From the NCBI GenBank assembly GCA_905236165.1, contig CAJOOC010000111.1:2924-66923 (forward strand): a DNA stretch of 64,000 bases, read 5' to 3'. Of this stretch, positions 1 through 64,000 are shown one piece after another. The number at the start of each line of letters is the position of its first letter. Within the stretch, counting starts at the first letter, position 1. Both the position numbers and the translations under genes were made by a program. Source of the stretch: an uncultured Prevotella sp. (GTDB lineage Bacteria; Bacteroidota; Bacteroidia; Bacteroidales; Bacteroidaceae). The notes beneath the pieces are model-generated. The model saw only the letters and a list, made by a program, of their open reading frames with translations. It was not told the origin of the DNA and searched no databases.

Positions 1-173
1 GCGGTAATGCGCTGAAGACGCATGACACCAACGGTGCAGAGTCAGCTCACGGGGCAGGCTGGTCGTTTGGTGGAGGACTGATGATGGAGAAGTTCAAACT
101 GAACGTGTCTTACGGAAAGTATCATGTCAGCTCTTCAAGTCTCATGGTGAATGCAGCGTTTACAATCTTCTGA
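1..173 (+). CDS. 3' fragment of an outer-membrane protein, probably T9SS component PorQ
   Basis: Frame from nt 3 reads ...HGAGWSFGGGLMMEKFKLNVSYGKYHVSSSSLMVNAAFTIF*; alternating beta-strand pattern, terminal Phe, resembles Prevotella PorQ C-termini as recalled. Confidence 0.55.
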   Translation, partial: GNALKTHDTNGAESAHGAGWSFGGGLMMEKFKLNVSYGKYHVSSSSLMVNAAFTIF

Positions 174-183
174 ATGGAGGGTA

Positions 184-219
184 AATAGGAGAAATCGGAA
201 TAGTCGGAATAATCAGAAA
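184..219 (+). repeat. 9-bp tandem micro-array, 4 units (AATAGGAGA AATCGGAAT AGTCGGAAT AATCAGAAA)
   Basis: Read directly; fills the spacer before the polyprenyl synthetase gene. Confidence 0.75.
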
Positions 220-226
220 AAACAAT

Positions 227-1174
227 ATGCTTAACTCTATAAACCATTTCATTGAAGAACTCCCGCTTGATGTGGAGCCTCGCGGACTTTATGAGCCCGT
301 CAGTTATGTTATGTCGCTTGGCGGTAAGCGCCTTCGTCCCCAGCTGATGCTGATGTCATATGCCCTGTGGAAGGAAGATACCGATGCTGTTCTGCCTCAG
401 GCTGTTGCGCTGGAGATGTATCATAACTTCACGCTCCTTCACGACGATGTGATGGACAATGCTGATATGCGTCGCGGCATGCCTACTGTTCATAAGCGCT
501 GGGATGTGAATACCGCCATCCTTTCTGGCGACAATATGCTATGCATGGCCTTCAGGATGATGGGCGAATGCATGGATGCCGAGGTGTTTGACTGCTTTGC
601 CCGCACCACGATAGAGATTAATCACGGACAGCAGTATGACATCGACTTTGAAAGCCGTCAGGATGTGACAGAGTCGGAGTATATGGAGATGATTCGCCTT
701 AAGACGAGTGTGCTCCTTGCCTGCGCCATGAAGATTGGTGCCCTGCGCGCTGGTGCGCCAAAGGAGGATGTTGAGAGACTGTACCGCTTTGGCGAGTGTA
801 TGGGGCTGGCGTTCCAGCTTCAGGACGATTATCTCGACGTCTACGGTGACCCAAAGGTATTCGGCAAGGCCATCGGTGGTGACATCATGGAGAACAAGAA
901 GACCTTCATGCTCATCAACGCTCTTCTTCGTGCTGAGGGAAAAGACAAGGAGGAGTTACTCCACTGGATTGGCGGCAGGGACTTTGACCGTCAGGAAAAA
1001 GTGTCTGCGGTGACTGCTCTCTACGATAAGCTTGGCATTGACAAACTGGCCCAATCGAAGATTGAGGATTACTATAATATGGCAATACAATCGCTTGATG
1101 AGGTAAATGTTACGGAAGAACGTAAAGTTGCCTTGCGCACCTTTGCTGAGCAGATACTGAAGAGAGAAAAATGA
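227..1174 (+). CDS. Polyprenyl synthetase (IspA/GGPP synthase family)
   Basis: GGKRLRP, HDDVMD (FARM), GQQYD, FQLQDDYLD (SARM). Confidence 0.95.
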   Translation: MLNSINHFIEELPLDVEPRGLYEPVSYVMSLGGKRLRPQLMLMSYALWKEDTDAVLPQAVALEMYHNFTLLHDDVMDNADMRRGMPTVHKRWDVNTAILSGDNMLCMAFRMMGECMDAEVFDCFARTTIEINHGQQYDIDFESRQDVTESEYMEMIRLKTSVLLACAMKIGALRAGAPKEDVERLYRFGECMGLAFQLQDDYLDVYGDPKVFGKAIGGDIMENKKTFMLINALLRAEGKDKEELLHWIGGRDFDRQEKVSAVTALYDKLGIDKLAQSKIEDYYNMAIQSLDEVNVTEERKVALRTFAEQILKREK

Positions 1175-1956
1175 TACGTTTCATCGATACCCATATACAC
1201 CTTGACGGTGAAGAGTATGATGCTGATCGCCAGCAGGTAGTATCACGTGCCGTAGCCTCTGGAGCAGAGATGCTCTTCGTACCGGGCATCAACCTCGCTT
1301 CGGTAGGAACGGTGAAAGATGTTTGTGCTACCTATCCCGATGTGTGTCGGGGTATGATAGGCCTCCATCCCGAGGATGTGAAGGCGGACTACAGGGAGGT
1401 GCTTGCCGAGCTGAGGACCCATCTTGACGACATCCCTTGGATAGCCATAGGCGAGATAGGTCTTGACTACTACTGGTCCCGCGAATTTGAGAACGAGCAG
1501 CAGGAGGCGTTCGAGGTTCAGGTGGAGTGGGGCAGTGAACGCTCCCTTCCGCTGATGATACACAGCCGTAAGGCCCAGAACGATATAGTGCATATCCTTC
1601 GCGGCAAACAAGGAGTGCGTGGCGTGTTCCATTGCTTTACGGGCAACGCTCATGAGGCTGAGGAACTGCTTTCTTTTGACGGTTTCTGTCTGGGCATCGG
1701 TGGTGTGCTGACATTCAAGAAGAGTAACCTTCCTGAGACTCTGGCTGCTGCAGTACCTTTGCAGCGCATTGTGCTTGAGACGGATGCTCCCTATATGGCT
1801 CCCGTACCCCACAGAGGAGAGCGAAACGAATCGTCTTTTATAGTTAATATAATAAACAGACTGGCAGAGGTTTATAATGTCTCACCTGAAGAAGTGGCAC
1901 AAGTTACTACACGTACTGCAAAAAAGATGTTTCAAATTAACGAATTAACAAATTAA
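1171..1956 (+). CDS. tatD: TatD family deoxyribonuclease
   Basis: DTHIH, GLHP, GEIGLDY, HSR, HCF, ETDAPY motifs. Confidence 0.95.
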   Translation: MIRFIDTHIHLDGEEYDADRQQVVSRAVASGAEMLFVPGINLASVGTVKDVCATYPDVCRGMIGLHPEDVKADYREVLAELRTHLDDIPWIAIGEIGLDYYWSREFENEQQEAFEVQVEWGSERSLPLMIHSRKAQNDIVHILRGKQGVRGVFHCFTGNAHEAEELLSFDGFCLGIGGVLTFKKSNLPETLAAAVPLQRIVLETDAPYMAPVPHRGERNESSFIVNIINRLAEVYNVSPEEVAQVTTRTAKKMFQINELTN

Positions 1957-1960
1957 CGAA
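1933..1960 (+). repeat. 8-bp micro-array (CRAATTAA) containing the tatD stop codon
   Basis: caaattaa cgaattaa caaattaa cgaa. Confidence 0.9.
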
Positions 1961-2110
1961 CCCCGAGCATAGCGACTATAAAGAATTGCCCGTAGTTGCC
2001 CCAGCGGGGCGGGCGAATTCTTTAAGAAGCATTGCGAGCGGGTCGGCGAAAGCCAATTAACAAATTGGCATCGCCGAACTTCTTAATGCTATAGTTAACA
2101 TATTAAAGAA

Positions 2111-4165
2111 TTGAAGAATTGTTTTTACATACTCCTCTTGTCTGTGCTCCTTGTGGGCTGTGATGCTGCGTCCTACGTTAAGAAGGGCGATAAGGCACGT
2201 GCCATAGGAGAATACTATATTGCAGCTGATTACTACCGCAAGGCGTACAGCAAGACCCCTTCGGCAGAGAAGGAACTGCGCGGTCAGCGTGCTCTCATGA
2301 TGGCAGAGTGCTATGGTCACATTTATAATACTCAGAAGGCCCTCGGAGCCTATCGTAATGCCATAAGATACAATATTGCTACCCCTGGCGACAGGCTTGC
2401 CTACGCTCGTCTGCTGCTAAAGAATGGCGACTATAAGGCTGCGCTGACAGAGTTTGAGCAGCTTCGTGACTCCATGCCTGACAATGTGTTAGTGAAGAAC
2501 GGGCTTCTCTCTGCCACTAAGGCTCCTGAATGGAAGAAGGAGGGCTCTGCATACAAGGTGAAGAAGATGGATGTATTCAATTCCCGCCGCGATGATTATT
2601 CCCCCTGTCTTGGCGGTGAGGACTATGACAAGCTATACTTCACCTCTACCCGCAATGATGCTGACGGCGATGAGCTCAGCGGAGTGACAGGCATGAAGGC
2701 TGCTGACATCTTTTTTTCAGAGATGGACGACAAAGGCAAATGGAGTCGTCCCGAGCCCATCGGTACGGGTCTGAACAGCGAGAATGACGAGGGAGCCTGC
2801 TATATCACCCCTGACGGTCAGGAGATGTATCTCACCCAGTGTACGTCCAACCCTACCTATCCCCGATATGCCCAGATAGTAGTGGCGAAGCGTTCAGATG
2901 CCTCATGGGGAAAGCCCTCGGCATGCGAAATTACGAAGGACACCCTCTCTGTCTTTGCTCATCCAGCTGTCTCGCCCGATGGTGAGTGGCTGTATTTTGT
3001 CAGCGACATGCCCGGCGGCAATGGCGGCTATGACATCTGGCGCTCACGCATCACATCGATGGGACCGATGGGTGTACAGAACCTTGGAGAGCCCATCAAT
3101 ACCCCGGGCAACGAGATGTTCCCCACCTTCAGGCCCAATGGCGACTTCTACTTCTCTTCAGACGGCCATCCCGGCATGGGTGGTTTGGATATCTTCATTG
3201 CCAAGATAGGAAAAGATGACCGCTATCACATAGAACACCCCGGGTATCCACTAAATTCTATGGCTGATGACTTCGGAATGACCTTCGAGGGTCAGCACAA
3301 CCGAGGCTTCTTCTCTTCCAGCCGGGGCGACGGCAGGGGAAACGACCATATCTTTGCATTTGAGAACCCCGAGGTGGTTCAGACCATCAAGGGATGGGTC
3401 TACGAGATTGACGGCTATGAGCTACAGGCAGCCGACGTGCGCATAGTAGGAAGCGATGGCACCAATGAGCGCATGGGCGTGAAGAGCGATGGTAGCTTTG
3501 AGTATCTTCCCACACCTGGAGTGGAATATATCATCCTGGCTACCTGCAACGGTTTCCTAAACCATAAGGAGGAATTGAAGGTTCCGACGGGGGTGAAAGA
3601 ATCTGAGACGTACACCCTGCAGTTCCCCTTGGCCAATATCTCCGTTCCGGTATTGGTCGACAATATCTTCTTTGAGTTTGACAAGGCCCGCCTGCTGCCT
3701 TCCAGCGCGCTGGCCCTTGACTCGCTGGTGCTGTTGCTCAACGAAAACCCCAACATCACCATCGAACTGTCCGCTCATACCGACTACAAGGGTAGCAACG
3801 ACTACAACAAGACTCTCTCCCAACGACGCGCCGAGGCTGTTGTGGAATACCTTATTGGCAAGGGCATCCCTTCAGAGCGACTCACTCCTGTGGGCTATGG
3901 TGAGGATAATCCCAAGCGCATAAGGAAAAAGGTGGCTGAGCGCTATGCATGGCTCAAGGAAGGCGACGTGCTTACTGAGGAGTTCATACAGAAGCTGAAG
4001 CCTGCCGAGCAGGAGACGGCCAATGCCCTGAACCGCAGAACGGAATTCAAGGTGTTGCGTACCACATATAATATGTTTGACGAGAACGGCAACCTGAAGA
4101 ATGTGCCCAAACCCCGCAAACCGCAAATTGACGAGGATGCAAACGATGAATTCTTCTTTGAATAG
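2111..4165 (+). CDS. PorE-like lipoprotein (TPR + PD40 propeller + CarboxypepD-like + OmpA domain)
   Basis: Lipobox LLVGC, TPR helices, LYFTS/LYFVSD/FYFSSDG PD40 repeats, OmpA motif LSAHTD..G...YN..LSQRRA and NRRTEF; TTG start. Confidence 0.85.
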   Translation: MKNCFYILLLSVLLVGCDAASYVKKGDKARAIGEYYIAADYYRKAYSKTPSAEKELRGQRALMMAECYGHIYNTQKALGAYRNAIRYNIATPGDRLAYARLLLKNGDYKAALTEFEQLRDSMPDNVLVKNGLLSATKAPEWKKEGSAYKVKKMDVFNSRRDDYSPCLGGEDYDKLYFTSTRNDADGDELSGVTGMKAADIFFSEMDDKGKWSRPEPIGTGLNSENDEGACYITPDGQEMYLTQCTSNPTYPRYAQIVVAKRSDASWGKPSACEITKDTLSVFAHPAVSPDGEWLYFVSDMPGGNGGYDIWRSRITSMGPMGVQNLGEPINTPGNEMFPTFRPNGDFYFSSDGHPGMGGLDIFIAKIGKDDRYHIEHPGYPLNSMADDFGMTFEGQHNRGFFSSSRGDGRGNDHIFAFENPEVVQTIKGWVYEIDGYELQAADVRIVGSDGTNERMGVKSDGSFEYLPTPGVEYIILATCNGFLNHKEELKVPTGVKESETYTLQFPLANISVPVLVDNIFFEFDKARLLPSSALALDSLVLLLNENPNITIELSAHTDYKGSNDYNKTLSQRRAEAVVEYLIGKGIPSERLTPVGYGEDNPKRIRKKVAERYAWLKEGDVLTEEFIQKLKPAEQETANALNRRTEFKVLRTTYNMFDENGNLKNVPKPRKPQIDEDANDEFFFE

Positions 4166-5399
4166 GCTCCCAGAGGATTTCGCGGCCTACACCCGTGAAC
4201 TGTTTGGCGAAGAACGTTGGGAAAGGTATCTCGCATCTTTCAACGATACTCCCCCAGTGTCCATACGTCTGAACCCATTCAAGGCAACTGCCGGCATTGG
4301 GATACCTTTATCGGGAACGGACAAGATGCCTGTCCCGTGGTGCTGGAACGCCTGGTATCTTGCCGAACGCCCTGACTTTACCGCTGATCCTCTGCTCCAT
4401 GCAGGCACCTATTACGTTCAGGAGGCGGCATCGATGTTCCTTGATGAGATGATGCGACAGCTGCCAATGCCTGTTGAGGGCAGAGTACTGGATTTGTGTG
4501 CCGCACCAGGTGGCAAGTCAACACTTATGAGAGCCGTCCTTGCCGATGAAGTGACGCTCTATAGCAACGAGCCCAACAGAAAGCGTGCAAACATCCTGAT
4601 GGAGAATATGCAGAAGCAGGGCCACCATAACGTTGTTGTTACCAACAACTTCCCCGCTGACTATCAGAGGGCAGGCATGCTCTTCGACATGATACTCACC
4701 GATGTGCCCTGTTCCGGTGAGGGGATGTTCAGGAAGGATGCCGGCTCCATAGAAGAATGGTCGCTCAATGGCGTGATGAAATGTCAGCAGCTGCAGCGTG
4801 AGATAGTAGAGACGATATGGCCGTGCCTGAAAGAGGGCGGCATACTTATATATAGCACATGCACCTTCAATACCCGTGAGGATGAGGAGAACGTAAAATG
4901 GATAATGGACACGCTTGGGGCTTCACCCGTTGCTGTCTCTGTTCAGCCAGAATGGCAGATTACTGGTTCTCTTCTCAAGGGCTTCGACGCTCCGGTATAC
5001 CGCTTTATCCCTGGTATCTCTAAGGGCGAGGGTCTTTTTATGGCTGTGATGCGGAAGACGGGTGGAGCGACGTTGATGGAGAAGACGGGCAGACATGCTG
5101 CAAACGGTCTGCATATCCTCTCTGATGGTAATCCCAAGGTCACCGACAAGGCTCCCGCACACGCTGAGGCATTGCTGGCAGCTCTTGACAGGAGCAGATA
5201 CCCTATGGTGGAGCTGACCCTTGACGATGCCTTGAGATACCTTCATCGTGAGGCGCTGGTGTTGCCGCCTGATACGCCGAGGGGTTTTGTCATAGTGACA
5301 TATCAGAACATCCCGCTCGGATTTATGAAGAATATCGGTACAAGGGCCAACAATCTTTACCCGCAGGAGTGGAGGATAAGGAGAGGGGTTGACCATTGA
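4146..5399 (+). CDS. RsmB/RsmF (NOL1/NOP2) rRNA m5C methyltransferase
   Basis: YYVQEAAS, LDLCAAPGGKST, DVPCSGEG, YSTCT; start uncertain (ATG 4146 or TTG 4158). Confidence 0.9.
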   Translation: MNSSLNRLPEDFAAYTRELFGEERWERYLASFNDTPPVSIRLNPFKATAGIGIPLSGTDKMPVPWCWNAWYLAERPDFTADPLLHAGTYYVQEAASMFLDEMMRQLPMPVEGRVLDLCAAPGGKSTLMRAVLADEVTLYSNEPNRKRANILMENMQKQGHHNVVVTNNFPADYQRAGMLFDMILTDVPCSGEGMFRKDAGSIEEWSLNGVMKCQQLQREIVETIWPCLKEGGILIYSTCTFNTREDEENVKWIMDTLGASPVAVSVQPEWQITGSLLKGFDAPVYRFIPGISKGEGLFMAVMRKTGGATLMEKTGRHAANGLHILSDGNPKVTDKAPAHAEALLAALDRSRYPMVELTLDDALRYLHREALVLPPDTPRGFVIVTYQNIPLGFMKNIGTRANNLYPQEWRIRRGVDH

Positions 5400-5415
5400 A
5401 CATTGACCATTGAAA
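5388..5415 (+). repeat. 7-bp micro-array (RTTGAMM) containing the methyltransferase stop codon
   Basis: gttgacc attgaac attgacc attgaaa. Confidence 0.9.
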
Positions 5416-5441
5416 GTATTACATAAAAAAAGAATAACGCT

Positions 5442-6155
5442 ATGGAGAAAGATTTCAAGAGTTCTGCCATTCTTGCAGCAGGCATTTTTGTAGGATTACT
5501 GGTGTTGGGTATGTGTCTTAAGTCTGGCATAGACAATATTGTAGACAAAGACCGCTGCGTTACCGTCAAGGGTCTTGCTGAAGAAGAGGTAGAGGCCGAC
5601 AAGGTTACATGGCCCATCCGCACCAAGGAGATAGGCAACGACCTGCCTGCTCTTTATGCCAAGATCAACAGCACCACGGAGGTGATACGTCAGTTTCTGA
5701 AGGCCGGAGGTGTGAAAGACGAAGAAATCAGCGTCAATGCCCCCACGGTCATCGATATGAATGCTGAGCGTTATGGCGACTACAACCGCCCCTACCGCTA
5801 CAACATCACGTCGACCATCACCGTCAGCTCTTCACAGGTTAAGCTCATCCGCAAGCTCATAGCCCGTCAGGGAGAGCTGTTGCAGAAGGGTGTGGCCATC
5901 GTTGAGGGCGACTATGAGAACCCTGTTAAATATGAGCTGGTGTCATTCCGCGATATGAAACCCCGCATGATGACCGAAGCAATCAAGAATGCCGAAAAGA
6001 CCGCGCAGCAGTTTGCTGAGAACAGTCACTCTGTGCTCAATAAGATAACGAAGGCCGACCAGGGACAGTTCAGCATTGATAACCGCGACGAGAACACCCC
6101 TTATATAAAGAAGGTACGCGTCGTGACCACTGTTACTTATTCCCTGAAAGACTAA
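5442..6155 (+). CDS. SIMPL (DUF541) domain protein
   Basis: N-terminal TM helix, VTVKGLAEEEVEAD, C-terminal KKVRVVTTVTY. Confidence 0.85.
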   Translation: MEKDFKSSAILAAGIFVGLLVLGMCLKSGIDNIVDKDRCVTVKGLAEEEVEADKVTWPIRTKEIGNDLPALYAKINSTTEVIRQFLKAGGVKDEEISVNAPTVIDMNAERYGDYNRPYRYNITSTITVSSSQVKLIRKLIARQGELLQKGVAIVEGDYENPVKYELVSFRDMKPRMMTEAIKNAEKTAQQFAENSHSVLNKITKADQGQFSIDNRDENTPYIKKVRVVTTVTYSLKD

Positions 6156-6171
6156 AGTGTGTAATAGAATT

Positions 6172-6711
6172 ATGAAGAAAATACTGTTTAGCATAGCATT
6201 CATTGGTGTAGTGTTGGCATGCTCCACTACTCCCGAGCGTAGCATTCAGCCACTTATTGAGGGTGCGGTGATGGGTGCCTTGGATAAGCCTGCCTCATAT
6301 CAGCCCATCCAGACAGAGATAGACAGTGCCTTCTCCCCACAGGATGATGCTGACCTGTTCCGCTTGCTGTCAGAGATAGCAGACCTCAACCAGGAACTCA
6401 GCCTCACGATAGGCAAGGGGTCTGTTGTCCTGACTGGCGACGTTAAGGAGAAAATCAAGGACAAGACGGAGAAAGTGGCACAGATACTCCAGCGTAAGAA
6501 GACGTTCATCGGCTATAAGGTCACACATACCTTCAGCGCAGAGAATAATCTTGGCGAGAACGTGAAGGAAAGCAATATCTATCTGGTAAACAAAGATGTC
6601 AGCAAGATACTCTTCTCAATGACGCCAGAGGACTATGCTCAGCTGCAGCAGGCCATTGTCACGCTGCAGGAGAAATTCCAGAAGCGGCTCGAAGTTCCCG
6701 AGGAACAATGA
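6172..6711 (+). CDS. Hypothetical lipoprotein
   Basis: MKKILFSIAFIGVVLAC lipoprotein signal; no recognised domain. Confidence 0.7.
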   Translation: MKKILFSIAFIGVVLACSTTPERSIQPLIEGAVMGALDKPASYQPIQTEIDSAFSPQDDADLFRLLSEIADLNQELSLTIGKGSVVLTGDVKEKIKDKTEKVAQILQRKKTFIGYKVTHTFSAENNLGENVKESNIYLVNKDVSKILFSMTPEDYAQLQQAIVTLQEKFQKRLEVPEEQ

Positions 6712-6763
6712 CCTGTTTCCTTTCCTGTCCATAAACAATGACCTGTTTCCTTTCCTGTCCATA
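6704..6763 (+). repeat. Perfect 30-bp tandem duplication spanning the stop codon
   Basis: AACAATGACCTGTTTCCTTTCCTGTCCATA x2. Confidence 0.95.
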
Positions 6764-6878
6764 ATTAGTGTGGTCATCGGTCTTGATGACTACGGTCGAT
6801 GTCGCCCCTGTTGAAAATGTAACATGTCAACGAAAGTTAAATCTTAGGTTTATCTCCGTATTGTGTGAGATTTTTTAG

Positions 6879-6886
6879 TACCTTTG
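6879..6886 (+). promoter_or_regulatory. Bacteroidota sigma-A -7 box for typA
   Basis: TACCTTTG matches TAnnTTTG, 46 nt upstream of the ATG. Confidence 0.7.
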
Positions 6887-6932
6887 CACATAAATTCATA
6901 ACAACAGGCAATAACAACAGGCAATAACAACG

Positions 6933-8738
6933 ATGCAAGACATAAGAAATATAGCCATCATAGCCCATGTGGATCATGGCAAGACAACGCTTGTGGACAA
7001 GATGATGCTTGCCGGCAAGCTTTTCCGTGACGGACAGAACAACTCCAGCCAGGTGCTTGACGCCAACGACCTTGAGCGCGAGCGTGGCATCACGATACTC
7101 TCCAAGAATGTATCAATCAACTGGAAAGGTACCAAGATAAATATCATCGACACCCCTGGCCACAGCGACTTCGGCGGTGAGGTAGAGCGAGTGCTCAATA
7201 TGGCTGACGGCTGCATACTGCTCGTTGATGCTTTTGAGGGTCCGATGCCCCAGACGCGCTTCGTACTTCAGAAGGCATTGGAGATTGGCCTCAAACCCAT
7301 CGTGGTAGTAAATAAGGTGGACAAGCCCAACTGCCGTCCCGAAGAGGTCTATGAGATGGTGTTTGACCTTATGTTTGCCCTTAATGCTACCGAAGATCAG
7401 CTTGACTTCCCCGTCGTCTATGGTTCTGCAAAGCAGGGCTGGATGTCAGAGGACTATAACAAGCCTACGGACAACATAGAATACCTCCTTGACAAGATTA
7501 TTGAGGTTATCCCTGCTCCGGAGCAGCTGGAGGGCACTCCTCAGATGCTCATCACGTCGCTCGACTATTCTACATATACAGGCCGCATAGCTGTTGGTCG
7601 TGTGCATCGCGGCACTCTTAAGGCTGGCATGCCCATCACGATATCACATCGTGACGGCTCGTTGGAGAAGACGAAGATCAAGGAGCTGCATACCTTCGAT
7701 GGTATGGGTCATCATGCTACTGAAGAGGTGTCATCAGGCGACATCTGCGCCGTCATTGGGCTCTCCAATTTTGAGATTGGCGATACGCTCTGTGATTCAG
7801 AGGCACCTGAGGCATTACCTACCATATCGGTGGATGAGCCCACTATGTCGATGCTCTTCACCATCAACGACTCTCCTTTCTTTGGCAAGGAAGGCAAATT
7901 CGTTACCTCACGCCATATCAACGACCGTCTCTCCCGCGAGACAGAGAAGAACCTTGCACTCCGTGTGGAGCCTTTCGGTGACAGTACCGACAAGTGGGTT
8001 GTCAGCGGTCGTGGCGTGCTGCATCTCTCCGTGCTTATCGAGACGATGCGTCGTGAGGGCTATGAGCTGCAGGTGGGACAGCCACAGGTGATATACAAAG
8101 AGATTGGCGGGCAGCGCTGCGAGCCGATAGAAGAGCTGAACATCAATGTTCCCGAGGAGTTTGCCAGCAAGATGATTGACATGGTGACGCGCCGCAAGGG
8201 TGAGATGACAGGTATGGAGACCCAGGGCGACCGTGTAAACATCGACTTTGACATCCCTTCACGCGGCACCATAGGCCTTCGCACCAATATCCTCACGGCA
8301 TCACAGGGTGAGGCCATCATGTCGCATCGTTTCAAGGAGTATCAGCCATACAAGGGCGACATAGAGCGCCGCACCAATGGTTCGATGATAGCCCTTGAGG
8401 CTGGCAATGCCTACGCTTACTCCATCGACAAGCTGCAGGACCGTGGTAAGTTCTTCATCGACCCGGGCGAGGATGTCTACGGCGGACAGGTAGTAGGAGA
8501 ACACGTGCATGATAACGACCTCGTCATCAACGTCACCAAGGCCAAGCAGCTCACCAACGTGCGTGCCTCTGGTTCCGACGACAAGGCGCGTATCATCCCT
8601 AAGGTGGTGATGTCGCTCGAGGAATGTCTGGAATACATAAAGGAGGACGAACTCGTTGAGGTGACGCCAAAGTCAATCCGCATGCGTAAGTCTATCCTTG
8701 ACCACCTGGAGCGCAAGCGTGCCGGCAGAGACAGCTGA
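6933..8738 (+). CDS. typA: Translational GTPase TypA/BipA
   Basis: AHVDHGKTT, ERERGITI, DTPGHSDFGGEVER, NKVD, GRGVLHL. Confidence 0.97.
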   Translation: MQDIRNIAIIAHVDHGKTTLVDKMMLAGKLFRDGQNNSSQVLDANDLERERGITILSKNVSINWKGTKINIIDTPGHSDFGGEVERVLNMADGCILLVDAFEGPMPQTRFVLQKALEIGLKPIVVVNKVDKPNCRPEEVYEMVFDLMFALNATEDQLDFPVVYGSAKQGWMSEDYNKPTDNIEYLLDKIIEVIPAPEQLEGTPQMLITSLDYSTYTGRIAVGRVHRGTLKAGMPITISHRDGSLEKTKIKELHTFDGMGHHATEEVSSGDICAVIGLSNFEIGDTLCDSEAPEALPTISVDEPTMSMLFTINDSPFFGKEGKFVTSRHINDRLSRETEKNLALRVEPFGDSTDKWVVSGRGVLHLSVLIETMRREGYELQVGQPQVIYKEIGGQRCEPIEELNINVPEEFASKMIDMVTRRKGEMTGMETQGDRVNIDFDIPSRGTIGLRTNILTASQGEAIMSHRFKEYQPYKGDIERRTNGSMIALEAGNAYAYSIDKLQDRGKFFIDPGEDVYGGQVVGEHVHDNDLVINVTKAKQLTNVRASGSDDKARIIPKVVMSLEECLEYIKEDELVEVTPKSIRMRKSILDHLERKRAGRDS

Positions 8739-8765
8739 TTTTGTAAATAACTATACTAAAACTCA

Positions 8766-8792
8766 TGGCGGGGTGAAAACACGCCCCGTCAT
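8766..8792 (+). terminator. GC-rich hairpin after typA (terminator or RNA stability element)
   Basis: ATGGCGGGG...CCCCGTCAT; no clear U-tract. Confidence 0.45.
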
Positions 8793-8813
8793 ATCTAACA
8801 ACCCCAAACAATT

Positions 8814-10160
8814 ATGAGAAGCATTTCATTAGACATCACGAAGGCGCAGCAGTTTCTTCCTGCAGGAGCCGTGATGGGTTACAAAAGTGACGTAGAGAAG
8901 GCACAGAAGGCCCTTGAGGAGGGTACGGTGCCCGGTAGCGATTTCCTTGGATGGCTGCATCTGCCAACAAGCATCACCCCGGAGTTTATCCAGGAGGTGA
9001 AAGCTGTAGCGGCTACTTTGCGTGAGAAGGCCGAAGTGGTTGTAGTGGCAGGCATCGGCGGTTCATATCTTGGTCCGCGTGCCGTAATCGAGGGTATCTG
9101 CAATACGTTCACATGGCTCATTCAGGACAAGAAGAATCCTATCGTGGTCTTTGCCGGAAATAATATCGGTGAAGACTATCTGGCAGAGCTGACAGACTAT
9201 CTCAAGACAAAGACTTTCTCCATCATCAATATCTCGAAGTCGGGCACCACAACAGAGACCGCCCTTACGTTCCGCCTGCTGAAGACACAGCTGGAGGCTC
9301 AGGTAGGCAAGGCTGCCGCCAAGGACCTTATTGTAGCCGTTACCGACGCAAAGAAGGGCGCTGCACGTACCTGTGCCGACAAGGAGGGATACAAGACCTT
9401 CGTCATTCCTGATGACGTGGGCGGCCGTTTCTCAGTCCTCACCCCTGTTGGTCTGCTGCCTATAGCATGTGCCGGCATCGACATCGAGCAGCTCGTGGCT
9501 GGTGCTCAGGCTATGGAGAAGCAATGTGCTGTTGATGTGCCTTTCGAGGAAAACCCAGCAGCCATCTACGCTGCTGTGCGTAATGCTCTCTACAGCAACG
9601 GCAAGAAGATTGAGATCCTCATCAACTACCAGCCCAAGCTGCATTACTATGCTGAGTGGTGGAAGCAGCTCTTCGGCGAGAGCGAGGGCAAGGACGGCAA
9701 GGGTATCTATCCTGCTTCGTGTGACTTCACCACCGACCTGCATTCTATGGGACAGTGGATACAGGAGGGTGAGCGCACCATTTTCGAGACATGCATCAGC
9801 GTGGAGAACCCAGAGAAGAAACTTCTCTTCCCATCTGACGAGGAGAACCTTGATGGTCTGAACTTCCTTGCAGGCAAGCGCATCGACGAGGTGAACAAGA
9901 ATGCGGAGCTCGGTACACGTCTGGCTCACGTTGACGGCGGTGTGCCTAATATCCTCATCTCTATAGAGAGGCTCGACGCATATAACTACGGTCAGCTGAT
10001 ATACTTCTTCGAGAAGGCCTGCGCCATCTCCGGCCAGCTGCTCGGCGTCAATGCCTTCAACCAGCCAGGTGTGGAGGCGTATAAGAAGAATATGTTCGCG
10101 CTACTGGAGAAGCCCGGCTATGAGGCAGAGACCAAAGCGATAAGAGCAAGGTTGGGATAA
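8814..10160 (+). CDS. pgi: Glucose-6-phosphate isomerase
   Basis: [40 protein letters not shown]. Confidence 0.97.
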
Positions 10161-10176
10161 TCCGGGTCTGGTTTTT

Positions 10177-11139
10177 ATGAATTTAAAGCAACAGTACATA
10201 GCAAGCCCTGCCCGGTATAGTGGCGGGGCTGCATTCTATAACAGGTGTGGCCGGTCGGGGGTGCTGCTGCCCAAGATCAGTCTGGGCTTCTGGCATAACT
10301 TCGGCTATGACACACCGTATGATCGGCAGCGCGAGTTGGCACAATATGCCTTCGACAACGGCATAACGCATTTCGACCTGGCCAATAACTATGGTCCTCC
10401 CTACGGGACTGCAGAGGAGAATTTCGGTAAGATGATGAGGGAGGATTTCCTTCCTTATCGCGACGAGCTCTTCATTGCCACGAAGGCTGGCTACGACATG
10501 TGGGAAGGCCCTTACGGCAACTGGGGCTCGAGGAAGTATCTCATGGCCAGCATCGACCAGAGTCTGCGCAGGATGAGCCTTGACTATGTGGACCTCTTCT
10601 ACAGTCATCGCTACGACCCTGAGACACCTTTGGAGGAGACATTGCAGGCCCTTGTTGATATCGTGAGGCAGGGCAAGGCGCTCTATGTGGGCATCTCCCG
10701 CTGGCCCCTCGAGGCGCTGAAGGCGGCAAGGGAATATCTCGCTTCTCACGATGTGCCGCTGCTCATCTATCAGGGCCGTCTGAACCTCATTGACCGCCAG
10801 CCACAGAAGGAGGGCATACTGGACTATTGTGCTGACAACGGCATAGGCTTCATATCCTTCTCGCCATTGGCACAGGGTCTGTTGACCGACAAATACCTTG
10901 ACGGCATCCCCGCAGATTCACGCATGACGCACAGCGCATACCTCAAGCCCGATGCTCTGACACCAGAGTTGCTGGAGCAGCTCAGAAAGATGTCGGAGGA
11001 GGCCAAGAATGAAGGCACTACGCTGGCTGACAAGGCCCTCAGATGGGTTCTCGAACAACGCGGCATTACCTCCGTCCTCGTGGGAGTAAGTAAAACGGAG
11101 CAGATGGAACGTAACATCAAGGCAGTCTCAACTTTGTGA
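10177..11139 (+). CDS. Aldo/keto reductase (L-glyceraldehyde-3-phosphate reductase, YghZ-like)
   Basis: SLGFWHNFG, HFDLANNYGPP, TKAGY, DLFYSHR, FSPLAQGLLT. Confidence 0.9.
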   Translation: MNLKQQYIASPARYSGGAAFYNRCGRSGVLLPKISLGFWHNFGYDTPYDRQRELAQYAFDNGITHFDLANNYGPPYGTAEENFGKMMREDFLPYRDELFIATKAGYDMWEGPYGNWGSRKYLMASIDQSLRRMSLDYVDLFYSHRYDPETPLEETLQALVDIVRQGKALYVGISRWPLEALKAAREYLASHDVPLLIYQGRLNLIDRQPQKEGILDYCADNGIGFISFSPLAQGLLTDKYLDGIPADSRMTHSAYLKPDALTPELLEQLRKMSEEAKNEGTTLADKALRWVLEQRGITSVLVGVSKTEQMERNIKAVSTL

Positions 11140-11152
11140 AACAGCCTTAAGT

Positions 11153-11192
11153 TAATTAGTAACTGATAACTGGTAACTAGTAACTGTAAACT
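11153..11192 (-). repeat. 7-bp micro-array (plus strand TAACTRN) containing the stop of the HsdR_N gene
   Basis: taattag taactga taactgg taactag taactgt. Confidence 0.9.
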
Positions 11193-11632
11193 TGCTCATA
11201 GTCAGGAATGGTGCTGACTGGGTGCCAGGTGCCCTCTTCCTTATCGAAGAACAGACACAGGTGGTGCAGTCCGTTGCTGATAATGATGTAACGAACGTGC
11301 AGGAGCATATTATAGGTGGTGACTTGTCTCACCACCTTTTCTGTTATAGGCACGTTCTCTGCCTTATACTCCATCACCATGAGCGGCTTCCTATCCGAGC
11401 CATATAGCACGGAGTCGCAGCGCAGGCGTTTGTTGCCTACTACCAACTCCACCTCGTTGGCCAGCAGGGCTGCGGGATAGCCCTTGTCGGTAATGAGGAA
11501 ATTGATGAAATGCTGCCTCACCCATTCCTCTGGGGTGAGGGCCACAAAACGATGACGCAGAATGTCAAGCACTTCTAACTTGCCATCCTGCATCGTACGT
11601 GTCTTTATGTCTTTATACTCGGGTAAGTTCAC
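11177..11632 (-). CDS. Stand-alone type I restriction enzyme HsdR N-terminal-like domain protein
   Basis: LTPEEWVRQ, RCD, MEYKA, QVTTYN, SNG; conserved small Bacteroidota protein; GTG start. Confidence 0.85.
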   Translation of the reverse strand: MNLPEYKDIKTRTMQDGKLEVLDILRHRFVALTPEEWVRQHFINFLITDKGYPAALLANEVELVVGNKRLRCDSVLYGSDRKPLMVMEYKAENVPITEKVVRQVTTYNMLLHVRYIIISNGLHHLCLFFDKEEGTWHPVSTIPDYEQVYSY

Positions 11633-11640
11633 TTTGTTTT

Positions 11641-11741
11641 ATTGACCGTTGACCATTGACCGTTGACCATTGACCATTCTTTGGTCATAGGCGCAACACT
11701 TCATTGCGCCAGCCTAATGTTCAATCTTCAATGTTCAATGA
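11641..11741. repeat. Inverted pair of 7-bp arrays (RTTGACC x5 / TCAATNT x4) flanking a small hairpin
   Basis: 11641-11675 and 11715-11741; GGCGCAA...TTGCGCC at 11690-11710. Confidence 0.9.
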
Positions 11742-12507
11742 CTTTCGGATACTTCCTCGTCAATCCGTCGAGTCTCAGCCTCATTACTCCGAAGAAGGCC
11801 TCGCCGAAGATGCCGCCATTCATCTTGCTGACACCCTCTACTCTGTTGATGAAGATTACGGGCACCTCCTTAATCTTAAATCCAATCTTGAAGGCTGTAT
11901 ACTTCATCTCTATCTGGAAGGCGTAGCCCTTGAAGCGTATCTTATCGAGCTCAATGGTCTCCAGCACCCTTCGGCGATAGCATTTGAAGCCCGCTGTGGT
12001 GTCGTGAACCTTGAAGCCTGTCACTATCCTCACATATTTCGATGCGAAATACGACATGAGGACACGTCCTATGGGCCAGTTGACCACGTTGACTCCCGTC
12101 ACATAGCGTGAGCCGATGGCCAGGTCATAGCCTCCCTCGGGGTTCTCCTCGGTCTTCGGGGCACAGGCGGCATAGAGTCGCGGCAGGTCCTTGGGATCGT
12201 GGCTGAAGTCGGCATCCATCTCGAAGATGTACTGATAGTTGTTGGGATGCGCCAGCGCCCACTTGAAGCCCTTGATGTAAGCGGTGCCAAGCCCCAGCTT
12301 GCCCGAACGCTCTTCGATGAACAACTGTCCTTCGAACTCCTCGCTGATGAGACGCTTCACAATGGCTGCGGTGCCATCGGGACTGCCATCGTCGATGACG
12401 AGGATATGGAACGCTTTCTCCAAAGAGAATATGGCACGGATGATTTTCTCGATATTCTCCTTCTCGTTGTAGGTGGGGATGATGATGATGCTATCGCTGG
12501 TCTTCAT
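11728..12507 (-). CDS. Polyprenol monophosphomannose synthase (GT2, DPM1-like)
   Basis: IPTYNE, DDGSPDGT, GLGTAY, MDADFSH, GSRY, GYAFQIEM. Confidence 0.92.
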   Translation of the reverse strand: MKTSDSIIIIPTYNEKENIEKIIRAIFSLEKAFHILVIDDGSPDGTAAIVKRLISEEFEGQLFIEERSGKLGLGTAYIKGFKWALAHPNNYQYIFEMDADFSHDPKDLPRLYAACAPKTEENPEGGYDLAIGSRYVTGVNVVNWPIGRVLMSYFASKYVRIVTGFKVHDTTAGFKCYRRRVLETIELDKIRFKGYAFQIEMKYTAFKIGFKIKEVPVIFINRVEGVSKMNGGIFGEAFFGVMRLRLDGLTRKYPKVIEH

Positions 12508-12541
12508 TATTACAGAAGTGTTGATGATTGGTTATCGACTG

Positions 12542-12549
12542 CAAAAGTA
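12542..12549 (-). promoter_or_regulatory. -7 box for the GT2 gene
   Basis: TACTTTTG on the minus strand. Confidence 0.65.
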
Positions 12550-12623
12550 CAAAATATTATTAAAATATCAAAGGCTTTTTGTTTTTTTTGATATTCGAAC
12601 CTCTCTAATTGAAAACTTTTAGT

Positions 12624-12631
12624 TAAATTTG
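12624..12631 (+). promoter_or_regulatory. -7 box for mfd
   Basis: TAAATTTG; implies ATG 12653 is the start. Confidence 0.65.
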
Positions 12632-12652
12632 CACTCTGATAAACATTCTTTC

Positions 12653-15600
12653 ATGCAGATAGGAGAACTACTGTCGCTTTACGGCAAGTCCGGGTCGGTG
12701 AAGGCTCTTGCTTCGCTGTTATCAAAGAAGAGGATACGCAAGGCTGCCCTGAGTGGTCTTACGCAGAGTTCTCTTGCCGTAAACTTCGCTTCCGTGCTGC
12801 GTGGCAAGGTGCCTCCCGTGCTGTTCATCATGCGCGATGCCGACGAGGCTGGCTATCTCTATCAGGACATGAGCCGCATGCTTGGCGAAGAGCGGGTGAG
12901 CCTCTTCCCTTCGTCCTACAAGCGTGCCGTGAAGTTCGGACAGCGCGATGCGTCGCTTGAAATAATCCGCACAGAGACGCTCACTCGCATCACATCCCAG
13001 GCGGAGCAGAGTGGAGAAGAACCGCAGCATGGATATGCCATTGTCACGTATCCTGCTGCGCTGGCCGAGATGGTGATATCACGCCATGACCTCGACGACC
13101 GCCATCTCTCCCTGAAGAAAGCCCAGACGATACCTCTTACTATGGTGGAGCGCCAGCTGCGCGAGCTGGGGTTCTCCGAGCGCGACTACGTCTATGAGCC
13201 CGGACAGTTTGCCATTCGCGGCTCCATCCTCGATGTATTCTCCTTCAGCAGCGAAGACCCTTACCGCATAGACTTCTTCGACGACGACATCGACAGCATG
13301 CGCACCTTCGATGTGGAGACGCAGCTCTCGAAGGAGATGCTCGATGCGGTCAATATCGTGCCGCAGATATCCTCCACGGAAACGGAGAAGCAGCCCTTCC
13401 TCGACTTCCTTTCCTGTGAGACGGTCATAGTGTCGCAAGACATCAGATACGTCACCGATGCCATAGACTATATATATAAGGAGGGTTTCTCGAAGCAGGC
13501 TCTGACAGACCGCCTTGCTTCAGCCACGGAGATGGACAAGGCCGCGATAACTCGCGAACTGACGGCCTCGCTCAACCTCTGTCCCGCCTCGCGCTTCTCG
13601 CAGGCTGTGGCAGCGATGAGACAGATAGAATACTCCTCCGGCATGAAGGATGCGTCTGACTATCAGGCTTCTGTGACATTCCAGAGCACGCCCCAGCCGC
13701 TTTTTCACAAGAATTTCGAGCTGCTGGCCGAGACGATGCACGACTACTACTCCCGTGGCTACAAGATATACATTCTCTCCGACAGCGACAAGCAGCACGA
13801 ACGCCTTGCCGAAATCTTCGCCAGCCTGAAGAGCGGCGACGGTTACGTCAGCGACATCCTGGACAAATGGCAGGTGAAAGGCACCCTTCACGAAGGCTAC
13901 ATCGACGATGAGCTGAAGCTGCTACTCTTCACCGACCATCAGATTTTTGAGCGTTTCCATAAATACCAGCTCAAGGGCCAGTCGGCCAAGCGCGGCAAGA
14001 TGGCTCTCACCATGAAGGAGCTGCAGGAGATGGAGCCCGGCGACTTCATCGTTCACGTGGACTTCGGCATAGGCAAGTTCGGCGGTCTGGTGCGTGTTCC
14101 CGTCACGAGCCCCGCTGGTAAGGGCGCGGTAGAGTATCAGGAGGTGATACGCATCATCTATGCCAAGGGCGACAAGGTGGATGTGAGCATTCATTCGCTA
14201 TACAAGATAAGCAAATACCGCCGTTCCGACGTTGGTGAGCCGCCTCGCCTGAGCACCCTCGGTACTGGCGCATGGGACCGCATCAAGGAACGTGCTAAGA
14301 AGCGCATCAAGGATATTGCGCGCGACCTCATCAAGCTCTATGCCAAACGTCGCCACGAAAAGGGCTTTGCCTTCTCTGCCGATACCTACCTGCAGCATGA
14401 GCTGGAGGCCTCGTTCCTCTATGAGGATACACCTGACCAGATGAAGGCCACGCAGGACGTGAAGCACGATATGGAGCAGGCCCGCCCTATGGACCGCCTG
14501 GTGTGCGGCGATGTGGGATTCGGCAAGACCGAGGTGGCCATGCGTGCTGCCTTCAAGGCCGCCTGTGACGGTAAGCAGGTGGCAGTCCTGGTGCCCACCA
14601 CCGTCCTTGCCTTCCAGCACTACAAGACCTTCTCGAAACGCCTGCAGGGTCTGCCCGTCACCGTCGACTACCTCACCCGTGCCCGCACGCCGAAGCAGGT
14701 GAAGGAGCTGCAGGCCAACCTGGAGTGCGGCAAGGTTGACATACTGGTGGGAACGCACCGCATGCTCACCAAGACGGTGAAATGGAAGGACCTGGGGCTG
14801 CTCATCATCGACGAGGAACAGAAATTCGGCGTCTCTACTAAGGAGAAGCTTCGCCAGCTGAAGACCAATGTCGACACGCTCGCGATGTCGGCCACACCCA
14901 TTCCGCGCACCCTGCAGTTCTCGCTGATGGGAGCCCGCGACATGAGCATCATGCGCACCCCGCCACCTAACCGTCAGCCCATTGACACGCAGGTGGCCAC
15001 GTTCTCGCCGGAGCTCGTCAGCGATGCCATAAACTTCGAGATGAGCCGCGACGGACAGGTGTACTTCGTGTGTCACAGGATTGCCACACTCACCAAGATG
15101 AAGGAAATCATAGAGCGCCACGTGCCTGACTGCCGCATCGCTGTCGGTCACGGACAGATGAAGCCCGAGGAGCTGGAGAAGATTATCATGGGCTTCATAA
15201 ACCACGACTACGACGTGCTGCTCTCCACCACCATCGTGGAGAACGGCATCGACATCCCCAATGCCAACACCATCATCATCAACGATGCCAACCACTTCGG
15301 CCTGAGCGACCTGCACCAGATGCGAGGCAGGGTAGGGCGCAGCAACCGTAAGGCCTTCTGCTACCTGCTTGCGCCGCCGCTGGCCTATCTGCCTACGGAG
15401 AGCCGCCGACGACTGGAGGCCCTCGAGACCTTCGCCGACCTTGGTTCGGGCTTCAACCTCGCCATGCAAGACCTCGACATCCGCGGTGCGGGCAACCTGC
15501 TGGGAGCGGAGCAGTCAGGATTCATGGAAGACCTGGGCTATGAGACCTACCAGAAGATACTCTCGCAGGCCGTCAACGAGCTGAAGAACGATGAGTTCCA

Positions 15601-16120
15601 GGACCTTTACAAGGAGCAGCTGGAGGAGGGCGAGAAACTCACCGGTGAGGACTTTGTGGACGACTGCAACATTGAGAGCGACCTGCAGATGTACTTCCCC
15701 GACTACTACGTGCCCGGCAGCAGCGAGAGGATGATACTCTATCGCGAACTGGACAACATACAGACCGATGCCGACCTTGAGGCCTACCGCAAGAGGATGG
15801 AAGACCGCTTCGGCCCCGTGCCGCCAGAGGGACAGGAGCTGATGATGGTAGTGCTGCTCCGGCGTCTCGGCAGGAAGCTGGGCTGCGAGAGGCTCATCCT
15901 CAAGCAGCACCAGATGCAGATGCAGTTTGTGGGCAACGAAGGGAGTGTCTTCTACAGAAGCAAGTTCTTCGAGGCCGTGCTCTCGTATGTGCAGACACAT
16001 CCGCGCCTCTGCGACTTCAAGGTTGCAGGCGGCCATAACAGGCTCATAATAAAGAATGTACCAAGCGTAAGCGAAGCAACTAACATACTAAAGAATATAC
16101 TAAAAACGACAGAGCAATGA
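12653..16120 (+). CDS. mfd: Transcription-repair coupling factor
   Basis: RGSILDVF, CarD-like VHVDFGIG, CGDVGFGKTE, DEEQKFG, SATPIPRT, QMRGRVGR, TRCF C-terminus. Confidence 0.97.
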   Translation: MQIGELLSLYGKSGSVKALASLLSKKRIRKAALSGLTQSSLAVNFASVLRGKVPPVLFIMRDADEAGYLYQDMSRMLGEERVSLFPSSYKRAVKFGQRDASLEIIRTETLTRITSQAEQSGEEPQHGYAIVTYPAALAEMVISRHDLDDRHLSLKKAQTIPLTMVERQLRELGFSERDYVYEPGQFAIRGSILDVFSFSSEDPYRIDFFDDDIDSMRTFDVETQLSKEMLDAVNIVPQISSTETEKQPFLDFLSCETVIVSQDIRYVTDAIDYIYKEGFSKQALTDRLASATEMDKAAITRELTASLNLCPASRFSQAVAAMRQIEYSSGMKDASDYQASVTFQSTPQPLFHKNFELLAETMHDYYSRGYKIYILSDSDKQHERLAEIFASLKSGDGYVSDILDKWQVKGTLHEGYIDDELKLLLFTDHQIFERFHKYQLKGQSAKRGKMALTMKELQEMEPGDFIVHVDFGIGKFGGLVRVPVTSPAGKGAVEYQEVIRIIYAKGDKVDVSIHSLYKISKYRRSDVGEPPRLSTLGTGAWDRIKERAKKRIKDIARDLIKLYAKRRHEKGFAFSADTYLQHELEASFLYEDTPDQMKATQDVKHDMEQARPMDRLVCGDVGFGKTEVAMRAAFKAACDGKQVAVLVPTTVLAFQHYKTFSKRLQGLPVTVDYLTRARTPKQVKELQANLECGKVDILVGTHRMLTKTVKWKDLGLLIIDEEQKFGVSTKEKLRQLKTNVDTLAMSATPIPRTLQFSLMGARDMSIMRTPPPNRQPIDTQVATFSPELVSDAINFEMSRDGQVYFVCHRIATLTKMKEIIERHVPDCRIAVGHGQMKPEELEKIIMGFINHDYDVLLSTTIVENGIDIPNANTIIINDANHFGLSDLHQMRGRVGRSNRKAFCYLLAPPLAYLPTESRRRLEALETFADLGSGFNLAMQDLDIRGAGNLLGAEQSGFMEDLGYETYQKILSQAVNELKNDEFQDLYKEQLEEGEKLTGEDFVDDCNIESDLQMYFPDYYVPGSSERMILYRELDNIQTDADLEAYRKRMEDRFGPVPPEGQELMMVVLLRRLGRKLGCERLILKQHQMQMQFVGNEGSVFYRSKFFEAVLSYVQTHPRLCDFKVAGGHNRLIIKNVPSVSEATNILKNILKTTEQ

Positions 16121-17262
16121 GACGAATTACACCTCTCCCCAGCCCTCTCCAAAGGAGAGGGAGTAGCGGCATAAGCCGATTCTTCACTCTTCACTTTGCA
16201 CTTCTCACTTTTATTCTTCAATGGTCAATGGTCAATAGTCAATGGTCAACGGTCCGTGCCCAGAATCCCCAGAAGGGTGACTACTTCCTCTATTGCCACA
16301 TGAGCGACAAGGGACAGTGGACAGCCTTTGCCGTCAGCAAGGATGCGGAGCAATGGGAGGACATCCTTGGCGGCGATTCTATCTTCTCCAGCCATAAGCT
16401 GGCAGGCATAGAGGGTGGCACGCGCGATGCCTACATCTGCCGCAGCCACGACATGAAGCGCTATCTCATGGTGGCCACCGATATGAACAACTCCAAGACC
16501 AAGGCGCTGGGAAAGAAAGAGGCCTGGGACAACTACGGCATCAACCTCCTCACCTCCGACGACCTCATACACTGGAAGTCCACCACCTTCGACTATCGCA
16601 AGGGACTCTCCATCTTCATCGACCAGGACCCCGCGAAGTCCGTCTATAAAGACTGGTCGACGGTGAACCGCGTGTGGGCTCCGCAGACCTTCTGGGACCC
16701 CGACTATGTGTGGGAAGACGGTACGAAGGGCGGCTACTTCATCTACTACTCCATGTGGAACCGCGCCGAGGAGAAGTATGACCGCATGTACTATTCCTAT
16801 GCCGACCAGTCGTTCACGCGCCTCACACAGCCGCAGCCGCTCTTCGACTGGGGCTATGCCACCATTGATGCCGACATCAACTACGTGCCTGCCGACGGCC
16901 TCTACCACATGATGATAAAGAAAGAAGGCGGCAAGCCCGGACTCTTCACCGCTACGTCGAAGAAACTCACAGGCCCCTGGAGCGAACCCGTGGAGGATGA
17001 CTATGTCAACTTCGAGGGCAAGAAGAAATGCGAGGGCGTCAGCGCCTTCCAGGTACCAGGCGAGGAAGGCTGGCGAATAGCCTACATCGAATACTCCTCA
17101 CGTCCCCGCAACTACCGCATCTGCAAGGCCGACAAATTCATGCGCAACTTCCGCAACCCCGAGAACATCAAAGGGGTCACAGCACCACAGCACGGCTCCT
17201 TCATGCGCATCACAAAGAAAGAATACAAACGCCTGAAGAAACTCAAGAAGGCTGCATATTGA
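16117..17262 (+). CDS. Secreted glycoside hydrolase, GH43-like beta-propeller
   Basis: GTRDAYI, MVATD, SDDLIHW, WAPQ, IDAD, EG, QHGS motifs. Confidence 0.8.
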   Translation: MRRITPLPSPLQRRGSSGISRFFTLHFALLTFILQWSMVNSQWSTVRAQNPQKGDYFLYCHMSDKGQWTAFAVSKDAEQWEDILGGDSIFSSHKLAGIEGGTRDAYICRSHDMKRYLMVATDMNNSKTKALGKKEAWDNYGINLLTSDDLIHWKSTTFDYRKGLSIFIDQDPAKSVYKDWSTVNRVWAPQTFWDPDYVWEDGTKGGYFIYYSMWNRAEEKYDRMYYSYADQSFTRLTQPQPLFDWGYATIDADINYVPADGLYHMMIKKEGGKPGLFTATSKKLTGPWSEPVEDDYVNFEGKKKCEGVSAFQVPGEEGWRIAYIEYSSRPRNYRICKADKFMRNFRNPENIKGVTAPQHGSFMRITKKEYKRLKKLKKAAY

Positions 17263-17415
17263 TTCGGCATGGTCACTTCGAATGATATGAAATAAGATAA
17301 TGTAGGGAAAACCATATTACACTCATGCATGCCATCCTTCGTGAAAAATCCTGCCTACGTCTTCGTAGCACCAACAGTGCGCTTCGTAGGTGCGGAGCAC
17401 CGTTTCGTACGAAGT

Positions 17416-17889
17416 TGGCCGTTATTACAAAATGTCGGTTTTAGGTCTGGAAACCTTACAAAGTGATTTTCGATTCGTGCTCTACGGCGCGGAATTTGCC
17501 AGCGAGAGTGAAGTTGATCGCAAATATTGCGTTGTAGAGGACGAATACGTAAGTGCTTGTTATTTTGAGAGTTGCATTGAAAGGCGCTTCTTTGGTGCTC
17601 CGAAAGTGTTGTTTTTGCACCCGAAAAGTCCAGAAACGGCTAAAAAAATTGCAAAAACGGACACTCCGGAACGCTCTAACGGAGTCTCCGTTAGGCCCTA
17701 ATGGAGTGCCAATGACCTCCTAATAGAGCCTCCGTGTCGCCTCAAACATATATGTACGTGCTCTGAATGACCAAAATCGGCGATTTTGTCGGTTTTTTGC
17801 GCTCTATTTTTAGGGTAAAGGCAGAAAAACCCGAAGTGACACTTTGTAAGGTTTTTGATACGAAAACCGACAGTTTTTAATAAATGCCA
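17416..17889. mobile_element. Non-coding element with 50-bp imperfect terminal inverted repeats (MITE-like)
   Basis: 17416-17465 vs reverse complement of 17840-17889: 39/50 identical by manual alignment; internal 22-bp periodic repeats; no transposase. Confidence 0.5.
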
Positions 17890-18050
17890 GGTGCCGCACT
17901 AAGCGCACGAGTTGCATTAGCCCTGCTGTGTTGTTATGATGCGGCAGGGGATTGTTGTGCCTGTCGCCGTAAAGGCTGGTGGGATGGGCGCTCACGCAGT
18001 CAGTTTACACTTTTTCACTCTATATATTTGTGTGAACGAAAAAAAATTAG

Positions 18051-18058
18051 TAACTTTG
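18051..18058 (+). promoter_or_regulatory. -7 box for the aminotransferase-lolE-ileS run
   Basis: TAACTTTG with TTTG at 18027-18030 (20 nt spacing). Confidence 0.75.
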
Positions 18059-18103
18059 TGCCCAATTTATATATAAGTTATAACAAGCTATCAAGTAACG
18101 ACA

Positions 18104-19309
18104 ATGCCAATAATATCTACCCGCGGCGTGGAGATGCCCGAGTCTCCTATCCGTAAGTTAGCACCTCTGGCCGCTGCTGCGAAGAAACGCGGCATCAGGG
18201 TGTATCACCTGAATATCGGTCAGCCCGACCTGCCCACGCCGCAGGTGGCGCTGGACGCTCTGAAGAATGTGAACCGCTCCATCCTGGAGTATTCACCCTC
18301 GCAGGGTTACCTCTCCTACAGGGAGAAGCTGGTGGGTTACTACGCCAAGTATGACATCAAGGTGTCGCCCGAGGATATCATCATCACCAGCGGCGGCTCT
18401 GAGGCCATACTCTTTGCCTTCATGGCCTGCCTGAACCCTGGCGACGAGATTATAGTGCCCGAACCCGCCTACGCCAACTATATGGCCTTTGCCATCAGCG
18501 CCGGAGCGAAGATCCGCACTATCGCCACCACCATCGACGAGGGCTTCTCCCTGCCGAAGGTGGAGAAGTTCGAGGAGCTTATCAACAGCCGCACCCGAGC
18601 CATCATGATATGCAACCCCAATAACCCTACGGGATATCTCTATACACGCCGCGAGATGAACCAGATAAGGGATCTGGTGAAGAAATATGACCTGTACCTC
18701 TTCTCTGACGAGGTGTACCGTGAGTATATCTACACGGGTTCGCCATATATCAGCGTATGCCATCTTGAGGGCATTGAGGATAACGTGGTGCTTATCGACT
18801 CTGTGTCAAAGCGTTACAGCGAGTGCGGCATCAGAATTGGAGCCCTCATCACGAAGAATGCCGAGATACGCCAGGCCGTGATGAAGTTCTGCCAGGCACG
18901 TCTGTCACCACCGCTCATAGGTCAGATAGTGGCTGAGGCATCGCTCGATACCCCCGAGGAATATATGAGGGAGGTGTATGACGAGTACGTGGAGCGCAGG
19001 AAGGTGCTCATCGACGGTCTGAACCGCATACCAGGTGTCTATTCGCCCATCCCCATGGGAGCCTTCTACACTATGGCGCAGCTGCCCGTGGACGATGCCG
19101 AGAAGTTCTGCCGATGGTGTCTGGAGAAGTTCAATTATGAGGGCGAGACGGTGATGATGGCTCCCGGAGCAGGTTTCTACACCACTCCCGGTGCCGGCAT
19201 CAACGAGGTGCGTATAGCCTACGTGCTGAAGAAACCCGACCTGGAGCGCGCCCTCGTGGTGCTGAGAAAAGCCCTGGAGGAGTATCCGGGAAGGACGGTG
19301 ACGAATTGA
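18104..19309 (+). CDS. Class I/II PLP-dependent aminotransferase (aspartate aminotransferase-like)
   Basis: LNIGQPD, CNPNNPTG, SDEVY, SVSKRYS..GIRIG. Confidence 0.93.
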   Translation: MPIISTRGVEMPESPIRKLAPLAAAAKKRGIRVYHLNIGQPDLPTPQVALDALKNVNRSILEYSPSQGYLSYREKLVGYYAKYDIKVSPEDIIITSGGSEAILFAFMACLNPGDEIIVPEPAYANYMAFAISAGAKIRTIATTIDEGFSLPKVEKFEELINSRTRAIMICNPNNPTGYLYTRREMNQIRDLVKKYDLYLFSDEVYREYIYTGSPYISVCHLEGIEDNVVLIDSVSKRYSECGIRIGALITKNAEIRQAVMKFCQARLSPPLIGQIVAEASLDTPEEYMREVYDEYVERRKVLIDGLNRIPGVYSPIPMGAFYTMAQLPVDDAEKFCRWCLEKFNYEGETVMMAPGAGFYTTPGAGINEVRIAYVLKKPDLERALVVLRKALEEYPGRTVTN

Positions 19310-19346
19310 ACATTGAACATTGACCATTGATTATTGAAGATTGAAC
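19305..19346 (+). repeat. 7-bp micro-array ATTGANN x6 filling the whole spacer
   Basis: attgaac attgaac attgacc attgatt attgaag attgaac. Confidence 0.92.
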
Positions 19347-20612
19347 CTGCCACTATACATAGCACGTAACCTGTATTACAACGGAAACGGGGATGCTGAC
19401 CGTAAGGTCAGTAAGCCTGCCGTGCGTATTGCTATGGCAGGTATCGCTATCGGTGTGGCGGTGATGATTATATCCATCTGCGTGGTGCTGGGATTCAAGC
19501 ATTCCATCCGCGACAAGGTGGTGGGGTTCGGCAGCCATATCGTGGTATCTAACTTCATGACGCTGCAGACAACGGACCTCTCTTACCCCATCAACGCCAA
19601 TGACTCGCTCTACAAGAGGGTAGGGAAGATAGAGGGTGTGAGGCACGTCTCGCGCTACTCGCAGAAGCAGGGTGTACTGAAAACCGACGGCGACTTCCTC
19701 GGGGTGCTCTTCAAGGGCATCGGCGAAGACTATGACACTACGTTCATAGCGCAGAGCATCGTGGCGGGCAAGATGCCGCAGCTGAGCATGTGGAAGAGCA
19801 CGCAGCAGCTGCTCGTATCGAAGATACAGGCCGACCGTCTGAACCTGAAGGTGGGCGACAAGGTGTATGCCTACTACCTCAACGACGACAACGTGCGTGC
19901 ACGTCCCTTCACCGTCTCGGGCATCTACCAGACGAACCTTACCAAATACGACGAGAATGTGTGCTTCACCGACCTCTATACCATGTCGCGCCTGAACGGA
20001 TGGCAGATAGTAGGGAAGGACACGCTGCAGGTGACGGGCATGGAGGTGCTGGTATGCGACTTCGACAGCATCGACGCCGTGGAAGACCGCGTGATAGAAC
20101 TGATAAACAAGACTACCGACGACATGGGCAACACCCTGTCATCGAACACCATACAGGATATGAACCCGCAGATATTCTCGTGGCTCGACCTGCTGGACGT
20201 CAACGTGTGGATTATCCTCATACTGATGGTCTGCGTGTCGGGATTCACCATGATCAGCGGCCTGCTCATCATCATACTTGAGCGCACAGCCATGATAGGC
20301 CTGCTGAAAGCCCTCGGAGCACGCAACAGCATGGTGCGGCATACGTTCCGCTGGCTGGCCACCTTCATAGTAATAAGAGGTATGATATGGGGCAACATAC
20401 TGGGCATAGGCCTATGCCTGCTGCAGCAGCTCACGGGCATCGTGAGGCTCGACCCGATGACGTACTACGTCGCCGAGGTGCCCATAGAGATGAACTGGGG
20501 GCTGATAGTGCTGCTCAACATCGCTACGCTCATCATCACCACGCTGGCCCTGGTGCTGCCGAGCTTCTTCGTTTCGACGGTGAAGCCCGCAAGGACGATG
20601 AGGATGGAGTAG
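19341..20612 (+). CDS. LolC/E (MacB/FtsX-type) ABC permease
   Basis: GIAIGVAVMII..V..GF, ERTAMIGLLKALGA, four TM helices; TTG start. Confidence 0.88.
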   Translation: MNLPLYIARNLYYNGNGDADRKVSKPAVRIAMAGIAIGVAVMIISICVVLGFKHSIRDKVVGFGSHIVVSNFMTLQTTDLSYPINANDSLYKRVGKIEGVRHVSRYSQKQGVLKTDGDFLGVLFKGIGEDYDTTFIAQSIVAGKMPQLSMWKSTQQLLVSKIQADRLNLKVGDKVYAYYLNDDNVRARPFTVSGIYQTNLTKYDENVCFTDLYTMSRLNGWQIVGKDTLQVTGMEVLVCDFDSIDAVEDRVIELINKTTDDMGNTLSSNTIQDMNPQIFSWLDLLDVNVWIILILMVCVSGFTMISGLLIIILERTAMIGLLKALGARNSMVRHTFRWLATFIVIRGMIWGNILGIGLCLLQQLTGIVRLDPMTYYVAEVPIEMNWGLIVLLNIATLIITTLALVLPSFFVSTVKPARTMRME

Positions 20613-20616
20613 AAGA

Positions 20617-20737
20617 CCCACCCCGGAAAGTGAAGAGTGAAGAATCGCGGGCGAGACGCCCACGTCCCTGACTAAAGAAAATTGACAATTAACTGTTAAC
20701 TAGTAACTGATAACTGTTAACTAGTTACTGATAACTT
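20617..20737. repeat. Composite junction: CCCACCCCGG remnant, AGTGAAG array, GGGCG-AGA-CGCCC hairpin, TAACTRN x7 array
   Basis: 20617-20626; 20628-20644; 20646-20664; 20690-20737. Confidence 0.85.
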
Positions 20738-20764
20738 TTGCAAAGCATAATAATAAATAAAGAA

Positions 20765-23700
20765 ATGAAATTTAAGGAACATAAGAGTCTCAATCTTGTA
20801 GAGACTAATGAACAGATGCTGGGTGAGTGGGAGAAGCAGGATGTCTTCCACAAGAGCATCAGCGAGAAGGAGGGTTGTCCGGAGTTTGTATTCTTTGAGG
20901 GTCCTCCATCAGCCAACGGCCATCCAGGCATTCACCATGTGATGGGTCGCACTATCAAGGATACCTTCCTGCGCTATAAGACGATGAAGGGCTATCAGGT
21001 GAAGCGTAAGGCCGGCTGGGACACTCACGGCCTGCCTGTAGAGCTGAGCGTGGAGAAGAGCCTGGGCATCACGAAGGAGGATATAGGCAAGAAAATCTCC
21101 GTTGACGACTATAACGACGCCTGCCGCAAGAACGTGATGATGTACACCGACGAGTGGAGTCAGCTGTCGAGCAAGATGGGCTATTGGGTAGACCTGGAGC
21201 ACCCTTACATCACATACGACATCAAGTATATCGAGACGCTGTGGTGGCTGCTGAAGCAGCTCTATAACAAGGGCCTGCTCTATAAGGGCTATACCATACA
21301 GCCTTACTCACCTGCAGCAGGCACGGGACTGTCGTCGCACGAGCTGAACCAGCCCGGCTGCTACCGTGACGTCAAGGACACCACCGTAACGGCGCAGTTC
21401 AGGGTTACCGACAAGGCTCCCGTTGACACCGACCTGCCTACATACATCCTCGCTTGGACCACCACACCGTGGACGCTGCCCTCAAATACGGCCCTCTGCG
21501 TAGGACCGAAGATTGACTACGTGGCCGTGAAGGGCAACAACCCCTATACGGACGAGGAGGCAGTGTATATCCTTGCAGAGGCACGACTGGGAGCGTATTT
21601 TAACGTTAACGAAAACGAAAACAATGTCGAGATATTGTGGCGCGGCACGGGTGCCGACCTGCTTGATCTTCACTATCAGCAGCTGATGCCTTGGGTTAAG
21701 CCTTGCGAGCTGCAGGACGGCGAGGTAGTAGTGAAGGAGCAGGACGCTTTCCGCGTTATCCCTGGCGACTATGTTACTACCGACGACGGTACGGGCATAG
21801 TACACATCGCGCCTACCTTCGGTGCCGACGATGCCAAGGTGGCCAAGGATGCAGGAATACCATCGCTCTTCATCATCGACAAGGCCGGCGATACACGCCC
21901 AATGGTAGACTTCCAGGGTAAGTACTTCGTGAAGGACGACATCGACGAGGCCTTCCTCGGAAAGTGTGTCAACGAGTCATACTGGAAGCATTCGGGCGAC
22001 TATGTGAAGAATGCCTACGACCCAAAATATAATAAGGACGGCAAATACGACGAGAAGGCTGCCGCCAAGGATATGGACCTTAACGTGGTCATCTGCCTCG
22101 AGATGAAGGAAGAGGGCTCGGCCTTCAAGATAGAGAAGCACGTGCACAACTACCCACATTGCTGGCGTACGGACAAGCCTGTGCTCTACTATCCTCTGGA
22201 CTCCTGGTTCATCAGGTCGACGGCCAAGAAGGACCGCATGTATGAGCTCAACAAAACCATCAACTGGCACCCCGAGTCAACGGGTACGGGTCGCTTTGGC
22301 AAGTGGTTGGAGAACCTCAACGACTGGAACCTCAGCCGTTCACGCTACTGGGGCACCCCGCTGCCTATCTGGCGCAACCGCGATACGAAGCAGGAGAAGT
22401 GCATCGGTTCGCTCGAGGAGCTCTACAACGAGATAGAGAAGGCTGTAGCAGCCGGTGTGATGGCATCCAACCCGCTGAAGGATAAGGGCTTCGTGCCTGG
22501 AGACATGTCGCAGGAGAACTATGACCGCATTGACATCCATCGCCCATACGTGGACGACATAAAACTCGTGGGCGATGACGGCTCTGTGTTGACGCGTGAG
22601 CTGGACCTCATCGATGTGTGGTTCGACTCCGGCGCCATGCCTTACGCACAGATACATTATCCTTTCGAGAACAAAGACCTCATCGACAAGGGCCAGGCAT
22701 ATCCCGCCGACTTCATCGCAGAGGGTGTTGATCAGACCCGCGGATGGTTCTTCACGCTCCATGCCATCGCCACGATGGTGTTCGACAGCGTGGCATTCAA
22801 GAATGTGATATCCAACGGACTGGTGCTCGACAAGAACGGCATCAAGATGTCGAAGCGTCTGGGTAATGTCATCAACCCGTTCGAGTGCATCGGACAGTAT
22901 GGCACCGACCCTGTGCGCTGGTATATGGTGACGAACTCATCGCCTTGGGACAACCTCTCCTTCGACCCCGACGGAGTGAAGGAGGTGATATCAAGCTTCT
23001 TCATCAAACTCTATCAGGCATACTCCTTCTTCACACTCTACGCCAACGTGGACGGCTTTGAATATAAGGAGGCCGACGTACCGTTTGAGGAGCGTCCCGA
23101 CTTCGACCGCTGGCTGCTCTCAGAGCTCAACACCCTGGTGAAGAGCGTGGACGAGTATCTGGCCAGCTATGACGTGACCCCAGCTACACGACTCATACAG
23201 AGCTTCGTGATAGACAAACTCTCAAACTGGTATATCCGCCTGAACAAGAAACGCTTCTGGGGCGGCGGTATGACACAGGACAAACTGTCGGCATACCAGA
23301 CCCTCTACACCTGTCTCGACACCCTCGCTCGACTAATAGCACCCGTGGCACCATTCTATGCCGACCAGCTGTTCCGCGACCTCAACGAGGCTACTGGCAA
23401 GGACAGCGCCATCAGCGTACACCTGGCACAGTTCCCCGAGGCCAACGGGGCTTATATCGACACGCAGTTGGAGCAGGCCATGCAGACCGCTATGCAGGTG
23501 ACATCGATGGTGCTCTCGCTGCGTAAGAAGGTCAAGATACCTGTGATACAGGCCCTGCAGATGATCTCCATCCCTGCCGGCGACGCTGAGCTGCGCCAGT
23601 CGATAGAGCGAATGGCAAGCGTCATACTGGCCGAGACCAACGTGAAGGAACTGAAGTTCATCGAGGAAGGCTCGGGCATGCAGCTGGTGAAGAAGGTAAA

Positions 23701-24205
23701 GTGTAACTTCCGCACTATGGGTAAGAAATTCGGTAAGCTGATGAAGGATGTGAACAACGCTGTCATGGCGATGTCGCAGGAGCAGATTTCCGAGTTGGAG
23801 CAGAACGGCACCATCACTCTCGATGTGGCCGGACAGCCCACACTCATTGAGGCTGTCGACGTTGAGATAATCTCTGAGGACATCCCCGGCTGGACCATTG
23901 CCCAGGAAGGCAAAATCACAGTAGCCCTCGACATAGAGATTACGCCAGAGCTGAAGAACGAAGGCATGTCGCGCCTCATCATCAAGAGAATACAGGCCAT
24001 GCGTAAGGAGTCAGGCTTTGAAATCACCGACCGCATCAGCGTGGAGATAGAGGAGCAGGCCGACCTTCGAAAGGCTGTGGAGGCCTTCGGCGAGCATATC
24101 GCTTCGCAGGTGCTGGCCAACTCTCTCACTATGGGCGACGCTGCTGAAGGCATCGAAACCGACTTCGGCGACTTCAAGGCGAAGGTGAGGATTGTTAAGA
24201 GTTAA
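20765..24205 (+). CDS. ileS: Isoleucine--tRNA ligase (type 2)
   Basis: EGPPSANGHPGIHH, WTTTPWTLPSN, GTGIVHIAP, WNLSRSRYWG, KMSKR. Confidence 0.97.
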   Translation: MKFKEHKSLNLVETNEQMLGEWEKQDVFHKSISEKEGCPEFVFFEGPPSANGHPGIHHVMGRTIKDTFLRYKTMKGYQVKRKAGWDTHGLPVELSVEKSLGITKEDIGKKISVDDYNDACRKNVMMYTDEWSQLSSKMGYWVDLEHPYITYDIKYIETLWWLLKQLYNKGLLYKGYTIQPYSPAAGTGLSSHELNQPGCYRDVKDTTVTAQFRVTDKAPVDTDLPTYILAWTTTPWTLPSNTALCVGPKIDYVAVKGNNPYTDEEAVYILAEARLGAYFNVNENENNVEILWRGTGADLLDLHYQQLMPWVKPCELQDGEVVVKEQDAFRVIPGDYVTTDDGTGIVHIAPTFGADDAKVAKDAGIPSLFIIDKAGDTRPMVDFQGKYFVKDDIDEAFLGKCVNESYWKHSGDYVKNAYDPKYNKDGKYDEKAAAKDMDLNVVICLEMKEEGSAFKIEKHVHNYPHCWRTDKPVLYYPLDSWFIRSTAKKDRMYELNKTINWHPESTGTGRFGKWLENLNDWNLSRSRYWGTPLPIWRNRDTKQEKCIGSLEELYNEIEKAVAAGVMASNPLKDKGFVPGDMSQENYDRIDIHRPYVDDIKLVGDDGSVLTRELDLIDVWFDSGAMPYAQIHYPFENKDLIDKGQAYPADFIAEGVDQTRGWFFTLHAIATMVFDSVAFKNVISNGLVLDKNGIKMSKRLGNVINPFECIGQYGTDPVRWYMVTNSSPWDNLSFDPDGVKEVISSFFIKLYQAYSFFTLYANVDGFEYKEADVPFEERPDFDRWLLSELNTLVKSVDEYLASYDVTPATRLIQSFVIDKLSNWYIRLNKKRFWGGGMTQDKLSAYQTLYTCLDTLARLIAPVAPFYADQLFRDLNEATGKDSAISVHLAQFPEANGAYIDTQLEQAMQTAMQVTSMVLSLRKKVKIPVIQALQMISIPAGDAELRQSIERMASVILAETNVKELKFIEEGSGMQLVKKVKCNFRTMGKKFGKLMKDVNNAVMAMSQEQISELEQNGTITLDVAGQPTLIEAVDVEIISEDIPGWTIAQEGKITVALDIEITPELKNEGMSRLIIKRIQAMRKESGFEITDRISVEIEEQADLRKAVEAFGEHIASQVLANSLTMGDAAEGIETDFGDFKAKVRIVKS

Positions 24206-24256
24206 GAGTTAAGAGTTGAGAGTTAAGAGTTGATAGTTGATAGTTATCAGTTAAAA
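24194..24256 (+). repeat. 7-bp micro-array GTTRANA x9 containing the ileS stop
   Basis: gttaaga x3 gttgaga gttaaga gttgata x2 gttatca gttaaaa. Confidence 0.95.
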
Positions 24257-24285
24257 TAAATATCTAACCAAACATACAAAACACT

Positions 24286-24669
24286 ATGGCTGAAATCAAG
24301 AAACGCTACAGCGATGAAGATCTCGCTGAGTTTAAGGAAATTATTGACCAGAAACTGGATCGTGCACGTAAGGACTATACAGACATGATGAAAGCCCTTC
24401 GTAATGATGAGGGTAACGATGTGGCAGACACGTCGCCCACGTACAAGATACTTGAGGAAGGTTCTGTGACGCAGAACAAGCAGGAGCTTATCGTGCTTGC
24501 ACAGCGTCAGCAGAAGTTCATCAAGAGCCTTGAGGCTGCCCTCATCCGCATACAGAACAAGACCTACGGCATTGACCGCATGACAGGCGAGCTCATACCG
24601 AAGGAGCGTCTCCGCATAGTACCTCATGCAACACTCTCCGTGGAGTCGAAGATGAACAAAAACCACTAA
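24286..24669 (+). CDS. DksA/TraR family regulator
   Basis: Coiled coil, ALIRIQNKTYG...TGELIPKERL.IVPHATLS; ileS-dksA-lspA order. Confidence 0.88.
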   Translation: MAEIKKRYSDEDLAEFKEIIDQKLDRARKDYTDMMKALRNDEGNDVADTSPTYKILEEGSVTQNKQELIVLAQRQQKFIKSLEAALIRIQNKTYGIDRMTGELIPKERLRIVPHATLSVESKMNKNH

Positions 24670-24687
24670 GGAACATTGAAGGCTGAA

Positions 24688-25356
24688 ATGAAGAAGGGTG
24701 TGCTCTACACCTTATTTATAATATTACTGCTTGTCATAGACCAGAGCATCAAGATATGGGTGAAGACACACATGTGTCTGCATGAGAGCCGTCACATCAC
24801 CGACTGGTTCTATCTCTCGTATATCGAGAACAACGGCATGGCCTATGGCATGACCTTCATTCCGAAGTATGCGCTGAGCATCTTCAGACTCGTTGCCTGC
24901 TGCGCCCTGATGTGGTACATACGCAGGGAGATTCTTCGCGGGGCACGCACCATCTGGCTCATACTGCTCTCGATGGTGCTGGCCGGAGCGGCTGGCAACC
25001 TCATAGACTGTATGTTCTACGGACTGATATTCAATGGGGCATCATCCTACTATACGTCATTCTTCGTAGACTTCGGCACAGGCTATGCTCCGTTCCTGCA
25101 GGGAAAGGTGGTGGACATGTTCTACTTCCCCCTGATAGTGACTACATACCCCGACTGGTTCCCACTATGGGCTGGAGAGCCGTTCATCTTCTTCGCTCCG
25201 ATATTCAATTTCGCCGATGCATGCATCTCCGTTAGCGTAGTGGCGATACTGCTGTTCTGCAGAAGAGAACTGACGCCGGAGGAGGGGGAGCCCGGGAGCA
25301 CGGAATCACAGAATAATGGTATTACGGAACCACGAAATAACGATATCACGGAATAG
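24688..25356 (+). CDS. lspA: Lipoprotein signal peptidase II
   Basis: DQSIK, ENNGMAYG, GAAGNLID, VVDM, IFNFAD; alternative TTG start at 24676. Confidence 0.92.
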   Translation: MKKGVLYTLFIILLLVIDQSIKIWVKTHMCLHESRHITDWFYLSYIENNGMAYGMTFIPKYALSIFRLVACCALMWYIRREILRGARTIWLILLSMVLAGAAGNLIDCMFYGLIFNGASSYYTSFFVDFGTGYAPFLQGKVVDMFYFPLIVTTYPDWFPLWAGEPFIFFAPIFNFADACISVSVVAILLFCRRELTPEEGEPGSTESQNNGITEPRNNDITE

Positions 25357-25379
25357 CGTTATAAAGAAAAACTTTTACA

Positions 25380-26336
25380 TTGCCAAACATCATAAAAGCT
25401 ACATATCATGGTCTTCACGGCCTGCTGGTGCTGCTCATAGTGGCGCTGGTGGCAGGCTGTGCTCCGTCGCATCCGTCCGGGGTGTTGTCGCATAGCGAGA
25501 TGGCTGACGTGCTGTATGACATGCACCTGGCACAGTCGCTGTACGACGAACCCGACATCAGACAGTCTGATGCCGATATCATAATGTTACGCAACGAAGT
25601 GCTCAAGAAGCATGACATCACGCAGCAGGAATGGGACTCCTCTTTCAACTACTACTGTCGCAACACCTATGAGCTGCACAGCATATACAAGGATGTGACC
25701 GAGAGGATAGAGAGAAACGTGATCGTGCTGGGCGGAAAGGTGGAAGGCGTGCAGGGCGACGATGCCGACACGTGCAACGTATGGAACCTCGAACCTGCCT
25801 TCGTGCTGATGAAGCAGCCACCGTTCAACCAGATGTCATTCAGCATCGTACCAGACTCTACCTTCGTTGATGGAGACAGGATTACCCTGCAGTTTGACGC
25901 GCAGATGCTCTTCCAGGACGGATACCGCGACCTGACAGCCTATCTCGCAGTATATTATGACAACGACAGTATAGCAATTGGAGTAAGACACGTCAATGGC
26001 GACCAGCATTGTGTTCTGACGATAAACAATGACGTAGACCGCCTGCACGTAAAGGCCATCAAGGGCTATCTGTACCTCATACAGAACCTGGCGCAGGAAG
26101 AGACATCCTCACAGGCATCTACGTTACGCTTTGCTGCGATAAGCAGCGTGAAACTGCTTCATCAGCATACTGACGCTCCGGCAGGCAGCAGCAGTTCTTC
26201 TGCCGTTACTGTGGCTCCACAGATGGAGGATGCGAAGAAAGACAGCCTGCGGCGCGACTCCATGAAACTTGACAGCATGAAAATAAAGACGAAACCGCTG
26301 TCGGTACCAAAGGCTAACATAGATATGAAGATGTAG
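25380..26336 (+). CDS. DUF4296 family lipoprotein
   Basis: Lipobox VAGC, VLS..EMADVLYDMHLA, FNYY; follows lspA. Confidence 0.8.
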   Translation: MPNIIKATYHGLHGLLVLLIVALVAGCAPSHPSGVLSHSEMADVLYDMHLAQSLYDEPDIRQSDADIIMLRNEVLKKHDITQQEWDSSFNYYCRNTYELHSIYKDVTERIERNVIVLGGKVEGVQGDDADTCNVWNLEPAFVLMKQPPFNQMSFSIVPDSTFVDGDRITLQFDAQMLFQDGYRDLTAYLAVYYDNDSIAIGVRHVNGDQHCVLTINNDVDRLHVKAIKGYLYLIQNLAQEETSSQASTLRFAAISSVKLLHQHTDAPAGSSSSSAVTVAPQMEDAKKDSLRRDSMKLDSMKIKTKPLSVPKANIDMKM

Positions 26337-26408
26337 AGAGACACTACAATAAACTAACTATACTTCCGCTTCATAACGACCACGGATTTCATGAATTTAA
26401 AATAGACA

Positions 26409-28748
26409 ATGCCAATGAAACGAACCCTACTAACCATCCTGATACTCATCTGTGGCCTCGTTGTCAGCACGGCAGCAACGAAGAGCGACAAGGCTAAGAC
26501 TGTTGCGTGCCCCGCTGAGAAGGGGTGCATAGACCGTAAGGCTGTGGTGATGAGAAACAATCCCCTCGTAACAACCTTCAGTGAGCTGAATTCGCTCACG
26601 GTGGGCAACGGACATTTTGCCACAACGGTTGACATCACGGGGCTGCAGTCCTTCCCAAGAGACTTCGAGCAGGGAGTCCCTCTCTGTGCCATGTCTGACT
26701 GGGGATGGCATTCCTTCCCCAACATAAAAGGTCTGATGGCCGAGGAGACTATGAAGGAGATGGACCTGGGGCATAACCGTAAGGAAGGATATGCCGTAGA
26801 GTACAAGACTGAGGGTCGCAACATGGATGCGACGGCATTCTTCAGGGTCAACCCTCATCGCCTGAACCTGGGCAATTTCGGATTTGTCTTCAATGGTGGA
26901 GCCACCACCATAAAGGATATCAAGGATATAGACCAGACGCTGAACCTCTACGACGGTCACATCCTGTCGTGCTACAACGTTGACGGTGTGCCCGTAACGG
27001 TAACGACAGCAGCCCTTCCTGACAGGTCGGCACTAATCGTTCATGCCAACACGAAACTCTTCAAGAAAGGCAAGGCCGCTCTTTGCCTCTCCCTGCCTTA
27101 CGTGACGGGCAAGCATGCCGATGCCGCCACAGACTGGGAGCATGCTGATGCACACAGGTCGAGAGTGGTAGAGCAGGGTGATAAATATGCCGTAATAGAG
27201 CATGTAATAGATGCCACAAGGTATTTCGTGCGCCTCTCTTGGAACGGCAAGGCTCTCTTCAGCAAATACGACAATGAACACCGGTACTTCTTGCAGCCCA
27301 AGAGCGACAATATAGAGGTGAAGGTGGAATATGCCCGTGACCTGCCCAAGATGCAGACGATATTCCAGTATAAGAAAGAGCTGGCCGGCGTCACCGCCTT
27401 CTGGAACAAATGGTGGCAGGAGGGCGGCATAGTGGATTTCTCCGAGTGTACCGACGAGCGTGCCAAGGAACTGGAGCGCCGCGTGGTGCTCTCACAATAC
27501 CTCACCTTCATCAACTGCGCCAACGATACCCCTCCACAGGAGACGGGACTGACATACAACACCTGGTTTGGCCGTCCACACCTTGAGATGACGTGGTGGC
27601 ATACGGTAGACTTCTCACTCTGGGGTCGCCCACAGTATTTGGAGCGTATCCTCGACTGGTATAACTACAAGGCATACCCTATGGCCAGGCAGATAGCGGA
27701 ACGACAGCATTTCGAAGGCATCAGATGGATGAAGATGACAGACCCGTGGGTGGGTGAGTCACCATCCAATGTGGGCTCGTTCCTCACATGGCAGCAGCCA
27801 CATTATATATATATGGCAGAGGAGATGTATCGCCGTGCCGGCAACGACAAGATGACACAGAGGCTTGTGTTGGAGAAATACGGCAAGTATGTTGACGAGA
27901 CAGCCGTGTTCCTTGCCTCCTTTGCTGCAGCATGTGCTGGAGCAGGCCTTGACAGGGCATCTACTGACACTGCCATATTCATCTCGACAAAGCCCATAAC
28001 GCTCTATGGACAGACAGCCATGCAGGAGTCGATGTCGAAGGATTTCTCCTACTGGCATCCCTTTGAGCAGGCATACTTCGTATACGGCCTTACTACTGCC
28101 CTGAAATGGCGCGAGCGCAGAGGACTGCCAACCATCGAAGCATGGCAGAAGATAATATCACGCATGGCACCATTGGCAGAGCATGACGGTATCTATACAG
28201 CAGGAATGCCTACGCAGCCCTTCCTCAATGCAAGCGGCGAGGCTGACAACGGTGCCGAAGCCTTTGACCCATTCAACTATGGTGGTGACACAGGCAAGAA
28301 ACAGCTCACAGAAGAGGAGTTCTACCTGAAGTGCCGCTCAGACCATCCTGCCGTGCTGGGAGCCTGTGGACTCCTTCCCGACTATGGCCTTTACGACCGT
28401 GAGAAGATGCAGCACACCCTGTCGTGGGTGATGGACAACTGGAACTGGGACACCACATGGGGCTGGGACTATGGTATGACGGCCATGTGTGCGGCACGCC
28501 TGGGTGACGGCGAGAATGCTGTGAAGGCTCTACTGATAGACAAGGGAAAGAATACATACCTCGTATCTGGCCACAACTATCAGGAACCGAAACGCCTGCG
28601 ACTCTACCTGCCCGGCAACGGAGCCCTGCTCGATGCTGTGGCTATGATGTGTGCAGGATGGGACGGATGTCCTGATGTGAAGAATCCTGGATTCCCACAG
28701 AACGGCAAATGGAACGTGAAGTGGGAAGGACTGAACAGAATGCAATAA
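26409..28748 (+). CDS. Secreted six-hairpin glycosidase-like protein (GH65/GH95-like)
   Basis: Signal peptide, LTVGNG..A..VDITGLQ, ELERRVVLSQY, PPQETGL, TWGWD, YLPGNG; family uncertain. Confidence 0.65.
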   Translation: MPMKRTLLTILILICGLVVSTAATKSDKAKTVACPAEKGCIDRKAVVMRNNPLVTTFSELNSLTVGNGHFATTVDITGLQSFPRDFEQGVPLCAMSDWGWHSFPNIKGLMAEETMKEMDLGHNRKEGYAVEYKTEGRNMDATAFFRVNPHRLNLGNFGFVFNGGATTIKDIKDIDQTLNLYDGHILSCYNVDGVPVTVTTAALPDRSALIVHANTKLFKKGKAALCLSLPYVTGKHADAATDWEHADAHRSRVVEQGDKYAVIEHVIDATRYFVRLSWNGKALFSKYDNEHRYFLQPKSDNIEVKVEYARDLPKMQTIFQYKKELAGVTAFWNKWWQEGGIVDFSECTDERAKELERRVVLSQYLTFINCANDTPPQETGLTYNTWFGRPHLEMTWWHTVDFSLWGRPQYLERILDWYNYKAYPMARQIAERQHFEGIRWMKMTDPWVGESPSNVGSFLTWQQPHYIYMAEEMYRRAGNDKMTQRLVLEKYGKYVDETAVFLASFAAACAGAGLDRASTDTAIFISTKPITLYGQTAMQESMSKDFSYWHPFEQAYFVYGLTTALKWRERRGLPTIEAWQKIISRMAPLAEHDGIYTAGMPTQPFLNASGEADNGAEAFDPFNYGGDTGKKQLTEEEFYLKCRSDHPAVLGACGLLPDYGLYDREKMQHTLSWVMDNWNWDTTWGWDYGMTAMCAARLGDGENAVKALLIDKGKNTYLVSGHNYQEPKRLRLYLPGNGALLDAVAMMCAGWDGCPDVKNPGFPQNGKWNVKWEGLNRMQ

Positions 28749-28812
28749 ACCTCTCCCGACCTCCCCAAGGGGGAGGAGGGTTAATTCGTTAATTTGTTAA
28801 TTCGTTAATTCG
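28749..28812 (+). repeat. CT-rich/GA-rich palindrome followed by 8-bp array GTTAATTY x4
   Basis: acctctcccgacctccccaagggggaggag then gttaattc gttaattt gttaattc gttaattc. Confidence 0.9.
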
Positions 28813-28816
28813 AAAG

Positions 28817-29455
28817 GTGGCCGTTCTTCTCGATAATGCAGTAACTCAGTTCTCGCGTCTTCCCGGCATAGGCAGGAAGACCGCGTTGCGTCTCGTGTTG
28901 CACATGCTGCGGCAGGAGGAGTGCGACGTGACTGAGTTTGCCGAGGCTCTGACGCGCCTTAGACGCGAGGTGAAGTATTGCTGCCGCTGTCATAACATCA
29001 GCGATACGGAGATATGTCCTATCTGCTCAGACAGAACCCGCGATGAAAGCACGGTATGCGTGGTGGAGAACATACAGGATGTGCTCGCCATAGAGCATAC
29101 GCAGCAGTATCACGGACTGTACCACGTGCTTGGCGGCGTGATATCTCCAATGGACGGCATAGGTCCGAAAGACCTCGAGATAGACTCGTTGATAGAGAGA
29201 GTGAAGGCATCGCGCGCTGCAGCGGACAATTCTTCGGAGAACCAACTGGAGCATGTCCCCATCAAAGAGGTGATATTTGCTCTGTCTTCAACGATGGAGG
29301 GCGATACTACCAACTTCTACATAACCCGCCAGCTGCAAACCATTAGCGGACTGACCCTGTCGGTAATAGCTCGTGGCATCAGCGTGGGTGACGAGCTGCA
29401 GTACACAGACGAGGTAACACTCGGAAGGAGTATACTAAACAGAACAAGAATATAA
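28817..29455 (+). CDS. recR: Recombination mediator RecR
   Basis: [13 protein letters not shown]4 zinc finger, YHVLGG.ISP, TOPRIM EGDTT, IARG; GTG start. Confidence 0.95.
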
Positions 29456-29475
29456 ACCAATAAACTAAGAGAACT

Positions 29476-30636
29476 ATGGAAATTGAATTTGTAAGAAGCA
29501 GATTTATCAAGCATTTTGACGGACAGACAGGTAACATTTACTTCTCTCCCGGCCGTATTAACCTCATAGGTGAGCATACCGACTACAATGGTGGCTATGT
29601 CTTCCCTGGAGCCGTTGACTGCGGCGTGATGGCAGAGCTTCGTCCTAACGGAACGAACAAGGTGCTGGCTTACAGCATAGACCTCAAGGACCGCGTGGAG
29701 TTCGACATCAACGACGAACAGGGTCCACGCGCCACATGGGCCCGCTTTATCTTCGGTATGGTGAAGGAGTTCCAGATACTGGGCGTTGACGTGAAGGGTT
29801 TCAACATTGCATTTGCTGGCGATGTGCCACTTGGAGCCGGTATGTCATCAAGTGCAGCAATGGAGAGCTGTTTCGGATGCGCCCTCAACGACCTCTTTGC
29901 CGACAATAAGATTTCAAAGTGGGACATCGTGCTGGCTGGTCAGGCTACGGAGCATAAGTACATCGGCACAAACTGCGGCATCATGGACCAGTTTGCATCG
30001 GTATTCGGAAAGGCCGGAGCCCTGATGCGCCTTGACTGCAACAGCCGCGACTTTGAATACTTCCCCTTCAACCCAGATGGCTACAAGCTCGTACTGCTCA
30101 ATTCTTGCGTGAAGCATGAGCTGGCAGGCAGCCCTTATAACGACCGCCGCAACTCCTGCGAGCGCGTGGTGAAGGCTGTGCAGGAAAAGCATCCCGAGGG
30201 CAGATACGAAACCTTGAGGGACTGCACATGGGAGAACCTTGAAGAGGTGTCTGACGTTATCTCTGCAGAGGATAAACAGCGTGCCACCTTCGTGCTTGGC
30301 GAAAAAGACCGCGTGCTGGGCGTCTGCGATGCTCTGCAGCAGGGCGACTATGAGAAGGTCGGTCAGCTGATGTATGAGACGCATCATGGTCTGTCAAAGG
30401 AATATGAGGTGAGCTGCGAAGAGCTTGACTACCTCGTTGACATCGCCAAGGAGTGTGGCGTGACGGGTTCCCGCATCATGGGCGGAGGCTTCGGAGGCTG
30501 CACCATCAACCTGGTGAAGGATGAACTGTATGACGACTTCATAGCTACGGCCAAGAAGAAGTTTGCCGAGAAGTTCGGTCATGCACCGAAGGTCTATGAT
30601 GTAAAGATTGGTGACGGCTCACGCAAAATCTGCTGA
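29476..30636 (+). CDS. galK: Galactokinase
   Basis: PGRINLIGEHTDYNGG, PLGAGMSSSAA, CGIMDQ, GGGFGG. Confidence 0.96.
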   Translation: MEIEFVRSRFIKHFDGQTGNIYFSPGRINLIGEHTDYNGGYVFPGAVDCGVMAELRPNGTNKVLAYSIDLKDRVEFDINDEQGPRATWARFIFGMVKEFQILGVDVKGFNIAFAGDVPLGAGMSSSAAMESCFGCALNDLFADNKISKWDIVLAGQATEHKYIGTNCGIMDQFASVFGKAGALMRLDCNSRDFEYFPFNPDGYKLVLLNSCVKHELAGSPYNDRRNSCERVVKAVQEKHPEGRYETLRDCTWENLEEVSDVISAEDKQRATFVLGEKDRVLGVCDALQQGDYEKVGQLMYETHHGLSKEYEVSCEELDYLVDIAKECGVTGSRIMGGGFGGCTINLVKDELYDDFIATAKKKFAEKFGHAPKVYDVKIGDGSRKIC

Positions 30637-30637
30637 T

Positions 30638-30826
30638 ATGAAGAAATATGAAGATGCATTGAAAGAACTGGAAGAGCTGGCTCAGCGAATGGAAAGTGGC
30701 GACTTCAAAATCGACACTATCAAGACTGATATTGACAAAGCCAGAAAGCTCATCAAGTTCTGCAGGGATGCTTTGACAAAGACTGAAGAAGAAATAAATG
30801 CAATTATATCCCAAGATAATAACTGA
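30638..30826 (+). CDS. xseB: Exodeoxyribonuclease VII small subunit
   Basis: KYEDALKELEE...MESG...LIKFC...L...E pattern, 62 aa. Confidence 0.8.
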   Translation: MKKYEDALKELEELAQRMESGDFKIDTIKTDIDKARKLIKFCRDALTKTEEEINAIISQDNN

Positions 30827-31952
30827 TGCGCTGGCAACGGTAACCTATGCCGGCACGAAGAAGAATATCATCGACAGCGGACTGCTTGCCGATCAGCCCA
30901 AGGTAACATGCGTGAACCAAGGGACCCCTGATGAACTGTGGAGCGTGGAGGTGGTGCTGAGTTTCCAAAAGGAGACAGACCCCTTCTGGCGCTCAACGGT
31001 GAAGGCTGCCGAGGCTGCCATCAACTATCACGTGAAGCAGATGGCCGAAGAACTGGGCGAGACGGACTTCGTCTTCGACCTCATTGTCAGCCAGGAGTTC
31101 AAGCAGCAGCCGCGTCCTGAAGATGACAAACTGCTGCCAGGAGTGAAGAATATCCTTGCCGTCAGTTCAGGAAAGGGTGGGGTAGGAAAGAGCACCGTCT
31201 CTGCCAACCTCGCCATATCCCTTGCGCGGATGGGCTATTCCGTTGGTCTGCTCGACACCGACATCTTCGGACCCTCTATACCAAAGATGTTCAACGTGGA
31301 GGACGAACGCCCATATGCCATCGAGAAAGAAGGCCGGCAGTTGATGGTGCCTGTGGAGCAGTACGGTGTGAAGCTGCTCTCCATTGGTTTCTTCGTTGAC
31401 AGGAATACGGCTACGCTGTGGCGCGGCGGTATGGCCTGCAGCGCGCTGAAACAGCTCATTGGCGATACCGACTGGGGGGACTTGGACTTCCTCATTCTCG
31501 ATACCCCGCCAGGAACGTCAGACATTCACCTCTCCCTGCTCCAGACTCTCGCAATAACGGGAGCCATCATCGTCTCTACACCGCAGCAGGTGGCATTGGC
31601 TGATGCAAAGAAAGGCATCGATATGTATACCAATGACAAGGTTAACGTGCCCATACTCGGACTCATTGAGAATATGGCATACTTCACTCCTGCCGAATTG
31701 CCCGAGAATAAATACTATATCTTCGGCAAGGAAGGCTGCAAGACTCTTGCCAAGGAGATGAACGTACCCTTGCTGGCACAGATACCTATCGTGCAGAGTA
31801 TCTGCGAGAAGGGCGATCAGGGCATCCCCGCAGCCCTCGATGTAGCCTCACCTACGGGTCAGGCATTCCTCGCGTTGGCCCAGAGTGTCATCACCGTCAC
31901 AAACCGACGCAACGCTGAGGCTCCTAAGACAGAGAGGGTACACACCCATTGA
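30798..31952 (+). CDS. Mrp/NBP35 (ApbC) Fe-S carrier ATPase
   Basis: SSGKGGVGKST, DIFGPS, WRG, DTPPGTSD, TPQ, ENM. Confidence 0.93.
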   Translation: MQLYPKIITDALATVTYAGTKKNIIDSGLLADQPKVTCVNQGTPDELWSVEVVLSFQKETDPFWRSTVKAAEAAINYHVKQMAEELGETDFVFDLIVSQEFKQQPRPEDDKLLPGVKNILAVSSGKGGVGKSTVSANLAISLARMGYSVGLLDTDIFGPSIPKMFNVEDERPYAIEKEGRQLMVPVEQYGVKLLSIGFFVDRNTATLWRGGMACSALKQLIGDTDWGDLDFLILDTPPGTSDIHLSLLQTLAITGAIIVSTPQQVALADAKKGIDMYTNDKVNVPILGLIENMAYFTPAELPENKYYIFGKEGCKTLAKEMNVPLLAQIPIVQSICEKGDQGIPAALDVASPTGQAFLALAQSVITVTNRRNAEAPKTERVHTH

Positions 31953-31958
31953 TTCTTC

Positions 31959-32047
31959 GAAACTGGTCGTTTCACAAAACTGCGTTCCACTTTGAAACAG
32001 GTTGTATCGCAGTCCGATACAACCTGTTTCGCAGTATGATACAAATC
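31959..32047. repeat. 22-bp periodic GAWAC...GTWTC array forming a perfect 16-bp inverted repeat
   Basis: GAAACAGGTTGTATCG (31994-32009) / CGATACAACCTGTTTC (32015-32030). Confidence 0.85.
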
Positions 32048-32062
32048 ACAGCAACTTGAACT

Positions 32063-35000
32063 ATGCGTAAAAAGCCATTACTTCTTATATTTTTCATTGC
32101 AACGTGGCTCTTGGCTTCAGCCGAGGGCTATGACGCCATGTGGAAGCGTTACGACAAGTGTGTGGCTAAGGATAAGCCTCGCGATGCCCTCAGCGTGCTC
32201 TACGGCATAGAACAGAAGGCAGAGCGCGAGAAGTCATGGTCACAGCTGATGGCAGCGATGATTATGGAGCACAACATGCTGGCAGAGATAAGCTCTGACA
32301 GCATCGCTCCGGCACGGGAACGCCTCGAGAAACGTTTCCAGGCCGGTGTGCCTGCCACGATACGTCGCATCGTGATGGACGAACGCATAGACATCGACTC
32401 GCTGATGGCTCTGCCTGATGCTTCTGAGTATACTAAGGCAAACAGTGCGAAGCAATGTGGGCTGCTTGTGGAGAGAGGTACTGACAGCAGGTATTTCAAC
32501 CACGACCTTCTGAGCATGATTATTATGCGTCAGCACTTCGACAAGCGCGACTCCCTGCTGGCTCACTATTACGGAGACAACAACGAGATGGTGGAGTTTC
32601 TTACTGCACAGAGCAAGATATACGCCACCGACTCCTTGGCGGAAAAGATAACGCTCATCGATAAGGCTCTTGCTCGCTGGCCCAAATGGGATGTGGCACA
32701 GGAGTTGGTGAATTATCGCAGGTCGCTGACAATGCCTCACGTCAGATATTCTATAGACAATGGCTATGAGTATGCTGACAAAGACCGCTGGATACGTTTC
32801 AGTCAGGTAAGAAACATCTCAAGAGTGACAGTAGATATCACACCCCTTGATGCACGGATACGTCAGAACGGAGATACCAGATTGTTATCGCTGTCATTTC
32901 AGCCCGCGAAGGAATGGGAGACACAGAAGGATTCCATAAACATTGGTGCGCTGAAGCCCGGCAGATATGCCATAATGGTTACTCCGCAGGTCATCCCCTC
33001 ATGGGTGAAGAAGACTGACGAGGCCTATGACACGCTGAATGTGTCGCATCTGCAGGTGCTGACAATAGCCCTTCCTGATAACAGTCTGCGTTGCATCGTG
33101 GTTAATGCTGCTACGGGACAGCCCGTTCCGGGTAGCCTGGTTCATGTGCGCAGTTACCGTAACAGTTCCATGATGAGGACTTACGCTACGGATGATAAGG
33201 GAGAATGCATCATAACCCGTTCAGAGAAAGAGCGCAACAATATCATTCAGACTTATGCAAGTACCTCTTCTGACAGCATTGCCCTGTGGAGTTATGCTGG
33301 TGGTTTCTATCGTTATGAAAAACGTACAGACACACGTGTGATATCCAATATGTTCACAGACCGGGCATTGTATCGTCCCGGACAGAAGATAGAGGCAGTA
33401 GTGATAAGGCACAGCATCTCTCCTGATAATGTTACAAAGGTTATTGAGGGCGACACCGTAGAGGTGAAGATGCGCGACAGAAACTATCGTGAGATAGATA
33501 AGGTCACAGTTGTTACTGACCAGTATGGCACAGCCCGCATCACCTTCACACTTCCCGAGAATGCAGAGAGCGGCACGTATGCCCTCGTGTCAAAATCGGC
33601 TTCTGTTGCTATAACAGTAGAGGAGTACAAACGCCCTACGTTCAATGTTACCTTCCCAGATCCGAAGACTATTGACACCACTGGCGACACCATTCGTGTA
33701 AAGGGAACGGTAAGGAGTTACAGCGGTGCGCTGATGACAGGGGCCACGGTGTGTGTGAGTGCTGACAGGAGAGCATGGTGGTGGAGAATATATCATGATG
33801 GAGCAAATGCCAACATCATTCGTGATACACTCATAACCGATGCCAACGGAGAATTCCTTGTCATCATCCCTGTTAAGAAAGGTGTAAAAGAACCTCTGAA
33901 GTGGTTCTACACCCTTGATGTCTCTGCTGTCGCTACGAGTCTCTCAGGAGAGAGCCAGCAGGGCAGCGTGCGTATCCCTTTGAACGAAGGCAACGAACCG
34001 CCAAAAGAAAATGAGAAACGCAATGAACATTGCTGGTATGCGTTGTCTTCTGAGAATTTCCCATCGGATAATGGCGTGGTAACTATTACCGTTGGCAGCG
34101 ATTTCAAGGATGTGTATGCCCCATATATAGTAGTGGCCCAAAATAAGGTGATAGAGGATGGAGTGTTGCATCTCAATGCCGACTCTATTACCAAGACCTT
34201 CACCTATAAGCCGGAGTGGGGCGACGGCATCACTATGTCGTATGCCTGGATAAAGGATGGTAAGCATTACGGCGAACATATAGAGATAAAACGCGCCCTT
34301 CCTGACAAGAAACTGAACCTCGCCTGGGGCACGTTCCGCGACAAGGTAGTGCCAGGCCAGAAGGAAAAGTGGACGGTGAACATTACGGACAGCGAGGGTA
34401 AGCCCTGTAAGGCACAGCTCATGGCTGTACTATACGATAAGTCGCTCGATGCTATAAGAAGTCACAAGTGGTATTTCTATGATAACCGCGTACAGAGTGT
34501 TCCGTCCTCTTATTGGCGACATACAAGTATTGCTTCAAAACTGTATGGCTTTATCGACTCTGATGTGCGGACCGTAAAGAGTCGCAATATTGCCTTCTCC
34601 GAGTTTAATACCAAGTTCTCCCTATATGGCGGATATCGTCTTTATAAGGGACATCGCATGTTACGTAATGGTAGCATGATGACCCGTGCTACAGTAATGT
34701 CCAGTGCGCCCATGATGGAGATGAAATCCATTGGAGCGTTCGATGTAAGGGGCAATGACGAAGGCGGCGAAGTGCTGAGAGCTGCTGAGGTAATCCCCGC
34801 AGAGGGTATGGCAACCTATGATGCCGTTGCGAATGAAGAAGCTGCTGACATGATGTCGATGATACCTCTTCGTGCCAACTTTGGCGAGACGGCATTCTTT
34901 ATGCCACAGTTGGAGAGCGATGACAAGGGTAAGGTAGGGTTGTTGTTCACCTTGCCAGAGAGTGTCACCACGTGGCGTTTCATCGCGATGGCTCATGATA

Positions 35001-36640
35001 AGGACATGCGCTATGGATTCTTGGAAGATGAGTGTGTAGCGCAGAAGAAAATTATGATTCACCCCAACATGCCGCGCTTCCTCAGAGTGGGCGACAAAGC
35101 CGTCGTGAAGGCCGAGATAACCAATCTCTCCGACAAATCTATGAAGGCAAAGGCACGTCTGCAGGTGCTGGACGCGAAGACTGAGAAGGTGATAGGCAAT
35201 ATATATAATAATGTACGCGCAGAGGCTGGCAGCACCGCTATCGCTTCGTTCGCCTTGCCAAAGGCGGCACAAACGGGAGAATGGATATGTAGGGTGATGG
35301 TAGAGACCAATGGCTTCAGCGACGGTGAGCAGCATCTTGTGCCAATACTGTCAACAGAACAGTCGTTGCCTGAGATAGCTGACTATACCATCAGTCCTGA
35401 CAGCCTTATGTTTGCCGCTCTGCCAGAACTGCTGCTGCCTGAGTGTGACAATGCGATATGCCTCTCCAATGCCGTCTATGCCAATATGATGACGGCAAAG
35501 CTGAAGGATACCATCCCTGACCTGAAGCAGAACAATGTGATTAACCGTCTCATGGAGCTGCAGAATGCTGATGGCTCCTTCTCCTGGTATAAGGGAATGC
35601 AAGGCAGCACCTATATGACGATGGCTGTGCTGAAGACTCTCGCACGGGGACAGCATTACTGCGGGGAGCAACCCTTGCTCAAAGATATCATGAAGAGTGC
35701 TTTCTCATATATGCAGCAGAAGATGCAGGAGCATGTGGAGATGCTGAAGAAACCCAAGATGTCCCCTTATCTCAGCAATACCGCCCTTGACTGGCTCTAC
35801 ACCTTGGCTATTACAGGTACCGACGGTGGTAATGCCGCGAAATATCTTCGCAAACTTATCCCCGAAGACTGTAACAAGGCCGACATGGAGACCAAGGCCG
35901 TTGCCGCCATCGTGATGAATGAGGCTGGCAAGGGCAGCAAGGCGCGGGAATATGTGGAGGCCATAAAGCAACACACGGTGTATCGTGAGGATATGGGCAG
36001 ATACTTCGACTCTTATCGCACTCACTATTCTTGGTGCGACTATCGCATCCCTTCACAGTCAATGGCAATCGAGGCTATGCAGCATATCACACCTGCTGAC
36101 AACTGCACCATCCGTGAGATGCAACGATGGCTCTTCTCGTCGAAACGCACACAACGCTGGGACAACCCATATAACACCGTGAATGCTGTCAATGCCTTTA
36201 TGATGAAGACGGCAGAATGTCCAAAGGAGACGGAGCAGATGCAGAAGGCCAGCACCATTTATGCTGCTGACTATAAGCAGATTATAAAGGTGAAGAGAGA
36301 GATAACGTGGGACGGCAAGAAGACATCGAAGCTGACAGTAAGGATTACCATTGAGGCTGACAGAGACTATGACTTCGTTACTGTTACGGACAATCGTCCT
36401 GCATGCCTTGAACCCGTCAGACAGCTGTCAGGATATTATGATGGTGCATACAGGCAGCACAGGGACAATGCAACCATCTATGCCTTCGACCAACTGAGCA
36501 AGGGCGTTCATACGATAGAGACTCAATATTATGTATCAACCGAGGGTGACTTCACCTCTGGCGACGTAACGGCAATATGCACTTACGCTCCAGAATTCCA
36601 GGGAAGTGCAGAACCATATAATATGAATAATCATGAATAG
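32063..36640 (+). CDS. Bacterial alpha-2-macroglobulin family protein
   Basis: FTDRALYRPG, VEEYKRPTF, LRANFGETAFF.P, LPESVTTW, PRFLRVGD, LQNADGSFSW, RPACLEP. Confidence 0.9.
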   Translation: MRKKPLLLIFFIATWLLASAEGYDAMWKRYDKCVAKDKPRDALSVLYGIEQKAEREKSWSQLMAAMIMEHNMLAEISSDSIAPARERLEKRFQAGVPATIRRIVMDERIDIDSLMALPDASEYTKANSAKQCGLLVERGTDSRYFNHDLLSMIIMRQHFDKRDSLLAHYYGDNNEMVEFLTAQSKIYATDSLAEKITLIDKALARWPKWDVAQELVNYRRSLTMPHVRYSIDNGYEYADKDRWIRFSQVRNISRVTVDITPLDARIRQNGDTRLLSLSFQPAKEWETQKDSINIGALKPGRYAIMVTPQVIPSWVKKTDEAYDTLNVSHLQVLTIALPDNSLRCIVVNAATGQPVPGSLVHVRSYRNSSMMRTYATDDKGECIITRSEKERNNIIQTYASTSSDSIALWSYAGGFYRYEKRTDTRVISNMFTDRALYRPGQKIEAVVIRHSISPDNVTKVIEGDTVEVKMRDRNYREIDKVTVVTDQYGTARITFTLPENAESGTYALVSKSASVAITVEEYKRPTFNVTFPDPKTIDTTGDTIRVKGTVRSYSGALMTGATVCVSADRRAWWWRIYHDGANANIIRDTLITDANGEFLVIIPVKKGVKEPLKWFYTLDVSAVATSLSGESQQGSVRIPLNEGNEPPKENEKRNEHCWYALSSENFPSDNGVVTITVGSDFKDVYAPYIVVAQNKVIEDGVLHLNADSITKTFTYKPEWGDGITMSYAWIKDGKHYGEHIEIKRALPDKKLNLAWGTFRDKVVPGQKEKWTVNITDSEGKPCKAQLMAVLYDKSLDAIRSHKWYFYDNRVQSVPSSYWRHTSIASKLYGFIDSDVRTVKSRNIAFSEFNTKFSLYGGYRLYKGHRMLRNGSMMTRATVMSSAPMMEMKSIGAFDVRGNDEGGEVLRAAEVIPAEGMATYDAVANEEAADMMSMIPLRANFGETAFFMPQLESDDKGKVGLLFTLPESVTTWRFIAMAHDKDMRYGFLEDECVAQKKIMIHPNMPRFLRVGDKAVVKAEITNLSDKSMKAKARLQVLDAKTEKVIGNIYNNVRAEAGSTAIASFALPKAAQTGEWICRVMVETNGFSDGEQHLVPILSTEQSLPEIADYTISPDSLMFAALPELLLPECDNAICLSNAVYANMMTAKLKDTIPDLKQNNVINRLMELQNADGSFSWYKGMQGSTYMTMAVLKTLARGQHYCGEQPLLKDIMKSAFSYMQQKMQEHVEMLKKPKMSPYLSNTALDWLYTLAITGTDGGNAAKYLRKLIPEDCNKADMETKAVAAIVMNEAGKGSKAREYVEAIKQHTVYREDMGRYFDSYRTHYSWCDYRIPSQSMAIEAMQHITPADNCTIREMQRWLFSSKRTQRWDNPYNTVNAVNAFMMKTAECPKETEQMQKASTIYAADYKQIIKVKREITWDGKKTSKLTVRITIEADRDYDFVTVTDNRPACLEPVRQLSGYYDGAYRQHRDNATIYAFDQLSKGVHTIETQYYVSTEGDFTSGDVTAICTYAPEFQGSAEPYNMNNHE

Positions 36641-37724
36641 AATACTAATAAGGACAGTAGTTTTTGCCATTACCTTGTTATCAATACAAATGGTTGATGG
36701 CATCGTTTCAACATGTAGGGCACAGTCGTTGCTTCCACTTCAGAACGAGATGGAATGCGGGCAAATGCTCTTCAAGCAACCTACCAATATCACCATCGAA
36801 CTGAGGAATGCCACAGCCCATCCCGTATGTATCACTAATGTGGAAACGGGGTGCGGATGTACTACGGCATCCTATGACAGAACCCCTATCTCGCCTGGAG
36901 CTTCAACGCCCATCACTATTACCTTCGATGCCAAGCAACTGGGACACTTCAACCGTATGGTAAGGGTGTTCGATACAGGATCGGATGTTCCTACGGAGAT
37001 ACAGTTTCATGGTCAGGTGGTGACGAAGTTGATTGACTATACAGGAGAATATCCGCATAAGCTCGGAATACTGTATACCGATGCTGATGCTCTGGAGTTT
37101 GACAATGTAAACAAGGGTCAGCGACTGACAAGGGAGATACACATCATGAACCCGTCTGGACAGAATGTCACTCCCGTCATGCTGCGACTGCCTTCTTACC
37201 TCAAGGCTGAGATGAGCCCTCAGATTCTGGCACCCAAGCAGAAGGGCACGATGAAGATTGTACTCAATTCAAAAGACCTCTACGACTATGGGTTGATACA
37301 GTCAAACATCTACCTTGGCAAGAACGGAGCCGATAAGATTTCGTCAGACAAGGAAGTGCCGGTAACCATTGTGCTCCTCCCACCATCGCTCAAGAATGAT
37401 GGTCAGGTGCAGGGAAATGTGCCTAAGTTGTCGATGTCGGCAAAGGAAATAAACCTCTCAGAACTGCAGAATAAGTCAAAGGCAAAGGACGAACTGACCA
37501 TCACCAACAACGGTAAGGCCGAGCTGGAGATATCCAAACTGCAGCTCTTCACTCCTGGCCTGCAGGTAGAACTTGGACAGCAGCGTCTTGCTCCTGGGGC
37601 GTCAACAAAACTCAAGGTGTCGGCAAGGGGAAAGGACCTGCGCAAGACACGTACCCGTCCGCGTATTCTTATGATTACCAACGACCCTGACAACCAAAAG
37701 GTAGTCATTGAGGTAAGGAGGTAA
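36633..37724 (+). CDS. DUF1573 (Ig-like) domain protein
   Basis: ITNVETGCGCT, PISPG, three Ig-like repeats, ITNDP. Confidence 0.85.
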   Translation: MNRILIRTVVFAITLLSIQMVDGIVSTCRAQSLLPLQNEMECGQMLFKQPTNITIELRNATAHPVCITNVETGCGCTTASYDRTPISPGASTPITITFDAKQLGHFNRMVRVFDTGSDVPTEIQFHGQVVTKLIDYTGEYPHKLGILYTDADALEFDNVNKGQRLTREIHIMNPSGQNVTPVMLRLPSYLKAEMSPQILAPKQKGTMKIVLNSKDLYDYGLIQSNIYLGKNGADKISSDKEVPVTIVLLPPSLKNDGQVQGNVPKLSMSAKEINLSELQNKSKAKDELTITNNGKAELEISKLQLFTPGLQVELGQQRLAPGASTKLKVSARGKDLRKTRTRPRILMITNDPDNQKVVIEVRR

Positions 37725-37772
37725 AAGCATTTTAATATTTTAATATTCAATATTTCAATCTTCTATTTGATT

Positions 37773-38876
37773 GTGATACATCCAGAGAACGATAAGGAAT
37801 ATAAAGGCTTACAGGTAAACGATGGTGTGGTGCAGCCTGCAAGCGTCAATCCATACCTTAACCGTAAGCGCTTTCAGCGAAAGCAATATACTGTAGACCA
37901 GCTTGTTGACGGTATTCTTGCCGGTAATGTGACGATGCTCTCTCAGGCCGTAACACTGGTTGAGAGCGTTATCCCAGAACATCAGGAGAAGGCCCAGCAG
38001 GTCATAGAACGCTGTCTGCCCTATAGCGGCAAGTCTGTGCGTATAGGTATCAGCGGTGTGCCTGGAGCAGGAAAGTCCACGTCAATAGACGAATTCGGCA
38101 TCCACGTGCTCAACCGCAACGGAGGCAAGCTGGCCGTACTTGCCATTGACCCCTCGTCAGAGAGGAGCAAAGGTTCCATCCTGGGCGACAAGACCCGCAT
38201 GGAGAAACTGGCGCAGCATCCCGATGCATACATTCGCCCCAGCCCCTCAGCGGGATCATTGGGAGGTGTGGCACGAAAGACACGCGAGACCGTCATACTA
38301 TGCGAGGCTGCCGGATTCGACACTATCTTCATCGAGACTGTCGGAGTGGGACAGAGCGAGACAGCATGTCATTCTATGGTAGACTTCTTCCTGCTCTTAC
38401 AGGTAGCAGGAACGGGCGATGAGCTGCAGGGCATCAAGCGCGGCATCATGGAGATTTCTGATGGCATCGTAATCAATAAATGTGACGGCGACAACGTGAA
38501 GCGCTGCGAGATGGCGGCACAGAATTTCCGTAATGCGCTCCATTTCTTCCCAATGCCTGAGAGCGGATGGGACAGGAAGGTGCTCACTTATTCAGGATTC
38601 TACGGATATGGTATCAAGGAGATATTCGATATGATATACGAATATGTGGACTTCGTGAAGGAAAATGGATACTTCGACCTGAGACGTCGTTACCAGAATA
38701 AATACTGGATGTATGAAACGATAGAGAACACCCTTCGAAACCGTTTCTATAACAACCCCATTATCTCCGAGAATATTGCTGCATCTGAACTGGCAGTACA
38801 GACAGGACAGAAGACAAGCTTCATGGCTGCCTTCGACCTCCTCAACCAGTATTACAATAGCTTGCGCCAAAAATAA
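37773..38876 (+). CDS. meaB: Methylmalonyl-CoA mutase-associated GTPase MeaB
   Basis: GVPGAGKST, DPSS..SKGSILGDKTRM, ETVGVGQSE, GDELQGIKRG; start GTG 37773 or TTG 37767. Confidence 0.93.
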   Translation: MIHPENDKEYKGLQVNDGVVQPASVNPYLNRKRFQRKQYTVDQLVDGILAGNVTMLSQAVTLVESVIPEHQEKAQQVIERCLPYSGKSVRIGISGVPGAGKSTSIDEFGIHVLNRNGGKLAVLAIDPSSERSKGSILGDKTRMEKLAQHPDAYIRPSPSAGSLGGVARKTRETVILCEAAGFDTIFIETVGVGQSETACHSMVDFFLLLQVAGTGDELQGIKRGIMEISDGIVINKCDGDNVKRCEMAAQNFRNALHFFPMPESGWDRKVLTYSGFYGYGIKEIFDMIYEYVDFVKENGYFDLRRRYQNKYWMYETIENTLRNRFYNNPIISENIAASELAVQTGQKTSFMAAFDLLNQYYNSLRQK

Positions 38877-38891
38877 TTTATATGTCTGAGA

Positions 38892-38918
38892 GTCTGCGAT
38901 ACCATTGCAGACATTTCG
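38892..38918 (+). repeat. REP-like 27-bp palindrome, copy 1
   Basis: GTCTGCGAT-ACC-ATTGCAGAC-ATTTCG. Confidence 0.9.
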
Positions 38919-38929
38919 CTAATTCGAAG

Positions 38930-39796
38930 ATGTACATTGAGATAGACGAAGGCTCTGGCTTCTGCTTCGGTGTAACCAGGGCAATTGAAAATGCCGAAGA
39001 GATACTCCACTCCGGACAGCAGTTGAACTGTCTGGGAGACATCGTGCATAATGGTATAGAGTGTGAGCGGCTAAGGCAGCTTGGGCTCAAGACTATCGAC
39101 CATGATGACTTATGCCAGATGCAACATTCCACAGTGCTGCTGCGAGCACATGGTGAGCCGCCGTCAACATATATTACCGCACAGCGTAACGACATAAAAA
39201 TCATCGATGCCACTTGTCCGGTAGTGCTGGCTTTGCAGAAGCGCATCAAGAAGAAGTATACCGAGCTCAAGCAGTCGGGTACTATGGGTAGCATTGTCAT
39301 TTTCGGCAAGAAAGGACATGCTGAGGTGTTGGGGCTCGTGGGGCAGACAGAGGGTACAGCAATAGTAATAGAACATCCTGAAGATGCAAGACAGCTCGAT
39401 TTCAGCCACGATATCTATCTCTACAGTCAGACAACGAAATCGCTGGATGAGTTTCATCTCATCATTGACTATTGCAAGGAGCATATTTCCCACGATGCCA
39501 CCTTCCAAAGCTATGACACCATCTGCAGACAGGTAGCCAACAGAATGCCCCATATTTGCAACTTTGCCACAAAGCATAGCGTGGTATTGTTCGTAAGCGG
39601 AAGAAAGAGCAGCAACGGAAGAGTGCTCTTTGAGGCCTGTAAAGCCAACAATCCCAACACCTACCTCATAGAAGGGCCTGACGAGATACAACTTTCATGG
39701 CTCAAGGGGGCTGATAGCATAGGTATCTGTGGAGCCACCAGCACGCCAAAATGGCTTATGGAACAGGTGGGACAACGCATACGCCAACAACTATAA
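38930..39796 (+). CDS. ispH: 4-hydroxy-3-methylbut-2-enyl diphosphate reductase
   Basis: GFCFGV, IVHN, RAHG, DATCP, SQTT, TIC, SSN, GATSTP. Confidence 0.96.
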   Translation: MYIEIDEGSGFCFGVTRAIENAEEILHSGQQLNCLGDIVHNGIECERLRQLGLKTIDHDDLCQMQHSTVLLRAHGEPPSTYITAQRNDIKIIDATCPVVLALQKRIKKKYTELKQSGTMGSIVIFGKKGHAEVLGLVGQTEGTAIVIEHPEDARQLDFSHDIYLYSQTTKSLDEFHLIIDYCKEHISHDATFQSYDTICRQVANRMPHICNFATKHSVVLFVSGRKSSNGRVLFEACKANNPNTYLIEGPDEIQLSWLKGADSIGICGATSTPKWLMEQVGQRIRQQL

Positions 39797-39823
39797 TTAA
39801 TTTGATATTTTGTTTGTTAGAGA

Positions 39824-39895
39824 GTCTGCGATACCATCGCAGACATTTCGACCATTCGATAATTTGTTAATTCGTTAATTTGTTAATTCGTCAAT
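39824..39895 (+). repeat. REP-like palindrome copy 2 followed by 8-bp GTTAATTY array
   Basis: GTCTGCGATACCATCGCAGACATTTCG (39824-39850); array 39858-39895 abutting the cmk ATG. Confidence 0.9.
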
Positions 39896-40573
39896 ATGGT
39901 AATAGCAATAGACGGCCACTCTTCCTGTGGCAAAAGCACAATGGCCAAGAAGCTGGCCAAGGATTTAGGGTATATCTACGTTGACACGGGAGCGATGTAT
40001 AGGGCTGTGACGCTTTACTGCATGCGTAACGGTATTATCGCAGATGGCAAGGTGGATAATAAAAAACTGACTGAGGCGATGCCTCTCATCAACGTGTCCT
40101 TCAAACTGAATTCTTCAACGGGACTGCCTGAGACGTATCTTGGCGAAGAATGTGTGGAGAACGTGATACGCACCATAGAGGTAAGCAACAACGTGTCTCC
40201 TATTGCCGCTATTCCACTCGTAAGAGAGGCGATGGTGAGCCAGCAGCGACAGATGGGACTCAACCAGGACATCGTCATGGACGGAAGGGATATAGGCACA
40301 ACGGTCTTTCCTAATGCCGACCTGAAAATCTTCGTTACGGCATCGGCACCAGTACGGGCACAGCGCCGCTACGACGAATTGAAGGCAAAGGGCATGCCGG
40401 CTGACTATGAGGATATTCTCAAAAACGTAGAGGAGCGCGACTACATCGACTCCCACAGAGAGGTGTCGCCACTTCGCCAAGCACCAGATGCGCTCCTGCT
40501 CGACAACTCTGAGATGACAATAGAGCAACAGCAGCAATGGCTCATGCAACAAGTAGACCGCTTACGCAAATAA
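39896..40573 (+). CDS. cmk: Cytidylate kinase
   Basis: [35 protein letters not shown]. Confidence 0.96.
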
Positions 40574-40590
40574 CAATAATTAACTAAAGT

Positions 40591-40618
40591 TTCGCTTTTC
40601 ACTTTTCACTATTCACTT
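40591..40618 (+). repeat. 7-bp micro-array TTCRCTW x4
   Basis: ttcgctt ttcactt ttcacta ttcactt, 5 nt before the ATG. Confidence 0.8.
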
Positions 40619-40623
40619 TCCGG

Positions 40624-41211
40624 ATGTTCCAGTTTATCACCTCCTCAGCTAAGCTGTCTCAATGCCCCAATGACATTAGGCCAGAATTTGCCTTCATAGG
40701 AAGAAGCAACGTCGGCAAGTCAAGTCTCATCAACATGCTTGCCAATCAGAAAGGCCTCGCAAAGACCAGTGCTACACCGGGCAAGACTCTTCTCATCAAC
40801 CACTTCCTCGTTGATGAGAAATACTACATTGTAGACCTCCCGGGCTATGGCTTCGCAAAACGCTCAAAAAGCGTGCAGCAGGACATAGAAAATATCATCA
40901 GCTCTTACATTCTCAATCGTGAGCAACTGACAAATGTCTTCCTGCTTATCGATATTCGTCATGATCCGCAGAAGGTGGATATGGAGTTTATCAACTGGCT
41001 TGGAGAAAACCAGATACCATTCAGCATTGTATTCACAAAAGCCGACAAGGTGGGACCCGTCAAAGCTCGACAGAACGTAGAAAAATACCTGCAATCCCTC
41101 CTTGAAACCTGGGAAGAACTGCCGCCACACTTCATCACCTCGTCAGAAAAAAAACAAGGTCGAGAAGAGCTCCTTGGATATATCGACCAAATACTGACCG
41201 ATAATCAGTAA
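40624..41211 (+). CDS. engB: Ribosome biogenesis GTPase YihA/YsxC
   Basis: [25 protein letters not shown]. Confidence 0.95.
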
Positions 41212-41229
41212 TTTCTTATATGTTATAGG

Positions 41230-41256
41230 GTCTGCGATACCATCGCAGACATTTCG
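41230..41256 (+). repeat. REP-like 27-bp palindrome, copy 3
   Basis: GTCTGCGATACCATCGCAGACATTTCG. Confidence 0.9.
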
Positions 41257-41277
41257 TTAATTTCTTATTTCGATAAA

Positions 41278-42846
41278 ATGTTCGTAAAAACACATTGTGC
41301 TGCCCTCAACGGACTCAGCGTCAACATGGTAACAGTAGAATGCTCTGTAGATTCGGGGCAGTCGCTCTCCCTGACGGGCCTTGGCGACGAAGCCGTGAAA
41401 GAGAGTCTCAGCCGCATCAGAACAGCATATCGGTATACAGGCTATAAGATGCCTAACAGGTCCGTAACTATCAATCTCTCTCCTGCCAACCTCAGGAAAG
41501 AAGGGTCGGCCTACGACCTGCCTATGGCTATCGCCATTTTGGCTTCCAATGAAGACATTCCCCCGCAGCACCTTAATGAATACATGATGCTCGGAGAATT
41601 AGGCCTTGATGGTCGTCTGAAACCCATCGTGGGTGCTCTGCCCATTGCCATTCTCGCAAGGTCAAAGAATTTCAAAGGACTCATCGTGCCCAAGGACAAC
41701 GAATATGAAGCAGCTGTTGTCAACAATCTGGAGGTCTACGGGATGGAGACGCTTGCCGAGGTTATACAGTTCCTCTCCGACCAGCGCGATGCAGAGCCTG
41801 TGGTATACGACACCCGTAAGGTCTTCTATGAACAGCAATACACCTTTGATATCGACTTCTCCGACGTGAAGGGACAGGAGAGCGTCAAGCGAGCTATGGA
41901 GGTAGCGGCGGCAGGTGGTCATAACATGATAATGATAGGCCCTCCCGGATCGGGAAAAAGCATGATGGCCAAGCGTATGCCCACGATACTGCCTCCACTA
42001 TCTTTGGCAGAAAGTCTGGAGACCACCCAGATACACTCAGTAGCAGGAAAGATAGGCCCCAATCAGGCCCTGATATCCAAGCGCCCGTTCCGAGCTCCTC
42101 ATCACACCATTTCGCAGGTGGCCCTCGTAGGTGGTGGCAATACACCGCAGCCGGGCGAAATATCCTTGGCACACAATGGAGTACTCTTCCTCGACGAGCT
42201 GCCCGAGTTCAACAAGGCAACCCTCGAAGTGCTGCGTCAGCCCCTCGAAGACCGTAAGATTACCATAGCCCGTGCAAAATATACTGCTGACTATCCCTGC
42301 TCCTTTATGTTCGTGGCCAGCGCTAACCCCTGTCCCTGCGGATACTACGGTGATCCAACCCACGACTGTGTATGCACCCCAGGACAGATACACCGTTACA
42401 TGAACAAGATTTCAGGACCCTTGCTTGACCGCATCGACATCCATTGTGAGATACAGGCAGTGCCATTCGCACAGCTCAGTCAGATGCAGCCAGGTGAGTC
42501 ATCAGAGACCATCCGTGAGCGTGTCATCCGAGCCCGCAACATACAAACGGAGCGTTTTGCTCACCTCCCCCTTGGGGTAGGCCGGGAAGGGGCTGTCCAT
42601 TGTAACGCACAGATGACGGAACGCATGATACACCAGTATGCCGAGCCTGATGCCGCCTCTCTCGAAATACTCCGTATGGCAATGGAACGCCTCAAACTCT
42701 CAGCCCGTGCCTACTCACGCATCTTGAAAGTAGCTCGAACCATCGCCGACCTCGCTGGCTCGGAGAAAGTGCAGTCCCCACACATCGCCGAAGCTATCGG
42801 CTATCGCACCCTTGACAGAGGCGACTGGGCAGAACGTGGGATATAG
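41278..42846 (+). CDS. comM: YifB/ComM Mg-chelatase-like AAA+ ATPase
   Basis: NLSPA..RKEG..YDLP, GPPGSGKS, PFRAPHH, LFLDELPEF, NPCPCG, LSARAY.RILKVARTIADL. Confidence 0.93.
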   Translation: MFVKTHCAALNGLSVNMVTVECSVDSGQSLSLTGLGDEAVKESLSRIRTAYRYTGYKMPNRSVTINLSPANLRKEGSAYDLPMAIAILASNEDIPPQHLNEYMMLGELGLDGRLKPIVGALPIAILARSKNFKGLIVPKDNEYEAAVVNNLEVYGMETLAEVIQFLSDQRDAEPVVYDTRKVFYEQQYTFDIDFSDVKGQESVKRAMEVAAAGGHNMIMIGPPGSGKSMMAKRMPTILPPLSLAESLETTQIHSVAGKIGPNQALISKRPFRAPHHTISQVALVGGGNTPQPGEISLAHNGVLFLDELPEFNKATLEVLRQPLEDRKITIARAKYTADYPCSFMFVASANPCPCGYYGDPTHDCVCTPGQIHRYMNKISGPLLDRIDIHCEIQAVPFAQLSQMQPGESSETIRERVIRARNIQTERFAHLPLGVGREGAVHCNAQMTERMIHQYAEPDAASLEILRMAMERLKLSARAYSRILKVARTIADLAGSEKVQSPHIAEAIGYRTLDRGDWAERGI

Positions 42847-42857
42847 GATTCCGACTT

Positions 42858-45065
42858 TCATTGTGGCAGAAATTTCTGCCCATTGAGTATGTATATCCTG
42901 AAGGGGAAGCCTGTGGGTTGTGTTGTTTTTCCTGATTCTTTTTTCCCTATGCGCTGGCCGTTGAGGCTGTAGCAGTATCCAGGTACTTGGGGCTTGGAGT
43001 GTGTTGCGTGTGGTGTTGTGATGCCATCTGGTGTGTTGTATGCTATGCTGGCAAGATGGCAGCGTGCCGTTGTGGCGGTCTGAAAGGTGATGTTGAATAT
43101 GAGGTAGGCCGTTGCGGTGTTTCCCGCACTGTCTTTATAGCGTAAGGCCTCGCGGATGGTGCGTCTTGTTCCGTTGGTGTTGGCACCGGGGAACTGTCCG
43201 ATGACAGCGCTCTTGGTTGCTTTGGTGAATTCGGCATAGGCAACACACCCGTTGCCGTAGGTGATGGCTGTGCCGCTGGCATTGAACCAATGTCCGAAGT
43301 CGCCGTTGGTAGTCTTGCCTATGCCTTGCAGCATACCGTCGGCCTTGGCGGCATAATGCATTATGGTGTTGTTGGGCTGCTGACTGCTATAGGTGATGAT
43401 GCGGCTGAAGATGTCGTCGCCTTCCATCTGAAAGGCCGTACAAAGAGCATTGAGTCCGCTACCTGAGAAGTTGACGGTGGCTCCGTCATAACCTGATGTT
43501 GGTGGCAGTATAATATCGTAGGTCAGTGTAACATCGCCGATGTTGCGCCCATCGATGTATTTTTCGAATTCCGGCTCCTTGACATAAGGTGTTACGCTGA
43601 CGGCTTTGGTGCCGATGAGTTCAAACTGATAGGGCCATTGGTCGTCGTTCTTGATGTTGTCGTCCCAGCGGTGCTGTACGTATGTGGTGAGTGCTGGGGC
43701 AATGACGAGGAATATGCGCTGCGTGCCTTCAGGCACCTGGGCGGTGATGTCCTCGGTAGTTTCAACGGTGCCCTTGCCGTAAACGGTGTTGTCGTTGACG
43801 TACTCTCGCGTACCATCTTCTTTCAGCATGACATAGCCAATACGGAAGCCCCTTGCTGATGGGCTGACGTTGTTGTATTGCCTCACTCCTGCGCTGACGA
43901 GGGCATTGGCGTTGCCGTTGTTGTATTCGCCCGGGTCGGCCTCATTGAGAGCACAGCCAGGCGTTAATGCAGTGAACCGCGTGGTGATGGTGCCTGATGT
44001 GGGTACGGCGAGCTCTATGACGTTGAAGCCCGTGCTCTGTGGCGTGCTGGCATAGGCTACCTGGTATTTGTTTTCATCGAGCTGCACGGCCAAATAGTCG
44101 AACCGCCCGATGTAGTTGTTGCGATATGATGCTGCTACATCAAAGTCGAATGTGGCGCAATGTAGGGCGTAGTCGAAATATAGCTCATAGAACTCCTCAG
44201 CCGAGAGTCCCTTCAGCGCCATCAGCGCCTGACAGAAATCCATAGCTCCACTCATGGGTTGCTTCCACACCTGCGCCACAGTCGTGAGGTCGGCGTACCG
44301 CTGGCAGAGGTAGTAAAGGAACCAGTAGCTCTGGTAACGCATCCATTCATGGGAGAAGGCGTAGTTGGCATTGTTGCCGAAGAGAGGGTAGCTTTGGCTG
44401 AACATCAGTGCTGGATAAGACTGGTTGGCCTGCCACTGTGCCGTCTGTTCCCAGATGGTCTGACCGTTGCCAACAGGCAGGTGGAAGCCTGTCCCGATGG
44501 TCGTTGACGATATGTGGTTGTAGCGCGAAGCCTCAGCATAACACATATAATGGAAGGAATGACCCACCTCGTGGGCGAGGGAATGGCCTGCGGGCTTCAC
44601 CGTTGCGGGATTGAGCCACAGGGCGCTGCATTCGAAGTCGTAGCCGCCACCATAACAGGTCCAGGTGGTGGTGTAGTTCATCAGAATGAGAATCTTGTAC
44701 TTGTCCTTCATGTTGCTGCACGAGAAGCCCAGCTTGTTGATGTTGAGCTCGTAGCAGGTCTCGGCAACTCGCAAGACAGCATCGACATCGAAGGTCATCG
44801 ATACACCATCTAGCGAAGGGGCCTTGGAGGGATTGCTGCCAAACCCTTTCTGCCAGAAGATGATGCAGTTGTCTGACTCCTTGCTGCGGCTGAAGGACCA
44901 TTGCAGTTCGGTGTTGCCGCCTTCGGTATACTCTTGCGTCGTTGCGTCATAATGCCAGCTGTCAGGGATGTAAACTTTCTTCTGGGCATTGACGCCCTGA
45001 AGCACCAATACAAGGAAGACTACCAATGTGGCAGCGGTAATCCTGTAGGTTCCAATGTGTTGCAT
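42858..45065 (-). CDS. Secreted putative zinc metallopeptidase (DUF6055/DUF4859-like) with a T9SS-type C-terminal tail
   Basis: Signal peptide, AHEVGHSF (HExxH), WEQTAQW, HWFN, C-terminal YSLNGQ...IYILNGQKF. Confidence 0.7.
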   Translation of the reverse strand: MQHIGTYRITAATLVVFLVLVLQGVNAQKKVYIPDSWHYDATTQEYTEGGNTELQWSFSRSKESDNCIIFWQKGFGSNPSKAPSLDGVSMTFDVDAVLRVAETCYELNINKLGFSCSNMKDKYKILILMNYTTTWTCYGGGYDFECSALWLNPATVKPAGHSLAHEVGHSFHYMCYAEASRYNHISSTTIGTGFHLPVGNGQTIWEQTAQWQANQSYPALMFSQSYPLFGNNANYAFSHEWMRYQSYWFLYYLCQRYADLTTVAQVWKQPMSGAMDFCQALMALKGLSAEEFYELYFDYALHCATFDFDVAASYRNNYIGRFDYLAVQLDENKYQVAYASTPQSTGFNVIELAVPTSGTITTRFTALTPGCALNEADPGEYNNGNANALVSAGVRQYNNVSPSARGFRIGYVMLKEDGTREYVNDNTVYGKGTVETTEDITAQVPEGTQRIFLVIAPALTTYVQHRWDDNIKNDDQWPYQFELIGTKAVSVTPYVKEPEFEKYIDGRNIGDVTLTYDIILPPTSGYDGATVNFSGSGLNALCTAFQMEGDDIFSRIITYSSQQPNNTIMHYAAKADGMLQGIGKTTNGDFGHWFNASGTAITYGNGCVAYAEFTKATKSAVIGQFPGANTNGTRRTIREALRYKDSAGNTATAYLIFNITFQTATTARCHLASIAYNTPDGITTPHATHSKPQVPGYCYSLNGQRIGKKESGKTTQPTGFPFRIYILNGQKFLPQ

Positions 45066-45122
45066 GACTTCGATAATGCCTTATTGTTTAATGAACTCGC
45101 AGATATTGATAGTATGCGAAAC

Positions 45123-45165
45123 AAAAAATCTCTAACAAGCTCACTTAAGGCTGTTAGAGATTTTT
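45123..45165 (-). terminator. Rho-independent terminator after the tRNA
   Basis: AAAAATCTCTAACA...TGTTAGAGATTTTT stem with T-tract on the minus strand. Confidence 0.8.
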
Positions 45166-45166
45166 G

Positions 45167-45248
45167 TGCCCAGAACGGGACTCGAACCCGTACACCCGGA
45201 AGTATTGGTGTTTGAGACCAACGCGTCTACCAATTCCGCCATCTGGGC
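45167..45248 (-). tRNA. tRNA-Leu (CAA)
   Basis: GCCCAGATGGCGGAATTGGTAGACGCG-TTGGT CTCAAAC ACCAA-variable arm-GGTTCGAGTCC-TCTGGGCA; CCA not encoded. Confidence 0.97.
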
Positions 45249-45308
45249 AAGGCTTGTGTCGAGTTACCTCAGTTGAAGGTATATCGACAGCCTTTGATTA
45301 ACGGGGTG

Positions 45309-45316
45309 CAAAGTTA
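45309..45316 (-). promoter_or_regulatory. -7 box for tRNA-Leu
   Basis: TAACTTTG on minus strand, TTTG about 20 nt upstream. Confidence 0.75.
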
Positions 45317-45344
45317 ATACTTTTTTTTCAGTTGTGCAAATATT

Positions 45345-46808
45345 TTACCACAGAATTTCCTTGTCCGCAGCATTTTCTTCGAAGATAGGCTTATCGGTAT
45401 TTTGTGGGGTGGGGTAGAAATGCACAGCCGAGTCGTTCATCTTTGGATGGGTCAGTGAGAGCATGCGCAGTATCTCCGTTGCAGCCCAGATGGTGGGACC
45501 ATAGCCGTGCATCGCCATCTTGTGGGTGGGACGATAGGCATAGAAGGCTGGATCGAAACCCATACCCGTTCCGACGCAGGTGCCCTCAACCTGTCCTTGC
45601 TCATTCACCTTCGTCTGCAGCGCATTCCAGGCAAGGAACGCCTGGGCTCCGTAGGTTTCGGCATTGACCCAGCCCTCACAGACGGCGTGTGAGATGCAAT
45701 AGGTATAGATGGCCGTACAGGAGGTTTCGAAGTAAGTATCAGGGCGGTCAAGCAATTGGTGCCAGAAGCCTGTCTTGTCCTGAAGGGCGCACAGACCCTC
45801 GATATGTTCGCGCAGAAGTAGGAGCAGCTCGGCCTTGTATGAAGCGAAGGACGATGCCTGCTGGCCGTTCTTTCCGTTATTGTCAATAGCGTTGATGGCA
45901 TCAATCACCTCGCAGAGCGTCAGAATGGCCCATCCGTTGGCCCGTCCCCAATGGTAGGAGGCATGAGGTGACATGCTCTCCACCCACCCGTGGCGGAACA
46001 GCTTCTTTTCGGGCACCCACATCAGCTCCTTGAAGAGCCTCACCTGACTAATGGCCAGGTTCATGATATGACTGCTCAGACTGCTGTCTCCGTTCTTCTG
46101 CAGATATGCTGAATACCAGGCCAGTGCCGGCACACCCATGAACATATCGTCGAGCCATACGGTATTGTGGTGAGGACGGTTGCGGGCAAAGATGGAGTCA
46201 GAACCCACCTTCATGCGATATACATCGTTGAGCACCATGTGCATGTAGCGCTCTATGGTCTGCGCATATTGCTTCTGCGGAGTATCCTTGCCAGCGAGAC
46301 ACGACAGCTTGCAGAAGGCTGCACACATAGCTCCTCCGTCGTCAAGCACGCGAGGACGTACCATCAGGCGTAGCTGAGAGTCGTAGTCGGGGTCTTTCTT
46401 GAACTTCGAAGCCATCTTGGCAGACTGCTCGGACAAAAAGTCGAGACGTTCAGTGGCGAAGGAGGTCATTGCACCAACATGCTCGCTGGAGATACCGTTG
46501 ATGCGTGCATTGAGCATGGCGCTATAGAGCACGCCAGCCTCATAGCTCGTAAGGCGGAAAGAGCCTTTCTTCGCCCTGCCGTCGCTGTCGATAGCATGGG
46601 GCATCTCTGCGTCAAGATAATTGCAAATACGCCCGATGACGGCCTCTACGTCAGACTTCTGCGGTATGCCATAGGGATTTTCATACTGCGGCTGCATGAG
46701 GTGCAGCGGAGTATTGGAGTCATTGATGACAGCAGGACTCTGGGCATTGACTGTCATAGCCAACCCCGCGCCCAGAATGCATAGAAGAATGGTTCGTTTA
46801 TGCTTCAT
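45345..46808 (-). CDS. GH105/GH88 unsaturated (rhamno)galacturonyl hydrolase
   Basis: Signal peptide, LDD.GAM, VWLDDMFM, LFRHGW, WGRANGW, GFWHQLLD, ETSCTA, HGYG. Confidence 0.88.
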   Translation of the reverse strand: MKHKRTILLCILGAGLAMTVNAQSPAVINDSNTPLHLMQPQYENPYGIPQKSDVEAVIGRICNYLDAEMPHAIDSDGRAKKGSFRLTSYEAGVLYSAMLNARINGISSEHVGAMTSFATERLDFLSEQSAKMASKFKKDPDYDSQLRLMVRPRVLDDGGAMCAAFCKLSCLAGKDTPQKQYAQTIERYMHMVLNDVYRMKVGSDSIFARNRPHHNTVWLDDMFMGVPALAWYSAYLQKNGDSSLSSHIMNLAISQVRLFKELMWVPEKKLFRHGWVESMSPHASYHWGRANGWAILTLCEVIDAINAIDNNGKNGQQASSFASYKAELLLLLREHIEGLCALQDKTGFWHQLLDRPDTYFETSCTAIYTYCISHAVCEGWVNAETYGAQAFLAWNALQTKVNEQGQVEGTCVGTGMGFDPAFYAYRPTHKMAMHGYGPTIWAATEILRMLSLTHPKMNDSAVHFYPTPQNTDKPIFEENAADKEILW

Positions 46809-46811
46809 GTG

Positions 46812-46853
46812 GTCTTCGTTTTCGTAGGGACGCAGTCCCACTTCGTCTTCGTC
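46812..46853 (-). repeat. 6-bp RACGAA array with an embedded GTAGGGAC/GTCCC hairpin
   Basis: gtcttc gttttc gtagggacgcagtcccac ttc gtcttc gtc. Confidence 0.85.
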
Positions 46854-47801
46854 TTACAACGTTTGCAAATATCTTTCAGCATCGAGTGCGGCCTTACATC
46901 CTGTGCCAGCAGCTACGATGGCCTGTCGATAGACTGGGTCGCATACATCGCCTGCAGCGAATACTCCTGGCAGTATCTTGCCGTTAGTATCGCAGACCTG
47001 CTGCGTGGTGCCTACGGTCTTGATATACCCCATCTCGTCGAGGGCTATATTGTCGCGGAAGATGTCTGTAACTGGCTTGTGGCCTATTGCGAGGAAAAAT
47101 CCGTCGATGGCTACGTCGTAGTGCTCCTCATCGGCTTCACCCTTGCGCTTCACGAGGTGCATGCCTTCTACGCCGTTCTCACCATAGAGCCCTGTGGCAT
47201 TATGCTCAAAGAGTATATCGATGTTCTCTGCGCCCTTGATGCGCTGCTGCATGATGTCTGAGGCTCTGAGGTAGTTCTTGCGCACCACCAGATACACCTT
47301 CTTGCAGAGGTGTGAGAGGTAGAGGGCATCTTCGCATGCTGTGTCACCGCCACCCACTACGGCTGTCACCTTCTTGCGATAGAAGAAACCGTCGCATGTG
47401 GCACAGGCGCTGACACCCTGACCTTTATACTTCTCCTCATCAGGCAGACCGAGGTATTTTGCCTTTGCACCTGTGGCGATGATGATGCTGTCAGCCTCTA
47501 TTACCGTACCGTCCTCAGCCATTGCCTTATAGGGGCGTGAGGAGAAGTCAATGGAGGTAATCTCGCCGTCGCGGATGTCGGCACCGAAGCGCTCCGCCTG
47601 CTCGCGGATTTCCATCATCATCTGATTGGCATCCACGCCCTGAGGGTAACCGGGGAAATTCTCTACTTCTGTGGTCTGAGTGAGCTGCCCGCCCATCTGC
47701 GGACCACAATACTCTATCGGGGAAAGGTTTGCTCTCCCAGCATAAATGGCAGCGGTATAGCCTGCAGGCCCGCTACCGAGGATAAGACATTTTGTTTTCA
47801 A
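46854..47801 (-). CDS. trxB: Thioredoxin reductase
   Basis: GSGPAGYTAA, GGQL, ENFPG, CATCDG, GGGD.A, FAAGD; TTG start. Confidence 0.97.
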   Translation of the reverse strand: MKTKCLILGSGPAGYTAAIYAGRANLSPIEYCGPQMGGQLTQTTEVENFPGYPQGVDANQMMMEIREQAERFGADIRDGEITSIDFSSRPYKAMAEDGTVIEADSIIIATGAKAKYLGLPDEEKYKGQGVSACATCDGFFYRKKVTAVVGGGDTACEDALYLSHLCKKVYLVVRKNYLRASDIMQQRIKGAENIDILFEHNATGLYGENGVEGMHLVKRKGEADEEHYDVAIDGFFLAIGHKPVTDIFRDNIALDEMGYIKTVGTTQQVCDTNGKILPGVFAAGDVCDPVYRQAIVAAGTGCKAALDAERYLQTL

Positions 47802-47837
47802 ATTGAATATTGAAGGATGAAAGTTGAAGATTGAAAA
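47802..47837 (-). repeat. 7-bp micro-array (plus strand RWTGAAN x5)
   Basis: attgaat attgaag gatgaaa gttgaag attgaaa. Confidence 0.8.
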
Positions 47838-48305
47838 TTACGCAAGCATTTCAGCTATTTTCGTTTCTATCTCAGCGAATGGTGTTGTGGCCGAATATCG
47901 TGCCACGACTTTGCCAATCTTGTTGACGAGGAACTTTGTGAAGTCTTCTGTTATCTCTCCTGGCTGCTTCTCTGTGAGGTATTTGAAGAGTGGGTCGGCA
48001 TCATCGCCGTTCACCTTTACCTTCTTGAAGCGTGGAAACTCCGTCTCGTATGTGTCCTTGCAGAACTGATGTATCATCTCGTCCGTTCCGGGACACGACT
48101 TTGTGGGTTGGTTAGAGGGGAAGTCGAGCACCTCAAAGCCCTGTGCATGGTATTTCCGGTAGATAGCCTGAAGATCGGCATATTGTGGGGTTTGTGTACT
48201 CTTGATGGCTGTGTTTACTATCAGTACAACCTCGTTAGCGTAGAGGTTAAGTGGAACGGCATTGCCTTTGCGGTCTTTTACCGTGATTTCGTGTATTGAG
48301 TTCAT
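47838..48305 (-). CDS. Glutathione peroxidase-fold protein lacking canonical catalytic residues
   Basis: LIVNTA..., TPQY, LDFP.NQ, PG, F.K..VNG..A.PLFKYL, FTKFLV; SKCG motif reads IKST. Confidence 0.85.
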   Translation of the reverse strand: MNSIHEITVKDRKGNAVPLNLYANEVVLIVNTAIKSTQTPQYADLQAIYRKYHAQGFEVLDFPSNQPTKSCPGTDEMIHQFCKDTYETEFPRFKKVKVNGDDADPLFKYLTEKQPGEITEDFTKFLVNKIGKVVARYSATTPFAEIETKIAEMLA

Positions 48306-48327
48306 TTTTTTAGTGATATATAAATAA

Positions 48328-48380
48328 TGGTGGTTAAGAAAACCGTTACAAAAATACTAACTTATTTCTTAACCACCAAA
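48328..48380 (-). promoter_or_regulatory. Promoter (-33 TTTG, -7 TATTTTTG) bracketed by a perfect 14-bp inverted repeat
   Basis: TGGTGGTTAAGAAA (48328-48341) / TTTCTTAACCACCA (48365-48378); -7 box at 48349-48356. Confidence 0.7.
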
Positions 48381-48468
48381 TGTTTTATGCTTTTTTAAGG
48401 TGGACAGCGTGGAGTTTCTGCAAAATATGACTGATTTTGAAGCTGTCCGTACCTGCTATCCTTTGTCG

Positions 48469-49503
48469 TTAATGTCTGCCCATGCCGCCGGAGTGTGAGC
48501 CTCCTGACATACCGCCTGAGCTACGGGTGCCTCCACTGAAGCTACCGCCAGAGCTGCGGGTGCTGCCTCCGAAACTGCTGCCTGAACTGCGAGAACCACT
48601 GAAATTACTGCTTCTTGAACCCATGCTGCCAGAGCTGCGGCTGCCCATATTCATGTTGTTGCCTCTTGAACCCATGCTGCCAGAGCTGCGGCTGCCCATA
48701 TTCATGTTGCTGCCTACGGTGGTGCGGGTACTGCTGCGATAGTCGCCGCGAGAGGAACCCATATTGCTGCGTGATGTGCCCATATTGCCGCGTGTGTAGC
48801 TCTGTGTCTCGTTGCGGGTGATGTTGCGGTATTCGTTGCGGGAGCCGCTCATGCGGTCGCGGTTGATGTTTGAACCGCGGCGCATTCCTGCTGAGCTGCG
48901 CGAACCCTTATTGTAATTACCATCGTAGCTGTGGTTGCTGCCGTTGTGGGAGGCATGTCCCATGCGCCTGTCGTAGTTGTCGCGCATGCCGTGATGGGTG
49001 CCGCTGCCGCGATAGTGATGTGTGCGGTCAACATACCAGGAGCGGCCACCGTTCATCCTCCATCCATGATTTCCGCGATATGACACGTAAACGGTGGGAC
49101 GGCTGAAGTAGAACACGTCGCGATGGGGGTAGTAGGAATAGATGCCGAAGTGCCAGTAGCCTGCGTCCCAATAGAGTGGGCGATAGAAGTAGTTTCTTGC
49201 GCAATAAGCTGCATACTGCCAGTCGTAGAGGATATATTCCATGTCGATGTTGCGACGGGTCCAGTATACGGAGTACACATCATCAACGGTGGTGACGCTC
49301 ATGAGATAGTCGAGGTTTATCTCGTAGGCTGCATCGTACTGCTCGGCGTTGAGGTTCAGCTCATAGGCCATCTTGTCGGTAAGGAAGAGGGCCTGTTCGC
49401 GAGCCTGCTCATAGGTCATCGCCGATGTTGCGGTGAATGACATTACTGTGCAGAGAAATGCAACTAAGCGTGTCATGAGGGATGTCCTAAGATTCTTTTT
49501 CAT
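48469..49503 (-). CDS. Secreted hypothetical protein, Tyr/Trp-rich domain plus G/S/R low-complexity tail
   Basis: Signal peptide, ALFLTDKMAYELNL...YEINLDY, duplicated NMNMGSRSSGSMGSR. Confidence 0.8.
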   Translation of the reverse strand: MKKNLRTSLMTRLVAFLCTVMSFTATSAMTYEQAREQALFLTDKMAYELNLNAEQYDAAYEINLDYLMSVTTVDDVYSVYWTRRNIDMEYILYDWQYAAYCARNYFYRPLYWDAGYWHFGIYSYYPHRDVFYFSRPTVYVSYRGNHGWRMNGGRSWYVDRTHHYRGSGTHHGMRDNYDRRMGHASHNGSNHSYDGNYNKGSRSSAGMRRGSNINRDRMSGSRNEYRNITRNETQSYTRGNMGTSRSNMGSSRGDYRSSTRTTVGSNMNMGSRSSGSMGSRGNNMNMGSRSSGSMGSRSSNFSGSRSSGSSFGGSTRSSGGSFSGGTRSSGGMSGGSHSGGMGRH

Positions 49504-49560
49504 AATTGTATCGCTTTGTTGGTTTGACGTTTCTTGTTCGCTATATCTTTATTTCTGGTG

Positions 49561-49568
49561 CAAAGATA
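49561..49568 (-). promoter_or_regulatory. -7 box
   Basis: TATCTTTG on the minus strand upstream of 49503. Confidence 0.6.
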
Positions 49569-49623
49569 CTCACAATTATGAATATATGAAAGGGGATTTT
49601 CCCTAAATGGAGAAGGAAAATCC

Positions 49624-51807
49624 CTATCTGAGGCAGCTGCCTATCTGTTTGGCTATCATGGAGCGTTGTTTCTGCGTCTCCTGCATTTCGGCGATGAGTT
49701 TGAGCTGCCTTTCAGGTTCATCGGCAGCATCGGCTATTTCCTGCCTGAGCTGCCTGAGGCGTTGCTGCAGGAATTCATTGCGGAAGTCGAGCAGAAGGTG
49801 GTTAGCCTTATCGAGGAGCAAGAACGGACTGGGCACGTCTTTCTTCCGTATTTCTTCTTCTTCATTCTCATCAGCGTCTTCGTCTTTAGTGTCAGGATGT
49901 TCGCTGGTCTTACCATAGCCTCTCAGCACCTCGTCAGCAGTCAGTCGAATGGCAAGCGACGATATCTCATAGTCGGGATGCAGCGTGAAATGCTCCTGGC
50001 TGCTCACATTCTCGTCCCAGTTGTGGGCTACGGCCTCTTCCAGTATCTGGTTGTAAAGCGGAATACTGAAAGCAAGGTTGTCCAGGGAAAGATTATATCT
50101 GATGTATTCTGCAACTGTTAGTGATGTAGTCTGACCATCCTCTGTCTCAACGTTCTCAAGGCATATATCGTCGGCATTGGTGAAGAGGAACTTCATGATG
50201 AGGTCAGAGACGGAGAGGTTGACCCTGCTGGCCGCTGGCCGTCTGTGTTGTTGCGGGTTCTGGACAAAGTGGGGGAGAGGAGTCGTTGCTACCGAAACCT
50301 GCGTATTCGTTGCTGCTGAAGTCTGAGTGTTTGTGACAGTTGGTTGCTGTGTCGCAGGCTGTTGTGGCGTGTCAGCATTCCGCTGACTCAGTTCGGTTTC
50401 GGCTCTTGCAAAGTCGTTGTTCTGCAAGGTCTGCTGACGCTGCTCCTCCTTGCGCTTCTCGTCGCGATAGTTCTTGATGAACTCATTCATCTTGGCCGTG
50501 AGAACCTGCTCGCTATACCCAAGGCGTGAGGCGCAGTCTTGTATGTAGGAGGCGCGGATGATGGGGTCGCCGATGACGCTAACGCTCTCTATGATGCTCG
50601 ATACGGCATTGGAACGCTCATGAGGGTCGGTGACGCCGTTAAGCAATACCGATGTCTTGAATGATATGAAGTCGGCCTGATGATCCTTGATATACTCCCT
50701 GAACTGCTCTGCGGTATGCTTCCTTGCATACTCGTCGGGGTCCATACCGTCGGGTAGCAGCATCACCTTTACGTTCATGCCCTCCTTCAGCAGCATGTCG
50801 GTGCCGCGCAGAGCTGCCTTGATGCCGGCAGCATCGCCGTCATAGAGCAACACGATGTTGCTTGTGAAGCGGTGCAGAAGGTGTATCTGGTGTTCGGAAA
50901 GGGCTGTGCCAGAGTTGGCTACAACGTTTTCTATGCCGCATTGGTGCATGGAGATGACGTCGGTATATCCCTCTACCATATATACGAGGTTCTCCTTCGT
51001 GATGGCCTTCTTTGCCTGGAAGATGCCGTAGAGCTCGTGGTCTTTATGATAGATGTCAGAGTCGGGGGAGTTGACGTATTTCTGGTTCACACCCTTCGTG
51101 CGCGAGTCGAGCACACGGCCTCCGAAGGCTACGGTCTTGCCGCTGACGTTGAGCCAAGGGAAGATGACGCGTCCTGAGAAGCGGTCTATGAGATTGTTGC
51201 CGTCCCGCTGCGTCGAGCCCTCGTCCTGCTTGCTCTCCTTGGCATAGCAGAGGCCCGTCTTGAGGAGGTATTCGGCTTTGAAGCCTTTCTTCTGAGCCGC
51301 CTTGTTCATGGCGTTCTTCTCGCTCAGGCAGAAACCCAGGCGGAATTTCCTAATGATGTCCTCACGGATGCCTCGCTGGCGGAAGTACTGCAGACCGATG
51401 GCACGCCCGTCTACATCGTTGAAGAGAATGTCCTGGAAATATTCGGCAGCCCAGTCGTTGACGATATACATCGACTCGCGGTCTGACTGCTCCTGCTTCT
51501 GCTCCTCGGTAAGCTCGCGCTCCTGTATCTCGATGTTGTATCTTCGGGCAAGCCAGCGAAGGGCATCGGGATAGGTGAGCTGCTCCATCTTCATGATGAA
51601 CCCAACGCTGTCTCCTCCCTCGCCGCATACGAAGCAATGGCAGGTGCGCCTTGCCGGCGAGACATAGAAGGATGGGGAGTGGTCATCGTGGAATGGGCAC
51701 AGACCGCGGTAGTTCGCACCTACTTTCTTAAGAGATACGAATTCAGATACTACATCGACAATGTCGGCAGCATCCTTGATGCGTTCTACGGTTGGCCTGT
51801 CAATCAT
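49624..51807 (-). CDS. dnaG: DNA primase
   Basis: CPFH...SPSF...CFVCG zinc finger, FGGR, KYVNSP, VEGYTDV, YDGDAAG, DPDE. Confidence 0.96.
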   Translation of the reverse strand: MIDRPTVERIKDAADIVDVVSEFVSLKKVGANYRGLCPFHDDHSPSFYVSPARRTCHCFVCGEGGDSVGFIMKMEQLTYPDALRWLARRYNIEIQERELTEEQKQEQSDRESMYIVNDWAAEYFQDILFNDVDGRAIGLQYFRQRGIREDIIRKFRLGFCLSEKNAMNKAAQKKGFKAEYLLKTGLCYAKESKQDEGSTQRDGNNLIDRFSGRVIFPWLNVSGKTVAFGGRVLDSRTKGVNQKYVNSPDSDIYHKDHELYGIFQAKKAITKENLVYMVEGYTDVISMHQCGIENVVANSGTALSEHQIHLLHRFTSNIVLLYDGDAAGIKAALRGTDMLLKEGMNVKVMLLPDGMDPDEYARKHTAEQFREYIKDHQADFISFKTSVLLNGVTDPHERSNAVSSIIESVSVIGDPIIRASYIQDCASRLGYSEQVLTAKMNEFIKNYRDEKRKEEQRQQTLQNNDFARAETELSQRNADTPQQPATQQPTVTNTQTSAATNTQVSVATTPLPHFVQNPQQHRRPAASRVNLSVSDLIMKFLFTNADDICLENVETEDGQTTSLTVAEYIRYNLSLDNLAFSIPLYNQILEEAVAHNWDENVSSQEHFTLHPDYEISSLAIRLTADEVLRGYGKTSEHPDTKDEDADENEEEEIRKKDVPSPFLLLDKANHLLLDFRNEFLQQRLRQLRQEIADAADEPERQLKLIAEMQETQKQRSMIAKQIGSCLR

Positions 51808-51823
51808 CGTGAGGGCGCAGCGA

Positions 51824-52384
51824 TTATCTTTGGCGCTTGTATACGAAGATACCCTTGCTGTTCTCCAACGCGAGGCTATCGGCCCCAAGGCTCAGTACGT
51901 CGAATGTGTCGGTGTTCAGGATAATCTGAGCGTTCGACATCTGCCACTGGGTGTAGGGATTGGTCTCGGCGGTGGCATTGCTCTCCACTACTCCGTTCTC
52001 CATTATCTGGAAGTTGCGGGCCAGCGAGGTCCACTTGCCAAGGAGAGTGTTGAGGTTCACAAGTTTCTTTACCGACATGTTCTCCTCACCCTTTACGGCG
52101 GTCAGCGTCACCTTATCGCCGGCAAAGAGCCCCCCCTGGATGTCGCTCTCTATTGAGTCGAGGTTCATGGAGAACGACTTCGTCTTGCCGTCCTCAAGGA
52201 TGATGGTGAGCATGTGCATTGTTGTTGACTCGTCGATGATGCCATAGACGGCTGTGTCGGGCACCGTAACGACCGCTACGGAGTCGCTGTCGTTGCCATC
52301 ACCCTGCTGGGTGCTGTTTCCCGTGCATGCCGCAAAAAACAGTGCCAGCACACCAAAGAGGCTTAGGTTTAGTAGATGTTTCAT
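51824..52384 (-). CDS. Lipoprotein (lipocalin-like C-terminus)
   Basis: Lipobox FAAC, LLGKW, beta-rich. Confidence 0.65.
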   Translation of the reverse strand: MKHLLNLSLFGVLALFFAACTGNSTQQGDGNDSDSVAVVTVPDTAVYGIIDESTTMHMLTIILEDGKTKSFSMNLDSIESDIQGGLFAGDKVTLTAVKGEENMSVKKLVNLNTLLGKWTSLARNFQIMENGVVESNATAETNPYTQWQMSNAQIILNTDTFDVLSLGADSLALENSKGIFVYKRQR

Positions 52385-52410
52385 TGTTTTATAATATAAG
52401 GTGGTTTGCC

Positions 52411-52450
52411 AATTCGTTAATTTGTTAATTTGTTAATTCGTTAATTCGTT
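52411..52450 (-). repeat. 8-bp array (AACRAATT x5 on minus) containing the mazG stop
   Basis: plus strand aattcgtt aatttgtt aatttgtt aattcgtt aattcgtt. Confidence 0.92.
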
Positions 52451-53219
52451 TCGCTTCTTCCCACAGCCCGTCCATCTCTGCCAGCGTGAGGCCCTTGATG
52501 TCGCGGCCTTGTTCTTTGGCCTTCTGCTCCACGTAACCGAAGCGCTGAATGAACTTACGGTTCGTCTGCTCAAGTGCAGTATCGGGGTTGATGTGATAGA
52601 GGCGAGCAGCGTTGACGATGGAGAAGAGCACATCGCCCAGCTCCTTCTCGGAGTTTTCCTTGTCGCCTTTCTCCAGCTCCGCCTTCAGCTCGGCCACTTC
52701 CTCAAACACCTTATCCCAGACGTCCTCGCGCTTGTCCCAGTCGAAGCCCACGTTACGGGCCTTGTCCTGTATGCGGTATGCCTTGATGAGTGAGGGCAGC
52801 GACTGCGGCACGCCGCTCAGCACGGTCTTGTTGCCGTCTTTCTCGCTTTGCTTCACCTGCTCCCACAGCTTGCTGACCTCCTCGGGGTTGTCGGCCTTCT
52901 GAGTGCCGTAGATATGGGGGTGACGGAAGATGAGTTTCTCAGACTCCTTCTGTAGAACGTCGCCCATGTCGAACAGTCCCTTCTCGCGGCCTATCATCGC
53001 ATAGAACACGAGGTGCTCCATCACGTCACCCATCTCCTTCTGTATCTCCTTAGGGTCGTCGCTCATGATGGCGTCGCAGAGTTCGTACACTTCTTCTATG
53101 GTGTGAGGCCGAAGGCTCTCGTTGGTCTGCTTATGGTCCCAGGGACATTTCTCCCTAAGCTCGTCCTGTATGTCCAGAAGGCGGGAGAAGGCCTCCAGTA
53201 TTTCTTCTTTTGTATGCAA
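52425..53219 (-). CDS. mazG: Nucleoside triphosphate pyrophosphohydrolase
   Basis: CPWD.KQT..SL, EEVYEL, EMGD, KLIFRHPH, GFDW, ELGD, KF..RF; TTG start. Confidence 0.95.
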   Translation of the reverse strand: MHTKEEILEAFSRLLDIQDELREKCPWDHKQTNESLRPHTIEEVYELCDAIMSDDPKEIQKEMGDVMEHLVFYAMIGREKGLFDMGDVLQKESEKLIFRHPHIYGTQKADNPEEVSKLWEQVKQSEKDGNKTVLSGVPQSLPSLIKAYRIQDKARNVGFDWDKREDVWDKVFEEVAELKAELEKGDKENSEKELGDVLFSIVNAARLYHINPDTALEQTNRKFIQRFGYVEQKAKEQGRDIKGLTLAEMDGLWEEAKRINELTN

Positions 53220-53243
53220 TGTATGCGTGTTGTTAGATGAAAA

Positions 53244-53279
53244 AGGTCTATCAAGGGATAGGCTTATCCTGATAGACCT
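53244..53279 (-). terminator. Hairpin/terminator after the DUF4293 gene
   Basis: AGGTCTATCA-AGGGATA...TATCC-TGATAGACCT with T-run on the minus strand. Confidence 0.6.
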
Positions 53280-53301
53280 CTCTGTCGTTTTCTATTCGGG
53301 T

Positions 53302-53685
53302 TTATCTTATTCTGTCCATCGAGCGTATAAGGTTCTCATCGTGCCTTATGCCCGCCTTGGCCATGAAGAGGCATACTATAGCCACTATGGGTATCAAGGC
53401 AAAGAACGGTGTCTGGGCGGGCTGCTTGCCATCCACGTAGAAGAAATTGTAGCAGAACAGTCCTATCCAGCAGAGCAGGAACAGGATGCTCACGTTGCAC
53501 ATTATCTGCTGCCTCTTGCGGTTCTTGTACAACATTATTGCTGCTGCCGCGAAGCATGCCACGCAGATGCAGATGTAGTTGAGAACGTCTATGCCGCTTA
53601 CTGTAACGTTGGTGTTAAGCAGTATGGTGCTCACCATAAGGAGTAGTACCAGGATGAGGTAGATGGTCTGTTTTCTCTGCCACAT
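53302..53685 (-). CDS. DUF4293 family membrane protein
   Basis: QRKQTIYL, YKNRKRQ, I..DE.LIRS.DRIR. Confidence 0.85.
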   Translation of the reverse strand: MWQRKQTIYLILVLLLMVSTILLNTNVTVSGIDVLNYICICVACFAAAAIMLYKNRKRQQIMCNVSILFLLCWIGLFCYNFFYVDGKQPAQTPFFALIPIVAIVCLFMAKAGIRHDENLIRSMDRIR

Positions 53686-53696
53686 ATCTTTACGGT

Positions 53697-54044
53697 TTAG
53701 AAGTCATCATCGTCATCAAACTGCCTGTCGTTGGCAGGATCGTGCCAATACACATCGTGGTTCAGGAACTCCTCCGTAGCTATGAGCGTAGGCTTTGGCA
53801 GCTTCTCATAGTAGCGGCTGATTTCAATCTGCTCACGGTTCTCAAACACCTCATCGAGGTTGTCGTTATAGTTGGCAAACTCTTGAAGCTTCTTGTTCAA
53901 CTCCTGCTTAATCTCGTAAGAAATCTGGTTAGCACGACGACCGATGATGGCAACGCTCTCATAGATGTTGTCAGTACTCTCACAGAGATCCATGATGTTT
54001 CGAGTTACGGTGTTTACCGGAGCTTTTGTCTTTTTGTAATCCAT
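53697..54044 (-). CDS. rpoZ: RNA polymerase omega subunit (Bacteroidota type)
   Basis: MDYKKTKAP, NIYESVAII.RRANQI, EVFENREQIEISRYYEKLPKP; follows bamD. Confidence 0.9.
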   Translation of the reverse strand: MDYKKTKAPVNTVTRNIMDLCESTDNIYESVAIIGRRANQISYEIKQELNKKLQEFANYNDNLDEVFENREQIEISRYYEKLPKPTLIATEEFLNHDVYWHDPANDRQFDDDDDF

Positions 54045-54054
54045 TGTAATTATT

Positions 54055-54095
54055 TTAATTCAATTTTCAATTTTCAATTTTCAATCTTCAATTCT
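54055..54095 (-). repeat. 7-bp array (ATTGAAR on minus) containing the bamD stop
   Basis: plus strand ttcaatt ttcaatt ttcaatt ttcaatc ttcaatt. Confidence 0.9.
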
Positions 54096-54936
54096 TCTCA
54101 TCCACCTCTCCTGTCTGGGTGTATCGCTTACATTTTTCAATGTATTTCTCAGCCAGCTCTTTGTCCTCAGAGTCAGGATACTCGTTGAGAAAGCCATAGC
54201 ACTCATCCTCGGCGTTCTGGAAGCGCTCGGTCTGCTTCTCCTTCACGCTGTGCACGGCCAAGGAATATTTGCTCTTCATGATTAGCGAGGCAAATTTCTC
54301 GCGCAGGCTGGTGAAGGGATAATCCTTCAAGGCGTTCTGTGCTGTGATGATGCAGGCCTCGTAGTTGTTGCCGCCACCGGTACAGTTGCCGAAGTATGTG
54401 CCGAGGTTATAGTAGAGCTGGGCGTTGTAGAACTCTTTCAGCACCAGCTTGTCCTGCAGCTCAAAGAGCTTCTGCTCCGCCTGGGTCTTGTTCTTGCTTG
54501 CGGGGAAGAGATCCATAAACTCCTGGTAGGCCTTCATGGCTGCGTATGTGGGAGTCTGATCCAGACGGGGCTCCGGGGTGGTTTTGAAGAGACTCTCGCC
54601 TACGAAGAAACTGCACACCTCGGCATAGCGGCCCTTGGGATAGGAGGATGCATATTTGCGGAAGATCTCGCTGGCCGACTCATAGTCCTTGGAGTTGTAG
54701 GTGGACATGCCATACATGTAGAGACATTCCTCTCCAATGTCGGTGCCCTTGGTGATGGTCACAAGGTCGCCGAACAGCAGTGAAGCACGGGAGTAGCGAC
54801 CCTTGGCATACTGCTCCTTGGCGTATTCGTATTTATAGTTGGCATCATCACTCTTGTATACTGCATTAAACTCCTTGGCACAGCTGCTGAGGAGGACAAT
54901 CGCTGATACAATAGCAAAGAAAAGGCTCTTCTTCAT
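54088..54936 (-). CDS. bamD: Outer membrane protein assembly factor BamD
   Basis: Lipobox LSSC, TPR repeats, PRLDQT.T, A.LYYNLG, NALKDYP. Confidence 0.9.
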   Translation of the reverse strand: MKKSLFFAIVSAIVLLSSCAKEFNAVYKSDDANYKYEYAKEQYAKGRYSRASLLFGDLVTITKGTDIGEECLYMYGMSTYNSKDYESASEIFRKYASSYPKGRYAEVCSFFVGESLFKTTPEPRLDQTPTYAAMKAYQEFMDLFPASKNKTQAEQKLFELQDKLVLKEFYNAQLYYNLGTYFGNCTGGGNNYEACIITAQNALKDYPFTSLREKFASLIMKSKYSLAVHSVKEKQTERFQNAEDECYGFLNEYPDSEDKELAEKYIEKCKRYTQTGEVDEKN

Positions 54937-54959
54937 CTTTCGAAAAACAAATTTGGCTG

Positions 54960-54967
54960 CAAAGTTA
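54960..54967 (-). promoter_or_regulatory. -7 box for the bamD-rpoZ operon
   Basis: TAACTTTG on minus with TTTG at 54988-54991. Confidence 0.75.
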
Positions 54968-55069
54968 CTCATTTTTATTGGAATAAGCAAACTTGTGGCA
55001 TCTTTTTTTGAAATATTTAATAATAAGGTGTAATTTCCTTATCAATTTTCTCATACCTCTTGGCATCTT

Positions 55070-56425
55070 CTACCACTTAGCTGTGAAGAGGCTTGGCGAG
55101 ATGACGAGTGAGAACCATCCCCAATGGGCATTCTTCGAGCCTTCGCCCTTCTTGAGGCGGTCCATGGTTTCCGTGCCTATCATGTATGTGTAGCCCGCCG
55201 TGAGCGATATGTCTTTCGAGAAGGTGTAGCTTCCCTGCAGATCTATGGCATGTCCCAGCGTCTTGTCCAGTCCGTCAAGCTTCGTGGCAGTGGCCATATA
55301 GTGGTATATGGCGCGGCATTTCAATTTCACCGTAGGCATGACATATCCCCCGAGGAATGCATTCTGAAGTCCAGGCGTGAAGTCGTTGATGTAGGCATCC
55401 TTATAGAAGTAGTCCATGATGCCGTAGAACTTCGTTCTCGATCCGTACAGTGGATTGAAGCCCTTGTTCACTTCGTGCCTCACCATTCCAAACATGCCGC
55501 CATAGGTGACGGGTACATAGTCGTCACCACTGAGGAAGTCGTACCCCGTCTCAATGCCATAGAGGTCGCAGGGTCTCACGGTAGCCTTCACGCTGAGCAT
55601 CCATGCGTCTATCTTCCCAGGATGCGTTGACTGTATTATCTCCTTGCCTCTCTGCCTGTAGTATGAGCCCTCAACGGTAAACGGCCTGGGATTGTATTTC
55701 ACGTAGCAGCCGTACATCTGCTGATAGACTGTCCGGGCAGGATTTTCCATATAGACATTGTATGCCGTCCCGCTTTTCGGACCTACAGGTTCTTCACCGG
55801 CCTGCAGTCCCACATTAATGAAAAGCAGGGAGACGCCGAGCGGTATCTTGTTAAAGTCATAGTGATACCAGACGGTCTGCATGTTCTTATAGCTCTGCCC
55901 ACCATCGACATAGTAGTCGTTGACGTAGAGGTTGGACGCATTCTGATTGAATGCCAGAATGGCATGTGCCTTGTGTCCCTTGCCCTCATATCCTGCACGC
56001 AGGATGTCGTGCGACCTTGAGGCCATAGCGAAGTCGTTAGGTCCAATGATGCGCTCATCATCGTAGGAAAGAGCCACGCGTCCCAGCTGTACGAAGAGTC
56101 CCTGTTTGGACGTCATCTTGGCCCATCCCTCATAGAGGTTGAGTGTGGTGTTGCCCTTCGACCCCCACACGGCGCTGTTCTGGATGACGGCCTTGGCCTC
56201 GAGTCCCTTGCGCTCGTAGCCTACGGAAAGGCGCAGGCGTCCGAGGAGGAAGTTGTAGTTGTCGTCAACCACTTTGTCTTTCGCCCTGGGCAGTCCTCCT
56301 CCGCAAGTCTCACCATGAGTGAGGAGGTTCATTCCGATGTTGATCTTGTTCTGCAGGGAATCGTTCTGGGCCCATCCGCATAACGAGACCAGAAGAAACA
56401 CCATCAGGCAATAATGTCGCTTCAT
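55070..56425 (-). CDS. Outer-membrane beta-barrel (alginate export family-like)
   Basis: Signal peptide, LYEGW, GR..LSYDDERIIG..D, YDFLSG, FNPLYG...KFYG.MDYF. Confidence 0.75.
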   Translation of the reverse strand: MKRHYCLMVFLLVSLCGWAQNDSLQNKINIGMNLLTHGETCGGGLPRAKDKVVDDNYNFLLGRLRLSVGYERKGLEAKAVIQNSAVWGSKGNTTLNLYEGWAKMTSKQGLFVQLGRVALSYDDERIIGPNDFAMASRSHDILRAGYEGKGHKAHAILAFNQNASNLYVNDYYVDGGQSYKNMQTVWYHYDFNKIPLGVSLLFINVGLQAGEEPVGPKSGTAYNVYMENPARTVYQQMYGCYVKYNPRPFTVEGSYYRQRGKEIIQSTHPGKIDAWMLSVKATVRPCDLYGIETGYDFLSGDDYVPVTYGGMFGMVRHEVNKGFNPLYGSRTKFYGIMDYFYKDAYINDFTPGLQNAFLGGYVMPTVKLKCRAIYHYMATATKLDGLDKTLGHAIDLQGSYTFSKDISLTAGYTYMIGTETMDRLKKGEGSKNAHWGWFSLVISPSLFTAKW

Positions 56426-56623
56426 ATCTATAAATACGTTTTTTTTACTACCACGAATTTTACGAATTCGCCCCGCATGGTAGTTCACGATACGAATAGA
56501 TTTGTGATTCTGTCTTCGACATACTTGATAAAGTGTAATTCTTCACACATTGTTTATTTTCAGCGTAGTTCAGGCGAGCATAGCTCGGAACGTGGTCTTT
56601 AAATTAAATTAAATTAAGGAGTA

Positions 56624-56926
56624 TTACTCGAAGTCGAAGATGTTGATGAATCCAGTGAGTTTGAATACTGTCTTGATGTCGTCGTTCACGTTGCGCATCA
56701 CCACGCGGCTGCCTGTTGCCATAGCGCCCTTGAGGATGCTGAGCAGTATGCGAAGGCCGCTGGAGGCGATGTATTCCAGGTCTTTGCATTCGATTATGAC
56801 GTCCTTGCCGTCGCTGTGGTAAAGGGGTTTGAGCACTTCCTCGGCCTCTGTGGCGGCTGTGGTGTCCATTTCTCCTACTAAGGTGGCTATGTATTTGCCA
56901 TCGATTTCTTCAATTTTTGTGTTCAT
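56624..56926 (-). CDS. STAS-domain anti-sigma factor antagonist
   Basis: GEMDT, LEYIASSGLR.LL, VFKLTGF. Confidence 0.92.
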   Translation of the reverse strand: MNTKIEEIDGKYIATLVGEMDTTAATEAEEVLKPLYHSDGKDVIIECKDLEYIASSGLRILLSILKGAMATGSRVVMRNVNDDIKTVFKLTGFINIFDFE

Positions 56927-56986
56927 AAGTGTTATTTAGGTTGGTTTTTTACTGTTTTGGAATTATGTTTTTTAGTTTATTCGATG

Positions 56987-56994
56987 CAAATGTA
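56987..56994 (-). promoter_or_regulatory. -7 box for the STAS gene
   Basis: TACATTTG on minus; TTTG about 20 nt upstream. Confidence 0.65.
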
Positions 56995-57080
56995 GTAAAT
57001 TATTCTCAATGCCGCAAATTTTATTTGCACTAATACTGCAGAAAATGTGTTTTTGCTGCCGTTAATTGGTGGAAAATGTG

Positions 57081-57088
57081 TAATTTTG
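57081..57088 (+). promoter_or_regulatory. -7 box for queH
   Basis: TAATTTTG. Confidence 0.6.
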
Positions 57089-57123
57089 CACTTAAATCTC
57101 ACTAAATAAGACTTATATTTGTA

Positions 57124-57687
57124 ATGAACGACGTTCTGCTGCACAGTTGTTGCGCCCCATGTTCTGCTGCTATCATTGAGTGGATGTTGAATAACGATGT
57201 GAGGCCAGTCATTTTCTATTGCAACCCCAATATCTACCCGAAGGAGGAGTATCTCATCCGTAAGAATGAGATTACGCGCTACGCCACGGGCCTGGGGTTG
57301 GAGATTATTGACGACGACTACAACCATGAGTCGTGGCTTCGTTATGTGTGTTCCGGCGTTGCCTCGCAGGGTGAGGATGCGTCGTTGCAGCCCGAACGCG
57401 GACTGCGTTGCATGGAGTGTTTCAAATGGCGTCTGCTGCGTAGCGCTCAGAAATGCCGCGAGCTGGGTCTGTCGGTCTTCACAACCACGCTTGCCTCCAG
57501 CCGCTGGAAGTCGCTAACGCAGATTACTGCTGCGGGCGAATGGGCTGCGAGCCAGGTGGAGGGTGTCACGTTTGATGCCCGCAACTGGCGCAAGGGCGGC
57601 CTGCAGGAGCGCCGCAATGAGTTGCTGAAGGAGAACGGCTTCTATAACCAGCTTTACTGCGGATGTGAGTTCAGCCATTCCTCATAG
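57124..57687 (+). CDS. queH: Epoxyqueuosine reductase QueH
   Basis: LLHSCCAPCS, NPNIYP..EY, PERG.RC..C, TTL..SRWK, Y.Q.YCGC.FS. Confidence 0.93.
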   Translation: MNDVLLHSCCAPCSAAIIEWMLNNDVRPVIFYCNPNIYPKEEYLIRKNEITRYATGLGLEIIDDDYNHESWLRYVCSGVASQGEDASLQPERGLRCMECFKWRLLRSAQKCRELGLSVFTTTLASSRWKSLTQITAAGEWAASQVEGVTFDARNWRKGGLQERRNELLKENGFYNQLYCGCEFSHSS

Positions 57688-58073
57688 AAGAATGGCAGGT
57701 CGTACATCTGATTGCCGTCGCGGTCGATGAAGAGCTGTGTGGTGGACCCTGTGCAGCACAGCTCTCCGTCGCGTTCGCGGTATATCTCGTAGCGATAGTC
57801 AAGGCGTGCTCCGCGCTTCGGCACGTAGAAGGTGTGTATGACAGCTACGTCGTTCATTTCCAACGGTTTGAGGCATCTTACATGGATTTCGTAGATGGGT
57901 GCAGTGATGCCTGTCTCGAGCATCACCTGATAGTCGCAGCCCGGGTAGTGGCGCCCGAAGCTTTCGCGACCGTCTTCAAAGTATTTGACGTAGTTGCCGT
58001 GCCATACACGCGCCATAGGATCCATCTCAGAGAATTTCACGGGGATACGAACGATGTCTTCCAGCTCTTTCAT
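57654..58073 (-). CDS. Acyl-CoA/ACP thioesterase (4HBT hot-dog family)
   Basis: VKFSEMD....WHGNYVKYFEDGRE. Confidence 0.9.
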   Translation of the reverse strand: MKELEDIVRIPVKFSEMDPMARVWHGNYVKYFEDGRESFGRHYPGCDYQVMLETGITAPIYEIHVRCLKPLEMNDVAVIHTFYVPKRGARLDYRYEIYRERDGELCCTGSTTQLFIDRDGNQMYDLPFFYEEWLNSHPQ

Positions 58074-58224
58074 ATTATTGCAAAATACACGAATTAACTA
58101 ATTATCGAATTGTCTCCGCATGGAGATTAACGATTCTGATATGTCTGTGCGAAAGTCTTTGACATACTTGAAAATTCGTATGATTCGTGTTCTAACTAAA
58201 AGTGAAATACGCAGTCGTAAAAGG

Positions 58225-58818
58225 TTACTTAAAAACTTTGTTGTCAACGGGTGCGCCGAGATTGTAGTCGCTGAAGCGGTATTCGGTATAACTGCTGCCT
58301 TTCTGAAGCATACGTATTGAGCGCAGTTCCTGCAACTTAGAGTCTATCGTTACGATGAACGATGTAAACATCATTTTCTTCTTTGAGTCCTGCTTTGGCG
58401 TGATGGTGAGCACAACGTTGGTGCCGGATCTCGATACCTTTACGTCGTCGTTATTGCTGATGTCGGTAGCGCCGCCGTTGAAGATTGTCTCCAGTACATC
58501 GTGGAAGGTCTTGTAGCGTGAGTCCTTCAGGCTGTTGGTGCGTGCCTTCAGCACTCCTTTTTTCATTGTGAAGAAGACGCCATTCATGAGCAGGGCGTCC
58601 TTGCCGTTCTGTATGAGCACCTTCTCAGGCTGCTTCACGTAGAGTGTGCCTTTGCTCACTTCGTCCTTGCCCGAGCTTTTGTGAATGGTACGTGTGGCTG
58701 TGGCGGTAAGCGAAGTAACGTTCTTGTACTTGGCAACATGCTTCTTCAGGTCGCTATTCTGAGCGAAAGCCACAGCAAACATTAATATGCTGATAGTCAG
58801 CAGTGTAAGTCTTTTCAT
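58225..58818 (-). CDS. LolA-like periplasmic carrier protein
   Basis: Signal peptide, S.G.LYVKQP.K, LTITPK, TEYRFS......VD..VF. Confidence 0.7.
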   Translation of the reverse strand: MKRLTLLTISILMFAVAFAQNSDLKKHVAKYKNVTSLTATATRTIHKSSGKDEVSKGTLYVKQPEKVLIQNGKDALLMNGVFFTMKKGVLKARTNSLKDSRYKTFHDVLETIFNGGATDISNNDDVKVSRSGTNVVLTITPKQDSKKKMMFTSFIVTIDSKLQELRSIRMLQKGSSYTEYRFSDYNLGAPVDNKVFK

Positions 58819-58848
58819 CTTTTTCTTTTATTTATATATTATTTATTT

Positions 58849-58935
58849 GTTTTTATCTTTGTCTTCGTCTTCGTAGGGACGAAAGTCCCGCTTCGTCTTC
58901 GTTTTCGTCTTCGTCTTCGTTTTCGTTTTCGTCTT
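58849..58935 (-). repeat. 6-bp RACGAA array with an embedded GTAGGGAC-GAAA-GTCCC hairpin
   Basis: gtcttc/gttttc units; hairpin 58873-58891. Confidence 0.92.
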
Positions 58936-58944
58936 AGTATAGTC

Positions 58945-60354
58945 TCAAGCCTCGTTTCGTACTTCCCTAATGGTATATAGTGCCGTTATTGTTACTCCGT
59001 GCAGGCCGTGCACCATGATGTTCTGCCCGGTCATCAGGAGGTTAGGTATAGGCGTTCTTGGTGTGAGGATGGTCATCAGGGGTGCGTTGCAGTCTTTCCT
59101 GATGCCGTAGGCCGTACCCTGTGGCGAGAGGTTGTAGTCGCGGTATGTCAAGGGTGTGGAGCAGTATATCTCCTCGATGGCGTCCTGCAATCCAGGCATC
59201 TGTGTCTCTGCAAGGGCTATGCACTTACTTGCCATCAGGGCCTTAAGGTCTTTGTAGTCGTTGCCGCGCCTGCCTACGGTGGTGTCCTGCCAACGTTCGC
59301 AGTCGTTCCACGACATCGGCGTGAGCAGGTCTATCTGGCAGAACGGCTTACCATCTTCCGGCACTCGTGCACTTGCGAGGACGCCGCTGCAGTCGCACCG
59401 TTCTGAGAGTCCCCAGACGTCTGCATCGGAGTAGATGAACTTGTTGTGGTTGAAGTATGGCAGGCTGCCTTCCTTCAGTTTGAGCGAACAGGTGAACATG
59501 CCGAAGGTGTTCTCCAATCCTCCTATGCGGCGGCGATACAGTCCCTTCATTATCTTACTGTCCTTCACGAGGTTGCACGTGATGGCTGGATGAGCATTAG
59601 AGATGAATATGTCGGCCTCGTATCTCTCTCCGTTGGAGCAGATGGCAGTGGTTAATCTGCCGTCAGTTTCGATGAGCTCCGTCACCTGAGCGTTGCACAC
59701 CACCTCTCCGCCGTTACTCCTGATGCCCTCCACGAGTTTCTCCACGAGCATATTGCCCGGACCCTTCAGTCGCCAGCTGCTCTCTATGAAGCTGCTGTTG
59801 CCGTGGGCATAGGTGAAGAGCGGCAGCGTCGCCTTGCGCAGTTCCATCTTCAGGGATGTTCCTGAGAGGACGCTGATGAGCAGCTCGTCGTTGAAGGTCT
59901 CGTGCATCCATTGCCACGCATTCACGTCGGCATGCATCTCGTCGGCATCGTTGCAATGTCGCAGCATGTCGACATACTGTTGCAGCCCAGCCTTCTCCTT
60001 CGGGAAGCGTTGCGACATAGCATAGGCGAACTCGTCGAAGCCCTCATGGAAGGCGAATGTCTCGCCGCCGATGGTGACCTTGTCAAAGGCCTCGGGGTCG
60101 AGGTGCTGCCAGGGAAGGTCGAGCAGCCCCAGTTCCTTGAAGGCATCATGCAGCGCTTCGCCTTCGCGCAGACCGCCCACGTAGTGCAGCCCCGTGTCGT
60201 AATGGTTTCCTCGGCGCGAGTAGCTTTGCATACATCCGCCGGGCTGTGACTGTGCCTCCAGCAGGAGCACGGAGTATCCGCGCTTGCTGAGCAGCATGCC
60301 GCACTCAAGGCCTCCAAGGCCAGAGCCTATTATGATAATGTCGTTCTTTTTCAC
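58945..60354 (-). CDS. Phytoene desaturase-like FAD-dependent oxidoreductase
   Basis: IIGSGLGGL, PGG, YDTGLHYVGGL, STPLTYRDY....G..YG, NL.MTGQN..HG..GV; GTG start. Confidence 0.88.
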   Translation of the reverse strand: MKKNDIIIIGSGLGGLECGMLLSKRGYSVLLLEAQSQPGGCMQSYSRRGNHYDTGLHYVGGLREGEALHDAFKELGLLDLPWQHLDPEAFDKVTIGGETFAFHEGFDEFAYAMSQRFPKEKAGLQQYVDMLRHCNDADEMHADVNAWQWMHETFNDELLISVLSGTSLKMELRKATLPLFTYAHGNSSFIESSWRLKGPGNMLVEKLVEGIRSNGGEVVCNAQVTELIETDGRLTTAICSNGERYEADIFISNAHPAITCNLVKDSKIMKGLYRRRIGGLENTFGMFTCSLKLKEGSLPYFNHNKFIYSDADVWGLSERCDCSGVLASARVPEDGKPFCQIDLLTPMSWNDCERWQDTTVGRRGNDYKDLKALMASKCIALAETQMPGLQDAIEEIYCSTPLTYRDYNLSPQGTAYGIRKDCNAPLMTILTPRTPIPNLLMTGQNIMVHGLHGVTITALYTIREVRNEA

Positions 60355-60371
60355 CGATGTCTAATATTGTG

Positions 60372-60379
60372 CAAAGGTA
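60372..60379 (-). promoter_or_regulatory. -7 box for the oxidoreductase operon
   Basis: TACCTTTG on minus; TTTG at 60399-60402. Confidence 0.7.
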
Positions 60380-60562
60380 CGAATAAAGCGCCATTCGTCA
60401 AAATAAATAAACATTTTTTATAGATGTTTCGCATGAGGTGATGCTTTGTGTCGCGTTCCTGCTCTGTCTTATGGGCGTGCCCGCATGGCGCGCCACATGT
60501 GAATTAAGGTTAAATATGGTTGCGATTTTTGATAAGACAATGTTATTGTGGGATTTTTTTCG

Positions 60563-60570
60563 TAACTTTG
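60563..60570 (+). promoter_or_regulatory. -7 box for purA
   Basis: TAACTTTG. Confidence 0.7.
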
Positions 60571-60655
60571 CACCTTATTATTTTATAAAGTGGGATATTG
60601 CTCCCCCTGCATGATTAGCAAGATAACAACAAAACAATAACAACACATAGAAACT

Positions 60656-61927
60656 ATGACAGGAAAAGTAGATGTGCTCCTTGGTTTGCAATGGGGCGAT
60701 GAAGGAAAAGGTAAGGTGGTTGACGTGCTCACACCAAAGTATGACGTAGTAGCCCGTTTTCAGGGCGGTCCTAATGCCGGCCATACCCTTGAGTTTAATG
60801 GTGAGAAATACGTGCTGCGTTCCATTCCCTCTGGTATCTTCCAGGGTGGTAAGGTGAATATTATAGGCAATGGCGTGGTTCTTGCTCCCGACCTCTTCAT
60901 GGACGAGGCGAAGGACCTGGAGAAGAGCGGCCACGACCTGAAGTCGCGCCTGCATATCTCGAAGAAGGCTCATCTCATCATGCCAACCCACCGCGTGCTG
61001 GATGCTGCCATCGAGGCTTCGAAGGGCAAGAACAAGGTGGGCACTACAGGCAAGGGTATCGGTCCTACCTATTCTGACAAGATTGCCCGCACGGGTCTGC
61101 GTGTCGGCGATATCCTTGAGAACTTCGAGGAGAAGTATGCCGCCCACAAGGCTCGCCACGAGGAGCAGCTTCGCGCCATGAACTATACCGACTACGACAT
61201 CACTGAGGTAGAGAAGAAATGGCTTGAGGGTGTGGAGTATATCAAACAGTTCCAGATTGTTGACAGCGAACACGAGATCAACAAGATGCTGAAGACTGGC
61301 AAGAGCGTGTTGTGTGAGGGTGCCCAGGGTACGATGCTCGACGTGGACTTCGGTTCATATCCCTTCGTGACCTCTTCCAACACTATCTGCGCAGGAGCCT
61401 GCACGGGTCTCGGACTGGGTCCCAACAAGATTGGTGAGGTATACGGCATCATGAAGGCCTACTGCACACGTGTCGGTGCGGGTCCATTCCCTACGGAGCT
61501 CTTCGACGAGACGGGCAGCAAGATGCGCGACATAGGCCACGAATACGGTGCCGTTACAGGGCGTGAGCGCCGCTGCGGATGGATAGATCTCGTGGCCCTG
61601 CGCTATTCTATCATGGTGAACGGCGTTACACAGCTCATCATGATGAAGAGCGACGTGCTCGATACCTTCCCCACCATCAAGGCCTGCGTGGCATATAAGG
61701 TGAATGGTGTGGAGACCCCCGACTTCCCTTACGACATAGAGAAAGGCATAGAGCCCGTTTACAAGGAACTGAAGGGCTGGCAGACCGACATGACGAAGTT
61801 TACGTCAGAGGACCAGTTCCCGCAGGAATTCAAGGATTACATCAAGTTCCTTGAAGAACAGCTGGAGACACCTATCAGGATTATCTCTATCGGCCCTGAC
61901 AGAGAACAGACAATCGTGAGACAATAA
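60656..61927 (+). CDS. purA: Adenylosuccinate synthetase
   Basis: QWGDEGKGK, QGGPNAGHT, GIGPTY, EGAQG, TRVGAGPFPTE, TGR.RRCGW. Confidence 0.98.
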   Translation: MTGKVDVLLGLQWGDEGKGKVVDVLTPKYDVVARFQGGPNAGHTLEFNGEKYVLRSIPSGIFQGGKVNIIGNGVVLAPDLFMDEAKDLEKSGHDLKSRLHISKKAHLIMPTHRVLDAAIEASKGKNKVGTTGKGIGPTYSDKIARTGLRVGDILENFEEKYAAHKARHEEQLRAMNYTDYDITEVEKKWLEGVEYIKQFQIVDSEHEINKMLKTGKSVLCEGAQGTMLDVDFGSYPFVTSSNTICAGACTGLGLGPNKIGEVYGIMKAYCTRVGAGPFPTELFDETGSKMRDIGHEYGAVTGRERRCGWIDLVALRYSIMVNGVTQLIMMKSDVLDTFPTIKACVAYKVNGVETPDFPYDIEKGIEPVYKELKGWQTDMTKFTSEDQFPQEFKDYIKFLEEQLETPIRIISIGPDREQTIVRQ

Positions 61928-61931
61928 AAGT

Positions 61932-62099
61932 CCCACCCCGGCCCTCCCGAAGGGGAAGGGACGGGAAAGGGTCAAGTGGTTTAAGTGGTATAAGAGTTTA
62001 AGAGTTTAAGAGGTTAAGAAATTTAAGAAGTTTAAGAAGTTTAAGAAATTCCCCTGCATTCACATCCCTCCCCCCCCTTGGGGGAGTTGGTGGGGGGCT
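61932..62099. repeat. Inverted pair of CT/GA palindromic repeats enclosing an 8-9 bp TTTAAGA(A)G array
   Basis: 61932-61961; array 61970-62050; 62065-62099. Confidence 0.88.
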
Positions 62100-62107
62100 T
62101 TAATAAT

Positions 62108-63481
62108 ATGAGCAAACCAAGTATACCAAAGGGCACCCGTGACTTCGGAGCCCTTGAGATGGCAAAGAGAAACTATATCTTCAATACTATCCGCGGGGTG
62201 TTCGAGCTCTACGGTTTTCGTCAGATAGAGACGCCTGCAATGGAGAACCTCTCCACGCTGATGGGTAAGTACGGCGAGGAGGGCGACAAGCTGTTGTTTA
62301 AGATACTCAACTCTGGCGATTTCCTTCACGGCATGACCGCCGACGAGGTGGCCAACACCTCTACGCTGAAGCTTGCGTCGAAGTTCTGCGAGAAAGGTCT
62401 GCGCTACGACCTCACCGTGCCTTTCGCACGCTATGTGGTGCAGCACCGCGAAGAGCTTCTGCTGCCCTTCAAGCGCTATCAGATACAGCCCGTATGGCGT
62501 GCCGACCGTCCGCAGAAGGGTCGCTACAGGGAGTTCTACCAGTGTGACGTCGATGTGGTGGGCTCTGACTCGCTGCTCAACGAGGTGGATCTCATGCAGA
62601 TTACCGACACCATCTTCACCAGGTTCGGCGTAAGGGTTCAGATAAAAATCAACAACCGCAAGATCCTTACCGGCATAGCAGAGGCCATTGGCGAGGCCGA
62701 CAAGATAGTGGATATCACCGTTGCCATCGACAAGCTTGACAAGATAGGCCTTGAGGCCGTCAACGAAGAACTGCGCCAGGACGGCATCTCTGAGAAGGCC
62801 ATAGAGAAACTGCAGCCCATCATCAAGCTTGAGGGCAGCAACGCGCAGAAGCTCGATACCATAGCAGAGGTGCTCCGTGACTCGGAGACAGGCATGAAGG
62901 GCGTTGAGGAGATGCGCTTCATCCTCAACACCATCGGTGCCCTCGACACACCCAAGGGTTCGCTGAACAATGAACTGCAGCTGGACCTCACGCTGGCCCG
63001 CGGACTGAACTACTACACAGGAGCTATCTTCGAGGTTAAAGCCCTCGACGTTCAGATAGGCAGCATCACGGGTGGCGGCCGTTACGACAACCTCACGGGT
63101 ATCTTCGGTATGCCCGGACTCTCGGGCGTGGGTATCTCCTTCGGTGCAGACCGCATCTACGACGTGCTGAACCAGCTGGACCTGTACCCACAGGAGACTG
63201 TGACGGGCACCAAACTGCTCTTCATCAACTTCGGCGAGAAAGAAACGGCCTACTGCATGCCTATTGCACGCCTCTGCCGCGAGGCCGGAATAGCTACTGA
63301 GGTATATGCCGACAGCGTGAAGATGAAGAAGCAGATGTCTTACGCCAACGCCCTCAGCATCCCGTTCGTAGCCCTTGCCGGCGAGAACGAGATGAACGAA
63401 GGCAAGGTGACGCTGAAGAATATGACAACAGGCGAGCAAAGTCTGGTAACGCCAGAAGAACTCATTGCGGCAATTAGTTAA
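62108..63481 (+). CDS. hisS: Histidine--tRNA ligase
   Basis: [52 protein letters not shown]. Confidence 0.98.
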
Positions 63482-63483
63482 TC

Positions 63484-63540
63484 TTTTACTTTCAATCTTC
63501 AACTTTCAACTTTCAATTTTCAACTTTCAACTTTCAATTT
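63484..63540 (+). repeat. 7-bp array TTCAAYY, about 8 units
   Basis: ttcaatc ttcaact ttcaact ttcaatt ttcaact ttcaact ttcaatt. Confidence 0.92.
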
Positions 63541-63543
63541 GAA

Positions 63544-64000
63544 ATGAAGCACCTGATACTAACCCTCTTTGCAGCCCTCATGCTGATGAGCGCTTCGCAG
63601 AAACAAGCTACCATCTATATCATCGGCGACTCTACCGCCGCCAACAAAGACATAAAGAAGGGTCCGGAACGCGGCTGGGGAATGGCTCTGCAGGGCTATT
63701 TCACCGAGAACATCAAGGTGGACAACCGTGCCCTTAACGGTCGTTCCACACGATCCTTCGTCCTTGAAGGCCATTGGCAGAAGGTGCTCGATGCCATGAA
63801 GCCCGGCGACTACCTCATTGTGCAGTTCGGCCACAACGATGAGAAGGGCTCCATCGGCGACAAACGCCACACCGATGCCGGCCTGACCTTCGACGACAAC
63901 TACCGCATGTTCGCTCGTGCCGCAATGGCCAAGGGTGCTACGCCAATACTGATGAACTGCGTCGTAAGGCGCAACTTCTACTGTCAGCCCGACCTGAGCG
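63544..64000 (+). CDS. Rhamnogalacturonan acetylesterase-like SGNH esterase (CE12), truncated by the window edge
   Basis: MKHLILTLFAALMLMSA signal, IGDST, RGWG, NRALNGRSTRSF, QFGHND. Confidence 0.9.
   Translation, partial: MKHLILTLFAALMLMSASQKQATIYIIGDSTAANKDIKKGPERGWGMALQGYFTENIKVDNRALNGRSTRSFVLEGHWQKVLDAMKPGDYLIVQFGHNDEKGSIGDKRHTDAGLTFDDNYRMFARAAMAKGATPILMNCVVRRNFYCQPDLS

What the first reader, a model, noticed from the sequence alone, without database searches (positions are those of the whole stretch)
184..63540. Polarised micro-repeat arrays at gene junctions: a candidate undescribed junction-targeting system
Seen: about 25 degenerate tandem arrays with 6-9 bp units from several unrelated families, nearly all at junctions of co-oriented genes. 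Read on the coding strand, arrays next to a STOP use one orientation: ATTAACGA (tatD, mazG), ATTGAAC/ATTGACC/ATTGAAA (rsmF-like, GT2, aminotransferase, bamD), GTTACTA/GTTAAGA (HsdR_N, ileS), AGTGAAG (lolE), GACGAA (trxB, oxidoreductase), CACGGAAT (lspA). Arrays next to a START use the reverse complement: TCAATGG (HsdR_N), TAACTRN (ileS), GTTAATTC (recR, cmk), TTCACTT (engB), TTCAAY (meaB, trxB, CE12), AATTCGTG (thioesterase, porin). Spacers filled entirely by one array occur in either orientation and do not test the rule. Inference: this fits left and right arms of cassettes that insert between operon genes and can pair in the mRNA, with this window showing empty or decayed sites. I recall small Bacteroidota genes (four-helix-bundle TIGR02436, GxxExxY, DUF559) often sitting between such arrays, but could not verify it here. 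None of them is present in this window.
Basis: partly seen in the sequence, partly recalled or inferred. Interest (0 to 1): 0.9.

Follow-up and report, generated by a model that had tools for sequence, protein, structure and literature searches.

The report
Arms of mobile four-helix-bundle gene hairpins
The short repeat runs between this rumen Prevotella's genes match the mirror-image arms that bracket a small four-helix-bundle gene in this genome and its relatives, and they are likely left-over halves of gene-less copies that spread fast by an unknown route, which would tie long-unexplained bacterial 7-base repeats to one gene family.

Summary
The arrays are real: 376 in strictly intergenic DNA against 0-1 in shuffles. 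Polarity holds genome-wide (p=1e-10, orientation learnt from other genomes). The words are the inverted arms of four-helix-bundle (FHB, PF05635) and GxxExxY cassettes. A congener carries an FHB cassette at the window's purA-hisS junction.

The polarity needs no stop/start sensing. A left-arm/spacer/right-arm hairpin reads the same on both strands. Convergent junctions are hit as often as co-oriented ones (25% vs 23%), and 48 heptamer arrays lie mid-gene.

Turnover is fast. A sister species has arrays at 35 of 88 shared array junctions, with the same word at only 6. Gene-less modules are copied between junctions (138 bp, 98% identical). FHB clades track their words and are under purifying selection. 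No reverse transcriptase was found, and RNA pairing or processing is untested.

Print knows pieces: the 23S rRNA intervening sequence with heptamer arms, polarised TAACTGA repeats, and REPIN/RAYT. Nine searches found no paper joining them. This scan reported the same class before on other genomes.

The parts
193..219 (+). three degenerate 9-mers filling most of the spacer before the polyprenyl synthase gene; does not test the rule
   Evidence: sequence
1935..2066 (+). left arm (ATTAACRA) supplying the tatD stop, plus a ~95-bp non-repeat module; the whole is copied at three other junctions (97.8%, 97.7%, 92.3%)
5389..5414 (+). left arm (ATTGACC/ATTGAAC) over the rsmF-like stop; same word as FHB arms at serC-serA in relatives
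11153..11192 (-). left arm (GTTACYA; TAACTRG on +) at the HsdR_N-domain gene stop, convergent junction
11641..11740 (-). complete gene-less element: left arm ATTGAAC over the glycosyltransferase stop, GC hairpin, right arm TCAAYGG before the HsdR_N start; folds as one stem (z=-3.0)
16181..16254 (+). two right arms (TCTTCAC, TCAATGG) after a CCCTCTCC..GGAGAGGG hairpin at mfd 3' end; open in frame with the next gene
19305..19346 (+). left-form array filling the aminotransferase-lolE spacer; other words or none in relatives
20629..20736 (+). composite at lolE-ileS: left arm AGTGAAG x2, dispersed GCGGGCGAGACGCCCACGTCCC hairpin, right arm TAACTRN
24194..24254 (+). left arm GTTAAGA supplying the ileS stop; absent in both sister species
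25299..25354 (+). 8-mer array translated as the lspA C-terminal tail; one unit missing in another sample
28780..28812 (+). right arm AATTYGTT before recR; the one window junction that clearly keeps its word in the sister species
37729..37763 (+). right-form array (TTCAAT) before meaB; absent in sisters
39847..39903 (+). right arm AATTYGTT abutting the cmk start; this word follows an FHB stop in G106
40590..40619 (+). right arm TTTCACT before engB
46841..46855 (-). short left-form GACGAA array after the trxB stop
47800..47839 (-). right-form array filling the gpx-trxB spacer
52411..52450 (-). left arm ATTAACRA over the mazG stop; sisters carry AGTGAAG here
54059..54093 (-). left arm ATTGAAR over the bamD stop
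58089..58111 (-). right-form array before the thioesterase start
58856..58935 (-). left-form GACGAA arrays around a small hairpin after the oxidoreductase stop
61979..62047 (+). left-form GTTTAAGA(A) array between two hairpins at purA-hisS; this junction holds a whole FHB cassette (other word) in G102 and left+right composites in both sisters
63480..63540 (+). right-form array filling the hisS-GDSL spacer; a complete gene-less hairpin of another word sits here in G202

Best explanation
The arrays carry the same words, in the same handedness, as the inverted arms that bracket four-helix-bundle and GxxExxY genes, and they are likely whole or half-eroded gene-less copies of those cassettes, likely spread by copying that depends on the cassette's own protein. 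Shown: cassettes have the form left arm, gene, right arm, always in the sense of the flanking genes; gene-less hairpins and modules recur almost identically at unrelated sites; junction content turns over between sister species; FHB clades go with their words. Inferred: internal deletion makes the gene-less forms; copies land widely and survive where tolerated (gene ends, where the TRA-bearing left arm can supply the stop, spacers, and protein linkers); loss of one arm leaves left arms at the left gene and right arms at the right gene, which is the polarity; slippage sets copy number. Most speculative: the non-catalytic, Avd-like FHB pentamer would bind its cognate word in single-stranded DNA or RNA and recruit host repair or a partner nuclease to copy the hairpin.
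For: Filled cassettes in this genome. 72 of 115 FHB loci with inverted arms vs 7 direct and 3.6% of mismatched pairs. 98 of 98 loci with a mapped flank co-oriented, 17 unmapped. Emptied allele with both arms at an electron-transfer-flavoprotein-operon junction (C29; name recalled) and right-arm remnant at serC-serA (name recalled). Filled purA-hisS allele and FHB with the ATTAACRA word. Left..right order 19 of 20; convergent 19 of 21 left; divergent 8 of 11 right. Same word at 6 of 35 junctions. Copied modules. Word follows protein at different junctions: 25% of 212 pairs at >=55% identity, 0% of 1532 below 45%. Genome word load follows the cognate clade. dN/dS median 0.08 over 23 pairs. Unit-sized indels between samples.
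Against: No mobilising enzyme identified: no RVT_1 match in six array-rich but incomplete genomes, one partial Y1 transposase. About 490 intergenic arrays face four arm-flanked FHB/GxxExxY genes here. 26 of 83 genomes with only clade A, and 6 of 74 with neither clade, still have >=10 clade-B word matches, and loads of the two word types correlate (rho 0.34), so genome state or kinship contributes. Left and right solo arms are unequal (124:60; 16:85 for the 8-mer), which geometry alone does not explain. Polarity is weak for free-standing arrays (p=0.057). 43 of 115 FHB loci fall under the arm threshold. No binding, RNA or insertion data.
Confidence: 0.62

Rival explanations
1. The hairpins are moved in trans by a conventional enzyme (a RAYT-like Y1 transposase, or the GxxExxY / DUF559 nucleases through cut-and-repair homing), and FHB is a passenger kept for another reason.
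For: GxxExxY is a PD-(D/E)XK family member. REP-like hairpins share the junctions: one 16-mer at 60 junctions, 47 with an array. A partial Y1 transposase is present. FHB and GxxExxY swap at one junction (L437 vs C136).
Against: GxxExxY genes have their own 9-mer arms. Word load follows the cognate FHB clade: within clade-A carriers, clade B predicts word B (p=2e-6) but not word A (p=0.18). No target duplication was evident by eye.
Confidence: 0.2
2. The arrays are host-selected regulatory sites at gene ends, bound by an RNA-binding protein (MacGregor's translational model, with FHB as the binder).
For: Right arms end a median 8-10 bp before starts. FHB is under purifying selection. MacGregor found TAACTGA forward before starts.
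Against: Only 6 of 88 array junctions keep the word in a sister species of 82% protein identity. The same junction takes unrelated words or none. Arrays also lie inside coding linkers.
Confidence: 0.12
3. Arrays arise locally by polymerase slippage, and orientation is set by selection for stop codons and initiation context, with no link to cassettes.
For: Unit-sized indels between samples. 57 of 140 left arrays overlap the stop. 119 of 140 left arrays have stops in all frames.
Against: Polarity persists for arrays with stops in all frames on both strands (39/2 vs 20/48, p=2e-12). In filled cassettes the left arm abuts the FHB start and the right arm follows the FHB stop. Non-repeat modules are copied with the arrays. 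ATTAACRA is in 1 of 200 other genus genomes, and there it flanks an FHB gene.
Confidence: 0.06

Closest known systems
ORF-bearing intervening sequences (IVS) of 23S rRNA, S23p / PF05635 (Coxiella burnetii; PMC4990558, passages read)
   Same: Same protein family between terminal inverted repeats; the paper reports tandem heptamers of variable number just upstream of the S23p start.
   Different: Here the cassettes sit between protein genes at 33 distinct junctions, the ORF is under purifying selection rather than decaying, and hundreds of gene-less derivatives exist. RNase III excision is untested.
REPIN / RAYT system (PMC3116915, abstract and passages read)
   Same: A gene flanked by its own inverted word, dispersed gene-less hairpins, decay to single arms, nesting of unrelated elements, gene clade matched to word.
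   Different: Arms are tandem arrays of 6-10-base words, not single palindromes. The gene is a helical bundle with no known catalytic site, not a Y1 transposase, and the gene-bearing cassette itself turns up at many junctions.
Polarised TAACTGA repeats of Beggiatoaceae, Cyanobacteria and Bacteroidetes, and heptamer long simple sequence repeats (PMC4679880: abstract, sections 3 and 23 and passages read; Mrazek 2007 seen only as summarised there)
   Same: Intergenic heptamer arrays, forward before starts and reverse after stops; the window's ileS array contains TAACTGA units.
   Different: That paper names no cargo gene (0 occurrences of 'four helix', 'intervening', '23S') and says no transfer mechanism is evident; it did propose that a repeat-binding protein might be the mobile unit.
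Rickettsia palindromic elements and cyanobacterial small dispersed repeats (recalled; papers not held; leads also in earlier scan notes)
   Same: Small repeats inserted in frame in proteins; short hairpins embedded in heptamer arrays.
   Different: No link to a flanked gene family is recalled; not tested here.

Membership tests
23S rRNA IVS with S23p ORF | ORF of family PF05635 / TIGR02436 | tested here: met
   PDB 2RLD, five chains, E=2e-25; none inside the window
23S rRNA IVS with S23p ORF | ORF bracketed by inverted repeats that can pair | tested here: met
   72 of 115 loci; predicted duplex median -46 vs -28 kcal/mol for mismatched pairs
23S rRNA IVS with S23p ORF | located inside an rRNA gene | tested here: not met
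   98 of 115 loci have a protein gene mapped beside them; the 17 others were not identified
23S rRNA IVS with S23p ORF | excised from RNA by RNase III | not testable with these tools
   only assembled contigs were served; an RNase III-like gene is present, under the family cut-off
REPIN / RAYT | dispersed gene-less inverted doublets forming hairpins | tested here: met
REPIN / RAYT | flanked gene is a Y1 tyrosine transposase | tested here: not met
   flanked genes are PF05635, PF13366 and PF04480; the one partial Y1 match was not examined for arms
REPIN / RAYT | arm is a single short palindrome | tested here: not met
   arms are tandem arrays
MITE | terminal inverted repeats shared with a transposase element, and target-site duplication | tested here: inconclusive
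   inverted ends present; no duplication seen by eye, no empty allele close enough to test; no matching transposase sought beyond Y1
Diversity-generating retroelement / retroelement with Avd | reverse transcriptase partner | tested here: not met
   no PF00078 match in G000 and five array-rich relatives, all incomplete
Heptamer long simple sequence repeats | over-represented tandem arrays of 5-11 bases, heptamers commonest, mostly intergenic | tested here: met
   322 of 622 arrays have period 7; 491 outside genes

The most novel reading that the evidence does not exclude
FHB proteins are word-specific nucleic-acid binders that drive the copying of their own tandem-word hairpins through the chromosome without a transposase or reverse transcriptase of their own: a widespread, undescribed class of selfish element that rewrites about a quarter of operon junctions, gene ends and protein linkers between sister species and accounts for the unexplained bacterial heptamer repeats.
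Probability: 0.35. Interest if true: 0.87.

Novelty: new variant of a known kind. Interest (0 to 1): 0.62.

Why it matters
It joins three loose ends: a large protein family of unknown function (PF05635, kin of the DGR protein Avd), heptamer repeats with no known origin, and the rRNA intervening sequences. It gives direct tests: each FHB clade has a named word. It also shows a fast source of change in rumen Prevotella: stop codons, initiation regions and protein linkers are rewritten between sister species. The window itself adds footprints, not the active unit, and the scan has met this class before.

Tried and rejected
Arrays as rearrangement breakpoints: rejected, 1 of 89 array junctions vs 6 of 254 others broken against G201 (1.23 of 2.9 Mb of G201 fetched). 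Preference for co-oriented junctions: rejected. Seeding at local microhomology: inconclusive, mean match 4.14 vs 3.95, p=0.08, 74 cases; the control keeps the stop codon itself. Filled alleles near cmk (30 loci, flanks read by eye) and the ileS operon (80 loci, FHB profile only): none. Automated inverted-pair search in this genome gave 26 pairs, mostly host genes or short spacers; small AT-rich ORFs beside arrays gave no new cargo family (14 candidates). Cargo for ATTAACRA in five single-copy genomes of other genera: none; found later in G106. Metagenome scan gave no relative above 78%; those 28 loci were not analysed. RNA runs: X15 covered every bin and may hold DNA; X17 left the FHB gene uncovered; neither shows transcription or processing. 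The FHB tree is the quick tree, 127 columns, 44 of 119 forks open. In-frame arrays as insertions against G201: 3 of 7 by my gap threshold. Elhai 2008 and Mrazek 2007 were not held. No supplements were read; MacGregor's tables of flanking ORFs might list FHB genes.
Full report
Setting. The window is C111:2924-66923 of G000 (2.51 Mb, 171 contigs, 83% complete). Its nearest relatives in a named collection are rumen Prevotella assemblies. Gene names come from NCBIfam and Pfam scans. Genome-wide gene calls are my own dicodon model (1847 genes), which misses AT-rich small genes and can misplace starts.

The observation. The arrays are at the stated places. My detector found 622 arrays of period 6-10 in the genome, 491 outside genes; strictly intergenic DNA held 376 against 0-1 in five shuffles. 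To test polarity without circularity I learnt left/right vocabulary from 120 FHB cassettes of other genomes. Left forms lay nearer the stop in 86 cases and nearer the start in 14; right forms 12 and 29 (p=1.1e-10; 43 ambiguous, 59 unassigned). The ATTAACRA family gave 12/1 and 21/47 (p=5e-5; 20 ambiguous); I set its orientation by hand, and the G106 cassette later confirmed it. For arrays with stops in all frames on both strands the split was 39/2 and 20/48 (p=2e-12); for arrays touching neither gene it was weak (23/10, 18/22, p=0.057).

What the words are. This genome has two arm-flanked FHB genes, two GxxExxY genes with 9-mer repeats and a DUF559 gene between hairpins, none in the window; two further, longer FHB-domain genes lack inverted arrays. 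FHB matched 139 of 200 genus genomes. I fetched 110 loci from the 150 best-scoring of 372 matches, plus two of G000, giving 115 usable genes: 72 had inverted arms, 7 direct, and 3.6% of mismatched pairs passed. All 98 with a mapped flank were in the sense of their neighbours. The window's words recur as arms: ATTGACC/ATTGAAC, AGTGAAG, ATTGAAR, GTTAAGAA. The commonest word, ATTAACRA, occurs in 1 of 200 other genus genomes, and there its right form follows an FHB stop. G102 carries a whole FHB cassette between purA and hisS, a junction of this window, with a different word. G000 shows emptied alleles of junctions filled elsewhere: both arms and their inner ends at C29, a right-arm remnant at C41. 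Of 31 GxxExxY genes examined, many had 9-mer arms but often in direct or nested layouts.

Why the polarity exists. An element of the form left arm, spacer, reverse complement reads left-then-right on either strand. It predicts left arms at both stops of a convergent junction (19 of 21), right arms at divergent starts (8 of 11) and left-before-right order (19 of 20). Arrays occupy 22.7% of co-oriented, 24.6% of convergent and 11.4% of divergent junctions. In filled cassettes the left arm abuts the FHB start and the right arm follows its stop, so neither form is tied to stop or start. 48 heptamer arrays lie mid-gene in frame (34 right, 9 left, 5 unassigned), four genes hold a left and a right arm in that order, and 3 of 7 testable ones are gaps in the G201 orthologue. 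Targeting of junctions is thus not required, though the tight fit to stops (81 of 124 left arrays within 10 bp) and the unequal arm counts (124:60; 16:85) still need selection or a bias in insertion.

Turnover and copying. Against G201 (549 orthologues, median 82% identity), 334 co-oriented junctions are shared: arrays in both 35, G000 only 53, G201 only 54; the word is shared at 6 of 35. In the window only recR clearly keeps its word. The tatD arm plus about 95 non-repeat bases recurs at three other junctions at 97.8, 97.7 and 92.3%. In 20 hand-picked regions of other genomes, near-identical gene-less hairpins of about 135 bp stand at unrelated sites and keep the inner ends of the FHB cassette. 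Junctions are mosaics of arms and REP-like hairpins. Samples of the same species differ by unit-sized gaps. The stop inside the C3 FHB gene is a sense codon in three of three DNA runs.

Protein and word go together. FHB clades carry distinct word families (quick tree). At different junctions, 25% of 212 pairs above 55% identity share arm words, 7% of 134 at 45-55%, 0% of 1532 below. Genomes with clade B have ten or more matches to its word in 30 of 43, against 26 of 96 with other FHBs and 6 of 61 with none. For clade A it is 59 of 121 against 8 of 79; within clade-A carriers clade B predicts word B (p=2e-6), not word A (p=0.18). Genomes are kin and incomplete, so these p values overstate; many genomes have the word without the detected gene. 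dN/dS has median 0.08 in 23 of 31 close pairs where it could be computed; pairs overlap; 5 of 115 genes have an internal stop.

Mechanism. Shown: architecture, handedness, copying, turnover, clade-word link. Inferred: gene-less forms arise by internal deletion, spread, and erode to single arms. Speculative: FHB binds its word and recruits host repair or a nuclease. FHB matches the five-chain structure 2RLD and resembles Avd (PMC10053308, passages), but no reverse transcriptase was found in six array-rich genomes. Arm pairing is predicted only.

What is known. PMC4990558 (passages) describes the Coxiella IVS: S23p ORF, terminal inverted repeats, tandem heptamers, RNase III excision. PMC4679880 (abstract, sections 3 and 23, passages) describes polarised TAACTGA repeats without a cargo gene. 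PMC3116915 (abstract, passages) describes REPINs and RAYTs, the best functional analogue. Nine literature searches (open-access and bioRxiv only) found no paper joining FHB or GxxExxY genes to tandem arms at gene junctions. Earlier notes of this scan describe the same class on other genomes; they are unchecked AI notes and I count them as no support.

Verdict. It works like REPIN/RAYT and has the anatomy of the rRNA IVS, yet is a member of neither. New variant of a known kind; interest 0.62.

Noticed in passing
G000 C46, C88, C104, C116 and others: 48 heptamer arrays are translated mid-gene (NSQFSILNSQ, SSLFTLHSSL, IDHSPLTIDH types); at the C46 site the G201 orthologue carries a short SLSSPKGEAG stretch instead, which looks like a different hairpin element.
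   Followed up: partly
window 16117-16260: The ORF after mfd can start upstream and read through the hairpin and both right arms, giving a basic-then-hydrophobic N-terminus that looks like a signal peptide (by eye, not tested).
   Followed up: no
G000 junctions, e.g. window 20647-20670: A short hairpin, GCGGGCGAGACGCCCACGTCCC, occurs at 60 of 1245 spacers, 47 with an array; its mobiliser is unknown.
   Followed up: partly
G000 C15:8347, C17:17102, C41:2530, C80:15450, C89:21992, C171:4295: Six elements of 110-270 bp end in inverted YTCAASTTTC motifs within AT-rich flanks and enclose 9-mer or other arms; possible MITE family, several at convergent junctions.
   Followed up: partly
L001:1430-1965: The C3 FHB gene differs more between samples than its flanks (12 differences in 517 letters vs 2 in 1066 in run X7) and has about half their depth in two runs; possibly allele exchange or strains lacking it.
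   Followed up: no
L276, L424 vs L001: The same downstream gene has an FHB cassette in G000, G202 and G016, but G000 has a different upstream gene, and G016 a different arm word.
   Followed up: partly
L437 vs G000 C136: One junction holds a GxxExxY cassette in G000 and an FHB cassette in G161: cargo families swap.
   Followed up: no
window 6704-6764: Exact 30-bp tandem duplication over a gene end, unrelated to the word families.
   Followed up: no
window 45165-45250: A tRNA-like gene shared at 97-100% with sister genomes; not run through a tRNA finder.
   Followed up: no
window 30638-30826: A small 62-codon ORF, xseB-like by recall, below the ORF list threshold and conserved in both sisters.
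   Followed up: no

What the first reader, a model, noticed from the sequence alone, without database searches (positions are those of the whole stretch)
1933..52450. Unrelated proteins TatD and MazG share the repeat-derived C-terminus INELTN
TatD (+, stop 1954-1956) ends FQINELTN and MazG (-, stop 52425-52427) ends KRINELTN. Both tails are translations of the same ATTAACGAATTAACAAATTAA array, which supplies the stop. Stops of the rsmF-like gene (VDH*), HsdR_N (YSY*), GT2 (IEH*), the aminotransferase, ileS (VKS*), lspA and bamD also lie inside arrays, nine genes in all. Inference: the arrays overwrite native 3' ends rather than just landing downstream.
Basis: seen in the sequence. Interest (0 to 1): 0.75.

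Follow-up and report, generated by a model that had tools for sequence, protein, structure and literature searches.

The report
Repeat insertions rewrite protein tails
Two unrelated proteins of a rumen Prevotella end in the same six amino acids because separate copies of an abundant 8-base DNA repeat sit in the last codons of both genes and supply the stop, which is likely a tolerated side effect of repeats inserting near gene ends rather than a functional tag.

Summary
Confirmed. TatD and MazG both end INELTN, read from separate copies of an octamer array AATT[AG]AC[AG] (163 copies in this Prevotella genome). Six of 1,712 called proteins end INELTN and 20 end LTN, the commonest C-terminal trimer; 124 of 1,775 called genes have their stop inside a 6-9-mer array. 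No TatD or MazG orthologue examined ends INELTN. INELTN is what one of three reading frames gives before the array's first in-frame TAA; the other frames (ELTN*, xN*) are used too. Overwriting is real for part of the list: one gene elsewhere keeps its native 14 codons and TAA stranded behind the insert. IleS (same length in 21 of 24 orthologues), BamD and the aminotransferase are barely changed; LspA is borderline. The nearest genome has different repeat tails at the same gene ends (MazG KVKSEE*; 0 of 12 shared sites same family), which argues against a tag. Repeats overlapping stops are in print (PMC4679880, PMC4692102), and this scan noted them on other DNA. New here: the scale, evidence for insertion, and re-use of the same gene ends.

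The parts
1171..1956 (+). TatD-family gene; last 7 codons (QINELTN) and TAA come from the octamer array
   Evidence: nearest orthologue ends MFSL*
1931..1960 (+). Octamer array with the family's usual TTC[AG]AATT start; third TAA (1954-1956) is in frame
1957..2060 (+). About 100-nt repeated hairpin module that follows the array (27 blastn rows in the genome, partial ones included); no Rfam match
   Evidence: z -3.8 and -4.3
2054..2090 (+). Short second octamer run and an inverted piece of the same module; likely right end of the insert
   Evidence: sequence compared with module copies; boundary inferred
2091..2106 (+). Likely remnant of native intergenic DNA, matching bases 9-27 after the TatD stop in G300
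   Evidence: score 25 against null maximum 22: weak
52425..53219 (-). MazG gene; ends RINELTN* from the octamer array
   Evidence: G300 ends KVKSEE* from a different repeat
52411..52450 (-). Octamer array of 5 units carrying the MazG stop; doubled to 88 bp in one conspecific contig
5389..5414 (+). Heptamer array (TTGA[AC]CA) holding the rsmF-like stop, VDH*
11153..11192 (-). Heptamer array (CAGTTAC-type) holding the HsdR_N stop, VYSY*
11716..11740 (-). Heptamer array (CATTGAA-type) holding the GT2 stop, VIEH*; inverted partner array at 11641-11678
19305..19346 (+). Heptamer array starting 2 nt before the aminotransferase stop; tail essentially not overwritten
24194..24254 (+). Heptamer array (GTTAAGA) over the ileS stop; protein length as in 21 of 24 orthologues
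25299..25354 (+). Degenerate 24-bp duplication in the long lspA tail; borderline, not the octamer family
54059..54093 (-). Heptamer array (TTGAAAA-type) starting 3 nt before the bamD stop; G300 has a different heptamer array at the same place

Best explanation
TatD and MazG share INELTN because separate copies of a genome-wide octamer array lie in their last codons and supply the stop, likely as neutral by-products of arrays inserting at gene ends. Shown: each unit of the strand AATTAACR holds one TAA, and an 8-base unit shifts frame each time, so a gene that runs into the array stops within three units; the three frames give xN*, [EK]LTN* and IN[EK]LTN*, and all are seen. Shown: the junction sits right after the last conserved residue (F in TatD, EAK in MazG), where relatives have 1-14 variable residues. 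Shown in one gene: the native tail and stop survive behind the insert. Inferred: arrays arrive as short modules with defined ends, in random frame, sometimes with a small local deletion (TatD); selection removes those that cut conserved residues; slippage then varies unit number. Inferred with less confidence (about 0.35): the modules spread through the same system as the four-helix-bundle and GxxExxY cassettes with repeat arms.
For: Frame use among the 26 forward octamer arrays that carry a stop: 6, 8 and 12 for first, second and third unit (hand count, one case ambiguous between second and third; chi-square p 0.34 against equal use). Over all 7- and 8-mer arrays 59 of 122 use the second or a later stop triplet. 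Orthologue tails vary and none is INELTN. Stop position kept in 2 of 19 penetrating cases against 247 of 434 controls. Gene g1566 (contig C77): native DKKKTGCLTTASLH* lies intact behind the array and matches G300's DKNKSSCLTTATFH* (score 89, null maximum 22). Defined ends: C at -2 in 94%, T at -4 and -3 in 59% and 66%, AATT closing about 70% of 163 arrays. MazG tolerates anything there: KVKSEE* in G300, another repeat tail in L137, and fusion to the next gene in 7 loci. The six INELTN proteins are unrelated: TatD, MazG, GH3, a PDZ protein, DeoC, a His-biosynthesis protein. The family is lineage-specific: 270 pattern matches here, 20 in G300, any match in 9 of 400 genus genomes.
Against: The first stop triplet is over-used overall (39/16/13/1 for heptamers, 24/15/14 for octamers), so a share of arrays start on or next to the native stop; priming at the stop is not excluded. 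Only 1 of 19 penetrating cases showed a clearly stranded tail; in most, no homology was left at this distance. No excess of target-site duplications. No reverse transcriptase domain (PF00078) was found in the genome, which is 83% complete. The same gene ends carry arrays in both genomes more often than expected (odds ratio 4.0), which pure chance plus free space explains only in part. Neutrality is inferred; last residues change protein level up to fourfold in Mycoplasma pneumoniae (PMC7246954, passages).
Confidence: 0.78

Rival explanations
1. The arrays grow in place by polymerase slippage from AT-rich seeds at or just after native stop codons, and small deletions later remove the native stop so that the frame runs into the array; nothing is inserted from elsewhere.
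For: First stop triplet over-used. Several arrays begin exactly on a TAA shared with G300 (g15, g448, g1395). Unit number varies between strains (14-nt deletion at 11641; doubled MazG array). 113 different strings among 163 arrays. Slippage is the proposal cited in PMC4679880 (passages).
Against: In-place growth does not explain why 163 sites share one unit and one start phase, why the family is nearly missing from 391 of 400 congeners, why arrays come joined to shared hairpin modules, or the stranded native tail in g1566.
Confidence: 0.12
2. INELTN, or [EK]LTN, is a selected C-terminal signal (degron, protective cap or binding tag) that the repeat spreads to chosen proteins.
For: LTN is the commonest C-terminal trimer, 20 against 0.46 expected. 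The third-unit frame is the largest class (12 of 26). The tail is shared within the species. C-terminal residues can alter degradation (PMC7246954, passages).
Against: 0 of 6 G300 orthologues of LTN proteins end LTN; G300's commonest ending is its own repeat-derived IEN. 0 of 12 doubly occupied gene ends share a family. Frame excess is not significant (p 0.34). Targets have nothing in common.
Confidence: 0.04
3. The arrays are kept for a role at RNA level (termination, processing, or translation start of the next gene), so position near gene boundaries is selected and the peptide is incidental.
For: Array starts peak at the stop (54 in the 0-5 nt bin against 3-12 per bin beyond 24 nt) and array ends peak before called starts. 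Intergenic octamer arrays are strand-biased, 70 antisense against 12 sense between co-oriented genes. Same gene ends are re-used by other families. Similar placement is reported in PMC4679880 and PMC4692102 (passages).
Against: Most relatives have no array at these gene ends. Short intergenic gaps concentrate arrays near boundaries anyway. No RNA data were examined. This is compatible with the best explanation as to how the tails arise.
Confidence: 0.05
4. Assembly or binning artefact: repeats from elsewhere were mis-joined to gene ends.
For: The genome is fragmented (171 contigs, 83% complete) and public contigs break at these arrays.
Against: Contigs from runs X13, X19 and X20 run gap-free through the TatD stop; X10 matches the MazG tail with its three differences all elsewhere, and one X2 contig spans the site.
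Confidence: 0.01

Closest known systems
TAACTGA heptamer direct repeats of Beggiatoaceae, Cyanobacteria and Bacteroidetes (MacGregor 2015, PMC4679880; passages and section 15 read)
   Same: Dispersed short arrays near gene boundaries. One strand has stops in all frames, 13 ORFs end inside repeats, the other strand occurs in frame inside ORFs. Insertions are said to succeed at the periphery of proteins.
   Different: There one heptamer dominates; here several 7-, 8- and 9-mer families coexist, the INELTN family is an octamer with two unit variants and defined ends, and 124 of 1,775 genes are affected. The section read gives no displaced native tail or re-use of sites by other families.
GGGAATC and GGGGA(C/T)T heptamer repeats of Xanthomonas and Nostoc (Rehm et al. 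2015, PMC4692102; passages read)
   Same: Strand-biased arrays within 50 bp of stops or starts, some overlapping the stop, some as inverted pairs; not at the same genes in sister species.
   Different: G-rich and quadruplex-forming; the arrays here are AT-rich.
GTAG and CGTC REPs (Di Nocera et al. 2013, PMC3733652; passages read)
   Same: Small repeats that often provide the stop codon of flanking ORFs or add residues at termini and inside genes.
   Different: REPs are short palindromes with a terminal tetranucleotide and, for GTAG, RAYT transposases; these are tandem arrays. RAYT was not searched.
23S rRNA intervening sequences with an S23p/IVP four-helix-bundle ORF (Coxiella, PMC4990558; passages read)
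   Same: Heptamer repeats of variable number beside an IVP gene inside inverted arms. Two IVP genes here have inverted heptamer arms, and the C56 arms share the linker AATTATGATTAC with octamer arrays.
   Different: The cassettes here lie between protein genes, and the TatD and MazG arrays carry no ORF.
Rickettsia palindromic elements inside coding sequences (recalled, no call)
   Same: Repeat-derived peptides inside unrelated proteins; in-frame array insertions occur here too.
   Different: Those are longer palindromes; here short tandem units with frame-determined peptides.

Membership tests
Dispersed intergenic 7-8-mer simple repeats (MacGregor/Rehm type) | Many short tandem arrays of one 7-8-base unit across the genome | tested here: met
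   594 arrays: 284 of period 7, 173 of 8, 91 of 9, 46 of 6; 163 of the octamer family
Dispersed intergenic 7-8-mer simple repeats (MacGregor/Rehm type) | Placed near starts and stops, strand-biased, some overlapping the stop | tested here: met
Dispersed intergenic 7-8-mer simple repeats (MacGregor/Rehm type) | Patchy, lineage-specific distribution | tested here: met
   any match in 9 of 400 genus genomes; 270 matches here
Dispersed intergenic 7-8-mer simple repeats (MacGregor/Rehm type) | Stop-free strand found in frame inside ORFs | tested here: met
   60 arrays inside called genes, 50 on the strand with fewer stops
MITE / REP | Target-site duplication | tested here: not met
   flank duplications no more frequent than in shuffled pairs, bar a few 5-7-mers; array flanks were used, not ends of composite inserts
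MITE / REP | Stable stem-loop | tested here: inconclusive
   met by the attached module at 1957-2060, not by array flanks
MITE / REP | Cognate transposase (RAYT or IS) | not tested
   no search made
C-terminal degron or tag | Sequence conserved across orthologues or shared by a functional class | tested here: not met
C-terminal degron or tag | Changes turnover when appended | not testable with these tools
   needs reporter assay; no tmRNA was found in this incomplete genome for comparison
IVP / GxxExxY cassette with repeat arms | Small ORF between inverted arrays | tested here: not met
   not at TatD or MazG; met elsewhere at C3 and C56 (PF05635, heptamer arms) and C136 (PF13366, 9-mer arms); no octamer-armed cassette seen
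Retroelement product | Reverse transcriptase in the genome | tested here: inconclusive
   no PF00078 match, genome 83% complete

The most novel reading that the evidence does not exclude
An undescribed templated DNA-writing system, linked to the four-helix-bundle and GxxExxY cassettes with repeat arms, synthesises each array anew (fixed start phase, shuffled order of two unit variants, shared linkers and hairpins, no target duplication) and favours gene ends. It keeps re-tagging several per cent of the proteome, each lineage with its own signature tail (LTN here, IEN in the sister genome), and hits the same genes again with different repeats.
Probability: 0.2. Interest if true: 0.8.

Novelty: new variant of a known kind. 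Interest (0 to 1): 0.38.

Why it matters
How bacterial 7-8-base arrays arise is an open question, and slippage is the proposal cited in the paper read. This genome gives testable signs of insertion: defined ends, a native tail stranded behind an insert, and other repeat families at the same gene ends in the nearest genome. It also shows that 72 of 1,775 called genes (4%) have two or more final codons coded by repeats, a natural scan of which C-termini are dispensable. In practice, shared C-terminal motifs in repeat-rich Bacteroidota should not be read as sorting or degradation signals without a DNA check. The INELTN identity itself is likely of no functional importance.

Tried and rejected
Conserved tag: rejected. 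All nine genes overwritten: rejected for IleS, BamD, the aminotransferase; LspA borderline. Arrays always seeded at the native stop: rejected, 59 of 122 use a later stop triplet. Target-site duplication or flanking inverted repeats: no clear excess. Rfam family for the hairpin module: none at E 1. Reverse transcriptase and tmRNA: not found in an 83% complete genome. An octamer-armed protein cassette: none seen among 25 inverted pairs. An empty (array-free) TatD or MazG site in 8 conspecific runs: none listed, but contigs drop rare variants and the tables were cut. The two-sequence alignment misplaced the gene part and supports only the short downstream match. Literature: 9 full-text searches found no paper on Prevotella octamer arrays or repeat-derived shared C-termini in Bacteroidota; subscription journals are mostly not covered. 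Mrazek 2007 was seen only as cited in PMC4679880. No supplements were opened; Table 2 and Supplemental Table 5 of PMC4679880 may list comparable cases.
Full report
Observation. The window comes from a Prevotella-group genome (closest named TatD loci are Prevotella; conspecific reads come from gut metagenomes, several of them bovine) of 2.5 Mb in 171 contigs, 83% complete. TatD ends MFQINELTN* at 1954-1956 and MazG ends EAKRINELTN* at 52425-52427; both read the same 21-mer, which occurs 54 times in the genome. Six of the other seven genes named have their stop inside a heptamer array; lspA has only a degenerate 24-bp duplication that touches its stop.

Scale. I called 1,775 genes with a simple hexamer model of my own; stops are reliable for long genes, starts and short genes less so. 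TRF arrays of period 6-9 number 594, and 124 genes have their stop inside one, 72 with at least 6 nt and 47 with at least 12 nt of array before the stop. INELTN ends 6 of 1,712 proteins of 80 aa or more (0.0001 expected) and LTN ends 20 (0.46 expected). The six are TatD, MazG, a GH3 protein, a PDZ protein, DeoC and a histidine-biosynthesis protein. The octamer family has 163 arrays. An exact 20-base pattern matches 270 times here, 20 times in the nearest genome G300, and at all in 9 of 400 genus genomes.

Why INELTN. Each AATTAACR unit holds one TAA and shifts frame, so a gene running into the array stops in unit 1, 2 or 3, giving xN*, [EK]LTN* or IN[EK]LTN*. The 26 forward arrays that carry a stop divide 6, 8, 12 by my hand count (one case could be second or third unit; p 0.34 against equal use). 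The opposite strand gives IR*, IC*, NSLIC* and NSLIR*. With TRF boundaries over both strands the first stop triplet is over-used (heptamers 39, 16, 13, 1; octamers 24, 15, 14), so the set mixes true overrides with arrays that begin on the native stop.

Orthologues. None of 27 TatD relatives, 80 further TatD loci, 26 complete MazG relatives of 27 or 78 complete MazG ends of 80 metagenome loci (two cut by contig ends) ends INELTN. After the conserved Phe of TatD and EAK of MazG relatives carry short, variable tails, and the arrays start exactly there. G300 (IleS C-terminal part 86% identical) has TatD MFSL* with no array and MazG EAKKVKSEE* from a GTGAAGA array. L137 has yet another repeat tail, and 7 loci fuse MazG to the downstream protein at the same junction. 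GT2, HsdR_N and rsmF-like tails differ from all near relatives found. IleS is the counter-example: same length in 21 of 24 orthologues.

Genome-wide comparison. I held 1.19 Mb of G300 (about half of a 71% complete genome) and took best tblastn hits: 666 genes hit, 506 kept after identity and end filters; orthology was not reciprocal and one paralogue pair maps to one locus. The stop position was the same in 247 of 434 array-free pairs, 9 of 17 where the array starts within 5 nt of the stop, and 2 of 19 where it reaches 6 nt or more into the gene (p 6e-5). Net length did not shift, median 0 to 0.5. Among 492 scorable pairs, 12 have an array near the stop in both genomes, 44 only here, 28 only in G300 and 408 in neither (odds ratio 4.0, p 7e-4; 3.3, p 0.013, when the downstream gap here is 30 nt or more). 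None of the 12 shares a unit within one mismatch. Tail tolerance is an uncontrolled confounder. G300's commonest ending in this set is its own repeat-derived IEN, and none ends LTN.

Insertion or growth in place. In g1566 (C77) the frame runs into the array and ends RINILTN*; 98 nt after the array begins a match to G300's tail, and the native DKKKTGCLTTASLH* with its TAA lies there in one open frame. This is 1 clear case of 19 examined. At TatD about 160 nt of array and modules separate the Phe codon from a weak match to G300's intergenic DNA, with the native last codons missing, which suggests insertion with a small deletion if G300 resembles the ancestor. Arrays have a fixed start phase and a preferred end, no clear target duplication, 113 different strings among 163, and a mild tendency of G and A units to alternate (AG 160, GA 155, AA 137, GG 97). 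They are often joined to shared hairpin modules in varying order.

Strains. Three of four runs cover the TatD stop without gaps; not all substitutions were listed, and the fourth contig ends at 1944. Run X10 has the identical MazG tail; run X2 has the array doubled, with the gene-side copy in place. A heptamer array at 11641 is 14 nt shorter in X6. The tails are therefore real and shared, and unit number is labile.

Possible engine. Two four-helix-bundle (PF05635) genes are enclosed by inverted heptamer arrays, one with an internal stop, and GxxExxY (PF13366) genes lie among 9-mer arrays. The linker AATTATGATTAC follows octamer units in 19 and GAGAATT-type heptamer units in most other of its 32 copies, including the C56 cassette arms. 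No reverse transcriptase domain was found. The link is circumstantial.

Known work. Repeats overlapping stops are described for TAACTGA heptamers (PMC4679880, passages and section 15), G-rich heptamers (PMC4692102, passages) and REPs (PMC3733652, passages). Heptamers beside an IVP gene are described in Coxiella (PMC4990558, passages). Last residues can change protein level up to fourfold (PMC7246954, passages), so small effects are possible. Earlier notes of this scan report similar arrays and cassettes on other DNA; nothing was on record for this genome or sequence.

Verdict. The shared hexapeptide is a frame by-product of a known kind of repeat. What remains of interest is the evidence for insertion and for repeated use of the same gene ends. 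Interest 0.38.

Noticed in passing
genome G000, e.g. contigs C119:22609, C88:13681 and 13735, C158:7954 and 8006, C28:2000: 60 arrays of period 7-8 lie inside called genes, 50 on the strand with fewer stops. Of 20 with a G300 hit, several are clear in-frame insertions (NNAQSLKLNAQSSKA; VNSQFSILNSQS); at C28:2000 G300 has a different peptide at the same site.
   Followed up: partly
L138, L139, L143-L147: MazG is fused in frame to the downstream protein (439-440 aa), the join falling right after EAK and running into a hydrophobic signal-like stretch.
   Followed up: partly
window 1957-2060: Repeated hairpin module of about 100 nt with a swappable central stem, set between octamer or heptamer arrays, sometimes in tandem; no Rfam match.
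   Followed up: partly
G000 C3:12445-12978 and C56:23-650; C136:3398-3875; C33:9319-10166: Four-helix-bundle genes between inverted heptamer arrays (the C3 gene has an internal TAA) and GxxExxY genes with 9-mer arrays.
   Followed up: partly
genome-wide; window 28780-28812 and 39854-39903: About 25 intergenic octamer arrays end 4-7 nt before a called start on the GTTAATT strand, which may shape translation initiation.
   Followed up: no
window 11641-11740: Inverted heptamer pair 37 bp apart between the end of GT2 and the start of the HsdR_N gene; one arm varies by two units between strains.
   Followed up: partly
genome-wide, e.g. G000 C77 about 13505-13530: A short module containing GGGACGTGG occurs 210 times and often abuts arrays.
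   Followed up: no
window 48469-49503: 344-aa protein with 33- and 51-bp internal repeats and a GGMGRH end; a second called protein has the same ending.
   Followed up: no
window 6704-6764: Exact 30-bp direct duplication that includes the stop of the upstream gene.
   Followed up: no
L218 (G300 C172): The G300 lspA appears frameshifted near its end and reads into the next gene's region; may be an assembly error.
   Followed up: no
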